Shown here: positions 1 through 64,000 of the stretch, piece after piece | Layout of the letters: each line of letters begins with the position of its first letter | Position numbering within the stretch: the stretch's first letter is position 1 | IMG/VR virus record: IMGVR_UViG_3300028840_002431 | Location: 124,001-188,000 of that record | Strand: one strand, 5' to 3' | Length of the DNA: 64,000 nt | Position numbers and translations under genes: made by a program | Notes under the pieces: generated by a model | Database searches by the model: none | Told to the model about the DNA's origin: nothing | Seen by the model: only the letters and a program-made list of their open reading frames with translations

Positions 1-49
1 ACGAGTTGCCGCGAGGTTCGCAGCCCGGAGCAGTTACCGGGTAGACCGG

Positions 50-643
50 ATGAGAGTCCGCAGGGCACTGAGAATCAATCACCCGGATGCTATAGAAGAC
101 TCCAAGAAATACCACGGCGGCTACTCCGTAGCCCGTTTCGAGCACGTCCCCATATCCAAAATCAAACTGCCGCCAATCTGGAAACCCTCAAGAGCCGTCA
201 GAATCAGAAAGGCGATTAAAGAGGGAAAGGCGTTACCGCCTATACACCTGGGACCCAATTACGAGATCTCCGACGGCATCCATAGAACCAATGTGTCTAA
301 AGAGTTTGGCTTTACCCACGTCCCCGCCATTATCACAGAGTGGGTAGAGACCCCCGATGAAATCGAATTACCCGAGCCTGAGAAACCTCGATTGGATGTT
401 GGAGACTGGGTCAAAACCCGCGAGAAGTGGGACGGACGGGAATACGGTTGGATCGAAGAACAACTCCTCTATGCTTTCGACAGAAGGGTAAAAAGATGGA
501 AGTACGCTGTGGCCTTGGTCAAGCGTGGGGACGACTGGCCCGACATTCTGGACCTGAGAGACTCAGAATTTGATCCGGCGCGAGTACCCTCCTGGGTCAA
601 GAAACATAGGCAGGACTGGATCAAGAAATACAAAGAGAGTTAG
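50..643 (+). CDS. ParB/Srx-like N-terminal domain protein
   Basis: LPPIHLGPNYEISDGIHRT matches the ParB/Srx 'P-I-x-V...DGxHR' motif. Confidence 0.65.
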   Translation: MRVRRALRINHPDAIEDSKKYHGGYSVARFEHVPISKIKLPPIWKPSRAVRIRKAIKEGKALPPIHLGPNYEISDGIHRTNVSKEFGFTHVPAIITEWVETPDEIELPEPEKPRLDVGDWVKTREKWDGREYGWIEEQLLYAFDRRVKRWKYAVALVKRGDDWPDILDLRDSEFDPARVPSWVKKHRQDWIKKYKES

Positions 644-867
644 TCCGGGTACTTACAGCCGTTCTTCTCCTGCCACTCCTCCATATCGTGAGCGAGCTTC
701 AAAGCCTCGTCAATTTTCCGACCGTCGATTCCAAGGTTGGACGCACGGTCGGCCCAGTACCTGATGACTCTGGGGGCCAGCCTGTCTTTGCCCCTGAGGA
801 CGAATACAGGTTCATCGTCGGCTACCCTGGAGAAACACCCGCGTTCGATTTCTTCTCGTTTGATCAT
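640..867 (-). CDS. Conserved phage hypothetical protein (DEPVFVLRGKD type)
   Basis: ORF with motif DDEPVFVLRGKDRLAP, last gene of a minus-strand operon. Confidence 0.6.
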   Translation of the reverse strand: MIKREEIERGCFSRVADDEPVFVLRGKDRLAPRVIRYWADRASNLGIDGRKIDEALKLAHDMEEWQEKNGCKYPD

Positions 868-876
868 AACGCCTTG

Positions 877-1710
877 CTACACCATCCTGTCTTCGTGTTT
901 GGCAGACAATAGATTATACCCTCTGGGCACGCTGTGGTTAAGTTTTATGAGCACCTTGGCCCGCTGTTCCCAGGACTCGTCGCCCCTAGGGTCGTAGCCA
1001 CGTACCCTGGACATCCAGAGTCTTACGGTCGTCCCGTCGATTATCCTGAAAACCCAACCCCAATATGTCCGGCCGTCCGGAGCATCGAGGTTGTGTTTCA
1101 CAGGCTGGCTCCCCTCGTAGTACAGCCAGTCAGACCCTATGTGCGGCAACTTGGCCGAGCCAATAGCGGCGTTCACATTCGTCTTAATGTTTGTCTTGTT
1201 TGAGACCCCCACGCTAGTGACTACGAACAGGGTTGATTTGTTGACTGTGCTTCGCTTGAAAAAGAAGGGCTTGTGGTAATCCCAAACGCCCTGGACTCTC
1301 TCCACGTAATCGATCAGTTCCTTTTCCAGATCCGTCAGGGTGTCCGGAGCCTCGTCAAACAAGCCTCCCATACTGACATCGTCGTCCATCCACGAAAGGT
1401 CTTCGTCCGATTCCTCTGGCTCTGGTTTGGCGGAACCAGGGTTAACAAAATTCTTGGCCAGCATCCGGTACTCCGTGATCTGGTGTGCGGACGACATGTG
1501 TTGAAGATGGTCCAGAAGACCCTCTACCGTCTCTAGGTAGAAGGTGTCGGCCTTCTTCTCCGTGTCAAAACCCCCGGCTCGAATGTCTTCGTGCAGTGCC
1601 CTTAGCTGCCTCGACACACTGTCGGAACTGAGGTCCTTCCAACTGCACGCGAGCGCCTTTATTAATGTCTTGCCGTACCTCGACCTGGGTCCAGTGTTCT
1701 CCTTCGCCAT
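877..1710 (-). CDS. Hypothetical protein
   Basis: 277-aa ORF with GGAGG-like RBS upstream. Confidence 0.7.
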   Translation of the reverse strand: MAKENTGPRSRYGKTLIKALACSWKDLSSDSVSRQLRALHEDIRAGGFDTEKKADTFYLETVEGLLDHLQHMSSAHQITEYRMLAKNFVNPGSAKPEPEESDEDLSWMDDDVSMGGLFDEAPDTLTDLEKELIDYVERVQGVWDYHKPFFFKRSTVNKSTLFVVTSVGVSNKTNIKTNVNAAIGSAKLPHIGSDWLYYEGSQPVKHNLDAPDGRTYWGWVFRIIDGTTVRLWMSRVRGYDPRGDESWEQRAKVLIKLNHSVPRGYNLLSAKHEDRMV

Positions 1711-1858
1711 TGCTTCCCTCCATTCACAGATTTCATCTTCGCTTTCATTTCGTTCTTCGCTTCTTCCACAACGTCCAAGCTACACCGCATAAGACGGCAA
1801 ACAGAAGCGCCCCTTGGACAGCTAGGAGCACCATGGCGGACATAACAAGTAATTCCAT

Positions 1859-2197
1859 CTATTCTTTTGCCGCGTCTTCCGCTTTCAGGATGTCTAGCCA
1901 CCTCCGGATCTTGGCAAAATGCTCTTCGTCGCCTCCGTGCAACATTAGCTGAAACCTAAAACACAACTCAGCGAACCCGGCCCTTATGACGAACAGATAG
2001 AACTCGTCCTCTGTCACGCCATCAGGCAATCTGACATTAAACCTGCCCACGTGGATTTCATCGGAGGCGTCCTCAAAGATAGCTTCGGGCCACTTTCCAC
2101 GGATCTCCGCCTGTAGCTCCACTCTATGCTCGCCGCCATAGACGAGTTCTTCTATAGCTTTAGGTCCGGGTTCAGTAGTTTCGCATGAGGGGCACAT
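1859..2197 (-). CDS. Hypothetical protein
   Basis: ORF in a minus-strand operon. Confidence 0.55.
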   Translation of the reverse strand: MCPSCETTEPGPKAIEELVYGGEHRVELQAEIRGKWPEAIFEDASDEIHVGRFNVRLPDGVTEDEFYLFVIRAGFAELCFRFQLMLHGGDEEHFAKIRRWLDILKAEDAAKE

Positions 2198-2382
2198 ACT
2201 CGTCCTTTGAAATCCGGGGCTTCAACCTCGTAACTATGTACCTCGCAGAGCGGTGCTCCGCACGTTTGTCCTGCCTTCTCACCCCTGAGGGGGTATTCAC
2301 AACCGATGACCGCCCTGCCGCCACACCGTTTACACGGCGTTGACGGCTTACGGTCACAAGCAAAAATTGTCACCTTGGTCAT
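2152..2382 (-). CDS. Small Cys/His zinc-finger protein
   Basis: CxxC...C...C...CxxH...CxxH pattern. Confidence 0.55.
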   Translation of the reverse strand: MTKVTIFACDRKPSTPCKRCGGRAVIGCEYPLRGEKAGQTCGAPLCEVHSYEVEAPDFKGRVCAPHAKLLNPDLKL

Positions 2383-2619
2383 CTACTCCTCTTTCCGTAC
2401 GTGATCCCACAAGTTCTTATCAGGGCCTGGAGTCTTTTTACGCGACCGTTTCTCTCTTTTTGGGGCGGCCTCTAGGCTTTCGCACTCCCCGGCTGGCCTG
2501 ACGGTGCCGTAAGAGTCCTTGGCCATCAAAACGCCGTCCTCGTCAACGAAGATCACTATGTGCCCAACGTCGGGGGTGGTGACGGAAGCGGCAGACTGTT
2601 TTCGTAATTGTAACGGCAT
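2383..2619 (-). CDS. LWDH-tagged small protein
   Basis: Ends KNLWDHVRKEE. Confidence 0.7.
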   Translation of the reverse strand: MPLQLRKQSAASVTTPDVGHIVIFVDEDGVLMAKDSYGTVRPAGECESLEAAPKREKRSRKKTPGPDKNLWDHVRKEE

Positions 2620-2634
2620 CCGAACCTATTAAAA

Positions 2635-2817
2635 CCCTACACGCCATGTTGCCCCGTGGTCCTCCCAGCTACCAGAACTTAACGACTGGGTAGGGCGACG
2701 TGTAGGGGTGGCTTTCGCCTTGCATATAAGGACATCCGAGCAACGGTCCCACGTGAGCGTTCTTAGGTAGGAATGTTCAGCCTTACATTAGGGAGGAACC
2801 GTCGGAAGGAGCCTTAT
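2635..2817 (+). ncRNA. Candidate structured ncRNA (two nested-stem domains)
   Basis: Nested inverted repeats 2635-2707 and 2726-2817 with G-U pairs on the + strand; no ORF. Confidence 0.45.
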
Positions 2818-2962
2818 CTCCACACTACACCAAAAAAAATTAGAACCCCACGCCACCTAGGCTACCAAAGACAGGGGACGGCGTGGGGGACGAACGTTTG
2901 ACTCTCTGTCCGGGGGAGCCACGCGCTTGTCGTTAAACGCTACACCAAAAATGGAAAACCCG

Positions 2963-3337
2963 TTACCTCACGCTCTTGTTAGATTCCGTTATCGCCCTTG
3001 GCTTACCATCCAACTCTTCCACCTGCTCCGGTGTCCCCCATTCTTTCAGCAACGAATAGCACGAGAACCTAGGCCCGTACGCGCTGTTGATCATCCAATG
3101 AGCAAGTTGATAGTAAGGCACCTGGATATCAGCCGAACATATCTCGACGTGTTTTGGGTGGTGTTCTCGCATGTGGGTGTCCAGCCTGTTGGGGAACAAC
3201 CAATTGACCTCGCCCGAACACTGGTAAGAAGTTGCGTGGTTTTTGAGAAACCACTTGATGAACAATGTTGCGGCCAACCGTATATACCACGGGGCTTTGA
3301 TCCAATCATTGCCGTCGATAACAAGCTCTTGGGCCAT
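2963..3337 (-). CDS. Hypothetical protein
   Basis: ORF starting just downstream of the 3340-3795 stop. Confidence 0.5.
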   Translation of the reverse strand: MAQELVIDGNDWIKAPWYIRLAATLFIKWFLKNHATSYQCSGEVNWLFPNRLDTHMREHHPKHVEICSADIQVPYYQLAHWMINSAYGPRFSCYSLLKEWGTPEQVEELDGKPRAITESNKSVR

Positions 3338-3339
3338 GC

Positions 3340-3795
3340 CTATCCTATTGAGAGATTCCCGCCTGGGTAATCTTCGATGAGTTGATCCATATCTGAGTAA
3401 GCTTTGAGGTCCCACTCTTCGGCGTGCTTTTCCTCGCCGTCGGCCCCGGAACTCTCCCCAGGAATCCGGAATATGACATTACAGGTTTCCAGCCATTCGA
3501 GGTCGAGCGCGGTCCAGAACTCCCGCTCCCTAGGCCGGATGAGGTCCCAGAAGAAGTAGAGGTGTGGGAGAAAGACCAGGAATCCGGCGTCCCGTAACTG
3601 TTCTGCCACCTGAACGGCGTTCCGGATGTTATTGCCCATACTGCCGGACGAAAACATCGGCCCGGCTACGAAAACCTTACACTTATTGTTGAGATCCACC
3701 CGCTGGCGAAGCTTGTCCTTCGTCGTGGTCAAATCCTTTTTGAGCCGTTCGATTTCCTCGATCAGTTCGCTTCTACCTACCGACGCATAGTCCAT
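3340..3795 (-). CDS. Nucleoside 2-deoxyribosyltransferase-like (DUF4406-type) protein
   Basis: KVFVAGPM...FLPHL...LEWLETCNVIFRIPGESSGADGE motifs. Confidence 0.7.
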   Translation of the reverse strand: MDYASVGRSELIEEIERLKKDLTTTKDKLRQRVDLNNKCKVFVAGPMFSSGSMGNNIRNAVQVAEQLRDAGFLVFLPHLYFFWDLIRPREREFWTALDLEWLETCNVIFRIPGESSGADGEEKHAEEWDLKAYSDMDQLIEDYPGGNLSIG

Positions 3796-3838
3796 ACCCT
3801 TGAATACACCGAAATTCCTTCGATTGGTTCCTATGGGT

Positions 3839-4087
3839 ATGAGCTATTCTTACGACCACAGAACCGCCCGCAAGGCCCCCAAGCTGCCCAGAGGGAAATG
3901 GGAGGTCGGGGGTAAAACCGTCGCTAACGAGAAAGCCGCGATCCAAGCGGCTGTCCAACAATCCATGAGCGGGGGTGGTAAGACCGTCAAGATCTACGAA
4001 CAGAGAGATGCGGTCGGCGGTGTGGAAGGCACCCGTGGCTACAGCGTCACAGTTAAAAGTATCTCCAGAAAAGCTCCGAGACGGTGA
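3839..4087 (+). CDS. YSYD-leader protein
   Basis: Starts MSYSYDHRTA. Confidence 0.65.
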   Translation: MSYSYDHRTARKAPKLPRGKWEVGGKTVANEKAAIQAAVQQSMSGGGKTVKIYEQRDAVGGVEGTRGYSVTVKSISRKAPRR

Positions 4088-4350
4088 GCACACGGAAATA
4101 TCAACGGAAGTGGCCCAACCTGAGCCTGAAGGCCAACGCTATCAAAAGCGCCTTGTCGGACGGCCGTACCACCGTTTACGTGAAAGGGCGGACCGACCGT
4201 ATCCGCCCCCAGCTAAGGGCCGTCGGAGCGAAATGGATTGGGGTCCAACGGGCTTGGGCCATGAGTACAGACGCCGCTGACGAACTATTCGAGAAGCTAG
4301 ACACTTTGGAGACCGAGAGGACAGCGGCGTATTCATACGATCGTCGATAA
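4084..4350 (+). CDS. Small protein with C-terminal YSYDRR motif
   Basis: GTGA overlap with the previous gene; ends AAYSYDRR. Confidence 0.6.
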   Translation: MSTRKYQRKWPNLSLKANAIKSALSDGRTTVYVKGRTDRIRPQLRAVGAKWIGVQRAWAMSTDAADELFEKLDTLETERTAAYSYDRR

Positions 4351-4390
4351 CACTCCCAGGTGTAGAGTTTCTATCGGACACCGGTAATGA

Positions 4391-5236
4391 ATGAGGAGGA
4401 ATGTTATGGGCGAGTACCGCTGGAAACAAAAAGGCTCCGAGGTCGTAAAGCTTCAAGACGCTCTCATAGCCAAAGGGTATTCTTTACCCAAGTACGGGGC
4501 CGACGGAGACCTGGGTAAAGAGACGTGGAGTAAGGTTGAAGCCTACGCCAAAGTAGACCAGTTCCCGACGAACAAACCGTTACCGTTAGAGGTGACGGAC
4601 GAGATACTGGGCATCAAGAGTGAGCCGCCCGGAGATTTCGACTACCCCGAAGGCTATGTCAGAGTGGACGGGGACCCCAACGATAACCACGGGACACGCT
4701 CGTGGACTCAAATCAACACCATCATGATCCACCAGACGGGCGTCTGGATGACCGACACCCCAGAGCGTTTCAAGACATTGAATGCTCACGTTGGCATCCT
4801 GAAGAACCACGAAACACCTATCGTTCAGACGCAGCCCCTGACAGCCTACTGCTACCACGGGAATGAAGCCAACAAGTTCACCATCGGCATCGAGATCAAT
4901 GGAGCCTTCCCCGGACTCATAAAGCGCTACGACTCAGAAAAACATTCAGCCGAAGGTCCGTCAGCCGGTCAGATCGAATCGACCCGTAGGTGCCTCCAAT
5001 GGCTCATGGACGAAATCGAGGCCCATGGCGGTAAGATTCAACACATCATACCGCACCGGGTTTCCAACGACACTCGAAGAGGAGATCCCGGAGAGGTTGC
5101 CTGGAAGGCTATCGGTGTTTGGGCGCAACAGGAGTTGGGTCTAACTGATATGGGGCCGGGATGGACGATTGGAGATGGGACTCCGATCCCGTACGAATGG
5201 GACGGCCGACCCGTCTACAAGAAGTACAAGTACTAG
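4391..5236 (+). CDS. Endolysin: peptidoglycan-binding domain + N-acetylmuramoyl-L-alanine amidase (Amidase_2-like)
   Basis: KGSEVVKLQDAL...GADGDLGKET (PG_binding_1); IHQT, HGNEANKFTIGIEING, PHR, DPG amidase motifs. Confidence 0.85.
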   Translation: MRRNVMGEYRWKQKGSEVVKLQDALIAKGYSLPKYGADGDLGKETWSKVEAYAKVDQFPTNKPLPLEVTDEILGIKSEPPGDFDYPEGYVRVDGDPNDNHGTRSWTQINTIMIHQTGVWMTDTPERFKTLNAHVGILKNHETPIVQTQPLTAYCYHGNEANKFTIGIEINGAFPGLIKRYDSEKHSAEGPSAGQIESTRRCLQWLMDEIEAHGGKIQHIIPHRVSNDTRRGDPGEVAWKAIGVWAQQELGLTDMGPGWTIGDGTPIPYEWDGRPVYKKYKY

Positions 5237-5427
5237 ACTTCTTCCCACCCCTTCTTGAGACACGTTCTCTTATGCAGAACATGAAGCTCCTCACGCGGGA
5301 TCTTCATGTCAAGGAGGGCTAACATCAACGCTGTGCTCAGTTCTTCTTTCGACTGACAGGCGTTGAATAAGCGTTCGAGGCCGTCGTACCGGTCCCGGTC
5401 AGATGGTTGATAGTCGTCTCCATACAT
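5233..5427 (-). CDS. Hypothetical protein
   Basis: ORF preceded by a GGTGTA promoter-like motif. Confidence 0.5.
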   Translation of the reverse strand: MYGDDYQPSDRDRYDGLERLFNACQSKEELSTALMLALLDMKIPREELHVLHKRTCLKKGWEEV

Positions 5428-5623
5428 ACAGGAGCACTACACCACCTGTTAGTAGAGCCGGTGTCCGCCAAAAACCTCCTGGCAAACCGGCGACCCAGGA
5501 GCGAAAGGACAGCATGTGAGGTAAAAGAGGTAGCACACGATACCCGAGGCCCCCTCACACGCTAACGCCTTGACGGAAACGCCTTTTACTTAGCCGGGCC
5601 TCTTCGCACGAAGCACAAAGATA

Positions 5624-6376
5624 CTAACCGTTCGCCTTCACGTCAACAGCGACCTTGCTCAACTTTATGGTCGCCGTACAGAACGGCTCTTTTGCGTCAA
5701 GTTTCAACTCGACGACCTCCACACCCGACATCTTTTCGCCATCCGGTCCATACACTTCCGCGTCTACTGCCCGCCCAGTGGGACAAACAACTCGATATGA
5801 TTGGGTCTTTTCTGACACACCCATAACCTCCTTGAAAAGCAAATTGGGGTCTCCCGGCTCGATCTCCTCCTCAGGCTCGTTGGGGTCAGGCCATACCTGT
5901 TCCCCGTGAAGAGTCAGAACGCACCGCAGTTGTTTCAGAACCTTATCGACTCTCTCGTCTTCCAAGGATAGGAGGGCAACCATCGTGCAGAACCCGTAGT
6001 CCACGTACCCCTGGCTCTGCTCGTATTCATACTCTTTGCCTCTGAGAGCGAATCGTACCGGAGGTAACGTGGAGACCCCTACCGGACCGGACCAACTGGT
6101 TGGCCCGGTAGGCCCTACCGGTCCCGTGGGTCCCGTCGAGCCAGTTGCTCCGTCGAAGCCTCGTTCAAAGGAGACCGAGACTCCCGTATCTCCCCCCTCT
6201 TCTTCCACGGTCTGGATCGTCTCTAGAATATCGTTAACTCTCTCCCTAAGCTCTTCTTCGAGGGTCGGCTCGCTAAAGACGGTGTCATCGGGAACTTCTT
6301 CTAGCGGCTCCATCCGCACAAGATCCCGCAAACGATCCAGGGGAGTGTCTTCGTTATTGTCTTCGGGCGGGGGCAT
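5624..6376 (-). CDS. Acidic protein with short collagen-like (G-P-T) stretch
   Basis: GATGSTGPTGPVGPTGPT; GGTGTA motif upstream. Confidence 0.65.
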   Translation of the reverse strand: MPPPEDNNEDTPLDRLRDLVRMEPLEEVPDDTVFSEPTLEEELRERVNDILETIQTVEEEGGDTGVSVSFERGFDGATGSTGPTGPVGPTGPTSWSGPVGVSTLPPVRFALRGKEYEYEQSQGYVDYGFCTMVALLSLEDERVDKVLKQLRCVLTLHGEQVWPDPNEPEEEIEPGDPNLLFKEVMGVSEKTQSYRVVCPTGRAVDAEVYGPDGEKMSGVEVVELKLDAKEPFCTATIKLSKVAVDVKANG

Positions 6377-6419
6377 TTGAGTAACCTACACCAAAAGTAG
6401 TTTCGGTGTACTTTAGAGC

Positions 6420-6650
6420 ATGGGCCGTCCAAGAGCTAACGAAATGGTTGAACTCCGAAAACCGTCATCGCTCTTCCCTGCCGACACCAGATGGAAAGTA
6501 ACGGCCCGGTATACCGTACAAGTCAGCCCGAGAAAGAATCTCGATTGCGTCCGCGTCCACGGTTACTTCGGCAACGGGTACACACTGCACCTGAGCGAGG
6601 CAGAGTTCAAGCGCCTATTCAAGAAAGAACATGCACGTTCTAAAAGGTAA
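6420..6650 (+). CDS. Hypothetical protein
   Basis: CGGTG-TACTTT ends 5 nt before the ATG. Confidence 0.6.
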   Translation: MGRPRANEMVELRKPSSLFPADTRWKVTARYTVQVSPRKNLDCVRVHGYFGNGYTLHLSEAEFKRLFKKEHARSKR

Positions 6651-6921
6651 ATACCGGCACTTCAAAGGTGGAGAGTACCTTGTTATCGGGGAAGCCCGAC
6701 ACTCTGAGACGGGCGAAGACCTCGTAATCTACTGCGAGACCCACGGCCAGGAACGGACATGGGCCAGACCCAAACACATGTTCTTTGAGAAAGTCGAATT
6801 TGACACTCCCAACGGCCGAGCACGGCAACAACGATTCGTCTACGTTGGGGACGATATGAGAAAAGAGTACGACTTCGAGAACATGGAAGGCGAGGCGAAC
6901 CCATTCGCAAGGAAGCGTTAG
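6631..6921 (+). CDS. DUF1653-family protein
   Basis: GKYRHFKGGEYLVIGEARHSETGEDLVIY...WARP signature. Confidence 0.8.
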   Translation: MHVLKGKYRHFKGGEYLVIGEARHSETGEDLVIYCETHGQERTWARPKHMFFEKVEFDTPNGRARQQRFVYVGDDMRKEYDFENMEGEANPFARKR

Positions 6922-6947
6922 GAACCTTTTAATGGCCCCCCAAGGGT

Positions 6948-7163
6948 ATGGTGTATTCCTACGACCGGCGCGTAGGCTTCTTCCCTCCCCCACGAGACGT
7001 ACGGGAGTGGTGGAGAAAACTCCCTCGACGCCTTCAAAGAACCGTGGTCCGGGAACTACGGCTTAGCTCCCACGACATGGATGACTGGGACGAGGTGGAC
7101 TGGGAGACCCTCACGGATTATTACACCCGCACGGAAGTAGGAACTCGCGGCCGACAACGCTAA
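6948..7163 (+). CDS. YSYD-leader protein
   Basis: Starts MVYSYDRR. Confidence 0.65.
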   Translation: MVYSYDRRVGFFPPPRDVREWWRKLPRRLQRTVVRELRLSSHDMDDWDEVDWETLTDYYTRTEVGTRGRQR

Positions 7164-7660
7164 CTGTCCTTGAGACAGTCGTACAGAGTTATCTGCACCG
7201 CTGGGACTTCAATCCCACGGATGAAATTCAGACAGTTGCCGAAGTTGTTAGCGTCGGTCGTATTTGTATAAGGGTAGTGGTTCTTAAACCACTCCCGCAC
7301 CATGCTATGGTCCACGATCAAACTCGTGGCTTCGAAAAAAGCAACGAGAAGCCCGTTGAGCCTCACGAACTCGAACTCGACCATAATGGCAGTCTTGGAC
7401 TTCCGAAGGCTTAGCTGCCCGACCTGGATGAAGAAACCAGGAAGTTTCGCCTCTTCCCACTCGACGTACCCCTGTCTCTTATTCTCTTGCCACAGAAGAT
7501 GCCGCTCGCACCTCGTGGCCTCCACGAAATAGACAACGTCGTCGAGCACAGAAGTGTCAACATCGACCAGCGATACTGTAACGTTGTCTACAGGCATTGA
7601 TTTACCGGTGTCCGCCAATTGCCCTGGCAGACCGGCGATCCAGGGTTGAGGTTTGTACAC
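7160..7660 (-). CDS. Hypothetical protein with variant tag (TLYDCL)
   Basis: Ends ITLYDCLKDS. Confidence 0.6.
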   Translation of the reverse strand: MYKPQPWIAGLPGQLADTGKSMPVDNVTVSLVDVDTSVLDDVVYFVEATRCERHLLWQENKRQGYVEWEEAKLPGFFIQVGQLSLRKSKTAIMVEFEFVRLNGLLVAFFEATSLIVDHSMVREWFKNHYPYTNTTDANNFGNCLNFIRGIEVPAVQITLYDCLKDS

Positions 7661-7812
7661 GGTGTCACAAACAGGGGGTGACTAACCCTTGAGGCCCACC
7701 GGTACGAACGCATCAGCGGAAACGTCAAATCGCACGGCCTCGTCAATATATTACACCGCTTGGCGGAATAGGCAATTAGGAGTATCCTCGCTGAGCGGTG
7801 TAATAATACAGG

Positions 7813-10285
7813 ATGCTAACAATCTCTGACGCTTTCAAAGCTGGACACATGCGGCTCCGCAGGGAACCCTGGAACCCCTTTGCCCATATCGAACTAATCC
7901 GTGCCGGGGACGGTCACGCCATTTGGGTCAAGCTCCACGATGTTACCCAGATGGTGGAAAGCACGGAACCCCAACAGGTGCCGCTCATGCCTCCCTACGA
8001 CGACGGGACCGCTGTCTGGGAGCCGTGGACGCCCACAGACGAGATCAAGAAACTCCAACCGGGCGTTGACTGGGCTTATTACGAAAAAGACATCTAACAT
8101 GACTCTCGACCACATACAGTCCGTAGCAGAGTATTACTGCACCTTGTTCCGCAAGAACAACATCAAGGCCGTCAACCGCAACGAAGAACTAGGCACATAC
8201 TTCGACGGTGATGTTAGATTCGACCCGGCTTTCGAGCACGCACACTGGATGTGCCAACAACTGTCCCGGATGACGGACTTCGAGAAAGCCAACCGCTGGC
8301 TAGGATTCGTCCAAGGTGTTCTGTGGACCGGCTCGTTCCGGTCCATAACACAAATGAGAGAGGACAACCGTACCGTATGACTCAAGACTTACAGCAACAA
8401 TTCAGCGAAGCGGCCATGGAGTTGAACCTTCAACTCGACAAGGCGTTCACCGTCATAAGAGAACACAAGCTGGGAGTACCGGCGCTGATCAACGCGGACG
8501 GTTATGAGGTCGGCCTCGATAAAGTCCGGGGCCAGTGGCAGTTCTACTACGCGGAAGATGGGATGAAAAAAGCCATGCACTCAGCCCCCATCCTGGCTCG
8601 AATTGCTCTCGCCAATAATCTAGAAGCACTGTGGGGGCAGATTTTACTCAACTACGGGGCAAAACGAGAGGCTATTATAGAGGCGGCCCGCAAAGCCGCA
8701 GATTTCTGCTCCGCCATGGAGGCACAAGATGACAGTGTATGAGTTAGAAAGGCATATGATCCCATGGGACGGGAACAACCCTCCTGAGGTCCCGCAGATT
8801 GTAATAGACGCTCTGGGAGAACCTTTAGAACAGGCCGTGAAGTCAGGCCCTATCGGTGTCGGACACACGGAAGAGACTGGTTGGTTTATCCTGATGTCTG
8901 GCCAAGGCCCCTTCATATTCTGGATGGAAAAAGAGGACGAAGGCCAGTACAGTCAGGCCAACGACGGCCGACGCGATGCCTGGGTTCGCGCACGCCCGTG
9001 AAGAAGAAGCAAACACTAGCTAAACTCCACAACGAGTTCGTGGTCCATGTGAACCGCGACCGTGGAATGAACACCATCTCAGTCCCGCTCTGCGGTCTAT
9101 GTGGTAACAACGGTATTATTAAGACCAAATGGCACCCACCGTGGACGGAGATGGAAACCGACTACGACTCTTACGAGTTAGAAGGCTACTGCATCTGTAA
9201 GAACGGTCGCGAGATGCGAAAAAAGGCGGTAGGGTCAAGATGGGGAGGCACCTCGATCACGAGAGTTCCTCTGGGGTGTAGCCCGCAAGAAGAAGTAGAA
9301 GAGCCAGAGAAAGAAGACGAAAACCCCAAAGATTTCTGGGACCACGTGAAGACGGAAGACTGATGGTAACAAAAGACCAATTGGAAGACTTGAAAAAGAA
9401 GCTCTCGAAGAAACTACCGTGGTGGCAGCCATTCGTGTCCCGCGAGAGGTTCGAGGCGACCCGACACATAGCCCGGCTTCTAGTCATGGAACTGGAAGAC
9501 GAGAGGAGCGGCGTCTGGAAGGACGTTGAGTAGTGCCGAAGGTGTGCAAACCTGACTGCCGGTTTCTATCACCAACGGAGGCAGAGCAAGAAATGATGAT
9601 AAAGCCGTGGCCGCCCCACATGTGCCGAAAATACAACCAACGGGTGCGGCACGTGGGGTACTTATACCCTGGAGAGGGAACCCATCCGGATTTGCTCGCT
9701 CTCCCTGAGTGCGACGGTATCGAGAACACGCTATGGGATCATCTGATGGAAAACTAAGGCTCTGGTGGTGCGGTTGGAACGTCCCCTTCAACATCCCACC
9801 TGAGGACATGCTCGAAGACTGGCCTTACGACATGCAAGGCTGGCACACGGGAGAAGGAAACGACTACTCGACATGGACCGGTGCCGTCTGGGCAGAAACC
9901 GACTCCGCAGCCACTGAGACCGTCTTGTCTTGTTATGGGGCGTCCAGTGATCAAATAACCTTACGCTGGCCACCCCGGCTCCAAGATGACGACTTCACAC
10001 CCGGCGACCGCTTCCCTGACTTCACCCTTAAGAAGCCCACTGGGCCGCCGCCTGAACCAATCAATCTATGGGACCACCTACAAAATGAGTGACAAACCAA
10101 AAGCTGGCCACATGACGCTGCCCAACCGGTTCGTCGGTCATTTGCTTCGAGATTTCGTGGACATCCGACGAGGCGTCGGCATGGACGACGCCGATATACA
10201 AGGGCAATTAGAGGCCCTGACCAACCACACGAAGGTGCCGACCACACTGTTACCCGCGATTCTCAAGATGGCGTTCAAAGAGTAA
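7813..10285 (+). other. Operon of about 9 small hypothetical ORFs (7813-8097, 8099-8380, 8377-8742, 8729-9001, 8998-9363, 9363-9533, 9533-9757, ~9709-10092, 10085-10285), three LWDH-tagged
   Basis: Stop/start overlaps; tags DFWDHV, TLWDHL, NLWDHL. Confidence 0.65.
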
Positions 10286-10321
10286 AGATTTAGTATGGCT
10301 CTCTTGATTATAGGAGACGCC

Positions 10322-10618
10322 ATGAGCAACCCCAGGAAAGCTTACGAAGAGGCTATCAAAACCGGCCGTGAGTTGAACTTCAAAATCGTAGAGCACGCGG
10401 CCCGAGCAATAAAAGACTACGCCAAGGACCTGGACACCGCCGCGACCTTCGAGGATCACGCCAAGGTCTATATGACCATGGCTCGCATCTGCGACAACTT
10501 GGAATCAGCGGCCAAGGCGTCATCCGTGAGCGAGAAACCAGCCCGCCTTTTGGCCAACGCCAGCGCTACCCTTGATGCGTTGGCCAAGCTGCGTAAAAGG
10601 GAAGAAGGCATCCTATGA
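10322..10618 (+). CDS. NPRKA-leader protein
   Basis: Starts MSNPRKAYEEA; AGGAG RBS. Confidence 0.7.
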   Translation: MSNPRKAYEEAIKTGRELNFKIVEHAARAIKDYAKDLDTAATFEDHAKVYMTMARICDNLESAAKASSVSEKPARLLANASATLDALAKLRKREEGIL

Positions 10619-10902
10619 GTAACCCCAGGAAAGCGTTCGAAGAGGCTGTCACCCGTGAAGCGTTCATGGCCGGGGTTGACTGGAACCGGGTACAGAAGAC
10701 TTTTAACGCCATGATGCACGAGGCGATCAACGGTAAGAAACATGCGAAAGAAGGGGTCGAACAGGATGTGCTCTACGACCTCTCGTACATTGCCTGGGGT
10801 TTGAAAGAAGCAGCGAAGCAATTGGATATGGGTTCGTCAGAGCGCCACGCGGACGCTTTGTACAAACAACTCACGCGGGACGCTCAGTCGGCAGGAGAGT
10901 GA
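10615..10902 (+). CDS. NPRKA-leader protein
   Basis: Starts MSNPRKAFEEA. Confidence 0.7.
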   Translation: MSNPRKAFEEAVTREAFMAGVDWNRVQKTFNAMMHEAINGKKHAKEGVEQDVLYDLSYIAWGLKEAAKQLDMGSSERHADALYKQLTRDAQSAGE

Positions 10903-10932
10903 ACGTCTGAGACGGTGTAATTATATAGACCC

Positions 10933-11739
10933 ATGAGGTCCCACCGTCTCAAAGGCGCATCCTTCCAACCTTCGAGTTGCAACGACAAGCTGAGCAAGGT
11001 ATCGCGCAAGCTCCAATACAACGGCCGCTACGCGAGTCACCCAAAGCCTCCTTACGTCTGCTCCACCTACGTATCCATCGAGGCCACGTGTCCCAAGACG
11101 TGCCGGTTCAAGGACACCGGGTGTTATCCTCAGGTCGGGAACGCGGCTTCGTCGGTCCGGTCCCTGGACGAAGACGCCATGTACGAAGGGCTGACTGGCC
11201 CCGACGTGGCCAAGGCAGAGGCCGAGTTAATCAATCAGGCGTGGCCCAAGGGAGTCCCACAGGACGGCGCTCAAGGAGGCCGGGACCTACGGCTCCACGT
11301 GTCAGGAGAGACGGCGGACACCGCGTCGGCCTGGGCGTTGGGTATAGCCGCCAGCCGTTGGAAAGGTCGCGGGGGAGGTGATGTTTGGACCTACACACAC
11401 AACTGGCGGACCATAGAACCATACGACTTCGGCCCCATATCGGCGTTGGCGTCGGTCGAGACCCAAGAAGAGGCGGAAGAAGCCATCGAGCGTGGGTATA
11501 CCCCAGCCATGGTTGTAACAAAGTTCCCGGCAGACAAGGCTTTTCTGATCCCCGGCACGGGTATGAAGGTCGTCCCGTGTCCAGCCCAGATCCGGACATC
11601 CAAATGTATAACGTGCCGTCTGTGCTTCAAGCCGATGCCGAAGGGTAAGCTTATCGGCTTCCAGTTGCACGGGTTCGGGGCAAACAGGATGGTGAAGAAG
11701 CTTCCCACACTGGGCCAGATGACGATGCCTTGGGCTTGA
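10933..11739 (+). CDS. Cys-rich phage protein (Gp88/DUF7227-like, possibly Fe-S binding)
   Basis: TCPxxCxxxxxGCY, RLHVSG, WTYTH, ASVET, CPAQ, CxxCxLC motifs. Confidence 0.6.
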   Translation: MRSHRLKGASFQPSSCNDKLSKVSRKLQYNGRYASHPKPPYVCSTYVSIEATCPKTCRFKDTGCYPQVGNAASSVRSLDEDAMYEGLTGPDVAKAEAELINQAWPKGVPQDGAQGGRDLRLHVSGETADTASAWALGIAASRWKGRGGGDVWTYTHNWRTIEPYDFGPISALASVETQEEAEEAIERGYTPAMVVTKFPADKAFLIPGTGMKVVPCPAQIRTSKCITCRLCFKPMPKGKLIGFQLHGFGANRMVKKLPTLGQMTMPWA

Positions 11740-11757
11740 TCCGGTGTAAGCTAGGGT

Positions 11758-12012
11758 ATGGCGTCCAAACGCTATTCTAGGTGTACCCGGTGCGGCTCCA
11801 AATTTGATAGGTGGTTGGCGTGCTCCCATATCTACTGCCTCGACTGCCAACCACAGAATAGAAACAAGAACCTCTGGGACCACCTCAAAGACGACTGGCA
11901 GAATTACCTGACGTATACCGAAGAGGAACGAGCCAGAGATGTCCTACTAGATGAAGTCCCTACCCCGGACCTAGGTCCGGGGAGCCGTGTCCAGATTTCC
12001 GGTGTAATTTAG
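11758..12012 (+). CDS. Zn-finger protein with internal LWDHL tag
   Basis: Two CxxC pairs, then KNLWDHL. Confidence 0.6.
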   Translation: MASKRYSRCTRCGSKFDRWLACSHIYCLDCQPQNRNKNLWDHLKDDWQNYLTYTEEERARDVLLDEVPTPDLGPGSRVQISGVI

Positions 12013-12015
12013 ACC

Positions 12016-12414
12016 ATGCTGCCGCAAATACATGAACGTATGCACATGAGCAACGCCTACGCTTTCCTGGCGGAACTCTCAAAAGAGGCCACGCGAGAGA
12101 TGGTGGGGTCGAGTAAGTACCCGATCGAGATGACCGGACAGGGGCCAAGTGCCGGGATGCGTCTGGTCGTTTGCTCCGTCAAAGAACTCGACGACTACTG
12201 TTCCTTTTTGAAAGCGTATGTTGACTCCGAGGTAAACGGAGCGGTTCCGTTGGTCAGGTATTACCAGGGGAAACTAGCGTCCCTGCAAACCGAGATTGAC
12301 GAGGCGTTGGAAAAAGAGGACTGGAACAAAGCTTCACACAGGTTGTGGGACCTGCAAACGACCGGCCAACGGCTACAAGAAAACCTCGACAAGCTCTACA
12401 GCGCTCCAGGATAA
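12016..12414 (+). CDS. Hypothetical protein
   Basis: CGGTG-TAATTT upstream. Confidence 0.6.
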   Translation: MLPQIHERMHMSNAYAFLAELSKEATREMVGSSKYPIEMTGQGPSAGMRLVVCSVKELDDYCSFLKAYVDSEVNGAVPLVRYYQGKLASLQTEIDEALEKEDWNKASHRLWDLQTTGQRLQENLDKLYSAPG

Positions 12415-12415
12415 C

Positions 12416-12988
12416 GTGGTCAAAAAGAAGGACATACCGTTTTACCTAACATGCTTCATTGTCGGGGTTAGTGCCCCTCACACATTCAATTACGGTGTGG
12501 AGCACCCATGGAGAGCGATTCTCATCCTGTCCGGAGTCTTATTGATTTATGCCTTGATCGTCTACAGCCGGACGCTGTCAAAACAAGGGTTGGACGAAGA
12601 ACAAAAGTCGGAGGAGGAAACGGAGTCTGAAAACTATGCGACAGGGGAGGGAACCAGACGGGCAATCGATGAAGAATTTATGAGGGTTGCCGACAACACC
12701 TTGGGTCAACTCGCCGCCCTCGCGGAAGCCTCCGGGCGTTCAGAACCACACAGCGCCATCGGACCCACAGGGCCGGTAGGGCACCCAAACTACTCAGGTC
12801 TGGTGCCACTACAAGGTAGCGTTAGTGCCAGGGAATTGGGTTGCATCTGCCCGCACCCGAACGCCGCTGGTATCGGTCAAACCTTACCCAACCCTAGCTG
12901 CCCGATACACGGATCGAAAGAGCCGGAACCAAAACCAGAACCAGAGCCGGAACCAGAGAAAGATCTCTGGGACCATTTAAGAGGCTAA
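12416..12988 (+). CDS. Membrane protein with GCxCP...CPxHG domain and LWDHL tag
   Basis: Two hydrophobic segments; PE repeats; ends KDLWDHLRG. Confidence 0.65.
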   Translation: MVKKKDIPFYLTCFIVGVSAPHTFNYGVEHPWRAILILSGVLLIYALIVYSRTLSKQGLDEEQKSEEETESENYATGEGTRRAIDEEFMRVADNTLGQLAALAEASGRSEPHSAIGPTGPVGHPNYSGLVPLQGSVSARELGCICPHPNAAGIGQTLPNPSCPIHGSKEPEPKPEPEPEPEKDLWDHLRG

Positions 12989-13058
12989 GGCCGCCACCTT
13001 CCGGAGACGACCTCGTAACTCCTTCTACGCAGATGAGCTACCCAAGGATAACACAGAT

Positions 13059-13511
13059 ATGAAGACAAGCGAGCTATACCTAAAAACCAAAGGGTTTTTC
13101 GTCCACTTGTGTAACATTACAGGTATGCCCGTTCCACGTATCAGGGAACCCGAAGCCCCGGATACCTGTGATTTCACGAGCCATGAAGAAGTGCGGCTCA
13201 ACGTCGTGGGAGCCTACAACGTCACACCGGAACGTCACGCTGCCCACGTCTTTGGCCACTACCTGTGCGACCTTCACGAGTGGGGCAATAAAGAAGATCA
13301 CCCGATCTGCGATGAAATAGCTGACGCCATTGCCGACTTGTTAGACGGCCCGGAGGGGAAAGGCAGTTGTCCTTGTGAATGGACAGAACCATGTGACCCA
13401 CGGTGTACGTGTGTCCATCCGGTCTCAAGCGTCGGTTGTAAGCGATGCTGTCGCTACGGGAGTGACGAGCAACGGAAAGCCCAGGCCGAGCACCTAGTTA
13501 AACATGAATAA
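13059..13511 (+). CDS. Cys/His-rich hypothetical protein
   Basis: HxxxHxxxH and multiple Cys pairs. Confidence 0.6.
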   Translation: MKTSELYLKTKGFFVHLCNITGMPVPRIREPEAPDTCDFTSHEEVRLNVVGAYNVTPERHAAHVFGHYLCDLHEWGNKEDHPICDEIADAIADLLDGPEGKGSCPCEWTEPCDPRCTCVHPVSSVGCKRCCRYGSDEQRKAQAEHLVKHE

Positions 13512-13773
13512 AGACGAAGGACCCAAACTATCTGATGACCCTACCCCCGAAGAACTCAGGGCGTGGGTAGAATACTGGACCCGATGCCCGGCGTGTAAGA
13601 GTAAGCTATCGATGGCCGACGCGGCACTGGGGTATTGCTTCTGGTGCGGGGAGAGTCTGGAATGAGCAAAGTAACGCGGGAAGAACAGGAACGCCAGCGA
13701 CGGATGGAGCATATAGAGAAGCTGGCCAACCGGCGTGAAGAGTCCTATAGCTGGTCCAGATACCAGGAACTGA

Positions 13774-14247
13774 CATGGACGTGAAGAGGTGTATACTTCG
13801 GGCGTGAAAAGATCATGGACGTGAAGGTGTTTCAGGACGGCCGACTGCTTAGGGGTCAAGAAGAGGAAGTTGATTATTTACACAGAGATTCATGGACGTG
13901 AAGATAGAGCTTCATTTCGCCTTACAGATCATGGACGTGAAGGGAGTCCAGGTCCATCGAGATTACTGCCTTAAACAGAGTCGTCCGGGGATAAACGGGT
14001 TGACTTCACATCCCGAAAGCGAGCAAGACTACGGTCACTCGCTAAACTCCCCACGTGGGGAGAGTCCATGATCGAACCGGACGACTCTGTTTAGGGTAGT
14101 AAGAGCAGATCATGGATGTGAAGATCGGGATGACAACCGTAAGAGGGCCAACAGATCATGGGCGTGAAGAAAGACATAGGAATAGGGCCACACGAGATCA
14201 TGGGCGTGAAGGGTAACTTGATAAACTAACAAATCATGGGCGTGAAG
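13774..14247 (+). repeat. CRISPR-like repeat-spacer array, 8 x AGATCATGG[A/G][C/T]GTGAAG, no cas genes in window
   Basis: Copies at 13774-13786 (partial), 13810-13826, 13886-13903, 13926-13942, 14107-14123, 14153-14169, 14195-14211, 14231-14247; non-identical spacers of 23, 59, 22, 29, 25 and 19 bp. Confidence 0.85.
13963..14102 (+). ncRNA. Structured anti-repeat RNA embedded in the array
   Basis: 26-bp closing stem (13963-13988/14077-14102, two G-U), cUACGg tetraloop, split anti-repeat CTTCAC (14004-14009) + GTCCATGATC (14064-14073). Confidence 0.75.
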
Positions 14248-14281
14248 GGGTTACGAGGTTGGTAACTGTTAACAGTTTCGA

Positions 14282-14515
14282 GTGAGGGACCCGGCGATCG
14301 ACTGGACCAAGATCAAGGAACGACAGGACAATAGTCCTGAATGCCGCGACCACGAGGGCGTCTACCGACTGCTCAGCGGGCATCTGTATTACGACAGAGC
14401 GGGCAACCGGTCCCGTATCCTTAGCTTCTGTCTGGATGACCCGGAGCAAGGACCGGTTGTTATCGTGCCGATATTCCCGATCGGGGTAACGCTCTGGGAC
14501 TGTCTGACGACCTAA
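14282..14515 (+). CDS. Small protein with variant tag (TLWDCL)
   Basis: Ends VTLWDCLTT. Confidence 0.55.
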   Translation: MRDPAIDWTKIKERQDNSPECRDHEGVYRLLSGHLYYDRAGNRSRILSFCLDDPEQGPVVIVPIFPIGVTLWDCLTT

Positions 14516-14953
14516 CCCTTCTTGTCGTTCCGAGACAGTAGGATTCAGACCCACACGCCTACGAACGTTGGCGATGGGAATCCTTCCCTATAAAACCCGG
14601 TTTGTGCGGCAAACACGGCCACCATGGCCGTAAAGGCCGTTGTGGAACAACGAACAAACCGATCTCACTAAACACGCTCCGCTATCCCCGTCAACGTGGA
14701 TACGCAATAACCCTTCTGAAGCTTCTAGAGTAGCGTTTTCGCAGAAGAATACGCAGAAGAAAGATATAACCGAGCGATTCGATCGAACCCAAAGCAATGC
14801 AATCCGCCAATATGGTATTTATAGAACGCTTAAACACTTGCAACGACTCAAAGGAGCGTCCTATAGAGTTTAAATGCTGAGAGGTCGAACCAAAGCCGTG
14901 CAAAGCAATCGGTCCAACCTCTCGATTAACCACCCAACAGAAAGGTGATAACC

Positions 14954-15742
14954 ATGAAGGAAGATACCACCCAACCCGCTGTAGATCAAGACGAAGACGC
15001 TACAGAGAGCCAAGACGCCGCTGAAGAACAAAGCACCCCCGGCACCAAGAAGGTGCGCCATCAAGTGCTCAGTCTCCCGGAAGCTGTCGCGGCCATAAAG
15101 CTGCTAGTCAACTCGGGAGGGCCAGACTACAGCCTACAGGACGCTGCCGGTACTCTCGGGGGCAGTATCAATTCCGGCACCAACAAACAGAGGATGGCCA
15201 CCCTCGTGAGGTTCGGTTTTCTCGAAAGGTTGAAGGGGGGTGGTTGGAGGCTCACGAATAAGGGGCGCGTCGTCGCTGAGCGGCCTAACACCCCGGAGTT
15301 TTTCCACATTTGCCAAGAGGCTTTCGAAAAGGCCCCCCACTTCTCTGATATCGGCGCTCGTTTTAGCTGCCGTAAATACGGAGAGGACAACATGCTGCTT
15401 AGGAACTTTGTCCGTATTGACCTCAAGGTTCCTACTAAGAAGACCGTCTCCAAGATCGTCAATACGTACCTGGACTCCCGCAGGTTCTTGGACGGGCTTG
15501 GGGCCGAGCCTGAACACGCCGAAGAGCCAGAACAGCCACGCGAAACTCAAAGCGTGCCGGACGAAACCCCCCTTGTCCCATCCAACGGGAGCCACGCCGT
15601 GTTCCAAGCGGTGGTGGACGGCGCTGTCATAAAGAAGACAGCCGAGACCAAGGACGACCTCCCTCGCTCCGTTCACACCTTCATAGAAATGCTGCGTCTG
15701 GAATTCGCTGACGAACTGAGGGCGTACGCCGAGAGGGCGTAG
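14954..15742 (+). CDS. Winged-helix DNA-binding protein (DUF5343-like)
   Basis: SLPEAV...AAGTLG...NSG...MATLVRFGFLE...WRLTNKGR wHTH pattern. Confidence 0.55.
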   Translation: MKEDTTQPAVDQDEDATESQDAAEEQSTPGTKKVRHQVLSLPEAVAAIKLLVNSGGPDYSLQDAAGTLGGSINSGTNKQRMATLVRFGFLERLKGGGWRLTNKGRVVAERPNTPEFFHICQEAFEKAPHFSDIGARFSCRKYGEDNMLLRNFVRIDLKVPTKKTVSKIVNTYLDSRRFLDGLGAEPEHAEEPEQPRETQSVPDETPLVPSNGSHAVFQAVVDGAVIKKTAETKDDLPRSVHTFIEMLRLEFADELRAYAERA

Positions 15743-15758
15743 CCATTCTAACACGGTT

Positions 15759-15787
15759 CGACCCACCCGGTTGTTTCGGGTGGGTCG
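15759..15787. terminator. Perfect 11-bp hairpin, probable terminator
   Basis: CGACCCACCCG-gttgttt-CGGGTGGGTCG just after a stop codon. Confidence 0.5.
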
Positions 15788-15840
15788 TCGCGTACGCGAT
15801 CGGTGTACGAAATCCAGAAGCCTTGCGCACCGGAGGGAGA

Positions 15841-16356
15841 ATGCCTATTCCAAAGCCAAAGGACACGATCCTCACAGAAGAACAATGGGAGTCGGTTCGT
15901 CGTTTGTCTACTTTAGAACAGGAGATTGCCAGGGACTACTACCGTAACGATTTAACTCAAGCCCAGATAGGGCTACGGCATGGCATGACGCAAGCGGCAG
16001 TATCGACCCGACTGTCAAAAATTAACGAACGTTTGGAGTGGGTACAGCACCTGCCGCCCATACCCACAAGCGACCTCACAGAATTGCTAACGCCCGAATT
16101 CAATTCTTCCACACCGATACTGACAACCTTGTACGAAACGACGTGCCAAAGTGAAACGGCTGTCAGGATGGGTTGCTCGCAGGGGAAAGTCCGGCACCAA
16201 CTCCACAAGGCGGTGGACAAACTCGAAACCCTCGTTGAATCAGGCCGCACTGACCTCGAAGAGGTGCTACGAGGGTTGAGAACGATCCGAGATAGGGACG
16301 GAACACTCCACACCTTCGACCACCCGTCGAGGCGAGTTGATGAAATAAACCCTTAG
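15841..16356 (+). CDS. Sigma-70 region-4-like tandem HTH protein
   Basis: LSTLEQEI...LTQAQIGLRHGMTQAAVSTRL and a second HTH QSETAVRMGCSQGKVRHQL. Confidence 0.7.
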   Translation: MPIPKPKDTILTEEQWESVRRLSTLEQEIARDYYRNDLTQAQIGLRHGMTQAAVSTRLSKINERLEWVQHLPPIPTSDLTELLTPEFNSSTPILTTLYETTCQSETAVRMGCSQGKVRHQLHKAVDKLETLVESGRTDLEEVLRGLRTIRDRDGTLHTFDHPSRRVDEINP

Positions 16357-16404
16357 GTTTTACCCCGTAGCCGGTGTAGTATCTGGGTAAGAGGAGGTAA
16401 AGCC

Positions 16405-17733
16405 TTGGGTTCATTTAACGCTACCTGTGCCATATCCGGACTGCCTATCGGGCCAGGAGACCCCGTCCGGTACCTGCTACTGTCCGGAAATTACAGCGAA
16501 AGAGGGCCGGTCTGTATGCCCTTCGATAAGTGGGAACCAAGGACCTTCCCGATCCGGGCCGAGTATAACGACTACGGTTCGATCGAGAACCCCGAAGAGG
16601 GTATCGGCCCTCAGTTATGGCTCGACGGCCTGAAACGGGACCTCGTCCCACAGGGGTGGGGTGATAACAGTTGCCATGACGTGCCGACCGACCCCGACAT
16701 GACGTGGGGCCAATTGTTAGAAGCCCTGTGGGAGGGCCGGGTATTAATCGACCCCAAGAAAGCCAGGGGCATGTCACTCTTGGACCGGGTCCTGGAAGCA
16801 AGCGACAAGATTCTGCTCGAAAAGGCCCGCAAGAAACGGTTGGACCCGGAGGTGCCGGAAGGCGTGCCGACACTGGAACGGATTAAGAACGTCCTGTCAG
16901 GGCACCCGGCGTTCAACGGCTGGGGTAATGACGGCTTCATGGTGGACGAGACCGAACGAGCCGTGGTCCGGGTACGCTGGCACGGCCAGGATCGTATCGA
17001 CCACCTGGAGACGGCCAGAGACCTACTGAACGAAGGCTACGCGGCCCTGTTAGTCTCAGGGAGCGGCAACTATTCCGACGAGGCAGAGGTGTTGGTCTTT
17101 GCCAAACCGGGCGTACGTTGTGGCCGTGGGATGCACCACGAGGCTTATTACGCACCCCGGCCGGTCGCGCCCATGATGATCCGCGAGGACGTGTGGCAAG
17201 CCCTCCTCAAGCTGGACACCGTGGAACGAAGTCTTTGGGGCAGCGAGGAGATGGGTTCCAAAACAGACCGGAGTCTGGGCGCTTACAAGAAAGCGGTCCG
17301 TGATCTGTACGGTCGAAGGCTGAAACAACAAGAGGTCCTCGAAGCTACCGCAAAGAGCGACCTTGAGGTCGCCATCGAGGCCGTGAAAACCAGCGGTGTG
17401 TACCCGAAACCTAATAGCCTGACCCACGCCCTGGAAGATCCGCTGACCCTGAGTTTCGGGTGGGGAGGCCACTGGGAACTGTTAGTTGACAAGGCGCTCC
17501 CCGCCGAAGAGATAAGCGACACCCTCGACGCCGTAGCCGAGTCACTCTACGTGTGTACGGCTCTGATGTGGGTCCGATACCTGTGGCAGCCGTCGCATAC
17601 GGTAGGGCCTCAGTTTGGTTCCTTCAACATGCACGAGGCTTACCACAAGGCCATGGCCCAGATAGCCTACGAACGGCACGAAGAAGACCGAAAGCAGTAC
17701 GAGGACGAGATAGACGAGGAGGACGCGGAGTAA
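16405..17733 (+). CDS. Phage hypothetical protein (MGSFNxTCxxSGL type)
   Basis: 442-aa ORF; GAGGAGG RBS; YNDYG motif. Confidence 0.75.
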   Translation: MGSFNATCAISGLPIGPGDPVRYLLLSGNYSERGPVCMPFDKWEPRTFPIRAEYNDYGSIENPEEGIGPQLWLDGLKRDLVPQGWGDNSCHDVPTDPDMTWGQLLEALWEGRVLIDPKKARGMSLLDRVLEASDKILLEKARKKRLDPEVPEGVPTLERIKNVLSGHPAFNGWGNDGFMVDETERAVVRVRWHGQDRIDHLETARDLLNEGYAALLVSGSGNYSDEAEVLVFAKPGVRCGRGMHHEAYYAPRPVAPMMIREDVWQALLKLDTVERSLWGSEEMGSKTDRSLGAYKKAVRDLYGRRLKQQEVLEATAKSDLEVAIEAVKTSGVYPKPNSLTHALEDPLTLSFGWGGHWELLVDKALPAEEISDTLDAVAESLYVCTALMWVRYLWQPSHTVGPQFGSFNMHEAYHKAMAQIAYERHEEDRKQYEDEIDEEDAE

Positions 17734-18458
17734 TGCTCGACGCAAAACTGAGACACGTCTACGACAACGGGCTTGACTTGGCTTCCTGGGGTGAGGCTAA
17801 CGCTCCTGACGAACGGCTGATTTACCGTAATGGTGTTGACTCCCAGCTTCGTAAAATCGCGGCCGTTGCGACCCTCCTGCACGACTTCGGCGCTTACGAC
17901 TTACCCCCGCTGGTCGTGGGGAGCCACACGAGCAAATCAGTCAAGCTCCCGGTGACGTGCTTCCGGTTCGCGCCCTACGAACAAGTCGAAGCCTACGTCT
18001 TCGTCCGCGACAACTTCCACAACATCAAGGCCGTGGTGGTTTCTGACTCCCCGATCCACATGCCGTATCACGTGGTCCACATGGAGTGGAGTCCGGAACG
18101 GTACGAAGAAGAACTCAAACGCTACAGCAAATACCACGAGAACGACACGCCAGAAGAAGCTCAGAAACGGCGAGTGTTGATGGCCACAGACGACTGGTTC
18201 AAGGATTGGTCCAGTGGAGTCCTTCTGAGAAAGGACGGGCGCATCTACCGGACCGGCAGTTACCAATCCGTGTACTGCGAAGGCATTGATACGCCGCTAA
18301 TGGCCGAAAACGCCGTGTTCAAGCCATACGAGGACGGTGACAAGAGCTTCGTGTGTGAGGTTGATTCTTACACTATCGTTGCGCGGATCTTGGAGCATGT
18401 TATCGACTCCCTCGAACGAGAACGCTACAAGAGGAACCAGGAAAGCTCCGACGCCTAG
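17733..18458 (+). CDS. Hypothetical protein
   Basis: TAATG overlap; VVGSHTSKSVKLPV...VRDNFH motif. Confidence 0.7.
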   Translation: MLDAKLRHVYDNGLDLASWGEANAPDERLIYRNGVDSQLRKIAAVATLLHDFGAYDLPPLVVGSHTSKSVKLPVTCFRFAPYEQVEAYVFVRDNFHNIKAVVVSDSPIHMPYHVVHMEWSPERYEEELKRYSKYHENDTPEEAQKRRVLMATDDWFKDWSSGVLLRKDGRIYRTGSYQSVYCEGIDTPLMAENAVFKPYEDGDKSFVCEVDSYTIVARILEHVIDSLERERYKRNQESSDA

Positions 18459-18481
18459 ACTTTTGATAAGCCAGTAGGGGT

Positions 18482-18958
18482 ATGAACCCCCGAAAAGCAT
18501 TTGTGAACAGTCTGCTAAAAGAAGCCGCCCGGCGAAAGACCGCCAGCACCCCGGCAGAGGACATCGGAGAGGCGATCAGCCTACTCGATTACTTACCGAA
18601 CGCGGCGGCGGCTTGGCACGAGGCCCACGCGAAAAACCGAGAACTCGCCAAGGCGAACGCCAAGAAGGTTCGACAAGCCGTTGACCTTCTCAGCAATGTT
18701 CTCTCTTCCATGCCAAAGTCCATGCAATATATGGTCGTCGGCCTCGACAACAAGACCTATACCTTCAAGGACGTGGATGACCTCATCGAGGAACTGAAAT
18801 CCCGTGGCATCCGTCATACAGGGTTTCAGGAGGGGAGGCACCTCAGGCCGGAACTGCAAGGGCAGCCGAAGTTCGACAAGCTTCTAGGTCCCATGCATGG
18901 CGGTGGTGGTAAGGTTCGATACGAGACCCAGAAAGTCTACGACGTGCTGAGTCGCTGA
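18482..18958 (+). CDS. NPRKA-leader protein
   Basis: Starts MNPRKAFVNSLLKEA. Confidence 0.7.
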   Translation: MNPRKAFVNSLLKEAARRKTASTPAEDIGEAISLLDYLPNAAAAWHEAHAKNRELAKANAKKVRQAVDLLSNVLSSMPKSMQYMVVGLDNKTYTFKDVDDLIEELKSRGIRHTGFQEGRHLRPELQGQPKFDKLLGPMHGGGGKVRYETQKVYDVLSR

Positions 18959-18976
18959 TCTGGTGTAACCCAAGGC

Positions 18977-19417
18977 ATGACGACAGAAGAAGAAACACCC
19001 ACGATAGCCTGTGATTTCGACGGGGTCCTCAATTCTTACACTTCGGGATGGACCGGGGACACGCTACCCGACCCACCTGTGCCGGGGGCCATCGAGTGGC
19101 TCGAAGACGTCACCAACGAGTGTGACGTTATCATCCACACAGCGCGGATCAAGGAAAGCCAGCCGGGGCAGACAGAACTAATCAAGGCGTGGTTGTTAGA
19201 ACACGGGTTGTCTCCGGAAGCCCTGGCCCGGCTCTCGTTCGAGGGTAAGGTTACGGCTACCATCTACCTGGACGACCGGGGTGTTAGATTCACCGGGGAA
19301 AACTTCCCGACGGCCGAAGAAGTCAAGAACCACAAGGCGTGGAATAAACAAGGGAAGCGGGCCAAGGAAATCAAGAAGGCGTGGGACGACCTGGACGACC
19401 GCTGGAAGTGCAGATGA
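18977..19417 (+). CDS. HAD-superfamily phosphatase/nucleotidase
   Basis: DFDGV motif I, HTAR motif II, YLDDR motif IV. Confidence 0.8.
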   Translation: MTTEEETPTIACDFDGVLNSYTSGWTGDTLPDPPVPGAIEWLEDVTNECDVIIHTARIKESQPGQTELIKAWLLEHGLSPEALARLSFEGKVTATIYLDDRGVRFTGENFPTAEEVKNHKAWNKQGKRAKEIKKAWDDLDDRWKCR

Positions 19418-19643
19418 CAATACCTAACAACTTACGTCAGATGACCGAAGACCAGTTGTGGCAAAGGCTCAAGGACATCGAAGCCGAACAAGGGTATATC
19501 CGGGAGGAAATCCGGAGACGGCTCGACGAACAGCACCCAATTCTATCCCCGGCCATACGGGAAGCGACCCGCAAAGCTCTCTCTACTTAAAGCCATAAAC
19601 GGTGTAGCCTGTACCCGGACCCAAAATATTTCCGGGTAAGCCG

Positions 19644-20162
19644 ATGGCAGAAAAGTTCCTAGATGTGGTAGGCGCGGTAGGAGACGACTGGTCCGACCGG
19701 GAGCCGGACGCCCTGTGTCGTTGCGACCACGAGCTACAAGAGCACGGGCCTTACGGAGGCGCGTGTACGCGATGCCCGTGCGAGGCGTTTGGAACCATTG
19801 GGCCGATTCCGAAGTATATAAGGGAGATGACCATAGAGACGCTGGGAGACCCCCTCACGATAAAGGAGGCGGACGAGACCGGCGACAAACTGGGCTACTT
19901 CGACGAACGGAACGGTGAGATACGGGTAAACAAGAACCAGCCTTGGGTCGGCAAAAACATCGTCCTGCTACATGAATTGTTACACGTGGTAGATATCATG
20001 CTCGTGCAGAGCGGAGCCAAAAAGAGACGAATGAACCACGGGGAATTACACAACCTCGCGCCAAACCTGTTGGCCGTCCTGGTCGCCGCTGGCCTGTGGA
20101 AGCTCGATGTCACCATGGAAGAGGTCACGGAGTTCTGGGAAGCCCAGGAGCCAGAGGAATGA
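19644..20162 (+). CDS. HEXXH zinc metallopeptidase-like protein
   Basis: LGYF...IRVN...VLLHELLH. Confidence 0.6.
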   Translation: MAEKFLDVVGAVGDDWSDREPDALCRCDHELQEHGPYGGACTRCPCEAFGTIGPIPKYIREMTIETLGDPLTIKEADETGDKLGYFDERNGEIRVNKNQPWVGKNIVLLHELLHVVDIMLVQSGAKKRRMNHGELHNLAPNLLAVLVAAGLWKLDVTMEEVTEFWEAQEPEE

Positions 20163-20661
20163 GCCTACCGCGTGGACGAGTCATCGTAGTTGATAAAAAG
20201 CCCTACGAGTGGTTGGTGAAGCCACTGTCGAAGGACCGGTACGGCCTCAAGTGGACAGCGCCCTCGCTGTCACTGACCATAAAGCCGGAAGGCGAGAAGG
20301 TGGTCCAGTACCTGTGTCGCTCGAAACACTGGACCGACGCGCACGAGGAGTGTTACTTCGACGACCCGTCGCTCCACGCGGTGGAGCCACACAAGGTAGC
20401 CTTTGGCCCAACGGAGGTTAAAGAGGTTATCCAGGGGAACATGGAGTTAGAAGATTGGACCGTGGCTCTTTCCGCAAAACAACGGAAGTCAAAAAGTTGA
20501 CACCCCTTGAGAAATATCTGCAACTGTGCCGACAACTGAGCAAGGTCAAAACGTCGGACGAGGAACGCCGTGTTGTAGAGTATATGGACTATTGGTGGGA
20601 ACGGATGTCAGAAGTTGATAAGATAGAGGCGTCCATCCGAGAAGAAGCTCTGTGCTACTAA

Positions 20662-22408
20662 ATGGCCTACCAGTACACATACACGGTTTATGACAGTTTC
20701 CCGAACCGTAAGGTCGATGTCACTTTATTGACGTTCGAGATCGACGCTTCGTCGATTGTCCCGACGGTCGAGCAAGTCACGCTCATCAAGCACATCAACC
20801 GTCCTGACGCTTGTCGTATCCAGTTTAACAACCCTCTCCTTAGTCAGGAGGAGGCCGTGCTCGAAGGTGTTATAGCGTCGCACGAGGGGGAGGCGAAACG
20901 CGAACCCCAAGAGAGCACACCACCGACGCCAAAGACTTTGTGGGATCATCTGACTGACAACGGCTGACTTCGGTGTAAGATAGGGTGTGTACATACGCGA
21001 CGACTACGATCGTGAAGAACCCATGACCGTGGAGGAATATTATGACTCCATGTCTGTCGAGGAATATTACGCGAACGAGACGCTCCTCAACGATGTCCTT
21101 TTCAAACGTAACCTGTGGGAGCACCTGAGAGACAGGTCCTTTCTACGACATGAAGGTGTTCAGAGCAAAATTCACCACCGATGACGGGAAGTGGCATATA
21201 CCGGGGAACAAGAGACGAAGGACCTCCTGGAGATACTCGCTATGCGGCATACACCTCTACGACCCCACAGAGTGTCAGGAGACCGACGACGACAAATTAT
21301 CAAGTTCGGAAGTCTGCGTTCTCTGTAAGGAACGCCATGGCGGGGTCGAAGAGGACAGGAACCTCTGGGATTATCTGACCACCTAGGAAACGCCCGATGT
21401 GGAGACAGTTCTTACAAAAGAAGTGCCCAGCCGATAACTACCATTGGAAGTGGGACCGGCTGTGCTTCTGTCACGGAGGCAGGATATTGGATCTCAAGAC
21501 CGGCGTGGAATATCGTCGGCACGTGAACCGGACCGACGCCAAGGCAGCCATGTTCGGGCTGTTGTATGGGGCCAGCCCGAACGCGAATGGCGATAGCTTC
21601 TCCAACCTCGAACAACGGTTGCTGGCCCAACGGAGCCGGGTTCCGCCGATCCACCGGGACATCTTCCCACGGAGGGTTAGCTTTCTGGACAACGATACGC
21701 GGTTCATCGGGCCGGACGACGAGGCCGAAGAAGCCGTCCTCGAAGTGGTTGAAAAGCAAGAGGCCGAGAAACGAGCCAAGGAACCGGGTAAGGACCTCTG
21801 GGACCACTTGAAGGGAAGTAAAGAATGACGGTCTGTCCTGACATAGAAACAATCGACAGGCGTATAGTGGAGAAGATCCAGAGCCTGAAGGACGACTCGA
21901 AGCTTCACGGTTGGTCCTTACATAGGGCCTGTGTGGCCCACGGGCTAATCGAAGCGCTATGGGTTGTACGCGGTTACGAGGATGTGCCGGAAGAGGTCGG
22001 TGTGCCATCGCCCCTGGACTTCGAAGGAGACGCTTCAAGACGGCTACAGGTCTAATGTCCCCGCTGCCGCTGACATGCCGGATCTGCGGGAAAACTTGCC
22101 CCACTGAGTTGGAGAGCTTTTCGTACCCCATTATCAACGTGTGTTCAGAATCTTGTGCCGATGTGTTCGAGGAAAGTGAGGGCTGGCGGCCTGGATCAAA
22201 ACCCGCCCGTTTTAGAATGACCCTCTGGAGCTATCTGAGAAGCGAAGACTGTGGGCACGGGAACACCTACGTGGTCCGGGACTCGTCAGATTTTATGAAA
22301 CGGGCGGTCAAACACGAGGTTTGCCGGGACTGCGAACACCTGATTATTACAGTCGATGGGGAGGTCCGCCACGTGTTGTCGAAGCGCAACGAGCGTGACG
22401 TGGCTTAA
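20662..22408 (+). other. Cluster of LWDH-tagged small ORFs (20662-20967, 20987-21184, 21150-21386, 21397-21828, 22055-22408) plus untagged 21825-22055
   Basis: Tags TLWDHL, NLWEHL, NLWDYL, DLWDHL, TLWSYL. Confidence 0.7.
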
Positions 22409-22726
22409 TTATCTGTTAGCAAATTCGTTATAATCTTGCAGCATCTCTAGCGCTTGGGCGGAAAGCTTCTCGGCCTCCTGCACCTTTTCTATGATGTCTT
22501 TTCGCCGCTGTTTCATCTCACGGTTATGTTGTCGAGTTTCAGCGGTGTCGTCGAGTGCGGGAGGGTTGTCCAGGAACGTCACGAAAGCGTGCGGCTTCGA
22601 CATCGACCTGCCCAATTCGTAAAGATTCTCGGAAGCTGCAACCAGAAGGTTCGACCACTTGAGCGCATCCCGGCCCCATCCGGCTTGGCGTAAAGATCGC
22701 TCGAAAGCTTTTCTCGGATTGCCCAT
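22409..22726 (-). CDS. NPRKA-leader protein
   Basis: Starts MGNPRKAFERSLRQA. Confidence 0.7.
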   Translation of the reverse strand: MGNPRKAFERSLRQAGWGRDALKWSNLLVAASENLYELGRSMSKPHAFVTFLDNPPALDDTAETRQHNREMKQRRKDIIEKVQEAEKLSAQALEMLQDYNEFANR

Positions 22727-22783
22727 ATCCCAGAGAGTGTATAAATATAAACGACCAATTTTTCCTTATGACCACGCTGGGAT

Positions 22784-23059
22784 ATGGACGACGCTACCCG
22801 TTGGAAGACATCCGCGCTCCCGCCTGGAGCCAGCCCCAGCGCTTCGGCTGAAAAAGCCGCGAGAGCGCTGCAAGAAGGATTGAACCATCTCGACGAGACC
22901 ATCGAGAATTTCGAGGTGGTTCGTAGTAACCTGGGTTGGAGAGATCTCGACCCGCTCCTCAAGAAGGCCCACGGGATTGTCGAATTATTACACAAGGCGG
23001 GGCGGGAAGGCATTGAGCTATCAAACGAACTCAAAAGAGCCGTCCGCAAGTTACGGTGA
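22784..23059 (+). CDS. Hypothetical helical protein
   Basis: T-rich TAT motif upstream. Confidence 0.55.
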   Translation: MDDATRWKTSALPPGASPSASAEKAARALQEGLNHLDETIENFEVVRSNLGWRDLDPLLKKAHGIVELLHKAGREGIELSNELKRAVRKLR

Positions 23060-23064
23060 ACCAT

Positions 23065-23691
23065 ATGCCTTATAGTTATGACAACCGGAAGCGGAACGCG
23101 GCGGGAAAATCTTGGGGTGAGGCGATCGGCAAGTTCGAGAAGACCTTCCGCAACCTTCTGACAGACGATGTCCCACGCGCCCTCGCGCCCAAGGTCGAAA
23201 AGGCTCTCAAGGAGTTACAAAAGGACCTGGGGCCGAACTGGGAGTATGTCAGGAGCACCCCAAAGGAAATCGCCGGAAAGCTTCTGAGGAACGTCCTCGA
23301 TGCCGTGGTCAACAGTGACTCCGACTTCTCCTGGGCGTTGGACAACACCATTGCGAACTACCTGCCCCTGGAGCAGATGGACCTTGGGGACCTGACCGAG
23401 GAACTGGAACCGGTCATGGAGAAGGAACTCAAGGACTTTCTCCGCAAACACGTACGTGGCGCGACCGTGACCAAAGAAGACACCTGGGCCGGGAGAATCA
23501 CCTTCCGCGTCAAGTTCCCCGAAGACGCCAAACCCTCAAGGGATGTCGATGAGGACGTGGAACAAGCCCTACGCCCTGCAATAGCCGCGTGGTGTAAGAA
23601 GAAGGACATCCCTGCGGGCATGGCCAGGGCGAGCCTGACCTTCTCTGATCCGAATACCGCGAACGGCATGGTTATCGACATAGAACTGTAG
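23065..23691 (+). CDS. YSYD-leader protein
   Basis: Starts MPYSYDNRKRNAA. Confidence 0.7.
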   Translation: MPYSYDNRKRNAAGKSWGEAIGKFEKTFRNLLTDDVPRALAPKVEKALKELQKDLGPNWEYVRSTPKEIAGKLLRNVLDAVVNSDSDFSWALDNTIANYLPLEQMDLGDLTEELEPVMEKELKDFLRKHVRGATVTKEDTWAGRITFRVKFPEDAKPSRDVDEDVEQALRPAIAAWCKKKDIPAGMARASLTFSDPNTANGMVIDIEL

Positions 23692-23703
23692 AAAAGACGA
23701 CCT

Positions 23704-23913
23704 ATGAGCAACAAAGTCACATTGGTGGGCGACGCCGTCGAGGTAGTCGAGAGGCTGAAAGAGTCAACGGGCCAGAGCACAAGCGGTGTTATCAGGGACG
23801 CCCTTGGATTCTACGACTTCGCACGGGTCCAGGCAGAGGAGGGGAAGCAAATATGTACCCTCCGGGACGGGGAGCCAGTGGCAGAGGTCGTCACCCGTTT
23901 CAGGCGGAAATAG
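23704..23913 (+). CDS. Ribbon-helix-helix (CopG-like) protein
   Basis: Beta strand, then ERLKESTGQSTSGVIRDAL. Confidence 0.5.
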   Translation: MSNKVTLVGDAVEVVERLKESTGQSTSGVIRDALGFYDFARVQAEEGKQICTLRDGEPVAEVVTRFRRK

Positions 23914-24023
23914 GGCCGTTTTTTCTTATGGCGTCGCTGGGGTATGATTACAGGGCTGGCCAAGGCTTTTGACCGGTTCTGCAACGATCACACGCTCTCG
24001 ACGGGCGTTTGATGGAGAACAAC

Positions 24024-24332
24024 ATGTCTAATCCGAGAAAAGCCTTTGAGCAAAGCCTACGCACAGCGACCAACGTTGATATCACCGATGTGGACGCTGT
24101 GTTAGAAAGGTTGAGTCAACTCATAAACGTTGGTTACGAAAACGTCAACGAGGGTTGGCTGCTTGCCAAACAGTTCAAAGACGAACACAAGGGACTTCGC
24201 CGCGAACAAATGTGGCAAGAACGGTCTGAGATTCGAGAAGTGGCCGACGATATCGAGGATATTCAGGCGATACTCTTCAAAGCCGACCAGCTATTACATA
24301 AAGCCCACGTGAAAATCTCAAGAGCAGGGTAA
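24024..24332 (+). CDS. NPRKA-leader protein
   Basis: Starts MSNPRKAFEQSLRTA; GGAG RBS. Confidence 0.7.
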   Translation: MSNPRKAFEQSLRTATNVDITDVDAVLERLSQLINVGYENVNEGWLLAKQFKDEHKGLRREQMWQERSEIREVADDIEDIQAILFKADQLLHKAHVKISRAG

Positions 24333-24453
24333 ACGACTAGATGTATTAAAAAACCCGGCCTCGTTAGAAGCCGGGTCACGTCGTACTGCTAGGGTAGGCA
24401 AGCAGCATGGCAGAAAGCCCGCCCGGTTGCAAGTGGCGGTGTATAATATTGCC

Positions 24454-24708
24454 ATGAAGGTGTTCAGACAAGAAGGTATGCCCCGTGCTGCCAAATGGCA
24501 TATCAAGGGGAGGAAAAAACGGGACCAGCACTATACGTGGTCGCTCTGTGGCTTGGCTATGTTTAACAGCAACACTGAGAAGGTAGATTCAAGCAAACTA
24601 GAGGAGAAGGAAATCTGCGGCCTCTGTAGCCGACGTGCCGGTGGTGTGGCGAAAAAGCCAAAGGATACCGGCAAGAACAAGAACCTCTGGGACCACCTGA
24701 TGGGATGA
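24454..24708 (+). CDS. WHI...LCG...CxxC zinc-finger protein, LWDHL-tagged; paralog of 21150-21386
   Basis: MKVFR...KWHI...SLCG...CxLC...NLWD in both. Confidence 0.7.
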   Translation: MKVFRQEGMPRAAKWHIKGRKKRDQHYTWSLCGLAMFNSNTEKVDSSKLEEKEICGLCSRRAGGVAKKPKDTGKNKNLWDHLMG

Positions 24709-25193
24709 GAAAGCTCTTACAATTCCTGTGCTCCCTGACGACACACCGGCTGCCTTTGTACTACGAGGAACCGTGGGCCTATGCGATCGATAACCCTGAC
24801 GCCCCGGACGCCTTCCAAAGGGTTATCACGTGTACCCGGTGCGGATGGTACGACGAGTCCTTCGTGGGTCAGGTGGCCAGGGCCAAATACAAGGTCCGGT
24901 GGGAAGCCGACGAGGCACGTATGAAAAGGAGCTTGAGATGAGCGAAACTTCGTTACAAACATGGCCACCGGAACCGGGCGACATGGTATCGCTTGGCGTG
25001 GGGTTCGGCATAGTCGATACCGTGGACCCCAGAGGGGCCATGGTCCGAATCGCATCAACAACACGGCCGGACGAATGGCCGAATACCTATCAACTCGAAC
25101 GCTGGCCCAGAACCCGCTGGGACGACCGGAAGGTCTATAAGACCGGCGAGTATTTCATCTGACTGCCAAAACCCTTTTGTATTTTCGTAGGGT

Positions 25194-25682
25194 GTGGGCT
25201 ACTCATACGACCATCGCAAGAGGACAGCCGGACACTTCCACGAGACCGTCCGTGGCCAGGGGTACACAGAACAAGAGGCCCTACGGGACGCCCTGAGCGA
25301 AAACGTGACCGGGTTTGCCGACGAAGAGTACCGAGAGGTCCTCAAGTCGAAGCGATTGCGTGCCCCAAAGCCTCCACGCCGGGTCAAGATCGAGAAACAG
25401 AAGCTCCAAAGAGGTAAGGTCGAAAGGGCCTTCGTCCTGGAAACACGTTGGATGTCCCAGTTGGAGAGGAATCCGGGTCTCGCCGGGGACCGTCAATACC
25501 AGGAGCGCTACAAGACCCAAGGTGCGGCCCTGAAAGCCGCCAAGGAGGTCGCGCTCAAATACGACGTGGAGCTAAATATCTACTTGGCTGCCTTCTGCCA
25601 GGGCGACACACATCTGGCGACCGTGACACCCGAAGCCGGAAAACCGGGCGTGTGGGAGTTCGTGATAGATTTCCACGCCTAA
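25194..25682 (+). CDS. YSYD-leader protein
   Basis: Starts (G/M)GYSYDHRKRTA with a GTG start codon. Confidence 0.7.
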   Translation: MGYSYDHRKRTAGHFHETVRGQGYTEQEALRDALSENVTGFADEEYREVLKSKRLRAPKPPRRVKIEKQKLQRGKVERAFVLETRWMSQLERNPGLAGDRQYQERYKTQGAALKAAKEVALKYDVELNIYLAAFCQGDTHLATVTPEAGKPGVWEFVIDFHA

Positions 25683-25977
25683 TCTAAATAGGCTGGCCTC
25701 GTCACTGAGTGCTCGCCTAGAATTACCCCTAGCTAAAATTTCTAACTCACGCCCTCCCCTGAACGGTGTAAATAAAAAGGGTGAAGCAATACCGTTGCCG
25801 ACAAGTGGACGAGAAGGCGTGGAACTGGGTTGAAGCCAATGACGCCCAGGAGGCCGCCGAGACCTTCGTGGAAGAGTATGGCATCGAGGACGGGGCAGTC
25901 GTCCAGGTGTGTAGACATGGCACCTACCGGGTATCCGTCGTGGTCGAGCACATATGCACGGCCAGGAAGGTCTGAAT

Positions 25978-26334
25978 ATGGCCATGGAAGATGGCATAAA
26001 TCTGGACCTGACCGGCATGTCCGAAGACGACCTGTTGGTCCTCAAGGACGAGTTGGACGGTGAGATAACCGCCATCCGGATTCAGATTGAGGGAGCCAAG
26101 GTCAAAGCCGCAGACGGAGAATACTCAGACCGGACATGGTGGTTCAAGGCCAATGCCGCCTTGAAGATAAAGGGTCGCCAGAGCCAGCAAATCCAAAACA
26201 CACTGGGCCGCCTGAGACGTGAGAAAAACAGGGAGTTAGAAAAATGCTTCGTCGATGTGGCCAGGACACAACTTTCCCAGGCACAGTTCGAGGAGATAAT
26301 GGATGAGGCCAAGGCAACCCAGGAGGCCAAATGA
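25978..26334 (+). CDS. Coiled-coil hypothetical protein
   Basis: ORF in operon with ATGA overlap to the next gene. Confidence 0.6.
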   Translation: MAMEDGINLDLTGMSEDDLLVLKDELDGEITAIRIQIEGAKVKAADGEYSDRTWWFKANAALKIKGRQSQQIQNTLGRLRREKNRELEKCFVDVARTQLSQAQFEEIMDEAKATQEAK

Positions 26335-26567
26335 GAGTTAGTATTATTGTATCTGGCCAGAAGGTGGAACTTCCCGTCAGTAAGGACCAAAAGATAGGAC
26401 GCCTTTGCAAAGAGGCCCTCGCCAAGGTCGGGTTCCCAACAGATGAGGATTGGGAGATGCGAGACTCCGACGGAAAGCTCCTGGAGCATGATGTACGGAT
26501 CTACGCCTACCAAATAAAGGGTGGGCAAACACTGTACCTGAGTCCCAAGGCAGGAGTGGGAGCCTGA
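26331..26567 (+). CDS. Ubiquitin-like beta-grasp protein (DUF2604-like)
   Basis: IIVSGQ...EAL...EDWEMRDSDGKLL...TLYLSPKAGVGA resembles DUF2604 proteins (WELRD...LFLxLKAGVGG). Confidence 0.7.
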   Translation: MRVSIIVSGQKVELPVSKDQKIGRLCKEALAKVGFPTDEDWEMRDSDGKLLEHDVRIYAYQIKGGQTLYLSPKAGVGA

Positions 26568-27456
26568 TGACGGCCATCCATAAGGTCAGGTGCAACCCCA
26601 TAGCGGATTGGAGACTCCCAGCCGGGAAGAACCCCCTACTGGAAGGCGTCTTTGCGCCCGTCAAGACCTACTGCGGCATCATGAAAGAACCCGTGCCAGG
26701 ACACGGAGGGCCACCCAAACCAAAGGATAGCGGAATGTCGTCTCACGACAGGGATGTCACCTGTAAGAGGTGCAAACAGAGGATGAAAAGGATAAGGGCC
26801 GCTGAGCGTATCCTTCAACCCCAGGACGAGGCCGTGAAGGCATGGCAAGAGGTGGCCAAAAGGAACCCACAGCGGGTCAACCGGATACTCACCAAATGGT
26901 CGGAGTACGCCCATTGGGGCCTTGGCCGGGATATTCATATTGCACAGGCTGATGGGGAAATAATGCTGGCCGCCGTCAAGCTCCTGGGGAGCATGACGGA
27001 AAACCAACCACACGAAAGGCAATCATGAAAACCAGAGCACTGTCAGTCAACATTTCCAACGAACTACTGGCTAAACTCGACGCCTTAGTTAGTAGGTACC
27101 CATTTGCCAAAAGACACGCTGTCCACCTGATAGCTCTGCGTATTGGGCTTGATGAGTTGACGAGAAACCCAGAGCGGGTCAGAGAAGAAGAGCCGGAAGC
27201 AGCGGAGGCTGAAGCTACTGGCAGGGGGTGGCTTGATATGGCTTTGGAGGCTTGCGAGTATCTAGAGGATTTGCGGGCACTCGATCATTTCGTTTTTCAC
27301 CAGAGGTATAACGGGGCCTCTAACACGTGCCTTCTCTGCCAATACGGTGTTGACTGGGAGCACAAGGAGTCAGGGCACCATCCGGATTGTGTTTACCCAA
27401 AGGTTTGGGGTGAGGTAAAAGACCGCAAACTAGAGGACTGGGCCAGAAAGCAGTAG
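26567..27456 (+). other. Two hypothetical ORFs (26567-27028 Zn-binding; 27025-27456 with RHH-like N-terminus)
   Basis: Overlapping stops/starts; CG...CxxC; SVNISNELLAKLD. Confidence 0.55.
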
Positions 27457-27459
27457 GGA

Positions 27460-28250
27460 ACCGTGAGGCAGAAGAGCAAATGAAGCGCCTGAAACAAGAA
27501 TGTGCTCTGCTCTGGTGTTGATGGGGTTTTCGCCCAAAAATTGACCGGGGCTAAAATTTTGAGGGTACACCCCCTCTTCCCGGTGTAAATAAAAGGGTAC
27601 CCCATGGCAAGGCTAGGCTGACATACCCGGCCCATGGCTGTGCCCAGGATGGGTGGTGTAGGTGTAGCACTACCTTGTTCCAGGCATGGCCCGCCATGGG
27701 GTCTTTTAGTTGATAAAATCAACTTTTTCTTATAGATTTCCATACCTAACCGATCGCTGACCGTGCGCAAGATGGACGAGCCAATTCCGCGAATTAGCGA
27801 GTCGAAAAAAGATAAGCAAGCGGTTTTAACTTTTCCCCAGTTTATATAATCTATCCCCACCCCCTCCCCCTAGGGGGGTCGGCAACCGCCATGCCTTCAA
27901 GGGTTGCCCCTCCGAGTTACATGACATCGGACATTGGTGTCGTTGTTAGTTTGATCAACTTATCTCACCTATAAGATCAACTATCGCGCCATGCCTTCAA
28001 GGGCGTTGACCTCGTCCTCTGGCTCAGTGGTGTAGTTTATTTTATCAACAACTACACGAGTTGATTATTTGATGTTGCTATCTCACACCTGGGTAGAGTG
28101 GGCCGCCATGCTTGTGAGGGGTACCCCCTCCCCTCCCCCTCCCACCCGGTGTTTATTTTATCAACTGTGAAATGGGTGCAGCGTAAGGCTGTGGCCACAG
28201 GAAAATAATCAACTCTGCGACTACTGGTGTAGGGGTACCCCACAGGGAGG
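27460..28250. promoter_or_regulatory. Long non-coding control region with repeated motifs
   Basis: AT-rich patches, palindrome AGTTGATAAAATCAACT (27708-27724), CGCCATGCCTTCAAGGG x2, several ATCAACT half-sites. Confidence 0.55.
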
Positions 28251-28254
28251 CGTT

Positions 28255-29022
28255 ATGACCACAGCTAATGAGAAGATAGCCGAGAGGCTTGCGCAGTACA
28301 CACAACTGACTGAGAACATCACCAAGCTCGAAGGTGCTATAGAGCAGGTCAAGGCCATGCGTAGCGATGTGGCCAAGGCGCTACGTGAGGAGAATGGAAA
28401 AGATCAACTCTACGACCTGGGTGACGGCATACCCCTATTCGTCTCTGCCACCAAGATAGGGACCTTCTTCTTGGCCCCGAAGAGGCGGTCCGGTACCCGT
28501 AAGAAGAAGAAAAAGGTCAAGAAGGAGATCAAGGACGGTAAGGTTGTCGAGGTAGGGGAGGAGGGTCCGGCCCCTACCAAGAAGCCTATCGAGATCGAGG
28601 CCACCCTGACCGGCCGGGGTGCTGTAGCGGCCCCTGAACCGGAGGCGTCCCATACGGCCGATACCGTCGTACCCGCCCCCTCCGAACCGCCCCCTGAACC
28701 AGAGCCGGTCGTTACCCCGCCTCCTGAGCCTGAGGGAACCCCTATCGAGATCGATCGCTACGAAGAGGAGGAGCCTCTCCCCAACGTTGACGATTTGCCT
28801 CCGCCCGTGAACGCCGAAGAGTTGGCCGCGATGGAGCCTGACGTGGTCGAGCCGTCTCCCATGGACAAACTGATTGCCGAAGCTGGCGCTGATTTGCCCC
28901 CGGATGACCCGGAGCCTGTCGAAGACGTTGCGGAGCCGTCAGCGGCCTCTGAGGACGAGGAATTGGAGGAATTCGACCCTGTCATGGCCGCCCTGGCTGA
29001 GATCGAAGAAGAGGGTAAATAA
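28255..29022 (+). CDS. Acidic Pro/Glu-rich protein with Lys-rich segment
   Basis: 255-aa ORF; GGGAGG RBS. Confidence 0.75.
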   Translation: MTTANEKIAERLAQYTQLTENITKLEGAIEQVKAMRSDVAKALREENGKDQLYDLGDGIPLFVSATKIGTFFLAPKRRSGTRKKKKKVKKEIKDGKVVEVGEEGPAPTKKPIEIEATLTGRGAVAAPEPEASHTADTVVPAPSEPPPEPEPVVTPPPEPEGTPIEIDRYEEEEPLPNVDDLPPPVNAEELAAMEPDVVEPSPMDKLIAEAGADLPPDDPEPVEDVAEPSAASEDEELEEFDPVMAALAEIEEEGK

Positions 29023-29195
29023 TTTTGTGATCGTACAAATTTCTTTATGATCGGCTCCGCCCGTGCGTAGACCGGGTAACAAAGGAGAGTTGCTCAATCT
29101 AACTGTTATCGCGTGAACATAGGCCAGGGAGTTTTTAGAGTTTTCTCCCTCATTGACCGCAACCCAGGTGCGTGGAAGAAGCCGAAAGGAACCTG

Positions 29196-29220
29196 AAAAA
29201 GCCTCCGTAAGGGGGCTTTT
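29196..29220 (+). terminator. Intrinsic, possibly bidirectional terminator
   Basis: AAAAGCCTCC-GTAA-GGGGGCTTTT. Confidence 0.65.
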
Positions 29221-29258
29221 AAACTTTAGATCCGCCCGGCGTCAGGGGTAAGCCGGAT

Positions 29259-29591
29259 ATGGACGACGATAACAGCTACCTTCAAGAGAGCGACACCCTG
29301 AAAGACGAGTACGTGCCCTTCGACCTCGTGGACGAGAAAGGCCGAACCATCGGCGCTCGGGTCCATATCGACAGGGACGTGTACATACCGCACACGGACG
29401 AGACCCGGAAGTCTGCCACCTGGAGCGTCAAGCCCGGCACCTACTACGTAGCCTGGGTGTGGCCGACTCGGAACACGAAGCGTTTCCGCAACCGGAGCGA
29501 GAAGTGGTTCCCGACCTACGAAGAGGCCGACGAGTACATCAACAAGACCCTGGCCCGAAGCCGGAAGCGCTCCGAAGAGAAATATGCATAA
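29259..29591 (+). CDS. Hypothetical protein
   Basis: TTTAGA...GGGGTAAG promoter-like motif just upstream. Confidence 0.6.
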   Translation: MDDDNSYLQESDTLKDEYVPFDLVDEKGRTIGARVHIDRDVYIPHTDETRKSATWSVKPGTYYVAWVWPTRNTKRFRNRSEKWFPTYEEADEYINKTLARSRKRSEEKYA

Positions 29592-29623
29592 AATTCTTTA
29601 TGTCCGGCCCGGCGTAGACGTAG

Positions 29624-29755
29624 GAGGGGTAAGCTAACGGTCCTGGTGGTCCGGTCTTATCACAGCCCTGACTCGGAGTCGGCTCTAGCTGTGGGGCCAA
29701 AACGAAGAAGGAAGGCCGGTAGGGCGGGTTCGATTCCCGCCCGCCTTTGCTCCTC
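29624..29755 (+). ncRNA. tRNA-like RNA with expanded anticodon-position domain
   Basis: T-arm GGGCGGG-TTCGATT-CCCGCCC; D-loop-like TGGT; closing stem 29624-29633/29746-29755. Confidence 0.5.
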
Positions 29756-31032
29756 AAGGTTTCGGGCTGGCTCACGAGTCCCCTCCCTCGAAGTAGCGCC
29801 ATTCGTGACGTGAACGGGGGCGGGGGCCAGCCCGATGTGATCAGACCTCGATGCGAAACTTCGGCTCTTTGTCCCTGACCACCAACTCGTCGGGATCGTA
29901 CGCGGCGATGAAGCTCGCGCCCTCCTCTGCCCCGCTGCGAAAGTGGGCGACCTCGTAGCACAGGCCGTGCGAATCGTGATGACCGATCACGATCCCCGGA
30001 ATACCGAACGTTCGCTTTGCCTGTGCGTCGGCCGTCCAGTCGGTTGAGGGATTGTCGGACTTGACGGTAACGACCTCAGTTCCTGGCCGTAAAAGCGCTT
30101 TTTTGTATACCACGGCTCTCCTTTCAAGCTGGAATCAGAAGCTCCCGGTCGAGCATGAACCAGATCGATGACCAGATGGATCGGTCGTCCGGTGGCTCAA
30201 AGAACTTGCACTTGACGCGCCAGTTTCCAAGGGGCGAGAGGTAGCCGAACGGGTTGTCGTCTGTCAGTTCGATAAGCGTGAACTCGTCACCCGGATGGTA
30301 TTCCTTCCCGGCGTCCGTGACGACCCGCTTCGTCAGGACGAACACGTCTCCTGGTTTGGGGGTAATCATAGCTTGTTCCCGTCGGCGTCATACCGGGCGT
30401 CCCTTCCGTCCGGCACGTAGCGGTAGTAGTTGTTCTGCCACCAAAAGGCGGCTGCCGACCGCTTCTTGATCCGGATGAGCCTCGCCTTGCCGAAAGCCTT
30501 GGTGAGTTCGTCTCCGGTAGCCTGGGTGTCAGGCATACCCATCCGCTTGGCGATCGTCCCAAGCTTCATGGTCTTGAAGCCGCCCTTCGGCGTACGCGCT
30601 TTGGAGAGAATCAACTCGGCCTTCGTGATGAGTTCGTCCTCTCGTTGAGTCGTGTCGTCCCAGCGTGCCATCTCACTCCTGGCAGGGCGTTGTGTTCGTG
30701 ACCGGGAAACTGTCGCCCTGGATCTGCCCGCAGTCCAGGCAGTAATCAAACTCGACGAAGTCACCGCCGCCGATTCCGATTTCGCGGGGGACGTAGCCGT
30801 TGTAAGACGCGCCCAACAGTGTGGCGCTGAAAAGGTCAGAGCACTTGGCGCTGACGCTCATGATTCTCTCGCTACCGCATTTACACTTCATGTTACCTCG
30901 ATGCCGTCCTTTCGGTGTTGGGTGTTACGCCGGTCTCTCCCGGCTGTCACCCTTTGCGTTTACCGCCGCTTGAAGGGTGCGACGGCTTTCCCCGTGTCTG
31001 GATGGGGCCAGAACCCCGCACGGGGTATCACC

Positions 31033-31623
31033 TTATTTGCGGATCTTGACGGACGCCTTGTACTGGGCCGGGCGAACGTCATCGGGCAGATCAAACTGCT
31101 TTCGATCCATGTCGGCCTTGGCCACGATCGAGACCTTGATCTCGAAGATGCGACGGAACTCGTCCTGACCCAGCTTCTCCAACAGTAGCTGGATGGTCTC
31201 GTCCGACGTGTCCACGAGCGACAGGTCCCGCTTCTCTTCGAAGTACGTATCGAAGCGGTCTCCCAGCTTCTCCTGGAGTTCGTCCTTCTCCTCGATGGGA
31301 ATCGCGGAGAAAGCGTCCTTGTAGCTGACCTGGACGCCGGGGGTCGCCACGCCCTGGACGTTGAAGGTCTTGGAGAAGTCGCCGCTCTGGGCCATGGCCT
31401 CGTACTCTTCGGCCGTGATGTCCAGAATCTGGGCTTCGAGCGCCTTGTAAGACGCCGTGGCGTCCTTCATTTCCGTATTCGCCTTGTAGGCTCGGTCCGC
31501 AAGTTCCTCCTGGCCTTCGACCACGGGAATCGCGCCCTTCTTACCCTTTTTCGGGGCCGCCCCGGCGTTTCCGGCCAGAAAATCGCTGACGTTACCTACG
31601 TTCTTTGATGCCTTTTTTGCCAT
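31033..31623 (-). CDS. Phage hypothetical protein
   Basis: Strong codon bias; GAGAGGG RBS. Confidence 0.7.
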   Translation of the reverse strand: MAKKASKNVGNVSDFLAGNAGAAPKKGKKGAIPVVEGQEELADRAYKANTEMKDATASYKALEAQILDITAEEYEAMAQSGDFSKTFNVQGVATPGVQVSYKDAFSAIPIEEKDELQEKLGDRFDTYFEEKRDLSLVDTSDETIQLLLEKLGQDEFRRIFEIKVSIVAKADMDRKQFDLPDDVRPAQYKASVKIRK

Positions 31624-32473
31624 AATACCCTCTCTACCCCTGTGGTTTGTGGTGTGTAAGGTTTTAGTTGAGAAAAAATCTCCGTTTGGCCCACCTGATG
31701 CCATGTTCCTGTGCGCGTGTAAGGTTCGAGAACCATGCATAGCGCCTTGAACCGGGGTGTCGGCCGCCCTGGAACTCGACAGTGTAAGAATCGGGGCCTT
31801 CTTCCGTGATGGTGTAATAAGGCTGCCACGTCACGGGCTGGCCGCTCTGTTCGTCGATGGTGTTATGAACGGCCAGAAGACGGCCCTCCCAGCGCGGGCG
31901 ATCGAACGTGCCTTCTTCTTTGAACACCAACTCGGCTCTGTGCTTTCTCATTTGACTCTCCCGGCGCACTTGCCGACCGTCACGGGCGGCTTGTTGTAGA
32001 TGTAAGGTTTGTATGGGTGCTCGTGTTTGCTCTGTGCGGGGAACACGATGACGCATCCATCCTTGTCCTCGCAGACGCATTTGTTCGGGCCATGTGCCGT
32101 GTGCCGTCCCTTGACGGTCTTGCAACTCAGCTTGCAATGGCGCTTGCCTTTTTCGCTGGCCGCCCTGGCTGCGAGGACCTTCTCGCTTGCCCTGGCGCGT
32201 TTGTATTCCTTGTCAGCCGCGTCACAGGCACGCCAAGCAAAGGGAGCGCCGACACCCAAAGCGGTGATGACGATAGCCAGTGCGATGCGTTTGTGTTGTT
32301 CGGTCATTACCCGGCTCCCATGAGGTACCCAACCGTGGCAGAAATCGCCATGAGCGCGATGATATGCCGCCACCTGACGGTTTCGAGCAAACCGTCCCGC
32401 ACTTCTTCGAATCCCCACCAGAAGGACCAGAGCGGCAGAACGATGTAGTGCCACCACCTAAGTCGAGGTTGGT

Positions 32474-33064
32474 TCATTGTAGTAGACTCAACTGGTCGCC
32501 TTCGACTGACGACCGGCGACGGTTGCGGGTGGCCTTGAACTGCTCGATGTGCTTACAGGTACGATCCTTGGGATGCTTGCGCTGGTATTTCCACGCTTTG
32601 CATGTGCAGTAGAGCGACCCGTCATCCTGGGCCTCGTAGATCCCGTAGACCTCGTCCGAAGAGTAAGATTGGAACTCGGCAACCGGCCGTCGCTGGGTCG
32701 CGGTTGACGGGCGCTTCCGGATACTCGTGGTCGCCTCACCGTGTAGGTCCGACCGCGATTGTGACTTGCGCCGACGGATGCCACGGACCTTTTCGAGACG
32801 CGCCCTGGCACGCTTGCCCATGGTTTCGAGAAGCTGTAGCTCGGCCTTGAGGTGATAGGCACGCTTGCCGGAAGCCGTCTCCAGCGCTGTCTTTCGGGCC
32901 TTGTACTCCTTGCGAGCCTTTACAAGCCATGCCTCAATCTCGTCGGGGGTGTAAGGCTCTATCCCGGCACCCCAACACCTAAAACAAATACCGCCCATGA
33001 CATGGCGGTACTGGGTCAATTCGCCGGTTCCCTCACAGCGTCGGCATGTTTGTCCTTGTCCCAT
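32474..33064 (-). CDS. SWIM zinc-finger protein with N-terminal CxxCxGxG finger
   Basis: CRRCEGTG...CFRCWGAG; YCTCKAW...CKHI; ends QLSLLQ. Confidence 0.7.
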   Translation of the reverse strand: MGQGQTCRRCEGTGELTQYRHVMGGICFRCWGAGIEPYTPDEIEAWLVKARKEYKARKTALETASGKRAYHLKAELQLLETMGKRARARLEKVRGIRRRKSQSRSDLHGEATTSIRKRPSTATQRRPVAEFQSYSSDEVYGIYEAQDDGSLYCTCKAWKYQRKHPKDRTCKHIEQFKATRNRRRSSVEGDQLSLLQ

Positions 33065-33990
33065 ATTACTACTACACCGGGGAAGGCCCAATTCAAAGAT
33101 TATTTGTCCTAAAATTGGGCAAATTTGGAGATTTTTGCGCCTAAAGCTCCAAAATTCGCAGTAATTCGGGCAAACAGATGAGAATTCGGCCGGATTTGTC
33201 CATTTGGACCTCGACTCGGCCGTCCTCGTAGGTCGATGCGACCACTCCGTAGCGGTCGCCTTGCATCCAGGCGTCGGTTCCGGGGTGTAGCTCGACACGG
33301 TCCCCGCCACGGAACGTGGTGTCAGGATCGAACGCGGGGATGGTCAGTTCTTCTTTTGGTTGCACTCGGCCTCCTGTTAGAATGTGTCCCTGGCTGCCAC
33401 GTCGGCCGGACAGGTGCATAGCTGTTCGAGAAACACCCAACGGCCGTGCTCCCAGACGTACCCGGCCGTGGAGCCGCCCGGCCACTTGAGTAAAACAGCG
33501 TCGGGGTTGTCGGAATGGGGGACGATTATGGCGTCGCCCTCAGGCTCCGACGTGGCGATCTTCCACAGTTGTGCCCACCTATCTTCCATCGTCTACCCTC
33601 GTGAGCTTCGCCTTGTAGTAGAGCGTGCCGCGCTTGAGGGGGCTGTCCCACTCGGCCGCGAAGCCCTGTTCCTTGATGATTTCGTTGGCACGCTCCATGA
33701 CGGCCTTCTTGCCCCCGGACTTCACACTCACATCGTGGGTGTGATAATCGTCGATGGAGATACTGATCAGGAGAGCGCCCTGGTTGTCCAGGACGTTGAG
33801 TAACGCCGACATCTCGTTCGACACCCTCTCGACTCCGCTTTTCATCTGGTCTCCGTTTCCTTTCCCCGTCGGTAGCCGCCCGGCTCGCCTTCACACTGGA
33901 CTGACAGATAGGCCAGTGACCCGGCCGTGGTGATGACCAGCAACTGGGTCGCCAAAACCGTCCACCACCGTTTGTGCTCTTCCCAGTTCA

Positions 33991-34257
33991 TCAGCCGGTG
34001 GCTCCGCGCTTCGACTGGTACGCCTCGCACATGTTCTTGGCTTCGTCGAGGAGACAGCCGGTGCGTTTCCAGTAGGACCGGACGGCTGCCAGGAAATCGC
34101 TGGCCACGAGTTGCTTTTCCTCGTCGGTCAGATCGGGTTCGTCGTACTGATTGACGCTGGTGACGATGTCGCCATGCTGGTCACAGCGGACCTGGAGCGA
34201 CTGCCCGCTGGGCGACGTGATGGTGAACTGCTCGTTGTGGGCCAACTTGATCTTCAT
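33991..34257 (-). CDS. Protein with ribosomal L7/L12 C-terminal-like motif
   Basis: LAAVRSYWKRTGCLLDEAKNMCE. Confidence 0.55.
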   Translation of the reverse strand: MKIKLAHNEQFTITSPSGQSLQVRCDQHGDIVTSVNQYDEPDLTDEEKQLVASDFLAAVRSYWKRTGCLLDEAKNMCEAYQSKRGATG

Positions 34258-34298
34258 TTCGTACCCTCCGTTGAAGGTTTCCTCGTTTACTGAAATCC

Positions 34299-34583
34299 TT
34301 AGCCCTGGACACCCCGGAGAGCCGACCGGTAAGCCTCGCACACGTCCTTGGACTGAACCAGGGACTGGCCGCTGCGGTTCCGGTAGCTCTTGATGGCGGA
34401 GATCATCTCGTTCCGCTCGACCATGCCCTTCTCCGCGTCGGTGAGGTTCGGGGTTGTATTGAAGGCGTGAAGGTCGCCCTCACCGTCACAGTAGAGGCGG
34501 TAGGACTCGCCGTTGGGACCGGTGACGGTCAGTTTTTCGTTGGCCGAGAGATCGACCTTTGAGACGGTAGCGTGGATCTTCAT
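34299..34583 (-). CDS. Protein with L7/L12 C-terminal-like motif (tandem paralog)
   Basis: ISAIKSYRNRSGQSLVQSKDVCE. Confidence 0.6.
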   Translation of the reverse strand: MKIHATVSKVDLSANEKLTVTGPNGESYRLYCDGEGDLHAFNTTPNLTDAEKGMVERNEMISAIKSYRNRSGQSLVQSKDVCEAYRSALRGVQG

Positions 34584-35472
34584 ACGGCTGCCTCCGCGAG
34601 TCGAAGGGTCTCCTTGTAGGCCGCGTGCTGATAGCGGTCCAGAATGGCGTCCGCAAAGTACACGGTCCTGGGAAGGCCCTGAACTGAAACAAGGCGATCG
34701 AAAACCTCACCGTTGAAGTTGATACCGAAGCCGGTCGCCTTCTTGGTGAGTCTCTGTTTTTCGCCGTTGTGCGTCATAATAGGTGTACCCGCCATGGCGG
34801 GCGAATCTAAAGATTGTTTTCTAGTGAACCCAGCCGGTCGTAGCTTCCCATCCGTTGCCATTCCAGAGGCATGGCGAGTGGCCATCCTTGGGGACCCGGC
34901 GACGGCGCTCGAACTGAGGCTTGCCGTTGTTCGCCCGGCCGTAGAAGGTGAAGGTGCGATTCTCGAAAAGCAGCGTCCAGAAATGGTAGTTGTTGAGCAT
35001 CGTCACGCCGTCTCCCGGTGTAGATTGGTCCACTTTTTTGACGCCATGGTTCTATTCGGCCTACACTTGGGCACATACCAATTCAAAGATTATTTTCTGG
35101 AGCATATCCCACATGGCACGACACCGAATCGCAACCAAGCTCGCTCTGTTAGCAGAGCGGATCAGGCACACCCCGGAGCTACAAGAGGACATCGAGCGGA
35201 TACTCGACGGCTCCGTCATCCCCGCCCTGGAGCACCTACTAAACGATCGCATCGACTACTTCGGGGTCATGGCCTTGGGCGAAGACGTGACCATCCAGGA
35301 CTGGTCCGCCACTCGGAACGCTCCCTTCTATGAGGTCGGTGGACGCCTACGCCGTTGGGGTGATCGCATGGGTCAACTCGGTGAGCGTCAAGACCATGGC
35401 GACATCGACTGCGACTCATGCCCTGACTGTGATGACGCGAACGTCAAGTCGAGACCACCCTGGCTCAACTGA

Positions 35473-35844
35473 TCGCGGAAACACTACTATATAAGGCTCT
35501 CCGCGCCTTATCGTATCTAAGAGCCTACGTTTTCGGAAATTATTTTTTCGTGAGTTGATAAAATCAACTGGCGGATAGATAGGATAAATTTATATTATCT
35601 ATCCGTTCGAGCGAAAGCCGCAAAGGCATGGCAAATATACAATATAAATACACCTCCGTGTCCCCACAAAAATGCCGTTATATGTGTAATCCAAGTCCGT
35701 GGAATCATGGCGGATTTCTCTCAAAAACCGTGCCATTCCTGTCCGTCCGATTTCCCAGATATTTCCAATTGAACGCTTGATTTCTGACGAGAACTCCTAC
35801 ACCGGTTTTTCTTACAGTTTCCTGGTTTGAGGAGTAGACTAGAT
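35473..35844. promoter_or_regulatory. AT-rich non-coding region with palindrome
   Basis: AGTTGATAAAATCAACT at 35553-35569; lies near the switch between divergent gene blocks. Confidence 0.5.
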
Positions 35845-37059
35845 ATGGGCAAGGCGAAACTCACGAAGGTTCAGCAAGAGCTTCTTGAGAGACTCAAGGC
35901 GTTCGGCCGTCCTTACACCCGGACTGTAACAAGGGAGAAAGACCGCAAGCCTACCCGGAAGAACCCCGCTGAGAGACGGCTGGCCGGTTACTGGAAAGAG
36001 GAGGAAATCTGGCGCAACGGGCTAGAGCGGTACAGAGAAGAGCACAGCCACCCCAGCGTCCACGAACAGGTTTTGAGGGCGCTCGTGGAGAAGGGGTACC
36101 TGGAGTACGAGCACACGGGCGGCGGCACCTGGATTCTGTCGGTTGGCGAGTCATTCATCCAGACCTGGAAGGTAAAGGAGTCGATATGAAGAACACCCGA
36201 ATGATGCTGGGTTCCAAAAAGGATTCAGCCGAACGAAGACTCCGGAGTAACATCGAGGAGTGGCAGGTTCGACTTCCCAGGCTTCTGAAAGCTCTGAACA
36301 ACGGTTCAGAGGCCGACGTGTCGTTCCTACAGCACGCAGCCTCCATGGCCGAAGACGCTGCGACCTACAACGCCATCCGTGATGCCATGGCCATGATGGA
36401 CGCCGAAACCCGGCTCGAAGAGAAGGCCGACCGATGAGACAACCGCCATACAAACGTCAGCCGAAGATTCGCTGGCGCAAGAAAAAGCTGAAAGTTGGGG
36501 AGCGGGTCTGCGGCTGTACCCGGCCGGATGCGTGGGGCGTTGTCACTGCCATCAACCAAGAACTCCCGGACCCGGCCTTCTGTACGGTCGTGTGGGATGC
36601 CGACCCCAAACAGAAGCCGCGAGAGGAGCATTGTCAGAGCCTCAGAACCCACGGCGAGCCGTTCAACGAGTTCCAAGAAGCGACGTTCGGCAAGGGCGGT
36701 AAATACCTGGACCCGAAAGCGGTGTAGCCTAACCCATGTCCAAACTTTCCTTCGAAGTGACCGAGCAAGGGCGTCAACTCGTCCTCAAGCAAGACATCGA
36801 GCCATTCATGGAGTGGGTTCGTACCAACCTCCCGTACCTGGACCACGAAGAAGTCGAGAAATCCTTTCGGATGGTCTTCACCGTCGGGGACGTGGGCCGT
36901 GCCCTCAAGCTCTACAAGGCCATGGTCGATGGCTATGACCCGGCCGCTCCGGTCAAGGCGTTAGCCGGGTGTACATTTACGTTACTATGGAAGACGGCCA
37001 TCCTTGTCGGGGCCATAGGCGGATGCGTCTATCTCTACCACGTCCTGACCGGGCAATGA
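35845..37059 (+). other. Four hypothetical ORFs (35845-36189, 36186-36437, 36434-36727, 36736-37059)
   Basis: ATGA overlaps; 36736-37059 has a C-terminal TM segment. Confidence 0.6.
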
Positions 37060-37062
37060 CGC

Positions 37063-37287
37063 ATGGCGCTGGACCAACGGATACCTGCCCCTGGCTACAT
37101 CGTTTGCGTCAAATGCGACCACCTCTGGGTCACGTACTATACGAGTCCGACTCTCCTTTGCGAGCGTTGCAAGACCAATCCCCTGTGTTGGGCCTGTCCC
37201 TCTGATACCCTCATATGCCCTGGCTCGTGTGAGCATCAACGGGAGCCGGGGACCTCTCCTCTAACCCTCTGGGACCACGTGAGGTAG
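37063..37287 (+). CDS. NPLCWxCP zinc-finger family, LWDH-tagged
   Basis: CxxC..W..CxRCxxNPLCWACP..ICPGxCxH..TLWDHV. Confidence 0.7.
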   Translation: MALDQRIPAPGYIVCVKCDHLWVTYYTSPTLLCERCKTNPLCWACPSDTLICPGSCEHQREPGTSPLTLWDHVR

Positions 37288-37639
37288 CCATTTGGACCAT
37301 CTAGAAGCCATCCTCCGTAGGCTCCACTCCCTGGAACGTGCCAACAAGCGTCTGACACGGCGCGTCTCGACGCTGGAGAATCAAGTAGCCGTGGCCCCTC
37401 CCTGTCCAGGCCCTACCGCTTTTGACTCCTCCATCGAGGTTGTCTGCCCTACCTGCAAGGCCAAGCCCTTCGAGCCATGTGTCACTGCCTCTGGTTCCAA
37501 GCCGGGCACTGTCCTTCATTACATTCATTCTCCCCGTGGCGATTTGTTCCGGCGTGCCAAGCGGGCTAAACGTAAGAAGTGATACTAAATCCGGCGCGTG
37601 CTCGACGCTTCCCGGCCGTTCGGTGTAACATTTGATAAT

Positions 37640-37882
37640 ATGCTCCCTCCCGTTTGTTTCGAATGCGGTCGTGTCCATGTCGCTGTGAGAAAAGCTCCCC
37701 GTGACAGCATGGGTCTTTGCCAGCGTTGTCTTGGTAATCCTCATTGCTGGGACTGCCCTGACGATGCTCTGGCCACGGGTATTATTTGCCCCGGTCCCGG
37801 CCCTGGTGTGTGCGACCACGTACGGAGTAGCTTCACTCTATGGCGGGCCTTAAAATCAACTTCCGACGCGGGGCGGCCATGA
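37640..37882 (+). CDS. NPLCWxCP zinc-finger family
   Basis: CQRCLGNPHCWDCP; TLWRAL; SDAGRP end. Confidence 0.7.
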   Translation: MLPPVCFECGRVHVAVRKAPRDSMGLCQRCLGNPHCWDCPDDALATGIICPGPGPGVCDHVRSSFTLWRALKSTSDAGRP

Positions 37883-38258
37883 GTAACCGTTCTCCCATCC
37901 CCTATTGCCTTCACTGCAAGGAATGGCTCCGTCCGGAACAACTCGTGGAGCATTACCCAGACACTCCGGGGACCGAATATCTTTGCGCCCTTTGTTTCAA
38001 GCGGCTCCCTTTGGCCAGTAAGCGTCCCAGTGTCCTGGGGCACGTCAGGTGCCCTCGATGTGGGTCCATGGCGTCCGAACAGTGGAGGAATGCTACCGTC
38101 GATATCGGCGGTAGCAATACCCTGACCTTTTTCGAGTGCGGCACGAGGGTTCTCGACTTCCCTCTGGGCCTGAACCATCCACATGCGGTTCATCATGGCA
38201 GCGGTTGTATCAGCACCACTCTCTGGGACCATATTACTAACTCCGACGGGGGTCCCTG

Positions 38259-38516
38259 ATGTCTCTTTGCGCACAATGCGGCCAAGTCTGGACCACCCCC
38301 GCTCATTGGAGAGGTCTCCATGTCTGGGCAGACGCTCCGGTGAAAGGCGAGCGTCGATGCTGGCGATGTCAGGGCGACCCCTTGTGTCTGGACTGCCCCG
38401 CCGCAATCCTGATATCCACAATCTCCCACACCTGTCCGTCCGAACCTGAGGAGTGTTTCCACCGGGCCAAGCCATTGACATTATGGGGTGCCATTTCCGA
38501 CGCGGGGCGGCTATGA
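38259..38516 (+). CDS. NPLCWxCP zinc-finger family
   Basis: CWRCQGDPLCLDCP; TLWGAI. Confidence 0.7.
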   Translation: MSLCAQCGQVWTTPAHWRGLHVWADAPVKGERRCWRCQGDPLCLDCPAAILISTISHTCPSEPEECFHRAKPLTLWGAISDAGRL

Positions 38517-38688
38517 AACTATACGTACGTGAAGGTTGGTTGACTGGCTTCGTAACCGGGGCCTTCATAGTTGCTGCCACCACACTCATGAGTGAAAAGC
38601 ATTGGGTCCCGGCGACCGTCTTCATGGTCCTCTCCCTTGGGATAATGGCCCTCGAACTCTATGTAGCTAACTCCGACGCGGGGCGGCC

Positions 38689-39108
38689 ATGAAGTCTCCT
38701 CACTCATATTGGTCATGCCTCAGTGAGGACGAGAAGAAGTTCATCCTCTCTTTGGCCGCTAATCTCTCCAAGACGCTTGGCATCGAGCACCCTCCCGGAG
38801 TTAATATTATCAAGTACGCCATGACCTCACTTATCCAGGACGTTCACTCCCACCGGGACATCAAGACTCAAAAGCCTCCCGCTCCGGATGGTGTTCTCGC
38901 CTGTCTCAAGTGCTCCCAGGTTTGGGTCCCGGCCGGGACTCTCTACTGCCAGCGGTGTGAGGGTAATCCCCTGTGTTGGGACTGCCCTGCCCAAAACCCT
39001 GACTGGCGGACCGGGCATTCCCTCGTGTGCCGTGGCTCATGCGACGACCAGAAGAAAACTATTTGGGAGCACTTGATAAAATCAACTACCGACTTGGAAT
39101 CGGTTTAA
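38689..39108 (+). CDS. NPLCWxCP zinc-finger family with extra N-terminal domain
   Basis: CQRCEGNPLCWDCP; TIWEHL. Confidence 0.7.
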   Translation: MKSPHSYWSCLSEDEKKFILSLAANLSKTLGIEHPPGVNIIKYAMTSLIQDVHSHRDIKTQKPPAPDGVLACLKCSQVWVPAGTLYCQRCEGNPLCWDCPAQNPDWRTGHSLVCRGSCDDQKKTIWEHLIKSTTDLESV

Positions 39109-39574
39109 CCCAGAGAGTGATTAATGGCTTGTTCCCTCTGTAACGGCACCAAGCGTATCAAGATGCAGTTCTCCTTACCTACCGAGAGTGAGGCGGCCCG
39201 GCTTGCCGAACTCGACCCCGACACTCCCATATACCGTGACCCCGTGGCCATGGGCCTTACCCTTCCCAAGCCGTTACGCGAGGACTTGGAGCAAGGTTGG
39301 GACAGGGAGTGCCCCCGTTGCTCTTCCGACGCGGGGCGGCCATGACCATCTATTGCTACAACCGGTTCAAGGAGGATGGCGTTGGTCCTAATATTTACCA
39401 CGCTCTGAAAGCGACCTTCATGAGCACGGGCGACAGTAATCGAACCCACTGTGGCGTGGATCTCCCGTCTTCCGTTATCCGTGTTACCGAGTGGCCGCCC
39501 AAGGGGATGCGTAAGTGCAAGCGATGTTTCCGTGACCTTTGGGACCATATTATCAACTCCGAAGCGGGGCGATC

Positions 39575-39841
39575 ATGACCGGTATCGTTTGGCAAGACAT
39601 GGTAGTCGCGGGCGCTAACCTGCTATTCGCCTACTCCATTCTCACTCAAGTCGTCCATGGCTTCCGGGAGAAGAAGGGCTTCATCCTCCTACGTACCTCA
39701 GGGCCGACCACTCTGGGTTTGTACGCCATGGCTGTCGCTTTCTTCACCATCCCCCTCTTCTACTCCGCCTCAGTGGCCGCGTTCAATGCGACCCTCTGGC
39801 TTCTCCTCTTCATCCAACGGCTCATTTACGAGAAGGCGTAG
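39575..39841 (+). CDS. Three-TM membrane protein (PQ-loop/SemiSWEET-like)
   Basis: Three hydrophobic helices; 'SILTQV' at the PQ position. Confidence 0.5.
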   Translation: MTGIVWQDMVVAGANLLFAYSILTQVVHGFREKKGFILLRTSGPTTLGLYAMAVAFFTIPLFYSASVAAFNATLWLLLFIQRLIYEKA

Positions 39842-39849
39842 TTGATAAA

Positions 39850-40068
39850 ATGCCTCTGTGTTCTCGTTGCGAACGTATCTGGGTCCCCAAGAGGGCCGTG
39901 ACCGAACACGGCGATTACGTTTGCCTCCGTTGCAAGAGCGACCCCTGGTGTTGGGACTGCCCTGCCAAGTCGGTCCCGCCTTTCCAAACCGGGCACATCT
40001 GTAAGGACGGCTGTGTTCACCGCCGCCCGCCCCTGACCCTCTGGGCCGCCCTTTCGGGGGGCGACTGA
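39850..40068 (+). CDS. NPLCWxCP zinc-finger family
   Basis: CLRCKSDPWCWDCP; TLWAAL. Confidence 0.7.
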   Translation: MPLCSRCERIWVPKRAVTEHGDYVCLRCKSDPWCWDCPAKSVPPFQTGHICKDGCVHRRPPLTLWAALSGGD

Positions 40069-42875
40069 TGGCTTGGGTCGAAGTCGATGGTCCCACCAGC
40101 ACCTTTCCAAAGGAGGACATCCTTGGTTTCTGCGACATTTGCAGACGTAAGATTACCCGCACCTCCGGTCAACTCCGAGGTGTCGCCTTTATGGGCCGCA
40201 CGGGTGTCGTTTGCTCCGACGAGTGTCACAACAAGTGGCAGAAGAGCTTTGGCCCCAAGGACCTCTGGGACCATCTTTTGGAGGACGATTAGTGGACTGG
40301 TGGACATCAGAATCCCAGAGGCTCCGTAAGTCGTGGAACCGAGCCAGATACAAGCCTCGTTGCCGTGTCTGCGGTGCCGTCTGGACCACCGTGGAGAAGG
40401 CCAAGGGTTGCGAACGTAGCCACGGATACGGACACTATTCCGTGGTGAGCGGGGTGACTGCCCTTTGCCCTCTATGTAAACAGTCGTTCACCCCTGAGTT
40501 CGCCGGTCAACAATACTGTGCTCACGATTGTGGTCACTACCCACCCCTGACATTATGGAGAGCGTTGAGAGTTGATTTTATCAACTAAGGGTCCCGGTGT
40601 AAGAATACCTAGAAGCGATAGCTTTTTCGGATAATGAAGCTAGACGATCACAAGTTCAGACGGACTTCGAGTCCCATCCTCCGGAAGCGGTACTCGTGGC
40701 ATATTATGGAACGAGACGACAACATTCCCGTGTGCAAGCGGTACTTCGTGCCCGTTGGCGACCAAAAGTACGAAGAGGAGGTGAACACTCTCGAAGGGAT
40801 CAAGGGCAAAGTTTGCAAGAAGTGTTCTCAGATAGTCTCCCAGCGTATGTCTCTCTGGGACCATTTGGCGCGAGGCGAGACATGAAAGGCTATGCGTTCA
40901 AAGACGGCCCGGTCGTCAGAGTCGTTATCACAGCCGACATGGACAAGGCCCTCCGGAGGCTCGAAGAGATCACGGGCGAGCGGATTAACCGTCACGAGAT
41001 AGTCATCCTCGATGAAGACTCCGTCCTGACGATTGAGTACCACGTAGACTTCGACGGGCTTCTGGCCCCGCTTTGCCCCGACAACGTCACCATCACCGAT
41101 GACAAGACCCGAGTCCTTTGGGACCACGTCTCCGAGACGGGAGGCGACGAATGAGGGCCTACATCTGGCAAGACGCCATGGAGACCGTGGTTGTTATGGC
41201 CTCAAGTGGGATAGAGGCCGCCGTTCACGTTTGCGAGGTCATCAAAGCACCTGTCAAGCCCTCCGATCTCGTCTCCGTGTGTGTGGACCAGACCGTGACA
41301 ATTCCTTACAACAAGAAACGAGACCCCGTATACACAAGGCATAGAAGACGTTCGAGTAAGCCACTCCTCTGGGATCACTTGACGGACGGCAAATGAGTAA
41401 ACGGTATTACAAGATTCAGATCTTCCAGAGGGACGTTAATCACCCGGACCAGGGTACGTGGGCAGACTTCCCGTTAGCCGGGACAATGGGCTACGACGTG
41501 ATCCCGTCCTCTTTTACCACCCACAACGCGGCTAAAGACATCGTGCGACGATGGGCGCTGAAGCCAGAGGACGGCTACCGGATAATCGAGTGTGAGGGGG
41601 CGGACCTCTTCGATCACCTGAGGTGCGACAATGCCTAAGTTAGACATAAAAGTCATCCACATGCCCTCCCCTGGCATGACCCGTTGCATCACCTGTGGCG
41701 AGGAGGTTCCCGTCTCCGAGGCCGCCATGAATATCCCGGTGCCCAACGGGGGCGGCTACGGCCTTTGCTCACAAGCCTGTGAAGAGGTCGATTTCCGGAC
41801 GGCCATGCATGAAGACGTTCCCCGTAAGCTCAACCTTTATGACTCTCTCCGCGAACCCGTCTTTGCTATTTGCGGCCACTGCCGACAACCCATCGAGGGC
41901 GACCCACCCGTCTGCCAGTGTTATGATGGTAAGAAGACATTCCACGACAAGAACCTCTGGGATCACCTGAAATGAACTGTCAGGTTTGCAACACCCCTTT
42001 GCCGGAAAGGATACTCCCCGGCTTCGTTAACGGCTTTCGGGTCTATGTGTGCTCTAGGGAATGCCTCTTTGAGCGGCAACGTAGGGCGAACTTTATGAGA
42101 GTGCGTCTCCGGATGGTGACGGTCAAAACCCTCTGGGATCACTTGAGAGATGAGAGATGAATATCCTTAGTCAAATCGCGGTGGTACTTCTCCTGGCCCT
42201 GGCTATCACTGGCCTCTGGGGTCTCGTTCTATTCCTGGGGTATCGGCGGGAACTGAAACGCTGGCTCAAGATCGGTAAGCCAAAACCCAAGAGCGAACTG
42301 ACCCTCTCTCAAAGCTGGAAGGACGAAGGCTGGGAGATTCGAGAGGAGAACGGCGTCTCGTACAAGGTCCTTCCCGAAGAGAAGTTTCTGGGCCGACCGG
42401 GTATCCTACGATTTGACACCCCAAAGAAGCTACAGCGCCGTGAGTGAGCCGAAACGTTACAGAGTGCGTATCTGGAACACGGACCAGCAAAACTGGGTAT
42501 ACAACGTGCTCTCTTTTGCCTCTCTGGGCGACGCCCTGACTGAAAGCCGTCGGTGGTATGGGTCCAAGTGGGACCGTTACTGGAACAAAGAGTATTTTCA
42601 GATCGTCCGAACCGACACTCGAATCCCTGTGCGCCCCGCCATGTTGGCCGGACCATGCACCCTCTGGGACCACCTGAAAGAAATATGAGTCAAATCCCCC
42701 AACCATGGGCACACAATCAGTGTTCTGTCTGCGATAAGCCCCTTAAAGCCGCCGTGTGGCACCAGGATGTGAAGACGGCCTTGGTCATCTGCTCCAAGCG
42801 GTGTTATGAATATTACCTCCGAGAGTCCAGGTGCGGGAACTTCCCGCTGACTCTGTGGAGGTGTTTGGAGAACAC

Positions 42876-43721
42876 GTGACATTATCCGAGATTGTGCCTT
42901 TATACGAGACTCAGGAAGAGCGGACGCCGCCGCCTCCGTGGGACAACTGCGAGAGCGCCGTTATTCCCGATCTGGTTAACGTCTACTTCCCGACCGGCGA
43001 TGCTTTCCGTTGGTATGCCTTGGAGCGCGAGGGTGATGGACTCTGTATCGAAGAAGTCTACGTCGATGAAATAGGCACTGTGAGCCAGCGGCTAGGATAC
43101 GAGATTGAACAAGCCGACTGGACCGACATGATGGATCTTCCATGGACCACTGATGAGAAAATCCAATGGGCTGTGGAAGAGGGTATTGCTCCAGGGCAAC
43201 CCTTTCTGATTCGTTTCGGGGAGCCAGACCATTATCAGACCGGTGGTTGGGACGGCCCTGTTGAGTACGACGTTAACTACGACACTGAACTTGTCCGGGT
43301 CATCCCGTGGCCAGCCGAACGTGCCGCCTCTGTTTGGGAGGAATTTTTCGCCGCACGTAAACGGATGCTTGACTACAGGGCCGAGTGCCAAGCGCGTTTT
43401 GACGGGCAGATCGGGCACCATCCGGAGGTAATGAACCTTCGCAGAACCCGGTATTACGGCGCGAGTTGTTATGACGAGATGTGCCCACCTAACGGTGTTC
43501 GTTACACTCTGTACTCCGAGTATGAAATTGAGGCCACCCTCTTTGACCACCTCAGGGGCCTCGTTCCCTATTATATGAAGGGCAAGGCCATCTGTTCTGG
43601 CGAGAGCGACCAGGGGGACGAAAAGGCTGCCAAAGAAGCGCTCGTTAAAAAGGTCTTGGGGATGTATCCTCATATGACCAGGGAACAGGTTCTGGGTTTC
43701 CCGGTGAAGGATCATCTCTAA
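42876..43721 (+). CDS. Acidic hypothetical protein with internal TLFDHL
   Basis: 281-aa ORF; GTGA overlap. Confidence 0.7.
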   Translation: MTLSEIVPLYETQEERTPPPPWDNCESAVIPDLVNVYFPTGDAFRWYALEREGDGLCIEEVYVDEIGTVSQRLGYEIEQADWTDMMDLPWTTDEKIQWAVEEGIAPGQPFLIRFGEPDHYQTGGWDGPVEYDVNYDTELVRVIPWPAERAASVWEEFFAARKRMLDYRAECQARFDGQIGHHPEVMNLRRTRYYGASCYDEMCPPNGVRYTLYSEYEIEATLFDHLRGLVPYYMKGKAICSGESDQGDEKAAKEALVKKVLGMYPHMTREQVLGFPVKDHL

Positions 43722-44964
43722 TGAAGTGTAGGATTTGTTACACTCCTCTGAGAATGGGTATGGTCCCTGTCGAGGTAGGCCATGTCGCGATCCACGTATG
43801 CTCCGAGGGGTGCCTTGACGAAGCTCAGAAGCGGAAAGCCGCTTTGGGAGAACAATTCGAGGAACTTGTCCGAAACGCCAACTGCCTCTATTGCAAGACG
43901 CCCTTCGTTCCCTGGAAGCCGGAACAGATCTGGTGCTCCATGGTGTGTAAGGATCTTCTCCGGACGGAGGGCGTTCCCCGGTCTCTCTGGGACCACCTGA
44001 CGGCCGACTTCTGACACTTTTCTCGACTTTCGGCCCAACTACTATTGACAAAAATGCCTAAAAAGCGCACACGATCATAGGAGGCGGGGAACTCGCCTCC
44101 CAGATGTAAATGGAGGTGGGTATGAAATACAAGTTGTATTGGATCATGGCGTTGTTGGCCATGCAGGGCTGCCACATCTACAGTAACGGTCGGAAGGCCG
44201 ACGATGGGAAAGCCATTCTCTGTATGATTCTGGGCGCTCTCTGTCTGGCTGGCGCGGGCAACGAGCATATGGGTGGCGCTATCATCGTCATCTTCGGTTG
44301 CGCTCTCATCCTCTACGGGTGTCTGCCATGATCTTTGGAGATGACCCCAAGAGCAAGGCCGACTTCTTCGAGGCCAGTGAGGGTGAGGTAGACCGGCGCA
44401 AGCTGTATCTCTGGAAAGACGGTAAAGGGACCCACGCCTGTTTGGCGAATACCTTGAGCGAAGTGATAAAGAAGGCCAAGGCGATGGACCGCTCTTTCCC
44501 GATGTCAAACTACATGGTCGTCTCGCACGAGACGTTGTTGAAGATCTGCGGTTCCCTCAAACACCACATCGTGGCCATGGGCGAACACGACCTCTGGGAC
44601 CACCTGATGGAAGAGCAAACTTCGGAGAAGAGCATCAAGGATCAGATAACGGCCGCCTTTGTCGAATATAACGACTGCCGGTTCGACGGTTACGAGATCC
44701 GGCTAGGCGCTGATTATTACCGGGGTCAAACGGTGGGCCGTATCGGTTTGGTGGACTGTACAGCACCGAACGGTGCCAAGTGGTTCATCATAAGAACCGA
44801 CGACGGCCACATAAGATTCGAGCCGACCCTGGTTTGAAAAGGTCCCGACGCCCGCCCTCCGTACCGTCCAAAGCAGGAGGCTCCCACGGAGCGCCGGGAC
44901 CAACCGTATTATTACACCAAATTTCCTCTTCACACCAGAGCTTCTCCGGTGTAATATCTGACCC

Positions 44965-45114
44965 ATGGGCAATAAAGTAGAAGTTTACGACTTGGAGTGC
45001 GAGCTTGAGTACATGAAAGAGACCATGTACAAGGCGCTGGCACTGCCTCCCGAGATGCTCGAAGCCCCTCCTCCTAAAAACAAGACCCTCTGGGACCATC
45101 TCCGGGAGACCTAG
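44965..45114 (+). CDS. 49-aa LWDHL-tagged microprotein (not in ORF track)
   Basis: MGNKVEVY...KNKTLWDHLRET; CGGTGTAATAT upstream. Confidence 0.65.
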   Translation: MGNKVEVYDLECELEYMKETMYKALALPPEMLEAPPPKNKTLWDHLRET

Positions 45115-46568
45115 ATGGAATACTACTGGACAGCGGCGGCCGTCTTTATTGTCATGTTCTCATCGGCCTACGCGATCATCTCCAATATGGCCCGTGGCCA
45201 TAGGATGGAGATGGCTAAAAAAGAGGAGCGTTTGAGAGAACTCAACAGAGAGCTTCTCAAACAACAAGACGTTCTCTCGTCAGTCCGACACAAACTAGCG
45301 GCAACGGAACGAGACAACAAGTATTGGAGGTCGCGTTTCTTCGAGATCGTCAGACCGAACAACTCGAAAAAGGGCGACACGGAGCAACCTGAGGTGAGTC
45401 TCTGGGACCATCTAACGGGGTGAACATGGGCGATCTCAAAAAGGTGTTAGATTCGTGCCCGACCAACGTGGCGTTGGGTTACGCACGCTCACGGCCGAAC
45501 GAAACTGACGAACTCGCGCCGCCCGAAGAGGTGGTCGTCGTCCTAGCGTTCACGGAGAAGGGCTTTGGTTTCGGGGAGGTGTCTATCCACCAGACCCAAG
45601 AGGGCGTCTTTCTCGACACGGAGTGCATGTCCCTTGATCGGGTGAAGCGTTACTTCAACTCTCTCTTGGACAAAGCGATCCTGGACACCGACGAAGATCC
45701 TGAGCGCCACAAACTATACAATCGAGTAATGGGTCGTCATTGCGGCGACGGCTGCCCTGTATGTAACAATGGATAAGACTCAAACGGCACAGATAGACCT
45801 GGATTTCGAGAAAGCCGACGGGTGCTGCCGTTGCGGGCGTACACAGAACGATGACGATGGCTCTCAAGTCGAGTGGGAGTGTCAGATTTGCGATCGGCTC
45901 GTTTGCCGACATTGCACAATGACGATTCCCCACAGCGTTCCTAGGGAGTACTACGAGATGACCCTGTGCTCGCCTGAGTGTTGGGAGAAGGCCGGGCGTC
46001 CTGATGAGTGACGAGTTTTACTATTATTGTTGTGCCAGGGGGACCCGCTACCCCGGCACCAACGTTTACCACGCCCTGAACGAAGCCGGGGATGGTCCTG
46101 TTTGCGGTACCCCTATCGAGGAGTCCAACTTCGCCATAATGGATTTACCTCCCAAATATGGCCGGAAGTGCAAACGCTGTTTCAGAGACCTATGGGAGCA
46201 TTTGAAGTAACCATGGCATTCTGTACCAACTGCGGCGCACCATTCGGCTCCGACAACCAGCGGCTCGAAGACGGCTGTCGTAAGTGTTCCTGTATGCATT
46301 CCCATGTCGCCAAGTGGTTGGACCGATACAAACACGAGATGATCAACCCCTACAAGGCCGGGTTGTCAGCCGCCCCACTGTTGAGGCAGCTACGCTCCGA
46401 GGGTCAAGTCATCTACTGCCCTCGTTGCGCCAAGGAGATTGATACGATAGACCCCTTGGCCCAACCGACAACCGACAACGAGGGGCGGCGTCCTTACGCT
46501 GTCTACTGCGACTGTGGCTCACCTGTGATCGCCACCAAACCTCAAACCCTCTGGGACCATCTTAACGA

Positions 46569-46853
46569 ATGACCGACCCGAGAATACTATCCCCCGAGAC
46601 AATCGAGGCCGGTCGTATGTTAATGCTGCGCGGCAGCCGAAAGGCTTTCCTTTACTGGGCCGCACAGAACTTGCGGCATATAAGCTACAAAGACATCCGC
46701 CGTATACTCGATCGGGACCCCATTTGGGAAAAGGCAGCACTAGCGTCAGAGCGCGATGTAATCTTCACTACCCTGATCGACCACTACCACAAACTACTGA
46801 CCGAGAACCCGGTAGGCAAAAACAGAAACCTCTGGGACCACCTGAAAGACTGA
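46569..46853 (+). CDS. 'GR..F..W' helical family protein, LWDHL-tagged
   Basis: Similar to 51771-52058, 54109-54780 and 55673-55933. Confidence 0.65.
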   Translation: MTDPRILSPETIEAGRMLMLRGSRKAFLYWAAQNLRHISYKDIRRILDRDPIWEKAALASERDVIFTTLIDHYHKLLTENPVGKNRNLWDHLKD

Positions 46854-49800
46854 TATGCCCCGGTGTATCGCATGTGAAAAGGATTTCGAGAGCGACACCC
46901 GTGACGGGTGGGCATGGTGTTATGATTGTCTCCCCGAGAGCGCCATGACTGAACAGGAATGCTCGTGGCCACAGCCAGATCGACTTCATCGGGTTCGTTC
47001 GCTGCTTTCACGATAACGAGGTCGGAGAAACCATGATCGTTGTCCTCAAGGTAGCCACTGCCCTGTTGGCCCTGTTCGGCCTGATATGCCTGTTGGACGC
47101 TGCCCGTATAATCGTCCGACACTTTTGGAGACGGATGCGTAATGGCTGAGTTACATTCACACCTGGACCTGGAGTACCACGAGGAGCGGCTGAACCTCGA
47201 CAAAGAATACACCAAGGCACGTCACTGGAAAGAAGAGTACATCACGAAGTTAGAGAAGGAGCCTCTCCACGTTGACTTGGCCCGTCGTGTTAAAAAGAAG
47301 ATGGCCGAGATAAGGCGGCCACTGACCCTCTGGGATCATCTGAAAGATGAGTCCTTTCTGGCGGTGTAATATATCTGAAAGGCAAATCATGGCGAAGAAA
47401 GACGAGAATTCACGAGAGTTAAAACCGGGCGAGATCGACGAAGCGCTCAACTTTGTCCAGGGCTTGTTACAAGGCGGCTCCCCCGATGCGAATATGGACA
47501 ACCCCATGGTTGCCGGTGTTGTCCGCACAATCGCCCCCAAGCCCAACCCCGGCTTCACAAAAGGTGAGCCGATGAACCGAGCCGAGTTCCGGAGCCTCAA
47601 GCCGGGCGACTGGTTCTGGGTCTACTGGGCCAAGGACGATAACCCGGAAGATGTTCGGTTTAATAACCCGGAACAAGTCCTGGAGTTCGTGCCGGGTGTT
47701 GGTAGAAAAAAGGGCTACGTCCGTACAGAGGACGCCGACTGGGAAGAACCAATCGACGAAACCGGCAACGACGCCGACACGAGCCGGGGTTACGCCTACT
47801 ATTACCACGTGGAGAAATAGGAGTTAGAAATGGTCTACTACTTTCTGAGTGTGCTGGAGAGCCTAGACTCAGCCTTGGACATCGTGGTCGGTGTCGGCTT
47901 TCTGGGTATTATTGCCTACGTCGTCGGGGGTGTCATCAAAGCCAGCGAGGAGAGCGCTTTCCTCCAACGTATCGGCCGGATCGCCGCCATAACCGGGATG
48001 GTTGCTCTTGGGGTTGACGCCTTGGTCCCCACCCAGGAACGGCTTCTCCGAGCCTATCTCATGGTCCATGGGGCAGAAGCGCTCGAATCCAACAACTCGA
48101 AACGGGCTGTCGAAGACTTCACCGAACGGGTGGATGCGATCGTTACCGCCGTGCAAGCGTCCAACCGGGCACTCGAAGGAAAGACATACTGATGGCTCTG
48201 AAGGATGAGTACTACAACTTCGTCCTGGACGAAGAGCCTCCGGACCCACCCGTCGAGAAGCGGATTCTCTTTGCCATTGTTCAAGACTTCACTGACCGTC
48301 GGGGTCTCCGTCAGGAGTGGGAGCAAACCGACGAAGATATCCAAGACGAGATGTTGGAGACGTGGCTTCAACTCATAAAAGATAACCTGGGGAGTTAGAA
48401 TTATGCTTCCCTGTGACCACGGCCGGTGTGAGGTATGCGAGAAGGTCTACTGGATTCCAGCCGGGGTCGGGCCAAGGTTTTGCTCCTCTGGGTGTTGGGA
48501 GTACATGGCCATGGAGTCGTTCCTTAAGGAGTTCCACTACCTCTCGAACATGAAACTATCTCTCTGGGACCACCTCAGGATAAGTTAGAATGATCAACTT
48601 TCTCTGTAAGCTGGGTTTGCACCGATGGGTTCCGAGCACCTACCACGACTGGTGTTTTTTTGGGATCAATATCACTTGCGCCCGCTGCCACGAACCACAC
48701 CCGGCTTATATCACCAGACCTGAGGACGAATGCTCCGAGTAAATAAAATACTCAAAGACGCCATAGCGGCCGACACAGATAGTCTTAAAAAGGTTATCCG
48801 CGACTACAAGGATCAAGACGATCTTGACGACACAGAGATTGACATCCTTGTCCTCGTTTGCGCTCTGCACCAAGCCAGAGTTGATATGTTCAAGGCTCTG
48901 GATGGAAAATTTGCTCTCCACAAGCGGTTAGCCAAGATCGATGTTTCACGTGAAACGCCGGACGGGGCCGCTATCGAGACCGTGTACCTCCCGGCCAATT
49001 GTGCCCACATGCGGACAGACGGTGCTCACAGTTATTGCGGTATCCAGAAGGGTGAGCACTTCTGGCCCTCCGAGAAACCACACGATCGCCAGTGGTGCCC
49101 CTTCTGTGTGGAAGTGGCCGAGCACCGTGTGCCGCCCCAATTTCTCCGAGAGACTAAGATTGTTTGGGGCATTTAACTAACTTGAGGCAGACATGTCAGG
49201 GAACAAGAAAGACCACGTTGAATTTAACTACTACCCAAAAGACGCCAGCCCTGGTGACGGGACTTTGCGCCGTACTGTGCTCTTAAAAGATATCGCATCC
49301 GTTGACGAAAGAGACAAAAGGACGTGCGTCGTTACCATTGGGCGCAGAGACAGTACTAATATTTTGGTCAACGAGCCGTACGACTTTGTTATTAAAAGAC
49401 TTGGTTGGACCAAAAGGATACGGCGTAAGAGGGAGAAGAAGGGGAAGGAGAACGGGAACCAATGATTTATGTCGCTTTCATGGGATTGGCTGTCATTGCT
49501 ATTTTAACAACTGTGGCGGCCCACTACTACTCCAAGGCTTCCAAGTCCGAGGCCGCGCTGAGTGGTATCAAGGCTCAACTAGAACAGGCCGAGAACCAAA
49601 GAAAGATCTTCGCGGAGTCCAACCGCCGGATCATCGAACAACTCGAAAAGGTCCGTAACATGCTCAAGGAGGGTAAGACCATGAGCACCATCGAATCCGA
49701 GTTGGAGCGTATGGAGGAACCGGAAAAGACTCTGTACGATCATCTACAAGAGGAACGCCCTCAAGAGGAGCCTTCTTAGTTTTATCAACTATGCCTCTCA

Positions 49801-51226
49801 ACGTCTCTAATATAGAAGCTCAATGGGAAGAGATAAGCGCCAAGATAAAAAAGCTAGAGGAGACGCACGGGCAGATCAAAATAAACCATGAACGCATCAC
49901 TGCCCTAGTTGAAAAAATGGCTGCCGAAGAGGCGGCCAAGCCTAAAAAGACCCTTTGGGACCACCTGAGAGGCAGTTAGTTTTAATGGAGTTCCGGGCTA
50001 AAAAATCAACTGCTAAACCTGTCGTTCATATGGCGGGGCCGGTTCGTGAGACAGAGGGTAAGAGAGTCCAATTATGCCGGTGGTGTTATAAAGTGCTCGC
50101 TACCGAACATCGAGACCGATGGGGGCAGATAGTCAGCGTGGTGGGTGTATTTCAAGAAGGCGCTTTGATCCGTGAGCGCTCCGTAGCATCTTTCAAACTA
50201 AAGAATCCAAACGGCCCCCCAGACCCTTTCTGCTACCAGGACCCAGCGACAGATAGAAACCTCTGGGGACACCTGATGGAGTGACGGCCGTTTTATCTTG
50301 AGCGTCGGTGTAATACTTGATAAATTGACAAACGATGGTGAGCGTAGGTGACATAATTACACGTGGGGTTGAGCGCTTCGCGGTCATGGATGTCCGCCGC
50401 TCGCCACACCACATCCCTCCCGAGACTACCCACGCCACGATGTACGCGATGGGACAGGATATTGTGATCAACTGGACGGCCGCCAAAGGGATATTTAGCG
50501 CCGGGGACCGAGAGGCTAATCTTCTAGACATCGACGGAACTGTTGTCACCGTGTCCTTGAAGCCCATACCCAAGTTTCGCCTTCCGGGCAGCCAAGAAGC
50601 CAAGCTTGAGGGGTGCAACTGCCCTGTCGCGGACAATGCGTTTGAAGCACCAACGTCTGAAGCCCCGGCCTCCATATCCAGTTTCCGGTTCGTGTTCCGA
50701 AACGATTGCCCGGTGCATGGGACGGACCTCACCCCCGACGAACCCTTCTCCCTACGAACCCTCTGGGATCACGTAAAGGAAACATGACCAACGCTGAAAA
50801 GAAACTGACAAGCGCCCTACTCCGACTCGCCTCCGAATCTTACTCCAACCACGGGTGTAATGATTTCAACGTCTGTGAGGAGGCTGGACTCACCCCTGAG
50901 GAGGCCGACGATCTCTGGCATCAGCTAGGCGCGTGGGACGATCCGGAGCTTGGCAACAGGTCAGGCCCCATTCACACGGATTGGCTTCTCATGCGGTATC
51001 TGGCCGACTCTCTGGATATGGAAACAGCACCTTGACCACCTACCCTCACAAGTGTGCCATGTGTCAGGAACCGTTCTGGCACAAACCTATCAAGCGTGAG
51101 GGTAAGAAGCTCTGGTGTTCCTGGGATTGCTGGGACTGGGACACGAACGAGTGTGCCCCGACCATGGACCTCTGGCACTTCGTAATGGAAGGGGAGTAAT
51201 GTTGCCGCCCCGGTGTAATATATGGT

Positions 51227-51499
51227 ATGAAGTGGTTCTACAAAAACGTGCCGTATTTTGGCATCGTGGCTCTCAGCCAACAGGCCCAGCGTCAGGCCCG
51301 AAAACGTAGTATCAGCGACAAGGAGATTGCCGACGCTCTATATTTCGGCAAGCAACGGCGTATCGACTACGGTAGAGCCGTCGAGTTCGACGGCGTCCAA
51401 CTTAAGATCATCAGACCCAAGGGGAAAGCTATCGACCTCGTCTCTAACGTAAAGCGTGTCAATTTCTACTCCCTTTGGCACGCCGTGATGGAAGCATGA
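51227..51499 (+). CDS. DUF4258-like (RNase toxin fold) protein with variant tag
   Basis: LSQQAQRQARKRSISDKEIADALYFG; ends SLWHAV. Confidence 0.5.
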   Translation: MKWFYKNVPYFGIVALSQQAQRQARKRSISDKEIADALYFGKQRRIDYGRAVEFDGVQLKIIRPKGKAIDLVSNVKRVNFYSLWHAVMEA

Positions 51500-53681
51500 A
51501 GGAGTGTAAGGGGGTTATGATGCGCAAGTTGGAGCCGAAACACATCATTTTCCTAGCCGCCATTGCGGCTATCGTGCTCATAAACGCTATCAACGCTATA
51601 ACTAAGAAGCCCCGAGAGTCCGCCTGTGCTGTTTGCGTGAGAAACAACGCGCCTGTGGAGTGTGAAAAGATCTGTGCCATCGAGAACTCTGTTTCCGAGG
51701 GAGCGAGACTCAGGCTTCTAAGAGAACCCAAAAACCCAAAAGCTAAGTCCGACGGCTGGTTGGGGGAGTAGTGGCAAAGCTAAGCCCCAAAACCATCCAG
51801 GATGGCCGAGACCGTCTAGCCGCGTATGGGCCGACTGACCTCTTCTTCCGCTGGATGAAGGAGAACTTTCCAAAGCTCAACCACCGGGCCTTACGAACAA
51901 CGTTTGAAAAGATCCCACCTAACGACACCGAACGCCTCTTTACCCTTTACGACATGATAGCCCAACACTACGATACCAAGGGTCGGGCCAAGGCGTGGGC
52001 CACACTTATTGTTGCTATCCTCTGGGGGATCGCCAGCCTCTGGGTTCTAATGAAATGACCATCTCGTTTCCCGCCAAAGCAGACCGCCTGTGTAAGATAT
52101 GCGGTGGCCAATGGCACTCCAAGCGTTCGAAGGAGTGCCCGGCGTGCGTTACCGACTGCCCTACGTGTGGGAAACGCTACAGCCTACGCTACAAGAGGTG
52201 CCCCAAGTGTAACCGCAAAGAGAACCGCAAACACCCGTTCCTACGAGGGGTCAAAGACCTTTGGGACCACCTGAGGATCACCTGATGTCCGACACCGACG
52301 ACGAAAGAGCCATGAACTGGTTGAGGGCACACCATCCCGACGCCCTGGAAGTGGAGCACCGGCCCTTCTATCTTTCCCGGCTCGTCCCTTGCACCATCCG
52401 GTGTTGGCGCGTCGGCGGCCCAGTTACTCTCTCGAATGACGGCGTCTGCCCGGAGTGCGGAGCCACGTGGCACACGACGCTCTGGGAGCACCTGGAAGTG
52501 GAGCCTTGATATGCCCAACCTGAAGACAAAGATGCCTCTTTTTTATGAACTCCCGAAGGAGGCTACCGTCGAAATTGTCTCCACGACGGGGAGCATACCG
52601 CTCACACAAAAGTTCGCGTACCATTACGCCCGAAGTTCCCGCAACTTTGTGCCTGTCGTCAGCGCAAAACCCTCCAACAAGAACCTCTGGGACCACCTCC
52701 AAGAAACATGACACCCCAACAGAAACTCCAGTGTTGTATGTGTGACGAGGATCTGAGCGGACGTTTTAAAGTCCAGGACCGGGGCTACTACTTCTGTGCA
52801 ACATGTTACGACGCTCTCCCTCTCTGCAAGACTTGTAAGCGTGTGATTTTACCCGGAGAAGATGCTCTGGAAGGACTTTGCGACGAGTGTTATGTGACCA
52901 TCTTGCACAACGGCAAGGAGCCGCGTCCGAATCGTCCACGCCCCAACCGAGATCTGTGGGACCATTTGACGGAGGAGTCTTGATATGCCCCTGAACCTCT
53001 ATGACTGCGTCTCTGACGAAGCTAACGTGTCCGTGTGTAAGAAGTGTAAGAAAGCTCCGGAGATACTGATCCCATGGCGTACAAGCCCAAGGGAAAAGAA
53101 CCCGCTCATCTGCGTTAAATGCCTCGAAAAAGAGTTCGGGAGACTCCAGAAGATCGTCAAAGCTGTGGCGTCGATGCTCGACCTGCCGAAGACCGCCAAG
53201 CTGAGCGACTTTACGGACCACCTGTCCAGGTTGAAGAACGAGCGTGACGAGTACCGACGGTGGCACGACGAGTTAGCGAGTCAATTTGAAGAGGCTATCC
53301 AGACGTTACGTGAAGCCATGGTCCAAGCGCCCTCTAGGTTCATAGGCACGATGGTTGTAGCGGCGGAGAAGGCCGAACCCAAAAATAAACGGCGAAAGAA
53401 GAAAGCGAAACCAAAACAGGACATGAAAGTATATACCGCCGTGAAGGACGACGTGGACATTGCCCTTGGCATTTTCGATGACATATAACAAACAAGGGTA
53501 CCCCCTGTGCGACGCAGGGCACCAGAGAAAGGAAAAGAAGACGTTTCTGGCCATGGACCCCGGCGTGGGTTCTGACAGTACGGCCATTTGCTTCTTTACA
53601 CTCGATACCGAAAAGCCTATATTGAGGTTTACCCTTAGAACGGCCCGCAAAACCCTCTGGGATCACATAAGGGAGAGTTAG

Positions 53682-53858
53682 ATGCCCAAAAACAAAGACC
53701 TAAAAGACCTCTGGGACCACCTCTCTGAACCCAAACCTGACATGACCTCCTGTCTCCTTTGCCTCCAAGGGGACAAGCCTTATTGTGACCCGTGTCCCAT
53801 GAAACACACCGAAAAACAGCAACTCTGGGACCACCTAAGGGGCGATTTAGGTGTATAG
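53682..53858 (+). CDS. 58-aa microprotein with two LWDHL tags (not in ORF track)
   Basis: MPKNKDLKDLWDHL...CLLC...CDPC...QQLWDHLRGDLGV. Confidence 0.65.
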   Translation: MPKNKDLKDLWDHLSEPKPDMTSCLLCLQGDKPYCDPCPMKHTEKQQLWDHLRGDLGV

Positions 53859-54812
53859 ATACTAAGGAGTTAGAATGGAAACCCTGACAAGATACTTTGT
53901 CGGCCTGAGCATCTTTCTCGCGGTGGGTATCACCGTGTTCGCTTTTGCGCCGGAAGAAGACTCCAGCCACTATGTCGGCTTCGGTTGTGCCCTCGTGGGT
54001 GTGATAATAGTTACCACGGCCTTCTTTGAATTCTACGTCAGAGAGATGAAGACTAAAGAAAAAGAGAAGGAGGCAAGGCGACGTTGATGCCTGTCTGTTT
54101 GGTGTTAGATGCCAACTTGCCAACAGTGTGCCGGGTGGTTCCCCGTCCAGAATAGATCCTTTGAGCAGTTCTTGTGCCCCGCGTGTTACCAGGATGTGTT
54201 GCGTCATCTGGCGGAACGCGCCCGGCAGATCATGGACGTAAGGCATTGTAGGGTTTGCGGGCGCACTTTGACGGAGTCGTCTCATGTGTGCTCCGCCGAC
54301 TGTGCTCTAACACTACGCAGAATTATTGCTGACGGTCGTCAGTTGGTTCAGTACGGCACGCGCACGGACTTTCTTCTCTGGGCCAGAGAACAGGGTGGAT
54401 GGAGTGAGGACGAAATTACACCTTTCGATCACCCGAGGGTTTGGGAACAAGACAGAACTGAGGCTCACCGCCTCTTCGATGACTGGGCCGGACGCACCGA
54501 AACGAACCCGATCACTCCGGATGTGCGCGTAGAAGAATGGCCTAACGTCAACATCTGCCACATCTGCCCGGCCCAGAACACGGACATGTGCTCTGCCGAG
54601 TGTGAGCACCGGAATCAGATCTTCCAACGTGTAGGCCCTGTGCCCCCGTCAGGGCCGACCTATCCAGGGGGCCGACCCGACGACAGTCGGCCAACAGACG
54701 AACAGGCCGAACTTCTCAAGGCTTTTGAGGATTTGGACAAACCCGACAAAGACCTCTGGGACCACCTCAAGAAGGAGTGACCCAGCGGTGTAGTATCTGG
54801 TAGGGTGTTAGG

Positions 54813-55070
54813 ATGCAGCACCGTTATGATGACGTTCCCGGCCACGGTAGAGTAGTCTTGAGCCACCACGCTCAGGATCGAGCCGAAGAACAACAGATCA
54901 CTGACCGTCAAATCGAGGACGTTCTGTTCGAGGGACACGACATCCCGGACGGCGACTCTACCTTGAGAGAGTTCAAGGGAATCAGGGTCGTGATCATCAC
55001 ACCGTCCCCATGGAAAGGGGCTAAACTGGTCAAAACCATATACAAGGTCTTGCCAGCGAGGATTCATTGA
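54813..55070 (+). CDS. DUF4258-like (RelE/BrnT-type fold) protein
   Basis: LSHHAQDRAEEQQITDRQIEDVLFEG...IRVVI...LVKTIY. Confidence 0.65.
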   Translation: MQHRYDDVPGHGRVVLSHHAQDRAEEQQITDRQIEDVLFEGHDIPDGDSTLREFKGIRVVIITPSPWKGAKLVKTIYKVLPARIH

Positions 55071-56253
55071 GTAAATTAGGCCCAACAGATAAACACCCCA
55101 ACGGCAAGCTCAACAAGGACGACGAAGGAGAGATTCGTTTCGCCGTTGGTTCTCACGATGGTAATGTCATCCTGGACTTCGGTTCACCGGTCGCGTGGGT
55201 GGGGATGCCGCCACCGTTGGCCCGCCAACTGGCCGCGATGTTGATTCGACACGCCAATGCTATTGAAGGACATTGATGCCAGACAAGCCGCTTTTGAGTA
55301 GGAGGGACGCTTACAGAATCCTTGGGTTCGACGAAAACGAGCGTTTCCGTAACTACGAGCTTGAGCACGAGCTTGAGAGTCAATGCGATCTGGAAGAAGG
55401 CGAGATTATTATAGGCGAATGGTGCCCGTTCAACGGTATATACTGCAAGTTCTTCGACGTAGCTCCGATCAAGGCCCTGGAAGAAGCGAAAAGAAACAGA
55501 GAGGGCCGACCCCAAGGAAATTAACATCCCCGCCATGGTCAAGAAGATCGACAAAGAGATCGACAGACGAAAGCCTCTGGACCTTTGGGATCATCTACGA
55601 GAAAGCCCCGATGAAGGTAAGATCTTCACATCACGTCAAATCCGGATGGCCAAGGGGGTACCACAATAAAACATGTTCTCCGATGCCGTTGTAAAAGAGG
55701 GCCGTCTACTTTTAGAGGCTAAGAACCTCCCTGGTTTTTACTCGTGGTGCAAGGCGCATCTCCCACGTTTGAATCAGGCCAAGATCCGGGAGATATTCGA
55801 CGACCCTCGATTGTGGGAGAAGCAGACAGGGAGTATAGATAACCGTCCTCTCAGGTACTACTACGACCTCCTACGCCGGTACAAACGGCTCGTGGAAGCA
55901 AAGAACCTCTGGGACCACCTGAGAGGGAACTGATGCCCTTCTGCTACGAGTGTGGGAGAGAATTCGCGGACGGCGGGGGTGTCGTGGTCAACGCGCTCCC
56001 CGGAGTCGTTTTTTGCTCAGCTACCTGTGTGGCTGAAAACACCCGACCATGGCCCAAATGCGAGGTGTGTGAACAACGGTTTCCCCCAACCACAGGTGTG
56101 GGTGGCGACATATGCGACCGATGCTACTCCCGAATTAATGTGAGAATAAAGCCCAAGGGCGCTAAGAAGCGCAAAGTGGACAAAAACCTCTGGGACCACC
56201 TGAAAGACTCTTAGGTTTCTCGAAGCTGGTTCGTACACCTAACGGAGAAGACG

Positions 56254-56577
56254 ATGAAGTACACGCTTTGGCTAGACGACAAGCGGTCCCCCACGTTCTA
56301 CCCCGAAGTTCCGGTAGAGCTTAAGGCGTACCCGCTTGTCTGGGCCAGGGACACAGAACAAGCCCAGACGACCGTCCAGGAGTTAGGTTTCCCGATCTTC
56401 ATGTTCCTGGACCACGACCTGGGAGGCGACGACATCTCGACGACGTTTCTCAAGTGGCTCGCCAACGAGTATCCGGAGCCGCCCGTACTCGCGTACATCG
56501 TCCTGTCGAGCAACATCCCCGGCAGCAAGAACATAATTTCGTTCATGGAGAGTTGGAAAAAGGTACAGCCGGTGTAA
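56254..56577 (+). CDS. Cyclic-phosphate-processing receiver domain protein
   Basis: LWLDDKR...FLDHDLG...WL...SSNIPG. Confidence 0.75.
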   Translation: MKYTLWLDDKRSPTFYPEVPVELKAYPLVWARDTEQAQTTVQELGFPIFMFLDHDLGGDDISTTFLKWLANEYPEPPVLAYIVLSSNIPGSKNIISFMESWKKVQPV

Positions 56578-56875
56578 TATACCGTGTGCCTTCTTATTAC
56601 CTCCTATTCCGGTCGAGCCGGGGTGACGGCGAAGCTGTCATGCTTGCGGAATCCAAGAGCGCCGCGAGAGAGAAGCTCAACAACTACCTACAAGAACCGG
56701 CGAAGTGTGCAGACATACGAGATCTCGAAGAGTCCGGAGGGGTACTCTTCTGGAACTCGCCAAAGCTTCCGCGCCGTCGCAACCTGAGTTTGGCAGAACC
56801 CGGACGCGGTGTAGACATGAGCATAGAGCCGCCCCCTTGGGGGCTTTTTCAGTGTGTTCAAGAAACGGAGGACTG

Positions 56876-57073
56876 ATGCCTAACGACCTGAAAGTAGGGG
56901 ATGTGGTAAAACTCAAGAGCGGTGGACCGTCCATGACCGTCATGTCCAAAGATGTCAGGACCGAGTTAGACGAACTTCGGTGTGGCTGGTTCGTCGAGGA
57001 GATCGAGTTCCACTCAGAGAAGTTCCCTTCCCTGGCTCTAAACAAGACAAAACGAGAAATCGATCAACCCTGA
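56876..57073 (+). CDS. YodC/DUF2158 family protein
   Basis: LKVGDVVKLKSGGPSMTV...CGWF. Confidence 0.8.
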   Translation: MPNDLKVGDVVKLKSGGPSMTVMSKDVRTELDELRCGWFVEEIEFHSEKFPSLALNKTKREIDQP

Positions 57074-57471
57074 TCGAGTTTCGCAACCCCTGTTAGAAAG
57101 CCTTCCCTGAGCTTTCGGCAAGCGGCGTCCCCACGTTTCACGCTGGTCTTGCATGAAGAGGGTCGCTTTTTGTAGATCTTACACTTCACCGAGTGCATTG
57201 GGCTGCCTTCCAGGGCCGCACATAAGAGAACCGTGTAACCTTTCACCGGGCCAGCCTGGATCTCGCGTGATTCTGACTTGATCGCCCCTACCATGTCGCT
57301 TTCCAGCGTTGCGGTCATGGGTGAGATCAGTTCTAACACATTGAAAACCTTAACGTTACGCTTCCCCCAGGAGCCGAGCCGTTTCAGTTCCCTTTGGGTC
57401 ACTTCGGCGTAGCAATCCTGTTCTTTGTGGACCCAGCAACAAAGGCCGCATTTCAGACAGTCAAACTCCAT
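57064..57471 (-). CDS. YkgJ-family CxxCxxCC cysteine-cluster protein
   Basis: CLKCGLCC...CAAL...CKIYKKRPSSC. Confidence 0.8.
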   Translation of the reverse strand: MEFDCLKCGLCCWVHKEQDCYAEVTQRELKRLGSWGKRNVKVFNVLELISPMTATLESDMVGAIKSESREIQAGPVKGYTVLLCAALEGSPMHSVKCKIYKKRPSSCKTSVKRGDAACRKLREGFLTGVAKLDQG

Positions 57472-57528
57472 AGCGTTCCTTACACACGGCCCTTGAAAAC
57501 TTCAAGGATTCCCGGTGTAATATCTAAC

Positions 57529-58077
57529 ATGTCCAGAACGTACCGCAATCTAATACTTGGCCTGGGTACCTACGAAGGGTCCCTGATGCCCACCCTCTCA
57601 GTTGCTTTCCTGGACGGTGAGTTTGAGACCCCACGTGAAATCCTACAGGCGTTTCGGGACTGTCTCATGGCACTCGTGACGGAGACCTTCAAGGACGCCC
57701 ACGCTGACACCTGTCCCCATTGTGAGCACAAGACCCGGACACTCACTGCTAACTTCTGTGAGTTCTGCGGGAAGCCGTTGAAAGACGGAGAACTCGACCT
57801 TAACGAACAGGCGTCGCTCCGTTTTGACCGGTGGTTCAAACAGGAGTTGAACGAGTTCACCGATTGGGACTTCTTCGCCATGAACGGGTGGAACGTTACC
57901 TGGACAGTCTCAGGTGGTTACGTTTCCTTGGCCGGGTTCGACCAACTTCTAGAAGAGTGGGACCCTGAGGACTGGGAGGACAACTTGGGGGAAGGCCGCT
58001 CTTGGTGGGACAACGTTTTGAGCAACGTCGAAACGGGCGAACTAAAAGTGGATGTAGACGAAGAGGACGAAGAATGA
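57529..58077 (+). CDS. Double zinc-ribbon acidic protein
   Basis: CPHC...NFCEFCGKPL; CGGTG-TAATAT ends 5 nt before the ATG. Confidence 0.65.
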   Translation: MSRTYRNLILGLGTYEGSLMPTLSVAFLDGEFETPREILQAFRDCLMALVTETFKDAHADTCPHCEHKTRTLTANFCEFCGKPLKDGELDLNEQASLRFDRWFKQELNEFTDWDFFAMNGWNVTWTVSGGYVSLAGFDQLLEEWDPEDWEDNLGEGRSWWDNVLSNVETGELKVDVDEEDEE

Positions 58078-58703
58078 TCATTCTCATATGGTTTATCAAC
58101 TTCGGGATCTCGTGGTTCAACGCATGGTCGTGCGGTCGTAGTTGGAACGAGACCAAACACTTCGGCGGCTTTCTCCATTTCATGAACTGGATGGGAGCCG
58201 TCATGAGCGCCAGCGGCTTCACGTGGTGTTATCTTGTTATCGCCGTCACGCTGGGCGGTCAGATACCCATGGAACAAGACGATGGAACCATGGCCCCGGC
58301 ACTGACCCCGGAGATGATCCAGGCCACGGCCGACCTGGGTTTCATCTTGATATACTTCCCGATCGTCGGCAGCGGAATCGTTATTACCGTACAAGCGTGG
58401 GCCGCTGCCTGGAAACGTCGGACCGCCCTCAACATGGGTGTGGCGGCCTGGGATACGTTCGCCATGGTCTACAACATCCGTCAGGGCTTTGTTCATATCC
58501 CGAGCATGTGGGGCCGTCTGGGAGACTTCTTCGGTAGCAAGGGTAGCAGTAGCTCCGACAGCAAGAGTTCCCAGACCATCGTGGTATTCATCGTGATCGC
58601 GGTAGCGCTGGCCGGTATCCTCACAACGTACGCGATAATCACGACGGTGGCCGGGCGGGTACGGCAGAAAGCCATGTGGGAACACCGGCTGGCCAGGAGT
58701 TAA
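58074..58703 (+). CDS. Multi-pass membrane protein
   Basis: About five hydrophobic segments. Confidence 0.7.
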   Translation: MIILIWFINFGISWFNAWSCGRSWNETKHFGGFLHFMNWMGAVMSASGFTWCYLVIAVTLGGQIPMEQDDGTMAPALTPEMIQATADLGFILIYFPIVGSGIVITVQAWAAAWKRRTALNMGVAAWDTFAMVYNIRQGFVHIPSMWGRLGDFFGSKGSSSSDSKSSQTIVVFIVIAVALAGILTTYAIITTVAGRVRQKAMWEHRLARS

Positions 58704-60147
58704 GTCTTAGGTTTCCGGGGCTGGGGTGTAGAGACGGTATGGGAGAGCATCAAGAGTTCAAGGCAATCCTGGCCGACATGGGTTGTGTATTCCAGAGGGC
58801 CGCTGCCGAACGTAAAAAACGCCCTGATTTCAAGGATGACGACGGGATCAAGGTGCCGGAATGGGTCCTGTTCGAACGTGAAAATGTGGTGCGGGAGGAA
58901 AGGGGCCTAGATCCAGTCTCAGCGGAAGCTGTAGCCAAGGTCGAGCAGATGGCTTGCGGGCACGTGGACTACTCCACCAAATACCCCCTCTACTGTGCCG
59001 AGTTGGCCGTTGGCCGGAATGTGGTGCCATGAATCTAAAATTGTACATAGTGAGCCGAATAGGCGGGGCGGAATACGATGAATACGACTCGTTCGCCGTC
59101 GTAGCCGATTCCGCTAAAGCCGCCCGTAAATTGGCGAGTAAGGCAGACCCGGACCCCGAAGAAAAAGGGGACTGGTTAGACCCGAGAATAACCAACTGCC
59201 GACAAGTGAAATTCGACAAGCCAGGGGTCGTGTGTGAGTCGTTCCGCTCTGGGTAGGAGGCTACCGTTGTCAAATCTAGAGATAACTGGTTTTCACTTTC
59301 GGGTCCAAGTTCTCTTCAAGATCACGATCGAAGAGCTTGAGCACATGATCCGGTGCTCCGAGATGCACTACGACTACAAATGCAAGGCCGCGTCGCAACG
59401 GGGAGGTTTCCTCTACGGCTGGCGCAACATGCTCACACACTACAATGAGGACGGAAAGCCCGAAGGGTACGAACCTTTCGTTGAGGTGCAATCGTCCTTC
59501 CGTGAGATGGATACACTCTGCAAGATCCTGGAACAAGAGAGCAGCCTGGACTCGCTCGACAGGTTAGCGGTCAGGCACGGGGAAGAACCTCGCGGCGGGC
59601 CTCGTTTACACGGCAGAGTTTACGACATGCTCAAGGCAATGCGAGAACAATCCGATCGCGTCAACGAGGAGGAGTAACATGGGTAAGTGGCCGGAAGGTA
59701 AACAAGAAACAATCATCTCGATCATCGATTCCGCCGTGACCACCACGGAGGGCAAGAACCGGTTTGCCGGGAAGCACGGCAAGGGCAACATCCTTATCCT
59801 GTCCAACGAGGACCTGGACGATGTGGTCGTTATCGTGCCGGTACCGAACAACGTCGGCGGCGACAGCGAGACTGAGGTCCAGGTCGTTATCCCCAAGGCC
59901 CACCTCAAGGCGTACGTCCGGGATATCCGATGAAAAGCGATCTATACGGTGCTTTCGGAATGGGCCTTGGCAGCGGCGGAGCGTTGGGCCTTGGCTTGGG
60001 GGCTTTCTTCCACGGAGGCTTCGAGATCGGCCTGATAGGCATTGCGGTGGGTGGAATTTGTGCCGTTCTGGGCCTCCTGGCTGTCAGTAGTCGGACCGAC
60101 GGATCGTCTAACCCTTAGATTCCACACAAACCTGGAGTAAGAACAGT

Positions 60148-60675
60148 ATGCTCAAGATCACAATCAGCCCAGACAACCTGGAGTTTTCCTACGATCCCGA
60201 GTGTCAAAAGCAGGTCCTGGTCCTGAGGGGGCTACCCGGTTCCGGGAAGAGTTTCATAGCCGACTCGTTCAGGGGCAGAGCGATCCGCAAAAACGACGAC
60301 CAAACGGTCGTCTGCTCGACCGATGACTTTTTCATGGTCGATGGTCTCTACCGGTTCGACCCGACTCAGCTAACTGAGGCCCACCACACGTGTTTCCGGA
60401 AGTTCACACAGGCGGTAGACAGGGACGTGGAGATCGTCGTCGTTGACAACACGAACATCTACGCGGCCGAGTTCGCGCCGTACGTCACCTACGCGGCGTC
60501 TCGTGAATACGAGGTCAAGATCCTGACCGTCTGGTGCGGCCTGGAAACGGCCTTCGAGCGTCAGAGCCACAACGTTCCGATCGAGGTCCTGATCAAGATG
60601 TACGCGGCACTACTCAAGAACGATGTTGTGCCTCCTTACTTCCAGCACGAGGTCTTGTACAACGGGTGGCGTTGA
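60148..60675 (+). CDS. P-loop polynucleotide kinase-like protein (AAA_33/N4BP2-like)
   Basis: VLRGLPGSGKS Walker A; CSTDDFF; VVVDNTN. Confidence 0.8.
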   Translation: MLKITISPDNLEFSYDPECQKQVLVLRGLPGSGKSFIADSFRGRAIRKNDDQTVVCSTDDFFMVDGLYRFDPTQLTEAHHTCFRKFTQAVDRDVEIVVVDNTNIYAAEFAPYVTYAASREYEVKILTVWCGLETAFERQSHNVPIEVLIKMYAALLKNDVVPPYFQHEVLYNGWR

Positions 60676-60700
60676 CAGCCGCAGTTGACCCATGTATCGT
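60672..60700 (+). promoter_or_regulatory. Sigma70-type promoter
   Basis: TTGACA-N17-TATCGT. Confidence 0.55.
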
Positions 60701-60710
60701 CCGGCTTTCC

Positions 60711-60804
60711 GCAACCGGTCGGGGGCGCACTCATCAAGGCCCTGACGAGAGTCTTGGTGCCCGCCATCTTAATCGGAGCGACCCGACAAGACCCGGCCGG
60801 TTGC
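60711..60804 (+). ncRNA. Candidate small structured RNA
   Basis: 13-bp closing stem with U-G pair, internal 9-bp stem, downstream of the promoter. Confidence 0.5.
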
Positions 60805-60845
60805 ATTAAATCTTAGGAACGGGGGCGGCCGATGGTAGGTATGGT

Positions 60846-61343
60846 ATGCCCACAGCTAAAGAAGTAGCTTTCGAGATTCATCGGGACGCGATGTACGGCG
60901 ACCAGCCGTACTCAGTCCACCTGGATGAGGTTGTTACCGTGATGTCCCGTTACGGTGTCCGCGAGCACGACCTCCTGGACGCCGGTTATCTGCACGACAG
61001 CATCGAGGACACGCCGACCACGAAAGAGGACCTGGAGCGCCTCGTGGGGCCAACAGTGGCCCGGATCGTGGACGCTGTGACCGACGGCAAAGGTAAGAAC
61101 CGGGAAGAGCGTAAGGAGCGTCCCTATCGTCTTATCCCCAAGGTCTATGGTGCCCTGACTGTGAAGCTGGCCGACCGCGTCGCGAACGTGGAAGCCACGA
61201 TCAAGAACGGCAAAACCGGACTGTTCGAGATGTACAAGAAGGAACAACCCGAGTTCCGGCGTCGGCTTCGTGCCGCTCCTGGAAAAATAGAGTCGTCTCC
61301 GGAACGGCGGATGTGGAACCGGCTGGCCGAGCTTCTAGGCTAA
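60846..61343 (+). CDS. HD-domain protein, RelA/SpoT small alarmone hydrolase-like
   Basis: H...PYSVHL...AGYLHDSIEDT...VKLADRVAN. Confidence 0.8.
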   Translation: MPTAKEVAFEIHRDAMYGDQPYSVHLDEVVTVMSRYGVREHDLLDAGYLHDSIEDTPTTKEDLERLVGPTVARIVDAVTDGKGKNREERKERPYRLIPKVYGALTVKLADRVANVEATIKNGKTGLFEMYKKEQPEFRRRLRAAPGKIESSPERRMWNRLAELLG

Positions 61344-63043
61344 CGTCTGACCGGGATTACGTCCTTACCCCGGAACTTGATTCGATACCCTCTGTCGAGT
61401 TTGACAGCTTCTTCGATCTCTTCGGGTTCAACGTCAAGAAGCTCTGCTAATTCCGCAGCGTCGGCGGGGGAGCGTTTCACGGCACGGACGATGTCCTGGA
61501 CCAGGATGTCAATATCACGTAAGCGGCGGATTGCGTCTTTGTCCATACCTACGTCGCGTATAAAAACAAGCGGGATGCCTTGTGGTTGGCATCCCGCTTG
61601 AGAAGTGGCCTCGTAACCCAGCGCCCTTTCGAGGCCAACCTAAGCAAGGTGGGCCTGGGTCTCGTGTCTTACAGTTCTCCGTACTTGGCAGCGTCACGGG
61701 CAGCGTCGGCCCGCATGATGGCCCGGTCCTGGTCCTCGCACTCTTCGGAGCAGTAGTCCTCATCCCAACAGTGAAGGTCCTCATCCAGCTTGAAAGCGTG
61801 GCCGCACATGGCGCACACGGTCAGCTTCTCGACGCCGTCCGTCTCACCACCGAGCCAGGACTTGGTCCCGTTCACGGGCGGGTAGAAGGGGCCTTCTTCG
61901 GCCTCGACCTCTTTGCCCCCGAACACGCGCCGGGTGGCCTCGATTACGTAACGCTCGCAGCCCTCAATACGCTCGAAGCCAGTCACAATACCTTCGACGT
62001 AACAGGCACGCTCGCCGGACTCGTCCTTGCCGTGGAAGGGGAAGTCGTGGGAGCGGACCGTGTCACCAACTTTGATTTCGTTATTTCCGTTGTTGTTCAT
62101 ATACGGTCTACCCCCATGGTCAGGTGAATCTAAAGTTTAAATTGCCGCTTCCGTGAGTTTTCTGAACTCTCCCATCCAGGAGCGGTCCAGCCGACGGCGC
62201 TTCTTCTGGACCGTGTGAGGCTCACCGTCCTCGTCGATCTCGGTCTTGAAAATCGGATTCGCCTCACGCCATGCGGTTTGGGAAGCCACGAACTCAGCCT
62301 TGTTCTGTTTGGCTTGGGCCACGAGGGCGTCGAAGTCCACGTCGGGAACCTTGCCTGTGTCCAGCCAAGCGTGGATCAGGTAAAAGAAGCGGTCCCGTGG
62401 CTCGAACTCGTAGTCCGACTTCTTGTAGAACTTGACGCTGTTGACGGCGTGGCCGCCCGCAGTCGGCTCCATGCTGATCCGGCCAAGCTGGACACCCTCG
62501 TGCTGGACGAATATTCTCACCCAGCCGCGACCGGCCCGGACCGGTTTAAACCGGTACTCCGGAAAGGCAGACTCTAACGCGGTTTTGAAGGTTTCGATTG
62601 TCGTCATGTTATCGCCCCTGGTAGGAGTAGGCTTCGCCCTCGCTCACCCTGCGGCCCATCTCGCGCTCCAACTCACGAAGCTTTCGGTTCAGGGAGGCAG
62701 CCCGTTTGCGCACCTGAGCGGGCGGCAGTTCGCCGTCGCAACTGAGGTTTTCCGGACTCAGGCAGCAATAGACGCTCAGGATGTCGTCCATGATTTCCGC
62801 TTCGGAACGCTTCGGCTTGGGAGCCTCCGGAGCGGGAGCCGACGACCCGTTGGCCGGGCGGCACAGGCTCTTGGCCACCTTCCATTCGGTGCCGATCGCG
62901 TAGTCCTTCTGGGTGCCCCTGGACTCGTCCTGACGCACCTTCACGGTCTTGCGGTTGACCTTGACCACCGTGCCGTGGGTTTGCTCACCGTTGGGCCGCC
63001 CGAAGACGACCTTCATGCCTTTGTGGAATTCTTGTGTCATCAT
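61340..63043 (-). other. Four minus-strand hypothetical ORFs (61340-61546 HTH-like, 61669-62100, 62137-62607, 62609-63043)
   Basis: ORFs with TTTAGA...GGGGTAGA motifs just upstream of 62100 and 63043. Confidence 0.65.
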
Positions 63044-63145
63044 ACCCGGTCTACCCCTCAGGCCGGGCCAATCTAAAACTTAAATTCAGGAATTTAACCT
63101 TTGAATTCACCCTTCCCTGGCAGTAGTCCAGGAAAGGAGACAATC

Positions 63146-63610
63146 ATGCACGAATCGATAATTGACCCCACCTTCGGCATTTCGAGTGCGGCCAGAGCCG
63201 TAATGGCTCTTCTGGACATCCACCCCCTCAACGTCGTGGACGAAGGCCCGGACGAAAAGGACGTGCGTTTCACGACCTACACGTTCTACCATGGCCGCGA
63301 GAAGGGCATCACCGTCCTCGTGGGCTTCGCGTGCCACAAGAAGGTCCTCGTGGTGTCGTTCGGTGAGTGCGCGAGTAGCGACTCCATCTACCTGGACTCC
63401 TGGACGACCAACATGTCGGTGTACGATCCGCCGACGTGGAGAGACCGGCCCGACGAAGCGGAAGACGAGAGATATACGAGCCGCAACCCTCAGAAAGTGG
63501 CGGACAAGGCCATAACCAAGATGCGGGCCTTCTACAAGGAGTTCAAGCGGTTCAAGCGGGCCAAAGCCAAGACGCGGGCCAAGAGGGCAGAAAATCGTAG
63601 GGCGGCGTAA
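63146..63610 (+). CDS. Hypothetical protein
   Basis: AAGGAG RBS; strong codon bias. Confidence 0.65.
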   Translation: MHESIIDPTFGISSAARAVMALLDIHPLNVVDEGPDEKDVRFTTYTFYHGREKGITVLVGFACHKKVLVVSFGECASSDSIYLDSWTTNMSVYDPPTWRDRPDEAEDERYTSRNPQKVADKAITKMRAFYKEFKRFKRAKAKTRAKRAENRRAA

Positions 63611-64000
63611 AAAAGTTTTTAGGTTCCGGTCGCCCGTCTGTAAGGGGCGTAAGAGGTCTTTGACAAGTCGGTTGTTTGACAGGGGCGTAGCTTAAGGACA
63701 AGCACGGAAAAGCCCGGCTTGGGGCGTACGACCCGAGACGAGAAGTTCACATTAGGCCAATGTGGACGCCGTGTTTGAAAGCGCTCAGCTAATACCTGAG
63801 AGATTTCGGTAGCGCGTAAGCAATCCCGTCCGCCCCTGTGAGACAACCGGCAAAGAAACCAAATGAAATACTCCACAAGATTGGCAAACGAACTCAGGGT
63901 GGCCTTGTTTGACCGGGATGACCAGTCGTTCAAAGACAAAGGGGACCCGGTCTTCTACAGGCCCAAGGATGGTCGCCTGACGGAAGCAAAAGAGACATGG

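Follow-up and report, generated by a model that had tools for sequence, protein, structure and literature searches.

The window analyzed here was the whole 64-kb stretch of DNA corresponding to bases 124001-188000 of the 416,539-bp viral contig IMGVR_UViG_3300028840_002431. A 173-kb IMG/VR contig carried this phage sequence as well, and so did assemblies from JGI and ENA. Window genes were nearly all small ORFans, and plus strand genes ran from approximately 8 to 30 kb of the window. No tRNA was found in the 64-kb window, Rfam gave 0 families there at gathering thresholds, and nothing relevant was returned at E values up to 10. Recoded stops concealing a large effector were considered and rejected, as no codon-specific signal of stop-codon reassignment was detected in the window. 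The initial annotation had recognized no cas gene in the window, and this was borne out: the longest open reading frame (ORF) was 442-458 aa, and searches with Pfam, PHROGs, PADLOC and NCBIfam were negative, with 0 matches to Cas or defense models in ten neighboring proteins.

The feature under study was a repeat array at 13770-14247 (window coordinates throughout). Genes upstream of the array encoded a 150-aa Cys-rich protein, a 53-aa zinc ribbon and a 40-aa ORF. Downstream came a doubtful 77-aa ORF (GTG start, no Shine-Dalgarno sequence, no family match), a further 430 nt of non-coding sequence, a 262-aa winged-helix protein (predicted structure pLDDT 76) and a protein of 171 aa bearing two sigma-70 region-4 domains, the last two lying 0.7-1.6 kb from the array. 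The 262-aa protein gave generic winged-helix matches only, with no Rep initiator or terminase among the 50 matches listed; no relative was found by word search, and HMMER returned one 32%-identical relative on a 1.2-kb contig. Terminase, Rep and Par genes were not recognized in the window, and neither a Nop domain nor a recombinase was matched among the neighbors. A 442-aa gene located 2 kb downstream of the array belonged to a family found on contigs of approximately 280-470 kb and is evidently a core gene of a megaphage clade. The cassette itself was non-coding over approximately 0.5 kb, or up to 1.2 kb, which is unusual in a densely coded genome.

Eight plus strand copies of (AG)ATCATGGRYGTGAAG made up the array, four on each side of a 164-nt gap, and all were oriented as the flanking plus strand genes. 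The copies were located at 13770-13786 (R1), 13810-13826 (R2), 13887-13903 (R3), 13926-13942 (R4), 14107-14123 (R5), 14153-14169 (R6), 14195-14211 (R7) and 14231-14247 (R8). R1 was degenerate (2 mismatches in the 15-mer core of the repeat) and overlapped the -35 hexamer of a promoter candidate as well as the stop codon of the 40-aa ORF, R3 carried a 1-nt insertion in its 5' half, and in R8 the first G was changed to A. This layout of eight direct repeats in two blocks of four had been described in the initial annotation, and was confirmed far above chance. With <=3 mismatches allowed, the 15-mer core matched 18 times in the window against 4.5 expected, a number reached in 0 of 100 shuffles, and matches with 0-1 mismatch were all inside the array. 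The exact repeat 17-mer occurred nowhere else in the 416-kb genome.

The conserved unit was 17 nt, to which the flanks added at most 2 nt, and 17 of approximately 40 nt were conserved per unit. Only CATGG and GTGAAG were invariant in the repeats, the variable positions being R (A/G) and Y (C/T). Variants were polarized along the array as first reported, with GGAC in R1-R4, GGAT in R5 and GGGC in R6-R8, and the repeat was not palindromic. A CsrA-type GGA sponge was rejected, as GGA was present in just 5 of the 8 copies (R1-R5). GATC was found in every repeat, and the array region tied for the densest GATC cluster in the window; GATC avoidance or a GATC decoy was rejected, as GATC occurred at the expected frequency.

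Gaps between successive repeats were 23, 60, 22, 164, 29, 25 and 19 nt. Start-to-start distances (40, 77, 39, 181, 46, 42 and 36 nt) were multiples neither of 3 nor of the helical turn, the spacing being irregular at 3.4-7.3 turns. Spacing out of frame argues that the repeat copies were not coding, as does an ATG inside each repeat without a ribosome-binding site. A coding repeat or a series of mini-ORFs was thus rejected, the repeat ATGs lacking a Shine-Dalgarno sequence and falling in different frames. The suggestion that the long spacer hides a decayed repeat near 13850 is plausible: a plus strand candidate at 13853-13868 had 10/16 identities, and its 42- and 35-nt spacing fitted the array period, a marginal match with a chance of about 0.05 for this spacer. 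Half copies were also found at the left edge, one (GGCGTGAAG) at 13732 and one (GGGCGTGAA / GGGCGTGAAA, 3' half only, plus strand) at 13800-13809, abutting R2.

Neighboring spacers were homologous, S5 and S6 sharing AGGGCCA..AC, and the R2 and R4 units were 85% alike over 27 nt. Such homology between neighboring units points to duplication and divergence, and the alternative offered in the initial annotation, that the array is a record of sequential insertions, was not sustained. All spacers were without a match in the window, INPHARED and PLSDB, and spacer 5 was without a match in IMG/VR. Four contigs of this phage were base-for-base identical over 2-6.8 kb, array and flanks alike; they gave no signal of turnover, but with the flanks identical as well they were uninformative on it. 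In the nearest relative found (68-77% protein identity), window positions 13347-18485 were replaced by one unrelated gene; the relative thus lacked the whole segment of approximately 5 kb including the array, which places the cassette in a variable segment.

Homologous loci were sought more widely. No useful homologue of the locus was recovered by blastn from the phages of INPHARED or the plasmids of PLSDB, and repeat-pair patterns in IMG/VR recovered the same phage only, twice. At least 120 matches were returned by a metagenome scan, with no related array among the matches listed; those inspected had no relation to the locus, being tandem repeats of coding or satellite type, a REP/RAYT locus, and a region of hairpin repeats on a contig of 510 kb. 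Two matches in GTDB genomes were both unrelated, and no array was found near the 442-aa gene in three megaphage relatives.

The two arms of the array that flank the central gap had no structure beyond chance (z about 0) and were among the most C-poor, G-skewed 0.1-0.3% of the 170-nt segments in the window. The gap between them was strongly structured. Positions 13963-14102 were predicted to fold into a 26-bp stem that opens into a multiloop bearing three small hairpins, at -81.4 kcal/mol (z = -8.9) for the plus strand and -67.3 kcal/mol (z = -4.4) for the minus strand. The plus strand closing stem was formed by a 5' arm at 13963-13988, a candidate RNase III processing stalk, and a 3' arm at 14077-14102, in which 24 pairs were Watson-Crick and the other two G.U and U.G; on the minus strand these two positions become A.C and C.A. 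Among the hairpins, all read on the plus strand, HP2 (14018-14043) lay between the two anti-repeat strands described below, and HP3 (14047-14062) was a perfect 16-nt palindrome. The initial annotation had proposed a central RNA element, a proposal strengthened by this fold, and the evidence favors action at the level of plus strand RNA.

Possible signals for transcription were found on the same strand. A sigma-70-like promoter candidate at 13770-13797 (CTGACA, 16 nt, TATACT) had 10/12 matches and was the best site in 13000-15200, by consensus match only. A transcript from this candidate would start near 13804, just before R2. Two small plus strand hairpins after the last repeat (14250-14277) had no U tract and are at best a weak terminator; a terminator scan gave no clear terminator after the array and did not call these hairpins.

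Since the central 140 bp carry 26-bp terminal inverted repeats, they could be a MITE that landed in a pre-existing array. Their size and termini are MITE-like, and a 3-bp GAG may be duplicated at the flanks. Against this, the element was present in a single copy in the window, the 416-kb genome and IMG/VR: a search of the 416-kb genome and of all 2.9 million IMG/VR contigs found the stem-arm 17-mer at no other locus. An unrelated element also would not bring a perfect split complement of its target, and we find this origin hardly credible.

That split complement, which had gone unnoticed in the initial annotation, is a new finding. The loop of the central element held the reverse complement of the repeat in two pieces, CTTCAC (14004-14009) and GTCCATGATC (14064-14073), both on the plus strand. 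The short anti-repeat, CTTCAC(ATCC) at 14004-14013, was complementary through CTTCAC to the GTGAAG of every repeat; in its full form (CTTCACATCC) it was 10/10 complementary to R5, and to R5 alone. The long anti-repeat was complementary to GATCATGGRY of the repeats. Jointly the two pieces were complementary to 16 contiguous repeat bases (10 + 6) with no gap and no overlap, and they stood in collinear antiparallel order, GTCCATGATC against the first ten core bases and CTTCAC against the last six. When the central 164 nt were put through 20,000 dinucleotide shuffles, a single shuffle gave collinear coverage of 16 bases. The complementarity to the array repeat by which a tracrRNA anti-repeat is recognized was therefore present over 16/16 bases (10 + 6 nt).

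Over the 16 positions, R2 and R4 were 16/16 Watson-Crick with the anti-repeat. R5, R6 and R7 had 15 Watson-Crick pairs and 1 G.U, R8 had 14 Watson-Crick pairs, 1 wobble and 1 terminal mismatch, and R1 had 13 Watson-Crick pairs, 1 wobble and 2 mismatches. The variable R and Y of the repeats faced U and G, and pairing was thereby kept on the plus strand, whereas an A.C or C.A mismatch would arise on the minus strand. Variation in the repeats and in the stem was thus G.U-compatible on the plus strand only, which points to RNA-RNA pairing on a plus strand transcript, on the strength of few independent substitutions, two of them in the stem and two at positions of the repeat. On the sequence, base pairing directly explains why the complement is split. 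With the split anti-repeat in the core, the reading of the locus as a source of processed guide or antisense RNAs, one of those put forward in the initial annotation, becomes credible.

The main alternative, and a serious rival, is that a phage protein binds the repeats as double-stranded DNA (iterons). The array would then be a replication origin, a site for partition or packaging (pac), or a cluster of operators, with the central inverted repeat as a DNA structural element. Two-block clusters of 17-22-bp direct repeats are classical in iteron origins (P1 incC/incA, F, RK2), R1 parC has 5 + 5 repeats around a promoter, and P1 pac has 4 + 3 GATC-containing hexamers around the cut site. The present locus resembles all three in having short direct repeats in two blocks with a central element between them, and such repeat clusters are frequent in phages. 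It further resembles P1 pac in the GATC of every repeat. The region tied for the densest GATC cluster in the window, and predicted DNA-binding proteins (262 and 171 aa) lie nearby. The invariance of the locus across all contigs compared also fits DNA sites. Unlike those systems, the array is irregularly spaced at 36-77 bp and out of helical phase, which argues against cooperative DNA binding. No AT-rich block adjoined the repeats that might serve as an unwinding element (GC was 44-54% at the array region), no DnaA-box cluster was found, and the cumulative GC-skew minimum lay near 8 kb, away from the array. The winged-helix protein, with its generic matches, brings no Rep or terminase to the locus. 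Moreover, a duplex-DNA reader of the whole 17-bp site could not read halves that lie 54 bp apart, and DNA sites do not predict wobble compatibility on one strand or strand-asymmetric spacers. The split anti-repeat and the one-strand wobble are unexplained by iteron, parC or pac models, and we consider this alternative rather unlikely. If it did hold, the locus would mark an origin, pac or control region in a megaphage clade without a known one.

The locus could also be a functionless by-product of recent local duplications, in which a unit of approximately 40 bp was duplicated in tandem and an inverted duplication was later interrupted by an insertion. Homology of the units beyond the repeat and the half copies at the left edge are as such a history would leave them, and the cassette sits in a segment of approximately 5 kb absent from the nearest relative, with no relative found to carry such an array. 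However, the two halves of the inverted copy have stayed intact (16/16) while the spacers diverged, all changes that did occur keep pairing on one strand, and the stability of the central domain far exceeds chance expectation. A non-coding stretch of 0.5-1.2 kb is also unusual in so dense a genome. A functionless relic is accordingly given little probability.

The reading we prefer, held tentatively and at a little less than even confidence, is that the plus strand of the cassette gives rise to a self-contained RNA module of repeats and anti-repeat. A transcript of approximately 0.5 kb would start at the promoter-like site near 13804 or arise by read-through from the upstream genes. Its arms would be unstructured and C-poor, each carrying the 17-nt motif three to four times, and the core domain between them would fold first, closed by a stem of 26-30 bp. 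Long duplexes are cut by RNase III in rRNA processing stalks and in tracrRNA:pre-crRNA duplexes; host RNase III may likewise cut the long stem here, freeing a core RNA of approximately 100 nt and separating the arms. The core would then present single-stranded CUUCAC on its 5' side and GUCCAUGAUC on its 3' side, with two hairpins between. These segments could pair with each repeat over 10 bp + 6 bp in a four-way junction, and such pairing might mark the repeats for cleavage, for loading into a protein partner, or both. The products would be unit RNAs of approximately 36-46 nt, each a repeat-derived handle followed by a variable tail of 19-29 nt, and the whole would amount to a tracrRNA-like scaffold nested in its own array. 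What the analysis shows is the sequences with their complementarity, a predicted fold, the asymmetry between the strands and the occurrence at a single locus; that the module is transcribed, cut by RNase III, paired in vivo, processed or used as a source of guides is inferred. As the repeat 17-mer was confined to this locus in the genome, the only perfect partners of the anti-repeat are its own flanks.

Several points count against the module. One anti-repeat would serve seven or eight repeats. With the stem intact the pocket is a closed loop, which makes it topologically awkward for a long RNA to form 10 + 6 bp there. R5 lies 4 nt beyond the stem base, too close to reach the pocket in cis. 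The anti-repeat strands were each partly occupied in the minimum-energy fold, where GUCC is paired to GGAU and a weak hairpin holds CUUCAC in its loop. Spacers were irregular (19-60 nt), partly homologous to each other and matched nothing searched, the array had no clear terminator, no effector or nuclease gene was recognized in the window, and no homologous locus was found in the collections searched.

Some of these points are met if the RNA pairing is real and no guides are made, the arms acting as a sponge or timer for a core small RNA aimed at host RNA, or the design of one receptor and seven ligands letting transcripts link up into a multivalent RNA assembly. The pairing evidence is the same as for the module, and irregular spacers without targets and the absence of an effector gene nearby are explained. 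Accessible binding platforms would be expected to be unstructured and C-poor, as the arms are. With small RNA and decoy sites at 1:7 on one transcript, however, the small RNA would be neutralized, no second copy of the motif was found in the phage genome, and self-assembly is speculation without precedent for such an architecture. We regard these schemes as unlikely.

The feature is real and unusual, a singleton with a concrete pairing model, and its function is unproven. If the pairing is real in vivo, it would constitute a repeat/anti-repeat RNA module without a recognizable Cas partner and with the scaffold placed within the array. A module of this kind would bear on the origin of tracrRNA-type scaffolds and guide arrays, and on the large non-coding regions of huge phages. 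The 16-nt split-duplex handle is short and simple and, if functional, could be reprogrammed.

The cassette was compared with known RNA systems built on short repeats or guide pockets. It resembles ToxI arrays in being a tandem array with a period of approximately 36-45 nt. ToxI is transcribed as an array that is cut into units, and phages carry decoy pseudo-ToxI. The ToxI units are near-identical throughout, have neither spacer nor anti-repeat and precede a toxin gene of approximately 170 aa, whereas here 17 of approximately 40 nt are conserved per unit and the next ORF is the doubtful one of 77 aa; a type III toxin-antitoxin system was rejected. TIGR-Tas is likewise a short-repeat array unlike CRISPR and found in phage. 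TIGR arrays have two alternating repeats of 8-12 nt and spacers of 9-12 nt, are processed into units of approximately 36 nt and have an adjacent Tas protein with a Nop domain (PMC12045711). The single 17-nt repeat, gaps of 19-60 nt and lack of a Nop match among the neighbors led to rejection of TIGR-Tas.

Two comparisons concerned the pocket. The bridge (seek) RNA of IS110/IS1111 elements is likewise structured, and its internal loop carries a pair of guide segments directed at one short target, often a repeated sequence. In IS110 bridge RNA the two guides pair with opposite strands of the DNA (PMC11208160). Both segments found here were complementary to the plus strand repeat, and there was no DEDD recombinase, no second loop and a single copy, on which grounds a bridge RNA was rejected. 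The H/ACA pocket offers a second likeness, as both strands of a hairpin internal loop are complementary to one contiguous target, with upper hairpins between. Unlike H/ACA, the pairing is free of gaps and leaves no unpaired target dinucleotide, the lower stem is three times longer, and the context is a bacterial phage with no Cbf5-like gene seen. An H/ACA guide RNA was rejected, as the 3' pocket strand enters the stem after 3 nt and no ACA occurs at 14-16 nt.

CRISPR arrays have near-identical repeats of about 23-55 nt and unique spacers of near-constant length. The present repeats, at 17 nt, are below this length, as had been recognized from the outset, and with irregular, partly homologous spacers and no spacer match the array was rejected as a CRISPR array. 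A phage mini-array or repeat mimic (Racr or a crRNA-like regulatory RNA), exploiting or blocking a Cas protein of the host, was considered separately. Cas-less mini-arrays and solitary repeat units are known from phages (PMC10651486; bioRxiv 10.1101/2024.10.29.618823), and the tracrRNA-like geometry would suit the hijack of a host type V or type II effector. The sub-CRISPR repeat length, the irregular spacers and the failed spacer searches weigh against such a mimic here, as does the lack of any match to Rfam tracrRNA or CRISPR direct-repeat families at E up to 10, and we consider it very improbable.

With type II tracrRNA the cassette would share a trans- or cis-encoded RNA that pairs with every co-transcribed repeat and a long duplex available for RNase III. 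Type II systems, however, use one continuous repeat duplex of 25-40 bp and Cas9, whereas the long duplex here is intramolecular and the pairing with the repeat is split and short. The tracrRNAs of types V-B, V-F and V-G pair with the repeat in two duplexes, with a short 5' part of 5-7 bp (PMC11246509). The same order is seen here, a short 5' anti-repeat (6 bp), a structured RNA and a longer 3' anti-repeat, and as in type V the repeat is read as the long part, the short part and then the spacer on the 3' side. Unlike type V, the long duplex is only 10 bp and the repeat 17 nt instead of about 36, the scaffold lies inside the array within a 26-bp stem, the spacers are irregular and partly homologous, and no Cas12 or RuvC protein and no Cas9/Cas12 effector was found in the window. 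A new RNA-guided or RNA-processed megaphage system may be envisaged, with a scaffold released from a stalk, a split 10 + 6-nt anti-repeat, 17-nt handles and seven or more short RNAs; it would work with an unrecognized phage or host effector or with host RNases alone, and without known Cas, Tas or IS110 proteins. That larger proposal appears doubtful to us. Repeat length, spacer irregularity and the lack of an effector in the window place the cassette outside type V, whose two-duplex geometry it nevertheless matches.

The 5-kb segment at 13347-18485, which carries the repeat array (13770-14247), the winged-helix (wHTH) gene, the sigma-70 region-4-like gene, the 442-aa gene and a 241-aa gene, was compared with the corresponding loci of relatives. 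The nearest relative (L136/L137; 68-77% protein identity) has a single unrelated 253-aa gene in its place. At the locus of another relative (L138), a Dam methylase adjoins a homologue of the Cys-rich domain.

The 442-aa protein (16405-17733; N-terminus GSFNATCAISGLPI...) belongs to a family of >300 proteins, whose members are spread over many contigs of approximately 280-470 kb, including the relatives' loci L131, L132 and L134. The gene is therefore a core gene of a megaphage clade. The sigma-like gene that precedes it ends at a TAG (16354-16356, within the segment 15823-17733), and the two genes lie in one common frame. A read-through fusion is one possible reading; a coincidence, expected in one case out of three, is the other. 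The sigma-like and 442-aa pieces were each searched as a separate query. Across 10915-19640, Shine-Dalgarno sequences were found at only some gene starts. In the same interval (T)CCGGTGTAA precedes several genes (for example at 11740-11754, at 11998-12012 and upstream of 18977), lying 8-12 nt 5' of the next ATG. Gly-Val-stop thus appears to be the ending of several genes; alternatively, the motif would be a re-initiation signal.

Other non-coding stretches and repeats were located in the window. A stretch of 430 non-coding nt (14516-14944) separates the doubtful 77-aa ORF from the 262-aa gene. Its predicted structure was of modest significance on both strands (z = -3.3 on the plus strand, z = -4.0 on the minus strand), and a degenerate sequence resembling the repeat, ACCATGGCCGTAAAG, occupies 14621-14635 within it. 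A dense cluster of non-coding repeats at 27855-28165, close to a switch from the plus to the minus strand, combines C-rich tracts with an exactly repeated 17-mer (two copies, 100 nt apart) and the AT-rich 15-mer GTTTATTTTATCAAC, whose two exact copies are separated by 116 nt; this cluster is a better candidate than the array for an origin or regulatory site. The GC-rich 22-nt motif TCCGACGCGGGGCGGCYATGA occurs in four copies at 38496-39579, with 176-653 nt between copies. Every copy ends in ATGA or ATGAC (4/4), and a shared gene start region is a possible reading.

The 25-nt repeat AAGAACCTCTGGGACCACCTGAGAG, present in 14 copies across 21107-56206 (among them those at 41949, 46824, 52679, 55901 and 56182), was rejected as a DNA signal; it codes for the peptide motif (K/T)(N/T)LWDHL(K/R). 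This motif falls within approximately 10 residues of the end of its open frame (frames of 58-186 aa) in all but two of the 14 copies, and it may be a tail tag common to a family of small megaphage proteins, such as a sorting or packaging signal.

The metagenome scan for repeat patterns also returned L063, a locus on a 510-kb contig (Ga0213832_1000023), where a 2-kb region (2100-4100) is built of composite repeated units of approximately 180-340 bp. These units are made of conserved hairpins, some with CACATGGATGTGAAG as the loop. L063 was rejected as kin of the array; it is unrelated, and came up solely through the search pattern.

At the top of the 26-bp stem that closes the central domain of the array, CGGGGATAAAC (13986-13996) resembles the type I-E CRISPR repeat of enterobacteria at its 3' end. 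The upstream hairpin required by Cas6e is absent at this site, and the likeness to the type I-E repeat is probably due to chance.

What the first reader, a model, noticed from the sequence alone, without database searches (positions are those of the whole stretch)
20662..53681. LWDHL tags appear appended to fragments of larger enzyme or structural families
21397-21828 contains RTDAKAAMFGLLYGAS, matching family-A DNA polymerase motif B (R..AK..NFG..YG) without the rest of the enzyme. 53478-53681 contains FLAMDPGVGSDSTAICFF, like the first strands of an RNase H-fold terminase/RuvC nuclease. 20662-20967 and 2383-2619 resemble short modules of phage tail proteins (weaker impression). Inference: the tag is recombined onto captured fragments, creating decoys or new genes.
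Basis: partly seen in the sequence, partly recalled or inferred. Interest (0 to 1): 0.6.

Follow-up and report, generated by a model that had tools for sequence, protein, structure and literature searches.

The report
Shared LWDHL docking tail on phage proteins
A 416-kb phage puts the same short peptide (…K-T-L-W-D-H-L-K-E) at the end of about fifty otherwise unrelated small proteins. It most likely works as a common docking tail, and only a few of the tagged proteins are pieces of larger proteins.

Summary
The tags are real. The window (bases 124001-188000 of a 416.5-kb virus record) holds 43 [LIVMF]W[DE]H[LIVMF] motifs in 42 ORFs, 38 of them within 15 residues of the stop. Only codon positions 1-2 are fixed, and a 398-kb relative spells about 50 tags with other codons, so selection acts on the peptide.

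The "fragment" reading holds for a minority:
- 2383-2619(-) shares its first 44 residues with three fibre-like virion proteins of the same phage.
- 20662-20967 shares about 80 residues with a 195-aa protein encoded directly after a 2217-aa collagen-like tail fibre.
- 21397-21828 carries a 20-residue PolA motif-B look-alike. A tagged homologue keeps it, and PolA is the best hit in Pfam, PHROGs and PDB, but every score is below threshold. The rest of the protein is a different Cys/His module.
- 53478-53681 has no support for an RNase H or terminase fold.

Of 55 cargos, only two match larger untagged proteins; the rest are orphans, often zinc ribbons.

A related tail (xL[FY]DHL plus acidic residues) ends several conserved 140-260-aa proteins across eight relatives. 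I read the tag as an old short linear docking motif that expanded onto a hypervariable arsenal of small proteins. The receptor is unknown.

The parts
8998..56214 (+). Co-oriented array of small genes. About 40 of them end in [KR][TND]-L-W-D-H-[LVI]-[KRT]-[EDG] followed by 0-8 residues and the stop. The densest stretch is 37063-56214.
   Evidence: Motif list. Codon table. Gene map with C-termini. Public gene calls.
21397..21828 (+). P0001, 143 aa. Layout: N-terminal Cys/His 'CPxxNYHWKWDRLCFC...DLKTG' module (res 4-45), PolA motif-B-like RTDAKAAMFGLLYGAS (res 45-60), acidic/Lys linker, then DLWDHLKGSKE.
53460..53681 (+). P0002, 73 aa (67 aa from the ATG at 53478). Orphan beta-rich cargo ending KTLWDHIRES. 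The RNase H-like impression is not supported.
20662..20967 (+). P0003, 101 aa. Residues 2-76 are 37% identical to the N-terminus of a 195-aa protein (genome 414596-415183, -) encoded directly after a giant collagen-like tail fibre. A Pro/Thr linker and TLWDHLTDNG follow.
2383..2619 (-). P0004, 78 aa. Residues 1-44 are the N-terminal module shared with three fibre-like virion proteins (genome 108485-111223, -). A Lys/Arg/Pro linker and NLWDHVRKEE follow. A tagged orthologue exists in relative G001.
53682..53858 (+). 58-aa protein with two tags: one at the N-terminus (DLKDLWDHLSE) and one at the C-terminus (QQLWDHLRGDLGV).
21150..21386 (+). 78-aa paralogue of tagged 24433-24708, with a degenerate tail RNLWDYLTT.
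49462..49779 (+). 105-aa protein with a TM-like segment and the variant tail KTLYDHLQEERPQEEPS.
49985..50284 (+). 99-aa protein with the degenerate tail RNLWGHLME.
41393..41638 (+). 81-aa protein with the ancestral-type tail ADLFDHLRCDNA.
12416..12988 (+). 190-aa protein with a TM-like segment, a (PE)n linker and KDLWDHLRG.
44328..44837 (+). 169-aa protein with an internal tag (HDLWDHLMEE) 81 residues before the stop. This shows the motif is not bound to a free C-terminus.

Best explanation
LWDHL is a short linear docking motif. It is a 5-9-residue peptide, [KR][TND]-L-W-D-H-[LV]-[KRT]-[ED], at the end of a disordered Pro/Lys/Glu-rich linker. It probably forms one turn of amphipathic helix, with L, W and L on one face, and plugs into a hydrophobic groove of one shared receptor.

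The older form, xL[FY]DHL followed by an acidic tail, ends a handful of conserved 140-260-aa proteins throughout this clade of ~400-kb phages. In the lineage of this phage and its 398-kb relative, a W-version spread over about 50 rapidly evolving small proteins in a hypervariable region. Many of these are zinc ribbons and a few are membrane-anchored. Each variable 'head' is thereby tethered to the same receptor, in a hub-and-spoke arrangement.

New clients arise mostly by duplication and divergence of genes that are already tagged. Occasionally a module of another gene is joined to a tail; the two fibre N-modules are shown, and the PolA O-helix-like piece is a possible third case.

Shown: the motif, its peptide-level conservation, its position after variable linkers, its age, and the origin of the two fibre-derived cargos.

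Inferred: that it binds a common receptor, and the helical binding mode.

Unknown: the receptor. My rough split is a replisome or transcription hub of the T4 clamp type 0.25, prohead/scaffold targeting for packaging and injection 0.2, a protease as degron or adaptor tether 0.2, and something else 0.35.
For: - Number and position: 43 motifs in 42 ORFs of the window, 38 of them within 15 residues of the stop; 50 in the genome. The reversed-pattern control gave 0.
- Peptide-level selection: codon positions 1-2 are invariant and wobble positions vary. Asp and His codon use in the tag equals genome usage.
- Relative G001 (PolA 65% identical, GC 48%) has about 50 tags written mostly CTT TGG GAT CAT.
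- Logo from 87 copies, with P/K/E-rich upstream linkers.
- Cargos are unrelated: only 5 similar pairs in the first all-against-all cargo comparison.
- Only about 10 of 47 tagged proteins have an orthologue in G001. Where orthologues exist, the tag is kept.
- Core clients: G003 (complete, 411.6 kb) has only about 5 tails (GLWDHLQEEEF, TLWDCLTEEED, TLFDHLTDDF, NLFDHLRRGDDDDI, NLFDHLLDDED) on conserved proteins. Their G000 orthologues end LLWDYLQDPDE, DLFAHLDDDIV, TLFDYLKMDDF and NLYDHLMGDE.
- In up to eight relatives the tail xL[FY]xxL plus acidic residues is kept while the linker varies in length and sequence.
- The AF2 model of one client shows a confident beta domain followed by a low-confidence tail with a short helix on the motif.
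- Internal, N-terminal and double tags exist, as expected of a linear motif.
Against: - No receptor was identified.
- No sliding-clamp family was found in the phage.
- All client proteins lack any Pfam or PHROG annotation, so there is no functional context.
- The first Leu codon is biased to CTY: 74% in the tag against 40% genome-wide in G000. The peptide model does not explain this.
- There are no expression data; no RNA run holds the phage.
- Only two or three lineages carry the expanded W-form, so the comparative evidence for the expansion is narrow.
Confidence: 0.6

Rival explanations
1. One reading: the tag is a recombining cassette that is pasted onto captured pieces of larger enzymes or structural proteins. 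This would make decoys or new genes, and most tagged ORFs would be such fragments.
For: P0004 and P0003 are N-terminal modules of larger fibre-locus proteins followed by linker and tag. P0001 and its homologue P0014 keep a PolA motif-B-like 20-mer that retains the R, K, F and Y positions.
Against: - Only 2 of 55 cargos hit larger untagged proteins.
- There are no enzyme-family hits among 42 tagged proteins.
- P0002 has no support.
- P0001's other 120 residues are not PolA, and it shows no similarity to the phage's own PolA.
- There is no shared DNA around the tags and no DNA similarity between the fragments and their 'donor' genes.
- The tail is also present on conserved full-length proteins.
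Confidence: 0.12
2. Capsid-targeting peptide. The tail binds the prohead (scaffold or inner face of the major head protein), so that a diverse arsenal of small proteins is packaged and injected with the DNA. The models are the T4 internal proteins and encapsulin cargo peptides.
For: - The architecture (diverse cargo, flexible linker, short conserved terminal peptide) and the hypervariable gene array match the T4 internal-protein loci, which share only a capsid targeting sequence (PMC3012670).
- The phage has an HK97-type major head protein (phrog_2522, E 1.9e-49).
- A large capsid offers many binding sites for about 50 clients.
Against: - Four or five tagged proteins have TM-like segments. Internal and N-terminal tags occur.
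- The T4 signal is N-terminal and is cleaved off (stated from my own knowledge, not checked in the paper read).
- The tagged genes lie in an array that looks like an early or accessory region, not with the head genes.
- No virion proteome exists.
Confidence: 0.2
3. Degron or protease tether. The tail is recognised by an AAA+ protease (host or phage). Either the tagged early proteins are removed on schedule, or they act as adaptors that hand bound host targets to the protease, as SspB-type adaptors do with a C-terminal tether (from my own knowledge).
For: - The motif is exposed and hydrophobic/aromatic at the end of a disordered tail.
- Clients include both soluble and membrane-anchored proteins.
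- The many small, fast-evolving binder-like (zinc-ribbon) heads fit an adaptor role: 22% against 5% with two or more CxxC, p 7e-4.
Against: - No protease partner was identified.
- The motif does not resemble known ClpX, Lon or FtsH tags (from my own knowledge).
- The motif is conserved on stable-looking core proteins across the clade.
Confidence: 0.15
4. The conserved 15 nt (CTC TGG GAC CAC CTG) is a nucleic-acid signal, for example for translational coupling or re-initiation before the next gene, or a protein-binding DNA site. On this view the peptide is a by-product.
For: - The motif usually lies 20-45 nt before the next start codon.
- The first Leu codon is CTY-biased beyond genome usage.
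- UGGGA is invariant, since Trp has a single codon.
Against: - Variation is strictly codon-periodic, and Asp/His wobble use equals genome usage.
- G001 uses other codons.
- Core clients carry F or Y instead of W (TTY/TAY), which destroys UGGGA, yet keep the peptide pattern.
- Internal and N-terminal copies exist.
- The motif is always in frame and on the coding strand.
Confidence: 0.03

Closest known systems
T4 internal proteins with a capsid targeting sequence (CTS)
   Same: Both are a diverse, fast-evolving set of small anti-host proteins that share only one short peptide, which sends them all to the same place (PMC3012670).
   Different: The T4 CTS is N-terminal, is cleaved by the prohead protease, and is carried by a few proteins per phage (my own knowledge). 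Here the peptide is C-terminal, sometimes internal, and is carried by about 50 proteins, including membrane-anchored ones. Packaging is untested.
Sliding-clamp-binding motifs (T4 gp45-binding LDFLF of gp43 and DNA ligase; bacterial QL[SD]LF; PIP box)
   Same: Both are short hydrophobic/acidic peptides at a flexible C-terminus or loop. In T4 the peptide forms an amphipathic helix in a hydrophobic pocket and lets several unrelated proteins share one hub (PMC6212786). The handful of conserved clients resembles the T4 set in number.
   Different: The residue order differs: L-[WFY]-D-H-L against L-D-F-L-F. No clamp gene was found in the phage. The phage's PolA has no such tail. Fifty small clients would be unprecedented for a clamp.
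Encapsulin cargo-loading peptides
   Same: Both have unrelated cargo, a disordered linker and a short conserved C-terminal peptide. In encapsulins the peptide binds the inside of an HK97-fold shell (my own knowledge). This phage has an HK97-type head protein.
   Different: The consensus is different. Binding here is untested.
Family A DNA polymerase motif B (O-helix)
   Same: P0001 (RTDAKAAMFGLLYGAS) and P0014 (RSQTKAANFGLLYGVD) keep R, K, F and Y at i, i+4, i+8, i+12, plus the FG..YG core. PolA is the best hit in Pfam, PHROGs and PDB.
   Different: Only about 20 residues match, and the scores are below every threshold. Motifs A and C and the rest of the fingers and palm are absent. The flanking sequence belongs to an unrelated Cys/His module family.

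Membership tests
Family A DNA polymerase (PF00476), for 21397-21828 | Whole-domain match above the Pfam gathering score | tested here: not met
   10.7 bits against a cut-off of 34.3, E 0.25, residues 42-62 only. Its homologue P0014 gives no Pfam hit.
Family A DNA polymerase (PF00476), for 21397-21828 | Motif B / O-helix R..AK..NFG..YG | tested here: inconclusive
   The pattern is present and conserved in P0014. hhalign against the clade's PolA hits only motif B, probability 57%, E 1e-4 pairwise. Against PDB the best hits are Bst Pol I motif B at E 1.1.
Family A DNA polymerase (PF00476), for 21397-21828 | Palm motifs A and C with the catalytic Asp residues | tested here: not met
   The 143-aa protein has no further aligned region. 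Its residues 4-45 belong to a different Cys/His module.
Terminase large-subunit nuclease / RuvC (RNase H fold), for 53478-53681 | Profile match to PF17289, PF20441 or any related family | tested here: not met
   No Pfam or PHROG hit at E<=10. The genome-wide scans with PF17289 and PF20441 did not flag this ORF. No PDB hit at E<=10.
Terminase large-subunit nuclease / RuvC (RNase H fold), for 53478-53681 | A complete five-stranded fold with the acidic catalytic residues | tested here: inconclusive
   The cargo is only about 55 residues. The AF2 single-sequence model has pLDDT 60, with 3-4 strands and low confidence. The Atlas feature neighbour at 0.91 is flagged 'often chance'.
N-terminal module of this phage's fibre-like virion proteins, for 2383-2619(-) | Significant similarity to the N-termini of proteins annotated as virion or tail-fibre proteins | tested here: met
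   E 3e-7 to 1e-4 to the 190-, 227- and 488-aa proteins, and to their G001 and G003 orthologues. Eight invariant columns in the alignment. The partners hit phrog_2824 (8.6e-28), phrog_11518 and phrog_6320 (2e-10).
Tail-fibre-locus 195-aa protein family, for 20662-20967 | Significant similarity to a protein of a tail-fibre locus | tested here: met
   BLASTP E 6e-18, 37% identity over 75 residues. The 195-aa gene starts at the stop of a 2217-aa collagen-like tail fibre, phrog_6320 E 4.6e-223. The function of the 195-aa protein itself is unknown.
Short linear docking motif (SLiM) | A short conserved core in a poorly conserved, disordered context, kept in orthologues while the linkers vary | tested here: met
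   Logo and linker composition. Orthologue alignment with linkers of variable length. Low pLDDT in the tail.
Short linear docking motif (SLiM) | A defined binding partner | not testable with these tools
   No receptor is known. It needs pull-downs or a proteome-wide complex screen.
T4-type capsid targeting sequence | N-terminal position, removal by the prohead protease, presence of the clients in virions | not tested
   The position is C-terminal or internal, which differs from T4. Cleavage and packaging cannot be tested here.
Clamp-binding motif | A cognate sliding clamp, and the motif on the replicative polymerase | tested here: not met
   No PF00712, PF02768, PF02916, PF09116 or PF00705 hit in the genome, which is 87% complete. 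The PolA C-terminus lacks the motif. The host clamp was not testable.

The most novel reading that the evidence does not exclude
A hub-and-spoke system in a huge phage. A single receptor (a phage machine such as the prohead, a protease, or a replication/transcription hub) reads one peptide address. A hypervariable library of about 50 small binder proteins (zinc ribbons, fibre-anchor modules, an O-helix mimic) is plugged into it. The phage can then evolve new host-directed activities simply by putting new heads on the same tail. That would be a natural modular adaptor or targeting platform, at a scale (about 7% of all genes) not described for phages.
Probability: 0.3. Interest if true: 0.85.

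Novelty: new variant of a known kind. Interest (0 to 1): 0.62.

Why it matters
Shared address peptides are how T4 loads its internal proteins, how replisome parts find the clamp, and how encapsulins load cargo. Finding one peptide on about fifty unrelated small proteins of an uncultured 416-kb phage has three consequences.
- It gives a direct handle on the 'dark' early or accessory genes of huge phages. Identifying the one receptor would assign a common pathway to dozens of orphan genes at once.
- It gives a portable tag for studying that pathway.
- It gives a clean natural example of how new phage genes are built. Most arise by duplication of tagged genes; occasionally a module, here a fibre N-terminal anchor, is fused to the tail.

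The motif was not found in the searchable literature.

Tried and rejected
- Complex prediction of the major head protein (G000 12805-13683, -) with the 49-aa tagged protein 44965-45114 returned 'no answer', score 0.00. It is evidence neither for nor against binding.
- blastn of 20-28 kb against the phage collection: no match.
- Word-index protein searches: P0001 and P0002 found only themselves; one core client found one relative.
- Sliding-clamp Pfam families, and the terminase nuclease families PF17289 and PF20441, gave no hit in the genome.
- P0001 against the phage's own PolA by BLASTP: nothing at motif B. The phage's own motif reads RKGGKIANFSLLYGGG.
- A search for a different enriched C-terminal 4-mer in relative G003 found none.
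- Tag flanks, and fragment against donor genes at the DNA level: no similarity. A recently recombined cassette is therefore rejected.
- Foldseek of the core-client model gave only a weak Tudor/SH3-like match for the first ~55 residues, E 0.08.
- AF2 of P0002 without an alignment gave pLDDT 60. That is too poor for a fold search, so none was run.
- Promoter-like and terminator-like sites in 35-55 kb are not enriched over shuffles.
- No RNA run holds the phage.
- A ribosome-arrest peptide was rejected, because the spacing to the stop varies from 6 to 15 residues and up to 81.
- A T4-protease LxE cleavage site was rejected, because only about a quarter of tags have E at +6.


Full report
**What the window is.** The window is bases 124001-188000 of a 416,539-bp IMG/VR virus record, estimated 87% complete. 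GC content is about 55%. It contains no tRNA and has no DNA match in the phage collection. The genome encodes a family A DNA polymerase, an HK97-type major head protein (phrog_2522, E 1.9e-49) and collagen-like tail fibres, so it is a huge tailed phage. Near-identical copies occur in sediment and seawater metagenomes from three studies; no RNA run holds it. My own gene caller finds about 175 genes in the window, nearly all small and without Pfam or PHROG annotation.

**The tag is real.** The pattern [LIVMF]W[DE]H[LIVMF] occurs 43 times in 42 ORFs of the window and 50 times in the genome. It is always in frame on the coding strand, and 38 of the window copies lie within 15 residues of the stop. 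The reversed DNA pattern used as a control gives 0. From 87 copies in two phages the extended consensus is [KR]-[TND]-L-W-D-H-[LV]-[KRT]-[EDG], preceded by a Pro/Lys/Glu/Arg/Thr-rich stretch. Degenerate tails also exist, such as LWDYL, LYDHL, LWGHL, LWDCL, LFDHL and TLWxxL.

**It is a peptide, not a nucleic-acid element.**
- In the 15 nt, only codon positions 1 and 2 are invariant and the wobble positions vary.
- Asp and His codon use inside the tag equals genome-wide use.
- The 398-kb complete relative G001 (PolA 65% identical, GC 48%) carries about 50 tags written mostly CTT TGG GAT CAT.
- Conserved clients carry F or Y in place of W, which changes the DNA but keeps the peptide pattern.
- One unexplained detail remains: the first Leu codon is CTY in 74% of tags against 40% genome-wide.
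- DNA identity between tag sites falls to background within two codons on either side. No shared cassette surrounds the tag.

**21397-21828 (P0001).** The quoted peptide is present.
- Pfam gives DNA_pol_A at E 0.25 and 10.7 bits (cut-off 34.3), for residues 42-62 only.
- Two PHROG DNA-polymerase families give E 0.06-0.08.
- The Atlas language-model neighbours at 0.87 include short viral PF00476 clusters, which is a lead only.
- The phage's own PolA has a different motif B (RKGGKIANFSLLYGGG), and BLASTP finds no similarity there.
- The exhaustive phmmer search found 12 other representatives at E<=1e-3. Apart from three long repetitive or low-complexity hits (P0009, P0010, P0016), they share residues 4-45, a Cys/His module 'CPxxNYHWRWDRLCFC…DLKTG'. 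That module is not PolA.
- One of them, P0014 (183 aa, from a 23-kb contig with similar gene order), is a full-length homologue. It keeps RSQTKAANFGLLYGVD and also ends PRKNLWDHLKKE.
- A two-sequence profile of this region hits only motif B of the clade's PolA alignment (hhalign probability 57%, pairwise E 1e-4, 22 columns).
- In the whole PDB the same profile hits only Bst Pol I motif B, at E about 1.1.

The resemblance is therefore specific and conserved, but it spans only about 20 residues and never reaches significance. I rate true PolA ancestry at about even odds. The protein is not a PolA fragment in any larger sense.

**53478-53681 (P0002).** The peptide is present, but nothing supports an RNase H or terminase fold.
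- No Pfam or PHROG hit at E<=10.
- No PDB hit at E<=10.
- No homologue besides itself.
- No terminase-nuclease family hit anywhere in the genome.
- The Atlas neighbours with a family (TerL nuclease, 0.91) are flagged as often chance.
- AF2 without an alignment gives pLDDT 60.

**2383-2619(-) (P0004).** Residues 1-44 are paralogous to the N-termini of three adjacent larger proteins at genome 108485-111223(-), of 190, 227 and 488 aa (E 3e-7 to 1e-4; alignment).
- The 488-aa protein hits virion structural and tail-fibre PHROGs (8.6e-28).
- The 227-aa protein is collagen-like (phrog_6320, 2e-10).
- Homology stops where the Lys/Arg/Pro linker and the tag begin.
- G001 has tagged short orthologues. 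G003 has only the long untagged proteins.

**20662-20967 (P0003).** Residues 2-76 are 37% identical (E 6e-18) to the N-terminus of a 195-aa protein at genome 414596-415183(-). That gene starts at the stop codon of a 2217-aa collagen-like tail fibre (phrog_6320, E 4.6e-223). At the DNA level neither fragment resembles its donor, so both events are old.

**How general is 'fragment plus tag'?**
- Cargos are mostly unrelated to each other: 5 similar pairs in the first all-against-all comparison.
- None of 42 tagged proteins reaches a known family beyond weak zinc ribbons.
- A phmmer search of 55 cargos against all ORFs of G000, G001 (first 160 kb) and G003 finds larger untagged relatives only for P0004 and P0003. 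Other paralogues and orthologues are of similar size and usually tagged too.
- Tagged proteins are enriched in double CxxC: 22% against 5%, p 7e-4. Four or five have TM-like segments.

**Age and spread.** Only about 30 of the 175 window genes have a homologue in G001, and fewer in G003, so the region is hypervariable.
- Seven relatives with PolA 58-65% identical have only 1-6 DNA matches each, close to the control counts.
- The complete G003 has about five real tails on conserved 136-228-aa proteins.
- Their G000 orthologues, which lie outside the window, end LLWDYLQDPDE…, DLFAHLDDDIV, TLFDYLKMDDF and NLYDHLMGDE.
- In up to eight relatives these orthologues keep xL[FY]xxL plus an acidic end, after linkers that differ in length and sequence.
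- An AF2 model of one client shows a confident beta domain followed by a low-confidence tail with a one-turn helix on the motif. Its fold gives only a weak Tudor/SH3-like match.
- The clients have no family annotation.

**Interpretation.** The simplest account is an old short linear docking motif that tethers its carriers to one receptor. It has a small conserved client set across the clade and a lineage-specific expansion, in a W-form, onto a fast-evolving array of small proteins. Internal, N-terminal and double copies fit a linear motif and argue against a signal that needs a free C-terminus. New clients seem to arise mainly by duplication of tagged genes. The two fibre-module cases show that heads can also be borrowed from other genes. 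I could not identify the receptor:
- No clamp family is present in the phage.
- The PolA has no such tail.
- The single complex prediction I ran gave no verdict. It is listed only under Tried and rejected.

**Comparison with known systems.**
- The closest functional analogue is the T4 internal-protein set, described as highly diverse defence proteins sharing only a capsid targeting sequence (PMC3012670).
- A second is the T4 gp45-binding LDFLF motif, shared by the polymerase C-terminus and a ligase loop, which binds as an amphipathic helix (PMC6212786).
- Encapsulin cargo peptides and adaptor tethers such as SspB are analogues cited from my own knowledge.

This case differs from all of them in sequence, position and number of clients. 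Neither LWDHL nor LFDHL appears as a motif in the searchable literature.

**Verdict.** The interpretation 'tag pasted on captured enzyme fragments' is true for two fibre-derived proteins, possible for one 20-residue PolA-like piece, unsupported for the RNase H case, and not the general rule.

Noticed in passing
window 37840-39578: Four neighbouring small ORFs end in a second shared C-terminal string after or without the tag: …NSDGGP, …NSDAGRP, …SSDAGRP, …NSEAGRS. The string lies just before the next gene's start. It could be a second peptide motif or a conserved ribosome-binding/coupling sequence.
   Followed up: no
tag sites throughout the window (e.g. 24685, 42662, 46830): The first Leu codon of the tag is CTC/CTT far more often than genome usage: 74% against 40% in G000 and 60% against 38% in G001. 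Peptide selection alone does not explain this.
   Followed up: partly
window 21397-21531 (P0001 residues 4-45) and proteins P0008-P0019: This is a previously unannotated Cys/His-rich module, 'CPxxNYHWRWDRLCFC…DLKTGxEY'. It is shared by 61-183-aa proteins with unrelated C-terminal parts. Invariant residues are C, N, H, W, W, C, C.
   Followed up: partly
L123 4992-10001 versus L124 3348-10001 (tail-fibre gene next to the 195-aa paralogue of P0003): The giant collagen-like tail fibre is 1669 aa in one sample and 2217 aa in another. In the shorter variant, two opposite-strand ORFs lie upstream. The fibre locus therefore varies between strains.
   Followed up: no
window 15841-16356: A 171-aa protein with faint Sigma70 region 4 hits is conserved in G001 and G003, and in the contig that encodes P0014. 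It is followed by a conserved 442-aa protein (phrog_5960). It may be a phage sigma-like factor inside the accessory region.
   Followed up: no
window 28255-29022: This 255-aa protein has the highest coding score in the window. Its first ~75 residues are 63-64% identical in G001 and G003, and it has an acidic C-terminus. It has no family hit.
   Followed up: no
window 4406-5236: An Amidase_2 (peptidoglycan amidase) gene, probably the endolysin, sits among the small accessory genes.
   Followed up: no
L122 (genome ~240-245 kb, next to three tagged core genes): A family X polymerase-like gene (HHH_8, DNA_pol_B_palm/thumb), a patatin-like gene and an AcrVA2-like gene lie together.
   Followed up: no
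genome 304662-307661 (PolA, L008): The 993-aa PolA has long acidic N- and C-terminal extensions with repeated DFL-type acidic/hydrophobic strings (SDFLETVDF, ADFLDDLDG). These may be other docking peptides.
   Followed up: no
window 39850-40068, 40292-40588, 42685-42879: Three small ORFs end in PLTLWAALSGGD, PLTLWRALRVDFIN and PLTLWRCLENT. These tails keep T-L-W but have lost D-H, so they look like decaying or diverging tags.
   Followed up: no

What the first reader, a model, noticed from the sequence alone, without database searches (positions are those of the whole stretch)
26331..26567. Orphan phage ubiquitin-like protein ending GVGA: possible decoy of bacterial Ubl conjugation systems
The sequence resembles DUF2604-type beta-grasp proteins, which in bacteria typically end in AGVGG and sit near E1/E2/peptidase genes. 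Bacterial Ubl conjugation is an established anti-phage mechanism (Bil systems). No E1 or E2 is present in this window and the last residue is Ala. Inference: a non-conjugatable or processing-dependent mimic that jams host E1/E2/DUB enzymes.
Basis: partly seen in the sequence, partly recalled or inferred. Interest (0 to 1): 0.62.

Follow-up and report, generated by a model that had tools for sequence, protein, structure and literature searches.

The report
Orphan BilA-like ubiquitin-like protein in jumbo phage
A 416-kb phage carries a stand-alone copy of the small ubiquitin-like tag that bacteria use to disable phage tails. Its attachment end is altered (Gly to Ala), and it has no conjugating enzymes nearby, so it may be a viral mimic that interferes with that bacterial defence, though this is untested.

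Summary
The ORF at 26331..26567(+) is real. It encodes 78 aa, has an AGGAGG ribosome-binding site and is translationally coupled to both neighbours. It matches Pfam DUF2604 (E 2e-11, above the curated cut-off). Its best solved relative is BilA, the Ubl of bacterial type II Bil defence operons. AlphaFold gives a confident beta-grasp fold (pLDDT 92.8).

The window is part of a 416,539-bp IMG/VR viral contig. No Bil-type E1, E2 or JAB gene lies in the 64-kb window or beside eight other phage-borne homologues. All 15 bacterial loci examined carry BilB-BilC-BilD directly downstream.

The gene belongs to a phage-borne lineage of orphan BilA-like Ubls. In that lineage the tail P-x-x-G-x-G is 91-97% conserved. 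The final residue is the reactive Gly in 118/118 bacterial homologues but Gly in only 53% of phage members, nearly all the rest having Ala.

"Non-conjugatable" is not established. E. aridi BilA natively ends Gly-Ala and is trimmed by BilC. CBASS E1-E2 enzymes accept a C-terminal Ala, and a Gly-to-Ala mutant accumulates as thioester.

Best reading (about 0.4): a mimic of host BilA that competes for, or stalls on, host Bil enzymes. The other 352 kb of the genome was only pattern-scanned.

The parts
26331..26567 (+). Gene for a 78-aa single-domain ubiquitin-like protein of the BilA/DUF2604 family (stop codon included)
   Evidence: ORF and sequence. Pfam PF10790 E 2.2e-11. PDB BilA 8tyx E 3e-5. 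AF2 pLDDT 92.8. Foldseek 8tyx_A TMq 0.87.
26544..26564 (+). Codons for the C-terminal tail P72-K-A-G75-V-G77-A78. In the phage lineage P72, G75 and G77 are 97%, 97% and 91% conserved. A78 sits in the column of the reactive Gly.
   Evidence: Per-column conservation of 34 phage-type against 118 bacterial-type sequences. The last profile position aligns to Gly97 of 8tyx_A. Mean pLDDT of the last 8 residues is 69, so the tail is flexible.
26321..26326 (+). Shine-Dalgarno AGGAGG, 4 nt upstream of the ATG
   Evidence: Read directly from the sequence.
25978..26334 (+). Upstream gene (118 aa, helical, no family). Its TGA stop overlaps the Ubl ATG (ATGA).
   Evidence: Gene call in L001-L004. Pfam nothing significant. 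No homologue next to other phage Ubls.
26567..27028 (+). Downstream gene (153 aa, four Cys, no family). Its ATG overlaps the Ubl stop (TGATG).
   Evidence: Pfam gives only sub-threshold noise, including LupA at E 0.22. PDB nothing. Single-sequence AF2 pLDDT 52.9, unusable.
27025..27456 (+). Next gene in the same overlapping operon (143 aa). By eye it has an RHH-like N-terminus and a Cys/His cluster.
   Evidence: No Pfam hit. No PDB hit. The RHH reading is from inspection only.

Best explanation
Shown: the gene encodes a genuine single-domain ubiquitin-like protein of the BilA/DUF2604 family, carried by a 416-kb IMG/VR viral contig of jumbo-phage size. It belongs to a phage-borne lineage of BilA-like Ubls that stand alone in early or replication-type gene strings, with no E1, E2 or JAB gene nearby. 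In bacteria the same family always sits directly upstream of BilB (E2), BilC (JAB deubiquitinase) and BilD (E1). Within the phage lineage the flexible tail P-x-x-G-x-G and the beta3 surface motif W-E-x-R..(D)G are the most conserved positions. The last residue, the Gly that Bil E1 adenylates, is invariant in bacteria but is Ala in about half of the phage members, including this one. Inferred: the protein acts as a mimic of the host's BilA. It docks on host Bil enzymes (E1 first, possibly E2 and the DUB) through the retained surface and tail. Because of the terminal Ala it is a poor, blocked or slowly discharged substrate. It thereby competes with BilA and lowers Ubl conjugation onto phage virion proteins. 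Two concrete versions are possible. In the first, Ala is in register with the reactive Gly, so the protein is charged but discharges slowly, as seen for the Gly-to-Ala mutant of CBASS cGAS. In the second, Gly77 is reactive and Ala78 is a one-residue cap that occludes the ATP site until a DUB removes it, as in E. aridi BilA.
For: Family and fold. Viral origin: exact match to IMGVR_UViG_3300028840_002431, 416,539 bp; endolysin and phage-family hits in the window. Orphan status: BilB/C/D HMMs found nothing among 1,160 + 464 ORFs of the window and phage loci, best E 0.12. No ThiF by Pfam in nearly every window ORF of 200 aa or more. No E1/E2/JAB Pfam family in the gene tables of nine phage contexts. 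Bacterial contrast: in the 15 bacterial loci BilB is directly downstream of the DUF2604 gene in 15, BilC in 13 and BilD in 14 (the misses lie at contig ends or at long-ORF overlaps). Lineage: the phage-type clade has 35 rows, 17 of them GxGA, and the GA label is clustered (5 changes against 15.6 in shuffles). A second IMG/VR jumbo phage of 349,793 bp carries a GVGA member. Selection on the tail: P72 0.97, G75 0.97, G77 0.91, W41 0.91, R44 0.94 and G48 0.97 in a clade with 36% mean column identity. The last column is G in 118/118 bacterial but 0.53 in phage sequences. Mechanistic precedents: BilA Ala98 blocks ATP binding and prevents conjugation unless BilC removes it. A cGAS Gly-to-Ala mutant shows less conjugation but more E1 thioester. 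Docking test against a bacterial BilD: weak support, score 0.58 against best control 0.02. That mark was reached by 51 of 78 solved complexes and 2 of 108 mismatched pairs. At 0.60 or below, however, it was reached by only 5 of those 78 solved complexes and by all 4 mismatches that passed (of 180). The runs agree in at least 88% of contacts and the partner pLDDT is at least 79. A like complex (8tyz) is solved, so the pass may reflect likeness only. Neighbourhood hints: the anti-restriction gene Lar is 5 kb from the L005 homologue. NAD synthase and NAPRTase lie 3.3 kb from the L013 homologue. An orphan N6/N4 methyltransferase is 1.7 kb from the L036 homologue.
Against: There is no functional data. 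The host is unknown, so it is not known whether the host has a Bil system. About half of the phage lineage keeps a canonical GG end, so Ala cannot be the whole mechanism. Terminal Ala is compatible with conjugation or processing in two bacterial systems, so the protein could be a substrate rather than a blocker. 352 kb of the genome were not read. The IMG/VR pattern scans for Bil E1, E2 and JAB are insensitive. The loop after helix 1 (SGNxGQ, invariant in bacterial BilA) is lost in this protein, so part of the bacterial interaction surface may be gone. The complex prediction is only weak support.
Confidence: 0.4

Rival explanations
1. Hijacked modifier. The phage Ubl is a working substrate. 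Either the host BilC removes Ala78, or the Ala-ended protein is charged directly. Host Bil-type E1/E2 then conjugate it to host or phage proteins to the phage's benefit, for example by occupying the lysines BilA would hit with a smaller, harmless tag, or by modifying host factors.
For: E. aridi BilA natively ends Gly-Ala and is matured by BilC. Three solved BilA homologues have exactly one residue after the aligned Gly. C-terminal Ala is naturally conjugated in CBASS. Half of the phage lineage ends in canonical GG. The tail is strongly conserved.
Against: Ungapped and profile alignments put A78 on the reactive-Gly column, not after it. Maturation at G77 would therefore give a tail one residue shorter than every bacterial member. 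No target is known. No bacterial BilA among 118 has Ala in that column.
Confidence: 0.2
2. Non-conjugating beta-grasp adaptor. The protein has been recruited for a job unrelated to Bil, for example as a protein-protein adaptor in the replication or early module, comparable to YukD in type VII secretion. The tail is kept for binding a phage partner.
For: The gene always lies in replication, recombination or early-type gene strings (DnaB, PolA-UDG, DUF3987, RecT, YqaJ). Some homologues are fused to 25-250-aa extensions of unknown function. There is a weak YukD similarity (E 6e-5, below cut-off).
Against: No neighbour is conserved between phage loci, and no fusion partner matches a neighbour. A disordered G-x-G tail is not expected to stay 91-97% conserved without a tail-reading enzyme. 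The YukD score is below Pfam's threshold, and bacterial BilA proteins give the same cross-hit.
Confidence: 0.18
3. Cognate phage pathway. The 416-kb genome encodes its own E1/E2/peptidase elsewhere, and the Ubl is used in a normal phage-run conjugation system.
For: Only 64 kb of 416 kb could be read. Jumbo phages carry many unexpected enzymes. Genes of one pathway are not always clustered in phages.
Against: There is no E1/E2/JAB in the window or within 10 kb or less of any of nine phage-borne homologues, including contigs of 7-26 kb. IMG/VR scans with Bil E1, JAB and E2 alignments returned no confirmed hit on any viral contig. In bacteria the genes are contiguous in all loci examined.
Confidence: 0.12
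4. Neutral passenger. A host bilA gene was captured by chance and is decaying, and the terminal Ala is one sign of that decay.
For: The SGNxGQ loop and the terminal Gly, both invariant in bacteria, are lost.
Against: The gene is intact, has a strong RBS and is translationally coupled. It folds confidently. It belongs to a diverse lineage (30-55% identity) present in unrelated phages, with selective conservation of the tail and beta3 motif. GxGA recurs in several subclades.
Confidence: 0.05

Closest known systems
BilA, the Ubl of type II BilABCD anti-phage operons (Ensifer aridi BilA, PDB 8tyx/8tyz; Pfam DUF2604)
   Same: Same Pfam family and same beta-grasp fold. It is the best sequence and structure match. 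It shares the V-S-G-Q, W-E-x-R, D-G-x-L-L and L-x-L-S-P-K-A-G-x-G motifs. Native E. aridi BilA also ends in Ala.
   Different: It is encoded by a phage, not in a bacterial defence island. No BilB, BilC or BilD is adjacent (against 53). Ala occupies the reactive-Gly column instead of following it. The SGNxGQ loop is replaced and is 2 residues shorter.
Type I BilA (Collimonas Bil system, di-Ubl, ISG15-like)
   Same: A conjugatable Ubl used against phages, with a conserved Gly-containing tail.
   Different: Type I BilA has two fused Ubl domains, and a C-terminal Gly 'fully conserved among all homologs'. The phage protein has one domain and ends in Ala.
C-terminal Gly/Ala of cGAS/CD-NTase in type II CBASS (Cap2 E1-E2, Cap3 JAB)
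   Same: This shows that bacterial E1-like enzymes accept a C-terminal Ala. It also shows that Gly-to-Ala lowers transfer to targets while raising the E1 thioester intermediate (PMC10097602). That is the behaviour a stalling mimic would need.
   Different: The conjugated protein is a nucleotidyltransferase, not a beta-grasp Ubl. It is a host component of the defence, not a phage protein.
Ubiquitin G76A / G76V
   Same: Substitution of the terminal Gly in a beta-grasp modifier. G76A fusions are removed only inefficiently by DUBs (PMC9703124). From my own memory, not checked here, G76A can still be activated and conjugated slowly.
   Different: These are engineered eukaryotic mutants. The phage variant is natural and recurrent.
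Virus-encoded ubiquitin homologues (e.g. baculovirus v-ubi) and the lambda-type tail assembly Ubl/JAB pair (own knowledge, not tested here)
   Same: These are precedents for viruses carrying ubiquitin-fold proteins related to host or viral conjugation and processing.
   Different: They belong to different families. v-ubi keeps GG and uses the host eukaryotic cascade. The lambda I/K pair is a tail-assembly module with its own JAB. No sequence relation to them was found here, and there was no PHROG hit.

Membership tests
DUF2604 / BilA ubiquitin-like protein family (Pfam PF10790) | Profile HMM score above Pfam's gathering threshold over the whole domain | tested here: met
   44.4 bits against a cut-off of 25, E 2.2e-11, residues 2-77 on profile positions 7-84 of 85.
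DUF2604 / BilA ubiquitin-like protein family (Pfam PF10790) | Beta-grasp (ubiquitin) fold | tested here: met
   AF2 pLDDT 92.8, pTM 0.79. Foldseek 8tyx_A TMq 0.87, rmsd 2.2, then ubiquitin and NEDD8.
DUF2604 / BilA ubiquitin-like protein family (Pfam PF10790) | Flexible C-terminal tail with P-x-A-G-x-G motif | tested here: met
   P72, A74, G75 and G77 are present. These columns are at least 0.99 conserved in 118 bacterial and 0.65-0.97 in 34 phage-type sequences.
DUF2604 / BilA ubiquitin-like protein family (Pfam PF10790) | Universally conserved reactive Gly at the end of the tail (the conjugation site) | tested here: not met
   The aligned column is Ala78. Bacterial sequences have G in 118/118. 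The last profile position aligns to Gly97 of 8tyx_A. The literature states that this Gly is fully conserved. Gly77 remains one position earlier.
BilABCD (type II Bil) defence operon | E2 gene (BilB, PF14455-like) adjacent to the Ubl gene | tested here: not met
   BilB HMM best E 0.12-0.66 in the window and phage loci. It is present in all bacterial loci.
BilABCD (type II Bil) defence operon | JAB/JAMM deubiquitinase gene (BilC) adjacent | tested here: not met
   BilC HMM best E 0.16. IMG/VR scan with a BilC alignment gave no confirmed hit.
BilABCD (type II Bil) defence operon | E1 gene (BilD, ThiF family) adjacent | tested here: not met
   BilD HMM best E 0.37-0.63. No ThiF by Pfam in nearly every window ORF of 200 aa or more. 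IMG/VR scan gave no confirmed hit.
BilABCD (type II Bil) defence operon | Located in a bacterial chromosome, typically in a defence island | tested here: not met
   The window is part of a 416,539-bp IMG/VR viral contig. A bacterial example, L020, sits beside an R-M system.
Phage anti-defence protein (decoy or mimic of a host immune component) | Small accessory gene in a phage genome, homologous to a component of a host defence system but lacking the rest of the system | tested here: met
   The same pattern holds in eight other phage contexts.
Phage anti-defence protein (decoy or mimic of a host immune component) | Physically engages the host enzyme it mimics a substrate of | tested here: inconclusive
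   Complex prediction with a Chloroflexia BilD gave weak support: 0.58 against best control 0.02. That mark was reached by 51/78 solved complexes and 2/108 mismatched pairs. At 0.60 or below it was reached by only 5 of the 78 and by all 4 passing mismatches (of 180). A like complex is solved, so the pass may show likeness only.
Phage anti-defence protein (decoy or mimic of a host immune component) | Relieves the defence when expressed | not testable with these tools
   This needs plaque and conjugation assays.
YukD (type VII secretion Ubl, PF08817) | Profile score above the gathering threshold | tested here: not met
   24.1 bits against a cut-off of 27. Bacterial BilA proteins give the same cross-hit.

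The most novel reading that the evidence does not exclude
A lineage of phage-encoded BilA mimics would be the first counter-defence against ubiquitin-like (Bil) immunity. Members ending in Ala would act as mechanism-based traps. They would be adenylated and loaded onto the host E1/E2 cysteines but discharged slowly, as for the Gly-to-Ala mutant of CBASS cGAS. Alternatively they would cap the E1 ATP site, as does Ala98 of E. aridi BilA. Either way the host conjugation cascade is tied up during infection. Fused members (Ubl followed by 25-250 aa) could be DUB-released effectors.
Probability: 0.3. Interest if true: 0.8.

Novelty: new variant of a known kind. Interest (0 to 1): 0.62.

Why it matters
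Bil systems were shown in 2023-2024 to conjugate a Ubl onto phage tail proteins. In the paper library searched here, no phage countermeasure to them and no phage-encoded BilA homologue was found. The family is also absent from PHROGs and from 50,697 GenBank phage records.

A recurrent viral copy of the tag, stripped of its enzymes and altered at the attachment residue, would parallel how eukaryotic viruses tamper with ubiquitin and ISG15 pathways. It would also supply a natural probe for the E1/E2/DUB chemistry of bacterial ubiquitination. Even if the decoy idea fails, an enzyme-less Ubl lineage with a strongly conserved tail in phages needs an explanation.

Tried and rejected
- PHROGs gave only noise (E 0.28) and PADLOC gave nothing for the Ubl.
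- megablast of 12 kb and tblastn of the Ubl against GenBank phages found no match.
- The search for related loci with the broad alignment A1 failed because no conserved stretch was available.
- With A2, both the IMG/VR scan and the single metagenome scan returned only the same phage. Scan A8 found nothing. The contexts of relatives therefore had to come from exact-protein look-ups.
- P0003, the closest representative, lies on a 576-bp contig with no context.
- The second profile search (A6) mostly re-found bacterial-type proteins because of the word index.
- IMG/VR scans for Bil E1, JAB and E2 returned no confirmed hit. They rest on a few exact peptide patterns, so a blank is weak evidence.
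- The downstream 153-aa protein gave a sub-threshold LupA (ubiquitin-specific protease) hit: E 0.22, 11.6 bits against a cut-off of 25. It was followed up with a PDB search, which found nothing, and a single-sequence AF2 model of pLDDT 52.9, which is unusable. It is treated as noise.
- No 'Rosetta stone' was found. The C- or N-terminal extensions of fused homologues match no neighbour of any phage Ubl and no Pfam domain.
- No neighbour is conserved across phage loci.
- There is no second DUF2604 copy in the window.
- I considered programmed read-through into the downstream ORF and rejected it. Two consecutive in-frame TGA codons follow the Ala codon, and the downstream ORF is in another frame.
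- The host could not be inferred. The window has no tRNAs and no informative host-like genes were seen.

Full report

The ORF 26331..26567 on the + strand encodes a 78-aa protein ending LYLSPKAGVGA.
- The Ala codon is followed by two in-frame TGA stops.
- An AGGAGG ribosome-binding site lies 4 nt before the ATG.
- The start overlaps the upstream gene's stop (ATGA), and the stop overlaps the downstream start (TGATG). The gene therefore sits in a translationally coupled + strand operon.
- The longer antisense ORFs over this stretch (26082..26528 and 26377..26664) are not called as genes in any public copy.
- The same gene is found base-for-base on 12 contigs from several samples.

**2. What family is it?**

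- Pfam DUF2604 (PF10790) matches at E 2.2e-11, 44.4 bits against a gathering score of 25, across the whole protein. YukD and ubiquitin hits are below threshold.
- The best solved relative by sequence is Ubl(BilA) of the Ensifer aridi type II Bil system: 8tyx/8tyz at E 3e-5 for the single sequence, and 3.7e-19 for a profile of the phage lineage.
- An AlphaFold2 model built on 48 homologues has pLDDT 92.8 and the beta-beta-alpha-beta-beta order of a beta-grasp. Only the last eight residues are flexible.
- Foldseek ranks 8tyx_A first (TMq 0.87), followed by ubiquitin and NEDD8.

**3. Where does it sit?**

A 50-mer from the gene matches two IMG/VR viral genomes exactly. One is 416,539 bp, and the gene lies at about 150.3 kb of it.

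The 64-kb window is densely packed with small ORFs, almost all without family. The exceptions:
- an endolysin with PG_binding_1 and Amidase_2 domains;
- a DUF7227 protein;
- a protein with two sigma-70 region-4 domains.

GenBank phages hold nothing similar, and PHROGs and PADLOC have no model for the Ubl.

**4. Is it an orphan?**

I fetched a canonical bacterial operon (L020). It has DUF2604, then a PF14455-type E2, a 162-aa protein, and a ThiF E1, all beside an R-M system. I then fetched 15 bacterial loci from Actinomycetota, Chloroflexota, Dormibacterota and Terriglobales. BilB is directly downstream of the Ubl gene in all 15, BilC in 13 and BilD in 14 (the misses lie at contig ends or at long-ORF overlaps).

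HMMs built from these proteins found every bacterial copy. They found nothing better than E 0.12 among 1,624 six-frame ORFs (40 aa or more) of the window and the phage loci. Pfam found no ThiF in nearly every window ORF of 200 aa or more; the few left out overlap longer scanned ORFs and were covered by the BilD HMM. IMG/VR scans with E1, JAB and E2 alignments gave no confirmed hit on any viral contig. This last test is weak because it relies on a few exact peptide patterns.

352 kb of the genome remain unread.

**5. It is a lineage, not a one-off.**

An exhaustive phmmer search of 1.84 billion representatives gave 60 hits. Many of the closest end exactly like this protein:

| Ending | Members |
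|---|---|
| GVGA | P0003, P0017, P0020, P0032, P0033, P0036, P0041, P0043 |
| GTGA | P0002 |
| GIGA | P0019 |
| GAGA | P0035 |

Others carry GxGA followed by a long extension: P0007 (207 aa), P0015 (330 aa) and P0009.

Contexts could be read for nine phage-type homologues, seven GA-type (the window included) and two GG-type. All look like phage early or replication modules, and none has an E1, E2 or JAB Pfam family in its gene table.

| Locus or protein | Context |
|---|---|
| L005 | DnaB with intein; Lar |
| L013/L037 | 349,793-bp IMG/VR genome; NAD synthase and NAPRTase; DUF3850 |
| P0064 contig | PDDEXK, RecT, HNH, DnaB |
| L015 | YqaJ, AAA_23, RNase_T, DUF5131 |
| P0043 contig | string of small ORFs; HNH |
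| L036 | DUF1064, TnpB, N6/N4 methyltransferase |
| L016 and L018 (GG-ended) | PolA-UDG, DUF3987, ThyX |

Apart from the Ubl, no gene is shared between unrelated loci.

A maximum-likelihood tree places these sequences in one clade of 35 rows (support 85/80; resolution is poor with 89 columns). The clade holds 17 GxGA and 18 GG-type members. The GA label needs about 5 changes, against 15.6 for shuffled labels.

**6. The tail.**

Of the DUF2604 proteins of 160 aa or less fetched here, 142 end in GxGG, 65 in GxGG plus a short extension, and 16 have GxGA. None of the 118 bacterial-type sequences compared column by column has anything but Gly in the last column.

In the phage clade mean column identity is only 36%. 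The most conserved positions are still:
- G9 (1.00), G48 (0.97), P72 (0.97), G75 (0.97);
- R44 (0.94), W41 (0.91), G77 (0.91).

These are the beta3 surface motif and the flexible tail. The last column is G in 0.53 of phage-clade sequences and almost always A in the rest.

A disordered tail kept this tightly, in proteins with no cognate enzyme nearby, argues that an enzyme still reads it. The enzymes known to read this family's tail are the Bil E1, E2 and JAB. In contrast, the SGNxGQ loop, invariant in bacterial BilA, is lost in this protein.

**7. What does the terminal Ala mean?**

The profile alignment puts the last column on Gly97 of E. aridi BilA, the residue that is conjugated. Ungapped, AGVGA lines up with bacterial AGxGG. 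The simplest reading is therefore a Gly-to-Ala substitution at the reactive position.

Two published facts stop this from meaning "non-conjugatable".
- Native E. aridi BilA ends Gly97-Ala98. Ala98 sterically blocks ATP in the E1 site and prevents conjugation until the JAB enzyme BilC removes it (10.1101/2023.09.26.559546). If Gly77 were used, this phage protein would be such a capped pro-form with a tail one residue shorter.
[quoted passage not shown] Gly-to-Ala reduces transfer to targets but increases the Cap2 thioester intermediate (PMC10097602).

Hör et al. state that the terminal Gly is fully conserved among BilA homologues, so the phage lineage is a true departure.

**8. Mechanism.**

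My best reading (about 0.4) is a mimic of host BilA. It would occupy the Bil E1, E2 or DUB and, because of the Ala, be blocked or discharge slowly, so that it competes with BilA.

A docking prediction against a Chloroflexia BilD gave weak support: score 0.58 against best control 0.02.
- That mark was reached by 51 of 78 solved complexes and 2 of 108 mismatched pairs.
- At 0.60 or below it was reached by only 5 of those 78 and by all 4 mismatches that passed (of 180).
- The runs agree in at least 88% of contacts, and the partner pLDDT is at least 79.
- Because the BilD-BilA complex is solved, the pass may show likeness only.

Neighbouring anti-restriction and NAD-salvage genes near three homologues are mild guilt-by-association.

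The rivals are:
- a hijacked but working modifier (0.2);
- an unrelated beta-grasp adaptor (0.18);
- a cognate phage pathway elsewhere in the genome (0.12);
- a decaying passenger gene (0.05).

**9. Novelty.**

In the paper library searched I found no report of phage-encoded BilA homologues or of any anti-Bil factor. I rate the finding a new variant of a known kind: a known Ubl family in a new setting, with a lineage-specific change at the conjugation residue. It would rise to a new class of counter-defence if the mimic function were shown.

Noticed in passing
window 15823-16356 (+): A 177-aa protein with two sigma-70 region-4 domains (Pfam E 4.4e-11 and 3.5e-07). It lies directly upstream of a 442-aa protein (16405-17733) whose N-terminus matches phrog_5960. 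It could be a phage sigma-like or anti-sigma transcription factor.
   Followed up: no
window 4391-5236 (+): Endolysin with an N-terminal PG_binding_1 domain and an Amidase_2 domain (Pfam E 3.7e-10; endolysin PHROGs).
   Followed up: no
window 10933-11739 (+): A DUF7227 / phrog_2554 protein (E 1e-16). It is one of the few ORFs in the window with any family.
   Followed up: no
window 1-64000: 64 kb of a 416-kb viral contig with no tRNA and no ORF longer than 442 aa. Almost every ORF scanned has no Pfam family. The strand bias switches near 30 kb (AT skew changes sign).
   Followed up: partly
window 27025-27456 (+) and 28255-29022 (+): By eye, the 143-aa protein has a ribbon-helix-helix-like N-terminus and a C-terminal Cys/His cluster. 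The 255-aa protein is an acidic Pro/Glu-rich low-complexity protein. Neither has a Pfam hit.
   Followed up: partly
L005 6552-9419 and 4696-4890: Next to the closest homologue with readable context (P0002, 55% identical) lie a DnaB helicase interrupted by an intein with a LAGLIDADG domain, and a Lar restriction-alleviation gene.
   Followed up: no
L013/L037 4697-6702: A second IMG/VR jumbo phage (349,793 bp, from one of the samples that also holds the window phage) carries NAD synthase and NAPRTase genes 3.3 kb upstream of its own GVGA-ended Ubl. From my own knowledge, NAD reconstitution is a known counter-defence theme.
   Followed up: no
L036 2036-3142: A TnpB (OrfB_IS605 / Cas12f-like) gene lies immediately downstream of the GVGA-ended Ubl homologue P0041, with an N6/N4 DNA methyltransferase 1.7 kb further on.
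   Followed up: no
proteins P0007/P0064, P0015, P0024, P0025, P0034, P0009, P0052, P0049: In these phage-type Ubls the GxG[GA] tail is followed by 25-250 further residues with no Pfam domain (coiled-coil-like in P0015). This resembles ubiquitin-fusion precursors, and the junction could be a DUB cleavage site. P0014, P0040 and P0048 instead carry N-terminal extensions.
   Followed up: partly
bacterial-type proteins P0175, P0100, P0101, P0179, P0184: Some operon-type BilA proteins end GG plus A, NA, DA or QA. These short propeptides resemble E. aridi Ala98, so a trailing Ala is common in bacteria but always follows the GG.
   Followed up: partly

What the first reader, a model, noticed from the sequence alone, without database searches (positions are those of the whole stretch)
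37862..39578. 21-bp DNA repeat at consecutive gene junctions: cassette-like architecture
TCCGACGCGGGGCGGCCATGA supplies the upstream gene's last codons (SDAGRP*), a G-rich RBS and the ATGA stop/start overlap. It is exact at 37862, 38672 and 39325, near-exact at 38496 and 39558, and decayed at 38242. Unlike LWDHL, the codons are identical, so this is a DNA-level repeat. It also ends untagged genes (38513-38692, 39124-39345). Inference: recombination joints that let single-gene cassettes be inserted, excised or shuffled while staying translationally coupled, an integron-like logic with no integrase visible here.
Basis: partly seen in the sequence, partly recalled or inferred. Interest (0 to 1): 0.68.

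Follow-up and report, generated by a model that had tools for sequence, protein, structure and literature searches.

The report
Repeated gene-junction linker, jumbo phage
A 21-base stretch that ends one small gene and starts the next is copied at six neighbouring gene borders of a 416-kb phage, and natural variants show the copies being overwritten by recombination, so it looks like a short in-frame splice point for reshuffling genes, not an integron.

Summary
TCCGACGCGGGGCGGCCATGA is exact at 37862, 38672 and 39325. It has 1 mismatch at 38496, 3 at 39558, and is decayed at 38242. None is expected by chance, and there are none elsewhere in the 416.5-kb phage record. Every copy is read in one frame as the tail of the upstream gene, and in the five intact copies ATGA starts the next gene. 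The codons are identical, whereas 31 LWDHL tags use 20 encodings, so this is a DNA-level repeat spread by copying.

Near-identical contigs from other samples show exchange at the copies:
- One strain has a 3-base patch that turns copy 3 into the copy-6 form.
- Another strain has the whole g7/g8 junction replaced between almost identical flanks.
- A minority contig diverges right after the LWDH codons of g8 and meets the repeat again 263 bases later.

Gene order g7-g15 is nevertheless the same in every long contig. The genome has no tyrosine or serine recombinase, and the copies share no attC-like hairpin, promoter or terminator. A RecA/UvsX-type recombinase is present. The nearest related phage has the tag array but no such repeat.

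Verdict: a young, local junction linker spread and homogenised by general recombination. It works like T4 PeSLs or lambdoid boundary sequences. The integron analogy is not supported.

The parts
37862..37882 (+). Copy 1, exact. It forms the tail (SDAGRP*) of g7 (37640-37882), and its ATGA starts g8.
   Evidence: In strain contig L041 this junction is replaced by TCCGGAGCAGGGCCATGGCTAACGGT, while the flanks stay about 95-100% identical.
38242..38261 (+). Copy 2, decayed (TCCGACGGGGGTCCCTGATG). It forms the tail of g8 (LWDHITNSDGGP*), with a TGATG overlap onto g9.
   Evidence: family D3/D6.
38496..38516 (+). Copy 3, one mismatch (GGCT). It forms the tail of g9 (SDAGRL*), and its ATGA starts g10.
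   Evidence: In Ga0180434_10000086, bases 38510-38512 read ATC instead of GCT, which gives the 3' half of copy 6.
38672..38692 (+). Copy 4, exact. It forms the tail of the untagged membrane-type gene g10 (38513-38692), and its ATGA starts g11.
   Evidence: One search gave only weak Pfam hints (DUF5373, DUF2244) for g10.
39077..39093 (+). Half copy in the tail of g11 (38689-39108). TAAAATCAACTaCCGAC matches the g7 end and then diverges into a small hairpin and TAA. This is the only junction of the run without a stop/start overlap (g12 starts at 39124).
   Evidence: (D17), (stem 39088-39104).
39325..39345 (+). Copy 5, exact (23 bases shared with copy 1). It forms the tail of the untagged g12 (39124-39345), and its ATGA starts g13.
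   Evidence: D4. The minority contig of run X3 matches 39326-39347 after 263 foreign bases.
39558..39578 (+). Copy 6, three mismatches (TCCGAAGCGGGGCGATCATGA). It forms the tail of g13 (LWDHIINSEAGRS*), and its ATGA starts the membrane-type gene g14 (39575-39841).
37640..39841 (+). The run of eight small genes g7-g14 joined by the copies. g7, g9 and g11 (with g5 37063-37287 and g15 39850-40068) are paralogues with a CxxC...CxRCxGxPxCWDCP pattern. g8 is a double zinc ribbon. g10 and g14 are hydrophobic. g12 and g13 are orphans.
39073..39087 (+). Exact copy of the phage's palindromic motif TTGATAAAATCAACT. Its right arm ATCAACT directly abuts the repeat in the half copy, and a degenerate form does so in copies 1 and 6.
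38221..38232 (+). LWDH codons of g8. The last base shared with the alternative haplotype in run X3 is 38232.
   Evidence: records 5, 7, 8, and the joint 38232 -> 39326.

Best explanation
The repeat is a portable junction linker. It is a 21-28 bp module holding the last six or seven codons of the upstream gene, a G-run that can serve as a Shine-Dalgarno site, and the ATGA stop/start overlap.

It was copied onto six or seven consecutive borders of unrelated small genes in a lineage-specific, fast-changing accessory array of a 416-kb phage. Copying and continued homogenisation happen by general (homologous or short-patch) recombination. This is presumably driven by the phage's own RecA/UvsX-type recombinase or by template switching, not by a site-specific enzyme.

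Because the module is read in one fixed frame and ends at the next start codon, any crossover inside it leaves both flanking ORFs and their translational coupling intact. Exchanges here therefore yield viable recombinants more often than exchanges elsewhere.

Shown: the copies, their frame, their DNA-level identity, and patch events at two copies in natural strains. Also shown: a second haplotype that carries the repeat in another context, the absence of integrases, and the presence of a recombinase.

Inferred: that crossovers between copies move whole genes, and that the module began as the leader behind the palindromic motif TTGATnnnATCAACT and was later read through by upstream genes.
For: 1. 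Spread by copying.
- 21/21 identity, including all synonymous sites, occurs between junctions of non-homologous genes, with sharp edges.
- P = 4e-4 per pair if only the peptide were selected.
- Paralogue bodies are only about 34-42% identical in protein.

2. Exchange at the copies in nature.
- Ga0180434_10000086 differs from the window at only 8 of 12,324 bases. Three of these are adjacent (38510-38512) and convert copy 3 to GCGGGGCGATCATGA, the copy-6 form.
- Ga0180433_10058960 has about 12 differences in the 28 junction bases, against 8 in the 156 bases before it (Fisher P = 8e-7) and none in the 200 bases after it. Both ORFs are kept intact.
- About 10 variant events were seen in 12.3 kb. 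Two hit the roughly 1% of sequence occupied by the copies.

3. Run X3 (SRR6963352) holds a 317-base contig at depth 5, against 10.6 for the main path and 18.2 for the shared left flank. It leaves the main path after 38232, carries 263 other bases and then matches 39326-39347, which is the repeat plus CC. The repeat therefore also closes a different gene in another haplotype.

4. The half copy at 39077-39093 shows homology breaking inside the repeat.

5. A RecA-family ORF of 431 aa is present (144.5 bits).

6. The setting is a hyperplastic array. The cluster genes have no relatives in IMG/VR or in 5.8 billion proteins. The related phage G001 (76% RecA identity) has the tag array but other genes.
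Against: - No gene gain or loss with both ends in repeat copies was seen. The order g7-g15 is identical in every long contig recovered.
- The left edge of the X3 variant lies after the LWDH codons, not in a copy, and its 263 bases could not be read.
- Clustered substitution patches also occur outside the copies, for example at 38381-38393 in g9. The junction patches may therefore be part of a general patchy mosaicism.
- 21 bp is short for efficient homologous recombination.
- The relative G001 has no comparable junction repeat, so this is not a general feature of such arrays.
- All contigs come from one phage population, in sediment and seawater samples of three sequencing-run studies plus JGI and ENA assemblies. 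These may not be independent.
Confidence: 0.55

Rival explanations
1. Passive relic. The module is an ex-intergenic leader, or the tail of one ancestral gene, that was multiplied by a few recent local duplications or insertions. It has simply not had time to decay, and it neither promotes exchange nor has any function beyond an ordinary RBS.
For: - The copies form a decay series: three exact, then 1 mismatch, 3 mismatches, one decayed and one half copy.
- They are confined to 1.7 kb of one phage and are absent from the relative.
- The cluster holds five local paralogues, so duplication did occur here.
- Gene order is invariant in long contigs.
- The tail peptide is not conserved in natural alleles: SDAGRP, SDAGRL, SDAGRS and PEQGHG.
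Against: - The genes on both sides of most copies are not homologous, so plain tandem duplication does not give this pattern.
- Two of about ten population variants hit the copies. One re-creates another copy's variant and the other swaps the whole junction. This indicates ongoing exchange rather than quiet decay.
Confidence: 0.2
2. Co-regulation element. The 21-mer is kept identical because it works as RNA. It could be a shared operator for a translational repressor or nuclease (RegA/RegB-like logic), or an optimised termination-reinitiation signal. Either would tie the expression of g8, g10, g11, g13 and g14 together.
For: - It overlaps the RBS and start codon, and its 3' edge is exactly the start codon.
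- The 5' eight bases are conserved although they are not needed for SD pairing.
- Identity is at the nucleotide level.
Against: - A natural strain lacks the element at the g7/g8 junction, yet both genes stay intact and under purifying selection.
- SD strength is only average.
- The copies share no RNA structure, and there is no Rfam match.
- No such element exists in the related phage.
- A search for the RegA family found nothing, but its control rang in no genome, so that search is uninformative.
Confidence: 0.15
3. Integron-like site-specific cassette system. The repeats are recognition sites of a dedicated recombinase that inserts and excises single-gene cassettes.
For: - The architecture is superficially cassette-like. 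The genes are small, promoterless and co-oriented, each followed by the same short site.
- The record is only 87% complete, so an enzyme gene could be missing.
Against: - No PF00589 or PF00239 match exists in 416 kb, while the controls rang.
- The copies show no inverted repeat or shared hairpin.
- The sites lie inside coding sequence.
- The copies are absent elsewhere in the genome and in relatives.
- Observed changes are short patches and decay, not clean site-to-site excisions.
Confidence: 0.03

Closest known systems
PeSL regulatory cassettes of T4-type phages (Arbiol et al. 2010, PMC2839356; Comeau et al. 2014, PMC4122927)
   Same: - Repeated short modules at the borders of orphan genes in hyperplastic regions.
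- The module spans the upstream stop, an SD and the downstream start.
- It is proposed to act through general recombination between copies, so that exchanges land in 'acceptable' places.
   Different: - PeSLs are about 100 bp and intergenic. They are defined by a sigma-70-type promoter plus a stem-loop terminator, with about 50 per genome, and mini-circles have been shown experimentally.
- Here the module is 21-28 bp and lies inside the upstream coding sequence. It has no promoter or stem-loop.
- It couples translation rather than transcription, and it exists as 6-7 copies in 1.7 kb of one phage.
Short conserved boundary ('linker') sequences of lambdoid phages (modular theory; cited in PMC3029335 as its refs 21, 22)
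   Same: Short homologies at gene boundaries between otherwise unrelated genes. They are thought to guide homologous recombination and create mosaic joints.
   Different: Those sequences are recognised between different phage genomes at mosaic joints. Here the copies are serial within one genome, they are in-frame coding tails, and evidence for joints at them is limited to patch events and one unresolved haplotype.
Integron attC sites and gene cassettes
   Same: Co-oriented, mostly promoterless small genes, each followed by a repeated site.
   Different: attC sites are imperfect palindromes of 57-141 bp, recombined as folded single strands by an IntI tyrosine recombinase encoded next to attI (established knowledge). 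Neither the structure nor the enzyme is present here.
Ordinary translational coupling by ATGA overlap with an upstream SD
   Same: ATGA overlap, with an SD-like G-run five bases before the ATG. Dozens of other ATGA junctions in the same array work this way without any repeat.
   Different: Ordinary coupled junctions are not identical in sequence to one another. Here 21 bases, including non-SD bases and synonymous sites, are the same.

Membership tests
Integron (attC / IntI) | Tyrosine recombinase (IntI) encoded with the array | tested here: not met
   PF00589 has no match in the 416,539-base record, and the control rang in 14 of 14 genomes. The record is 87% complete.
Integron (attC / IntI) | Sites are imperfect inverted repeats that fold into a hairpin | tested here: not met
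   The 21-mer has no internal dyad. Folds of -50/+30 around seven copies share no structure. No inverted-repeat pair is associated with the copies.
Integron (attC / IntI) | Cassette content differs between strains, with breakpoints at the sites | tested here: inconclusive
   Gene order is identical in all long contigs. One minority contig has 263 foreign bases ending in the repeat, but its left breakpoint lies after the LWDH codons.
PeSL-type regulatory cassette | Sigma-70-like early promoter inside the repeat | tested here: not met
   No promoter-like site lies at any copy.
PeSL-type regulatory cassette | Stable stem-loop (terminator/attenuator) inside the repeat | tested here: not met
   Only the half copy at 39088-39104 carries a small stem.
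PeSL-type regulatory cassette | Located at borders of orphan genes in a hyperplastic region, spanning the upstream stop, SD and downstream start | tested here: met
   The cluster genes have no relatives. The related phage carries other genes in its array.
PeSL-type regulatory cassette | Excised mini-circles formed by recombination between neighbouring copies | not testable with these tools
   Only assembled contigs of the holding runs could be laid. Raw reads or PCR are needed.
Conserved boundary sequences (modular recombination) | Short identical sequence at borders between non-homologous genes | tested here: met
Conserved boundary sequences (modular recombination) | Mosaic joints between related genomes coincide with the sequence | tested here: inconclusive
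   - The divergent patch 37705-37888 of L041 ends at copy 1, and the junction itself is replaced.
- There is a 3-base conversion at copy 3.
- The other joints lie elsewhere: at 38091 (inferred from the contig ends of L039, L041, L032 and L033) and at 38233.
Conserved boundary sequences (modular recombination) | General recombination function available | tested here: met
   RecA-family ORF, 144.5 bits, 431 aa.
Translationally coupled junction | Stop/start overlap with an SD-like sequence in the upstream gene | tested here: met
   ATGA overlap in five copies and TGATG in the decayed one. The G-run pairs with an assumed E. coli-type anti-SD at -6.5 kcal/mol, against a background mean of -4.1. Function was not assayed.

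The most novel reading that the evidence does not exclude
The junction module is the recognition site of a dedicated, still unrecognised phage enzyme that swaps tagged small-protein genes in frame. That would make it a coding-sequence 'integron' for the LWDHL-tagged effector array of jumbo phages, giving the population a shuffled repertoire of host-takeover genes.
Probability: 0.05. Interest if true: 0.85.

Novelty: new variant of a known kind. Interest (0 to 1): 0.45.

Why it matters
Phage genomes are mosaics, but clear examples of short sequences that guide the joints are rare; the boundary-sequence idea is old and mostly unsupported at actual joints (PMC3029335). Here a very short module sits inside coding sequence and carries the stop/start overlap, so an exchange keeps both reading frames and translational coupling.

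Natural strains show the copies being overwritten. If read-level data confirm crossovers between copies, this would be a compact, testable model of how orphan genes are shuffled in giant-phage accessory arrays. It would also be a design hint for seamless in-frame gene swapping. If not, it is a tidy case of a recent local duplication history. In either case it is confined to one phage lineage.

Tried and rejected
- **Scans for the repeat elsewhere.** IMG/VR gave only a 100% identical contig of the same phage, plus two chance hits with a degenerate pattern. The JGI metagenome scan gave the same phage, plus 13 unrelated hits in 60-72% GC bacterial contigs. A few of these happen to be gene junctions, and they share nothing beyond the 20-mer.
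- **Relatives of the cluster genes.** g8, g13 and the five-paralogue profile found nothing in IMG/VR. They found only the phage's own proteins among 5.8 billion. The profile is also absent from the two related complete phages.
- **Recovering the alternative haplotype.**
  - Look-ups of g7 and g8 were not on record.
  - Look-ups of g4, g11 and g14 gave only the standard order.
  - A search with the antisense 294-aa ORF that gene callers predict found one cluster only.
  - The 263 bases of the X3 contig therefore stay unread, and read laying was limited to assembled contigs.
- **Codon-usage scoring of strands.** This was indecisive for the Cys-rich genes. Paralogy and third-position SNPs settled the strand instead.
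- **Known RNA or regulator.** There was no Rfam match. The RegA family search was uninformative because its control rang nowhere.
- **RNA hairpin or attC-like fold.** None is shared among the copies.
- **A stronger-than-usual SD as the reason for conservation.** Rejected, because the pairing energy is average.
- **Other checks.**
  - The Terminase_6N family gave no match and was not pursued.
  - The big representative search, structure prediction and complex prediction were not used, because no claim here rests on them.
Full report
**Context.** The window is bases 124001-188000 of a 416,539-base virus record, which is linear and estimated 87% complete. It is a jumbo phage.
- From about window 9 kb to 56 kb the + strand carries a dense array of small genes. 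About 45 of them end in an LWDHL-like motif one to ten residues before the stop.
- The finding lies in one 3-kb part of this array (37060-40068). That part holds five paralogues of a Cys-rich family with 13 invariant columns, including C..C, CxRC and PxCWDCP. These are g5 37063-37287, g7 37640-37882, g9 38259-38516, g11 38689-39108 and g15 39850-40068.
- They are interspersed with unrelated small genes: g8 (a double zinc ribbon, 37879-38259), g10 and g14 (hydrophobic, 38513-38692 and 39575-39841), and g12 and g13 (orphans, 39124-39345 and 39342-39578).

**The observation.**
- The 21-mer is exact at 37862, 38672 and 39325. It has one mismatch at 38496 and three at 39558, with zero matches in 100 shuffles.
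- A decayed copy lies at 38242.
There the end of g11 follows the end of g7 for 17 bases (16 identical) and then diverges (D17).
- No other copy within three mismatches exists in the genome.
- Every copy is read in the same frame as the tail of the upstream gene. In the five intact copies the ATG of ATGA starts the next gene.
- The claim that this is a DNA-level repeat is sound. With this phage's codon usage, two independent encodings of SDAGRP agree with P = 4e-4. The 31 exact LWDHL tags use 20 different encodings.

**Which strand is coding.** Public gene callers place 294-aa and 147-aa ORFs on the opposite strand here, and codon scoring is indecisive for the Cys-rich genes. The + strand reading is backed by the paralogy. 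It is also backed by a natural g7 allele in which 7 of 8 substitutions are at third codon positions (P = 0.0026).

**What the repeat is not.**
- It has no internal dyad, and seven folded contexts share no structure.
- No promoter-like or terminator-like site coincides with a copy.
- There is no Rfam match.
- The genome has no tyrosine or serine recombinase domain, with controls positive.
- Its SD potential, -6.5 kcal/mol against an assumed E. coli-type anti-SD tail, is average for the array, whose range is -2.4 to -12.1. Many other ATGA junctions in the array work with unrelated purine-rich tails. An RBS alone therefore does not explain 21 identical bases.

**Relatives.**
- The cluster genes have no homologues in IMG/VR or among 5.8 billion proteins apart from the phage itself.
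- Through the phage's RecA/UvsX-type protein I reached related jumbo phages. The closest is G001, a complete genome of 398 kb with 76% identity.
- G001 has at least 40 LWDHL-tagged genes. It has no copy of the 21-mer, no other junction-repeat family, none of the Cys-rich family, and almost none of the cluster genes.
- The repeat is thus young and local, in a hyperplastic region.

**Population evidence.** The same phage occurs at 99.3-100% identity in contigs from several JGI, ENA and Logan assemblies. Gene order g7-g15 is the same in every long contig. The few differences are informative:
- (a) Ga0180434_10000086 differs at 8 of 12,324 bases. Three of these are adjacent (38510-38512, GCT to ATC) and turn copy 3 into TCCGACGCGGGGCGATCATGA, whose last 15 bases equal copy 6.
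- (b) Ga0180433_10058960 carries a divergent patch at 37705-37888.
  - The g7 body has 8 substitutions in 156 bases, nearly all synonymous.
  - The 27-base junction (TTCCGACGCGGGGCGGCCATGAGTAAC) is replaced by TCCGGAGCAGGGCCATGGCTAACGGT, with three indels.
  - g7 then ends KSTPEQGHG*, and g8 starts MANGRSP with an 8-base overlap.
  - The sequence is identical again from 37889 to the contig end (Fisher P = 8e-7 for junction versus body).
  - At least one replacement of the junction as a unit therefore happened after the two alleles split.
- (c) In run X3 (SRR6963352) the left flank has depth 18.2, but the standard path after 38232 has only 10.6. A 317-base contig of depth 5 shares 38203-38232, carries 263 other bases, and then matches 39326-39347, which is the repeat plus CC. 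A second haplotype therefore diverges right after the LWDH codons of g8 and has the same repeat closing a different gene. Depth stays near 11.8 to 41900, so this haplotype probably differs over several kb. Its sequence could not be retrieved.
- (d) Contigs in two further samples end at 38090, and their partners begin one k-mer earlier (at 37950 and 37968). This is most simply read as another branch at 38091, inside g8.
- (e) Patches also occur away from the copies, for example at 38381-38393 in g9, with no donor in the genome.

Counting clusters as events, about ten variants were seen in 12.3 kb, and two fall on the roughly 1% occupied by copies. This count is post hoc.

**Origin.**
- The phage and its relative share a palindromic motif, (A/C)TTGATnnnATCAA(G/C)T. 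It has four exact sites here (27710, 35555, 39073, 40572), against about one expected, and 16 sites in 80 kb of G001. Most are intergenic, and the motif often supplies the TGA stop of a tagged gene.
- The site at 39073 lies in the tail of g11, and its right arm ATCAACT runs straight into the half copy. Copy 1 has a degenerate form (TTAAAATCAACT) and copy 6 has ATTATCAACT in the same place.
- I infer that the 21-mer began as the leader between this motif and a start codon, and that upstream genes later read through it. This is inference.

**Mechanism.** The most economical reading is a junction linker that is spread and homogenised by general recombination.
- Identical 21-28-bp tracts in one orientation and one frame offer short homology for crossovers, gene conversion or template switching.
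- Because each tract ends at the next start codon, recombinants keep both ORFs and their coupling.
- This is how T4-type PeSLs and lambdoid boundary sequences are thought to work. The module fails the defining PeSL features (promoter, stem-loop), so it is an analogue, not a member.
- The integron analogy fails on enzyme and site structure.

Rivals are a passive relic of recent duplications (0.2), a shared RNA operator or reinitiation signal (0.15) and a site-specific system (0.03). The best explanation stands at 0.55.

**Verdict.** It is a new variant of a known kind, of moderate interest. The decisive test is read-level detection of joints between copies, together with resolution of the alternative haplotypes.

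Noticed in passing
whole record; window about 9000-56200 (e.g. 41366-41396, 42127-42160); G001:C1:27900-104500: About 45 small proteins of this phage, and at least 40 of a related 398-kb phage, end in an LWDHL-like motif 1-10 residues before the stop. The tails after it are mostly purine-rich codons that double as the SD of the next gene. The string LWDHL was not found in the phage literature searched.
   Followed up: partly
window 27710, 35555, 39073, 40572; L050/L051 (G001 28603-49230): Palindromic motif (A/C)TTGATnnnATCAA(G/C)T. It has 4 exact sites here (about 1 expected) and 16 in 80 kb of the relative, with compensating arm changes. Most sites are intergenic, sometimes in tandem, and the motif often contains the TGA stop of a tagged gene. 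It is probably a promoter/operator or a hairpin signal of this phage group.
   Followed up: partly
window 37741-38625 (-) and 37301-37744 (-): Public assemblies annotate antisense ORFs of 294 and 147 aa here instead of the + strand genes g5-g10. Paralogy and third-position SNPs favour the + strand, so these small genes are missing from protein databases.
   Followed up: yes
window 37060-40068: A lineage-specific family of five Cys-rich paralogues (C..C, CxRC, PxCWDCP; 13 invariant columns) sits within 3 kb. Some have degenerate tags (LWRAL, LWGAI, LWAAL). It has no homologues in relatives or databases.
   Followed up: partly
window 38381-38393 and 38420 (L033, Ga0180433_10017172): A cluster of six substitutions in g9 (PLCLDCP to PLCQECP), with no donor anywhere in the genome. 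It looks like a short conversion patch from an unsampled relative.
   Followed up: partly
window 38090/38091: Contigs from two samples built by different assemblies both end at 38090, and their partner contigs start one k-mer earlier (37950, 37968). This points to a further unseen variant that branches inside g8.
   Followed up: no
genome 172506-172561 and 186402-186605 (window 48506-48561, 62402-62605); L006, L023: The 173-kb contig IMGVR_UViG_3300017963_000197 is identical to this record up to 172506. It then jumps to 186552-186605 and back, at a 30-base LWDHL-coding repeat. This is either an assembly artefact or a real rearrangement at tag-coding repeats.
   Followed up: no
genome 1-5500 and 416100-416539 (outside the window): Both ends of the record lie in long triplet-periodic (GGTxCTCCTGTT-like, collagen-type) repeats that share 15-mers. 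The record probably breaks inside one repetitive gene of a circularly permuted genome.
   Followed up: no
genome about 66000-94000 (outside the window): Repeated 15-mers of tRNA T-arm type (GGGAATCGAACCC) suggest a cluster of phage tRNA genes. This was not checked with ARAGORN.
   Followed up: no
window 39088-39104: A small stem-loop (ACCGA-CTTGGAA-TCGGT) lies right after the palindromic motif, at the only non-overlapping junction of the run (g11/g12). It may be a transcription-unit boundary.
   Followed up: no
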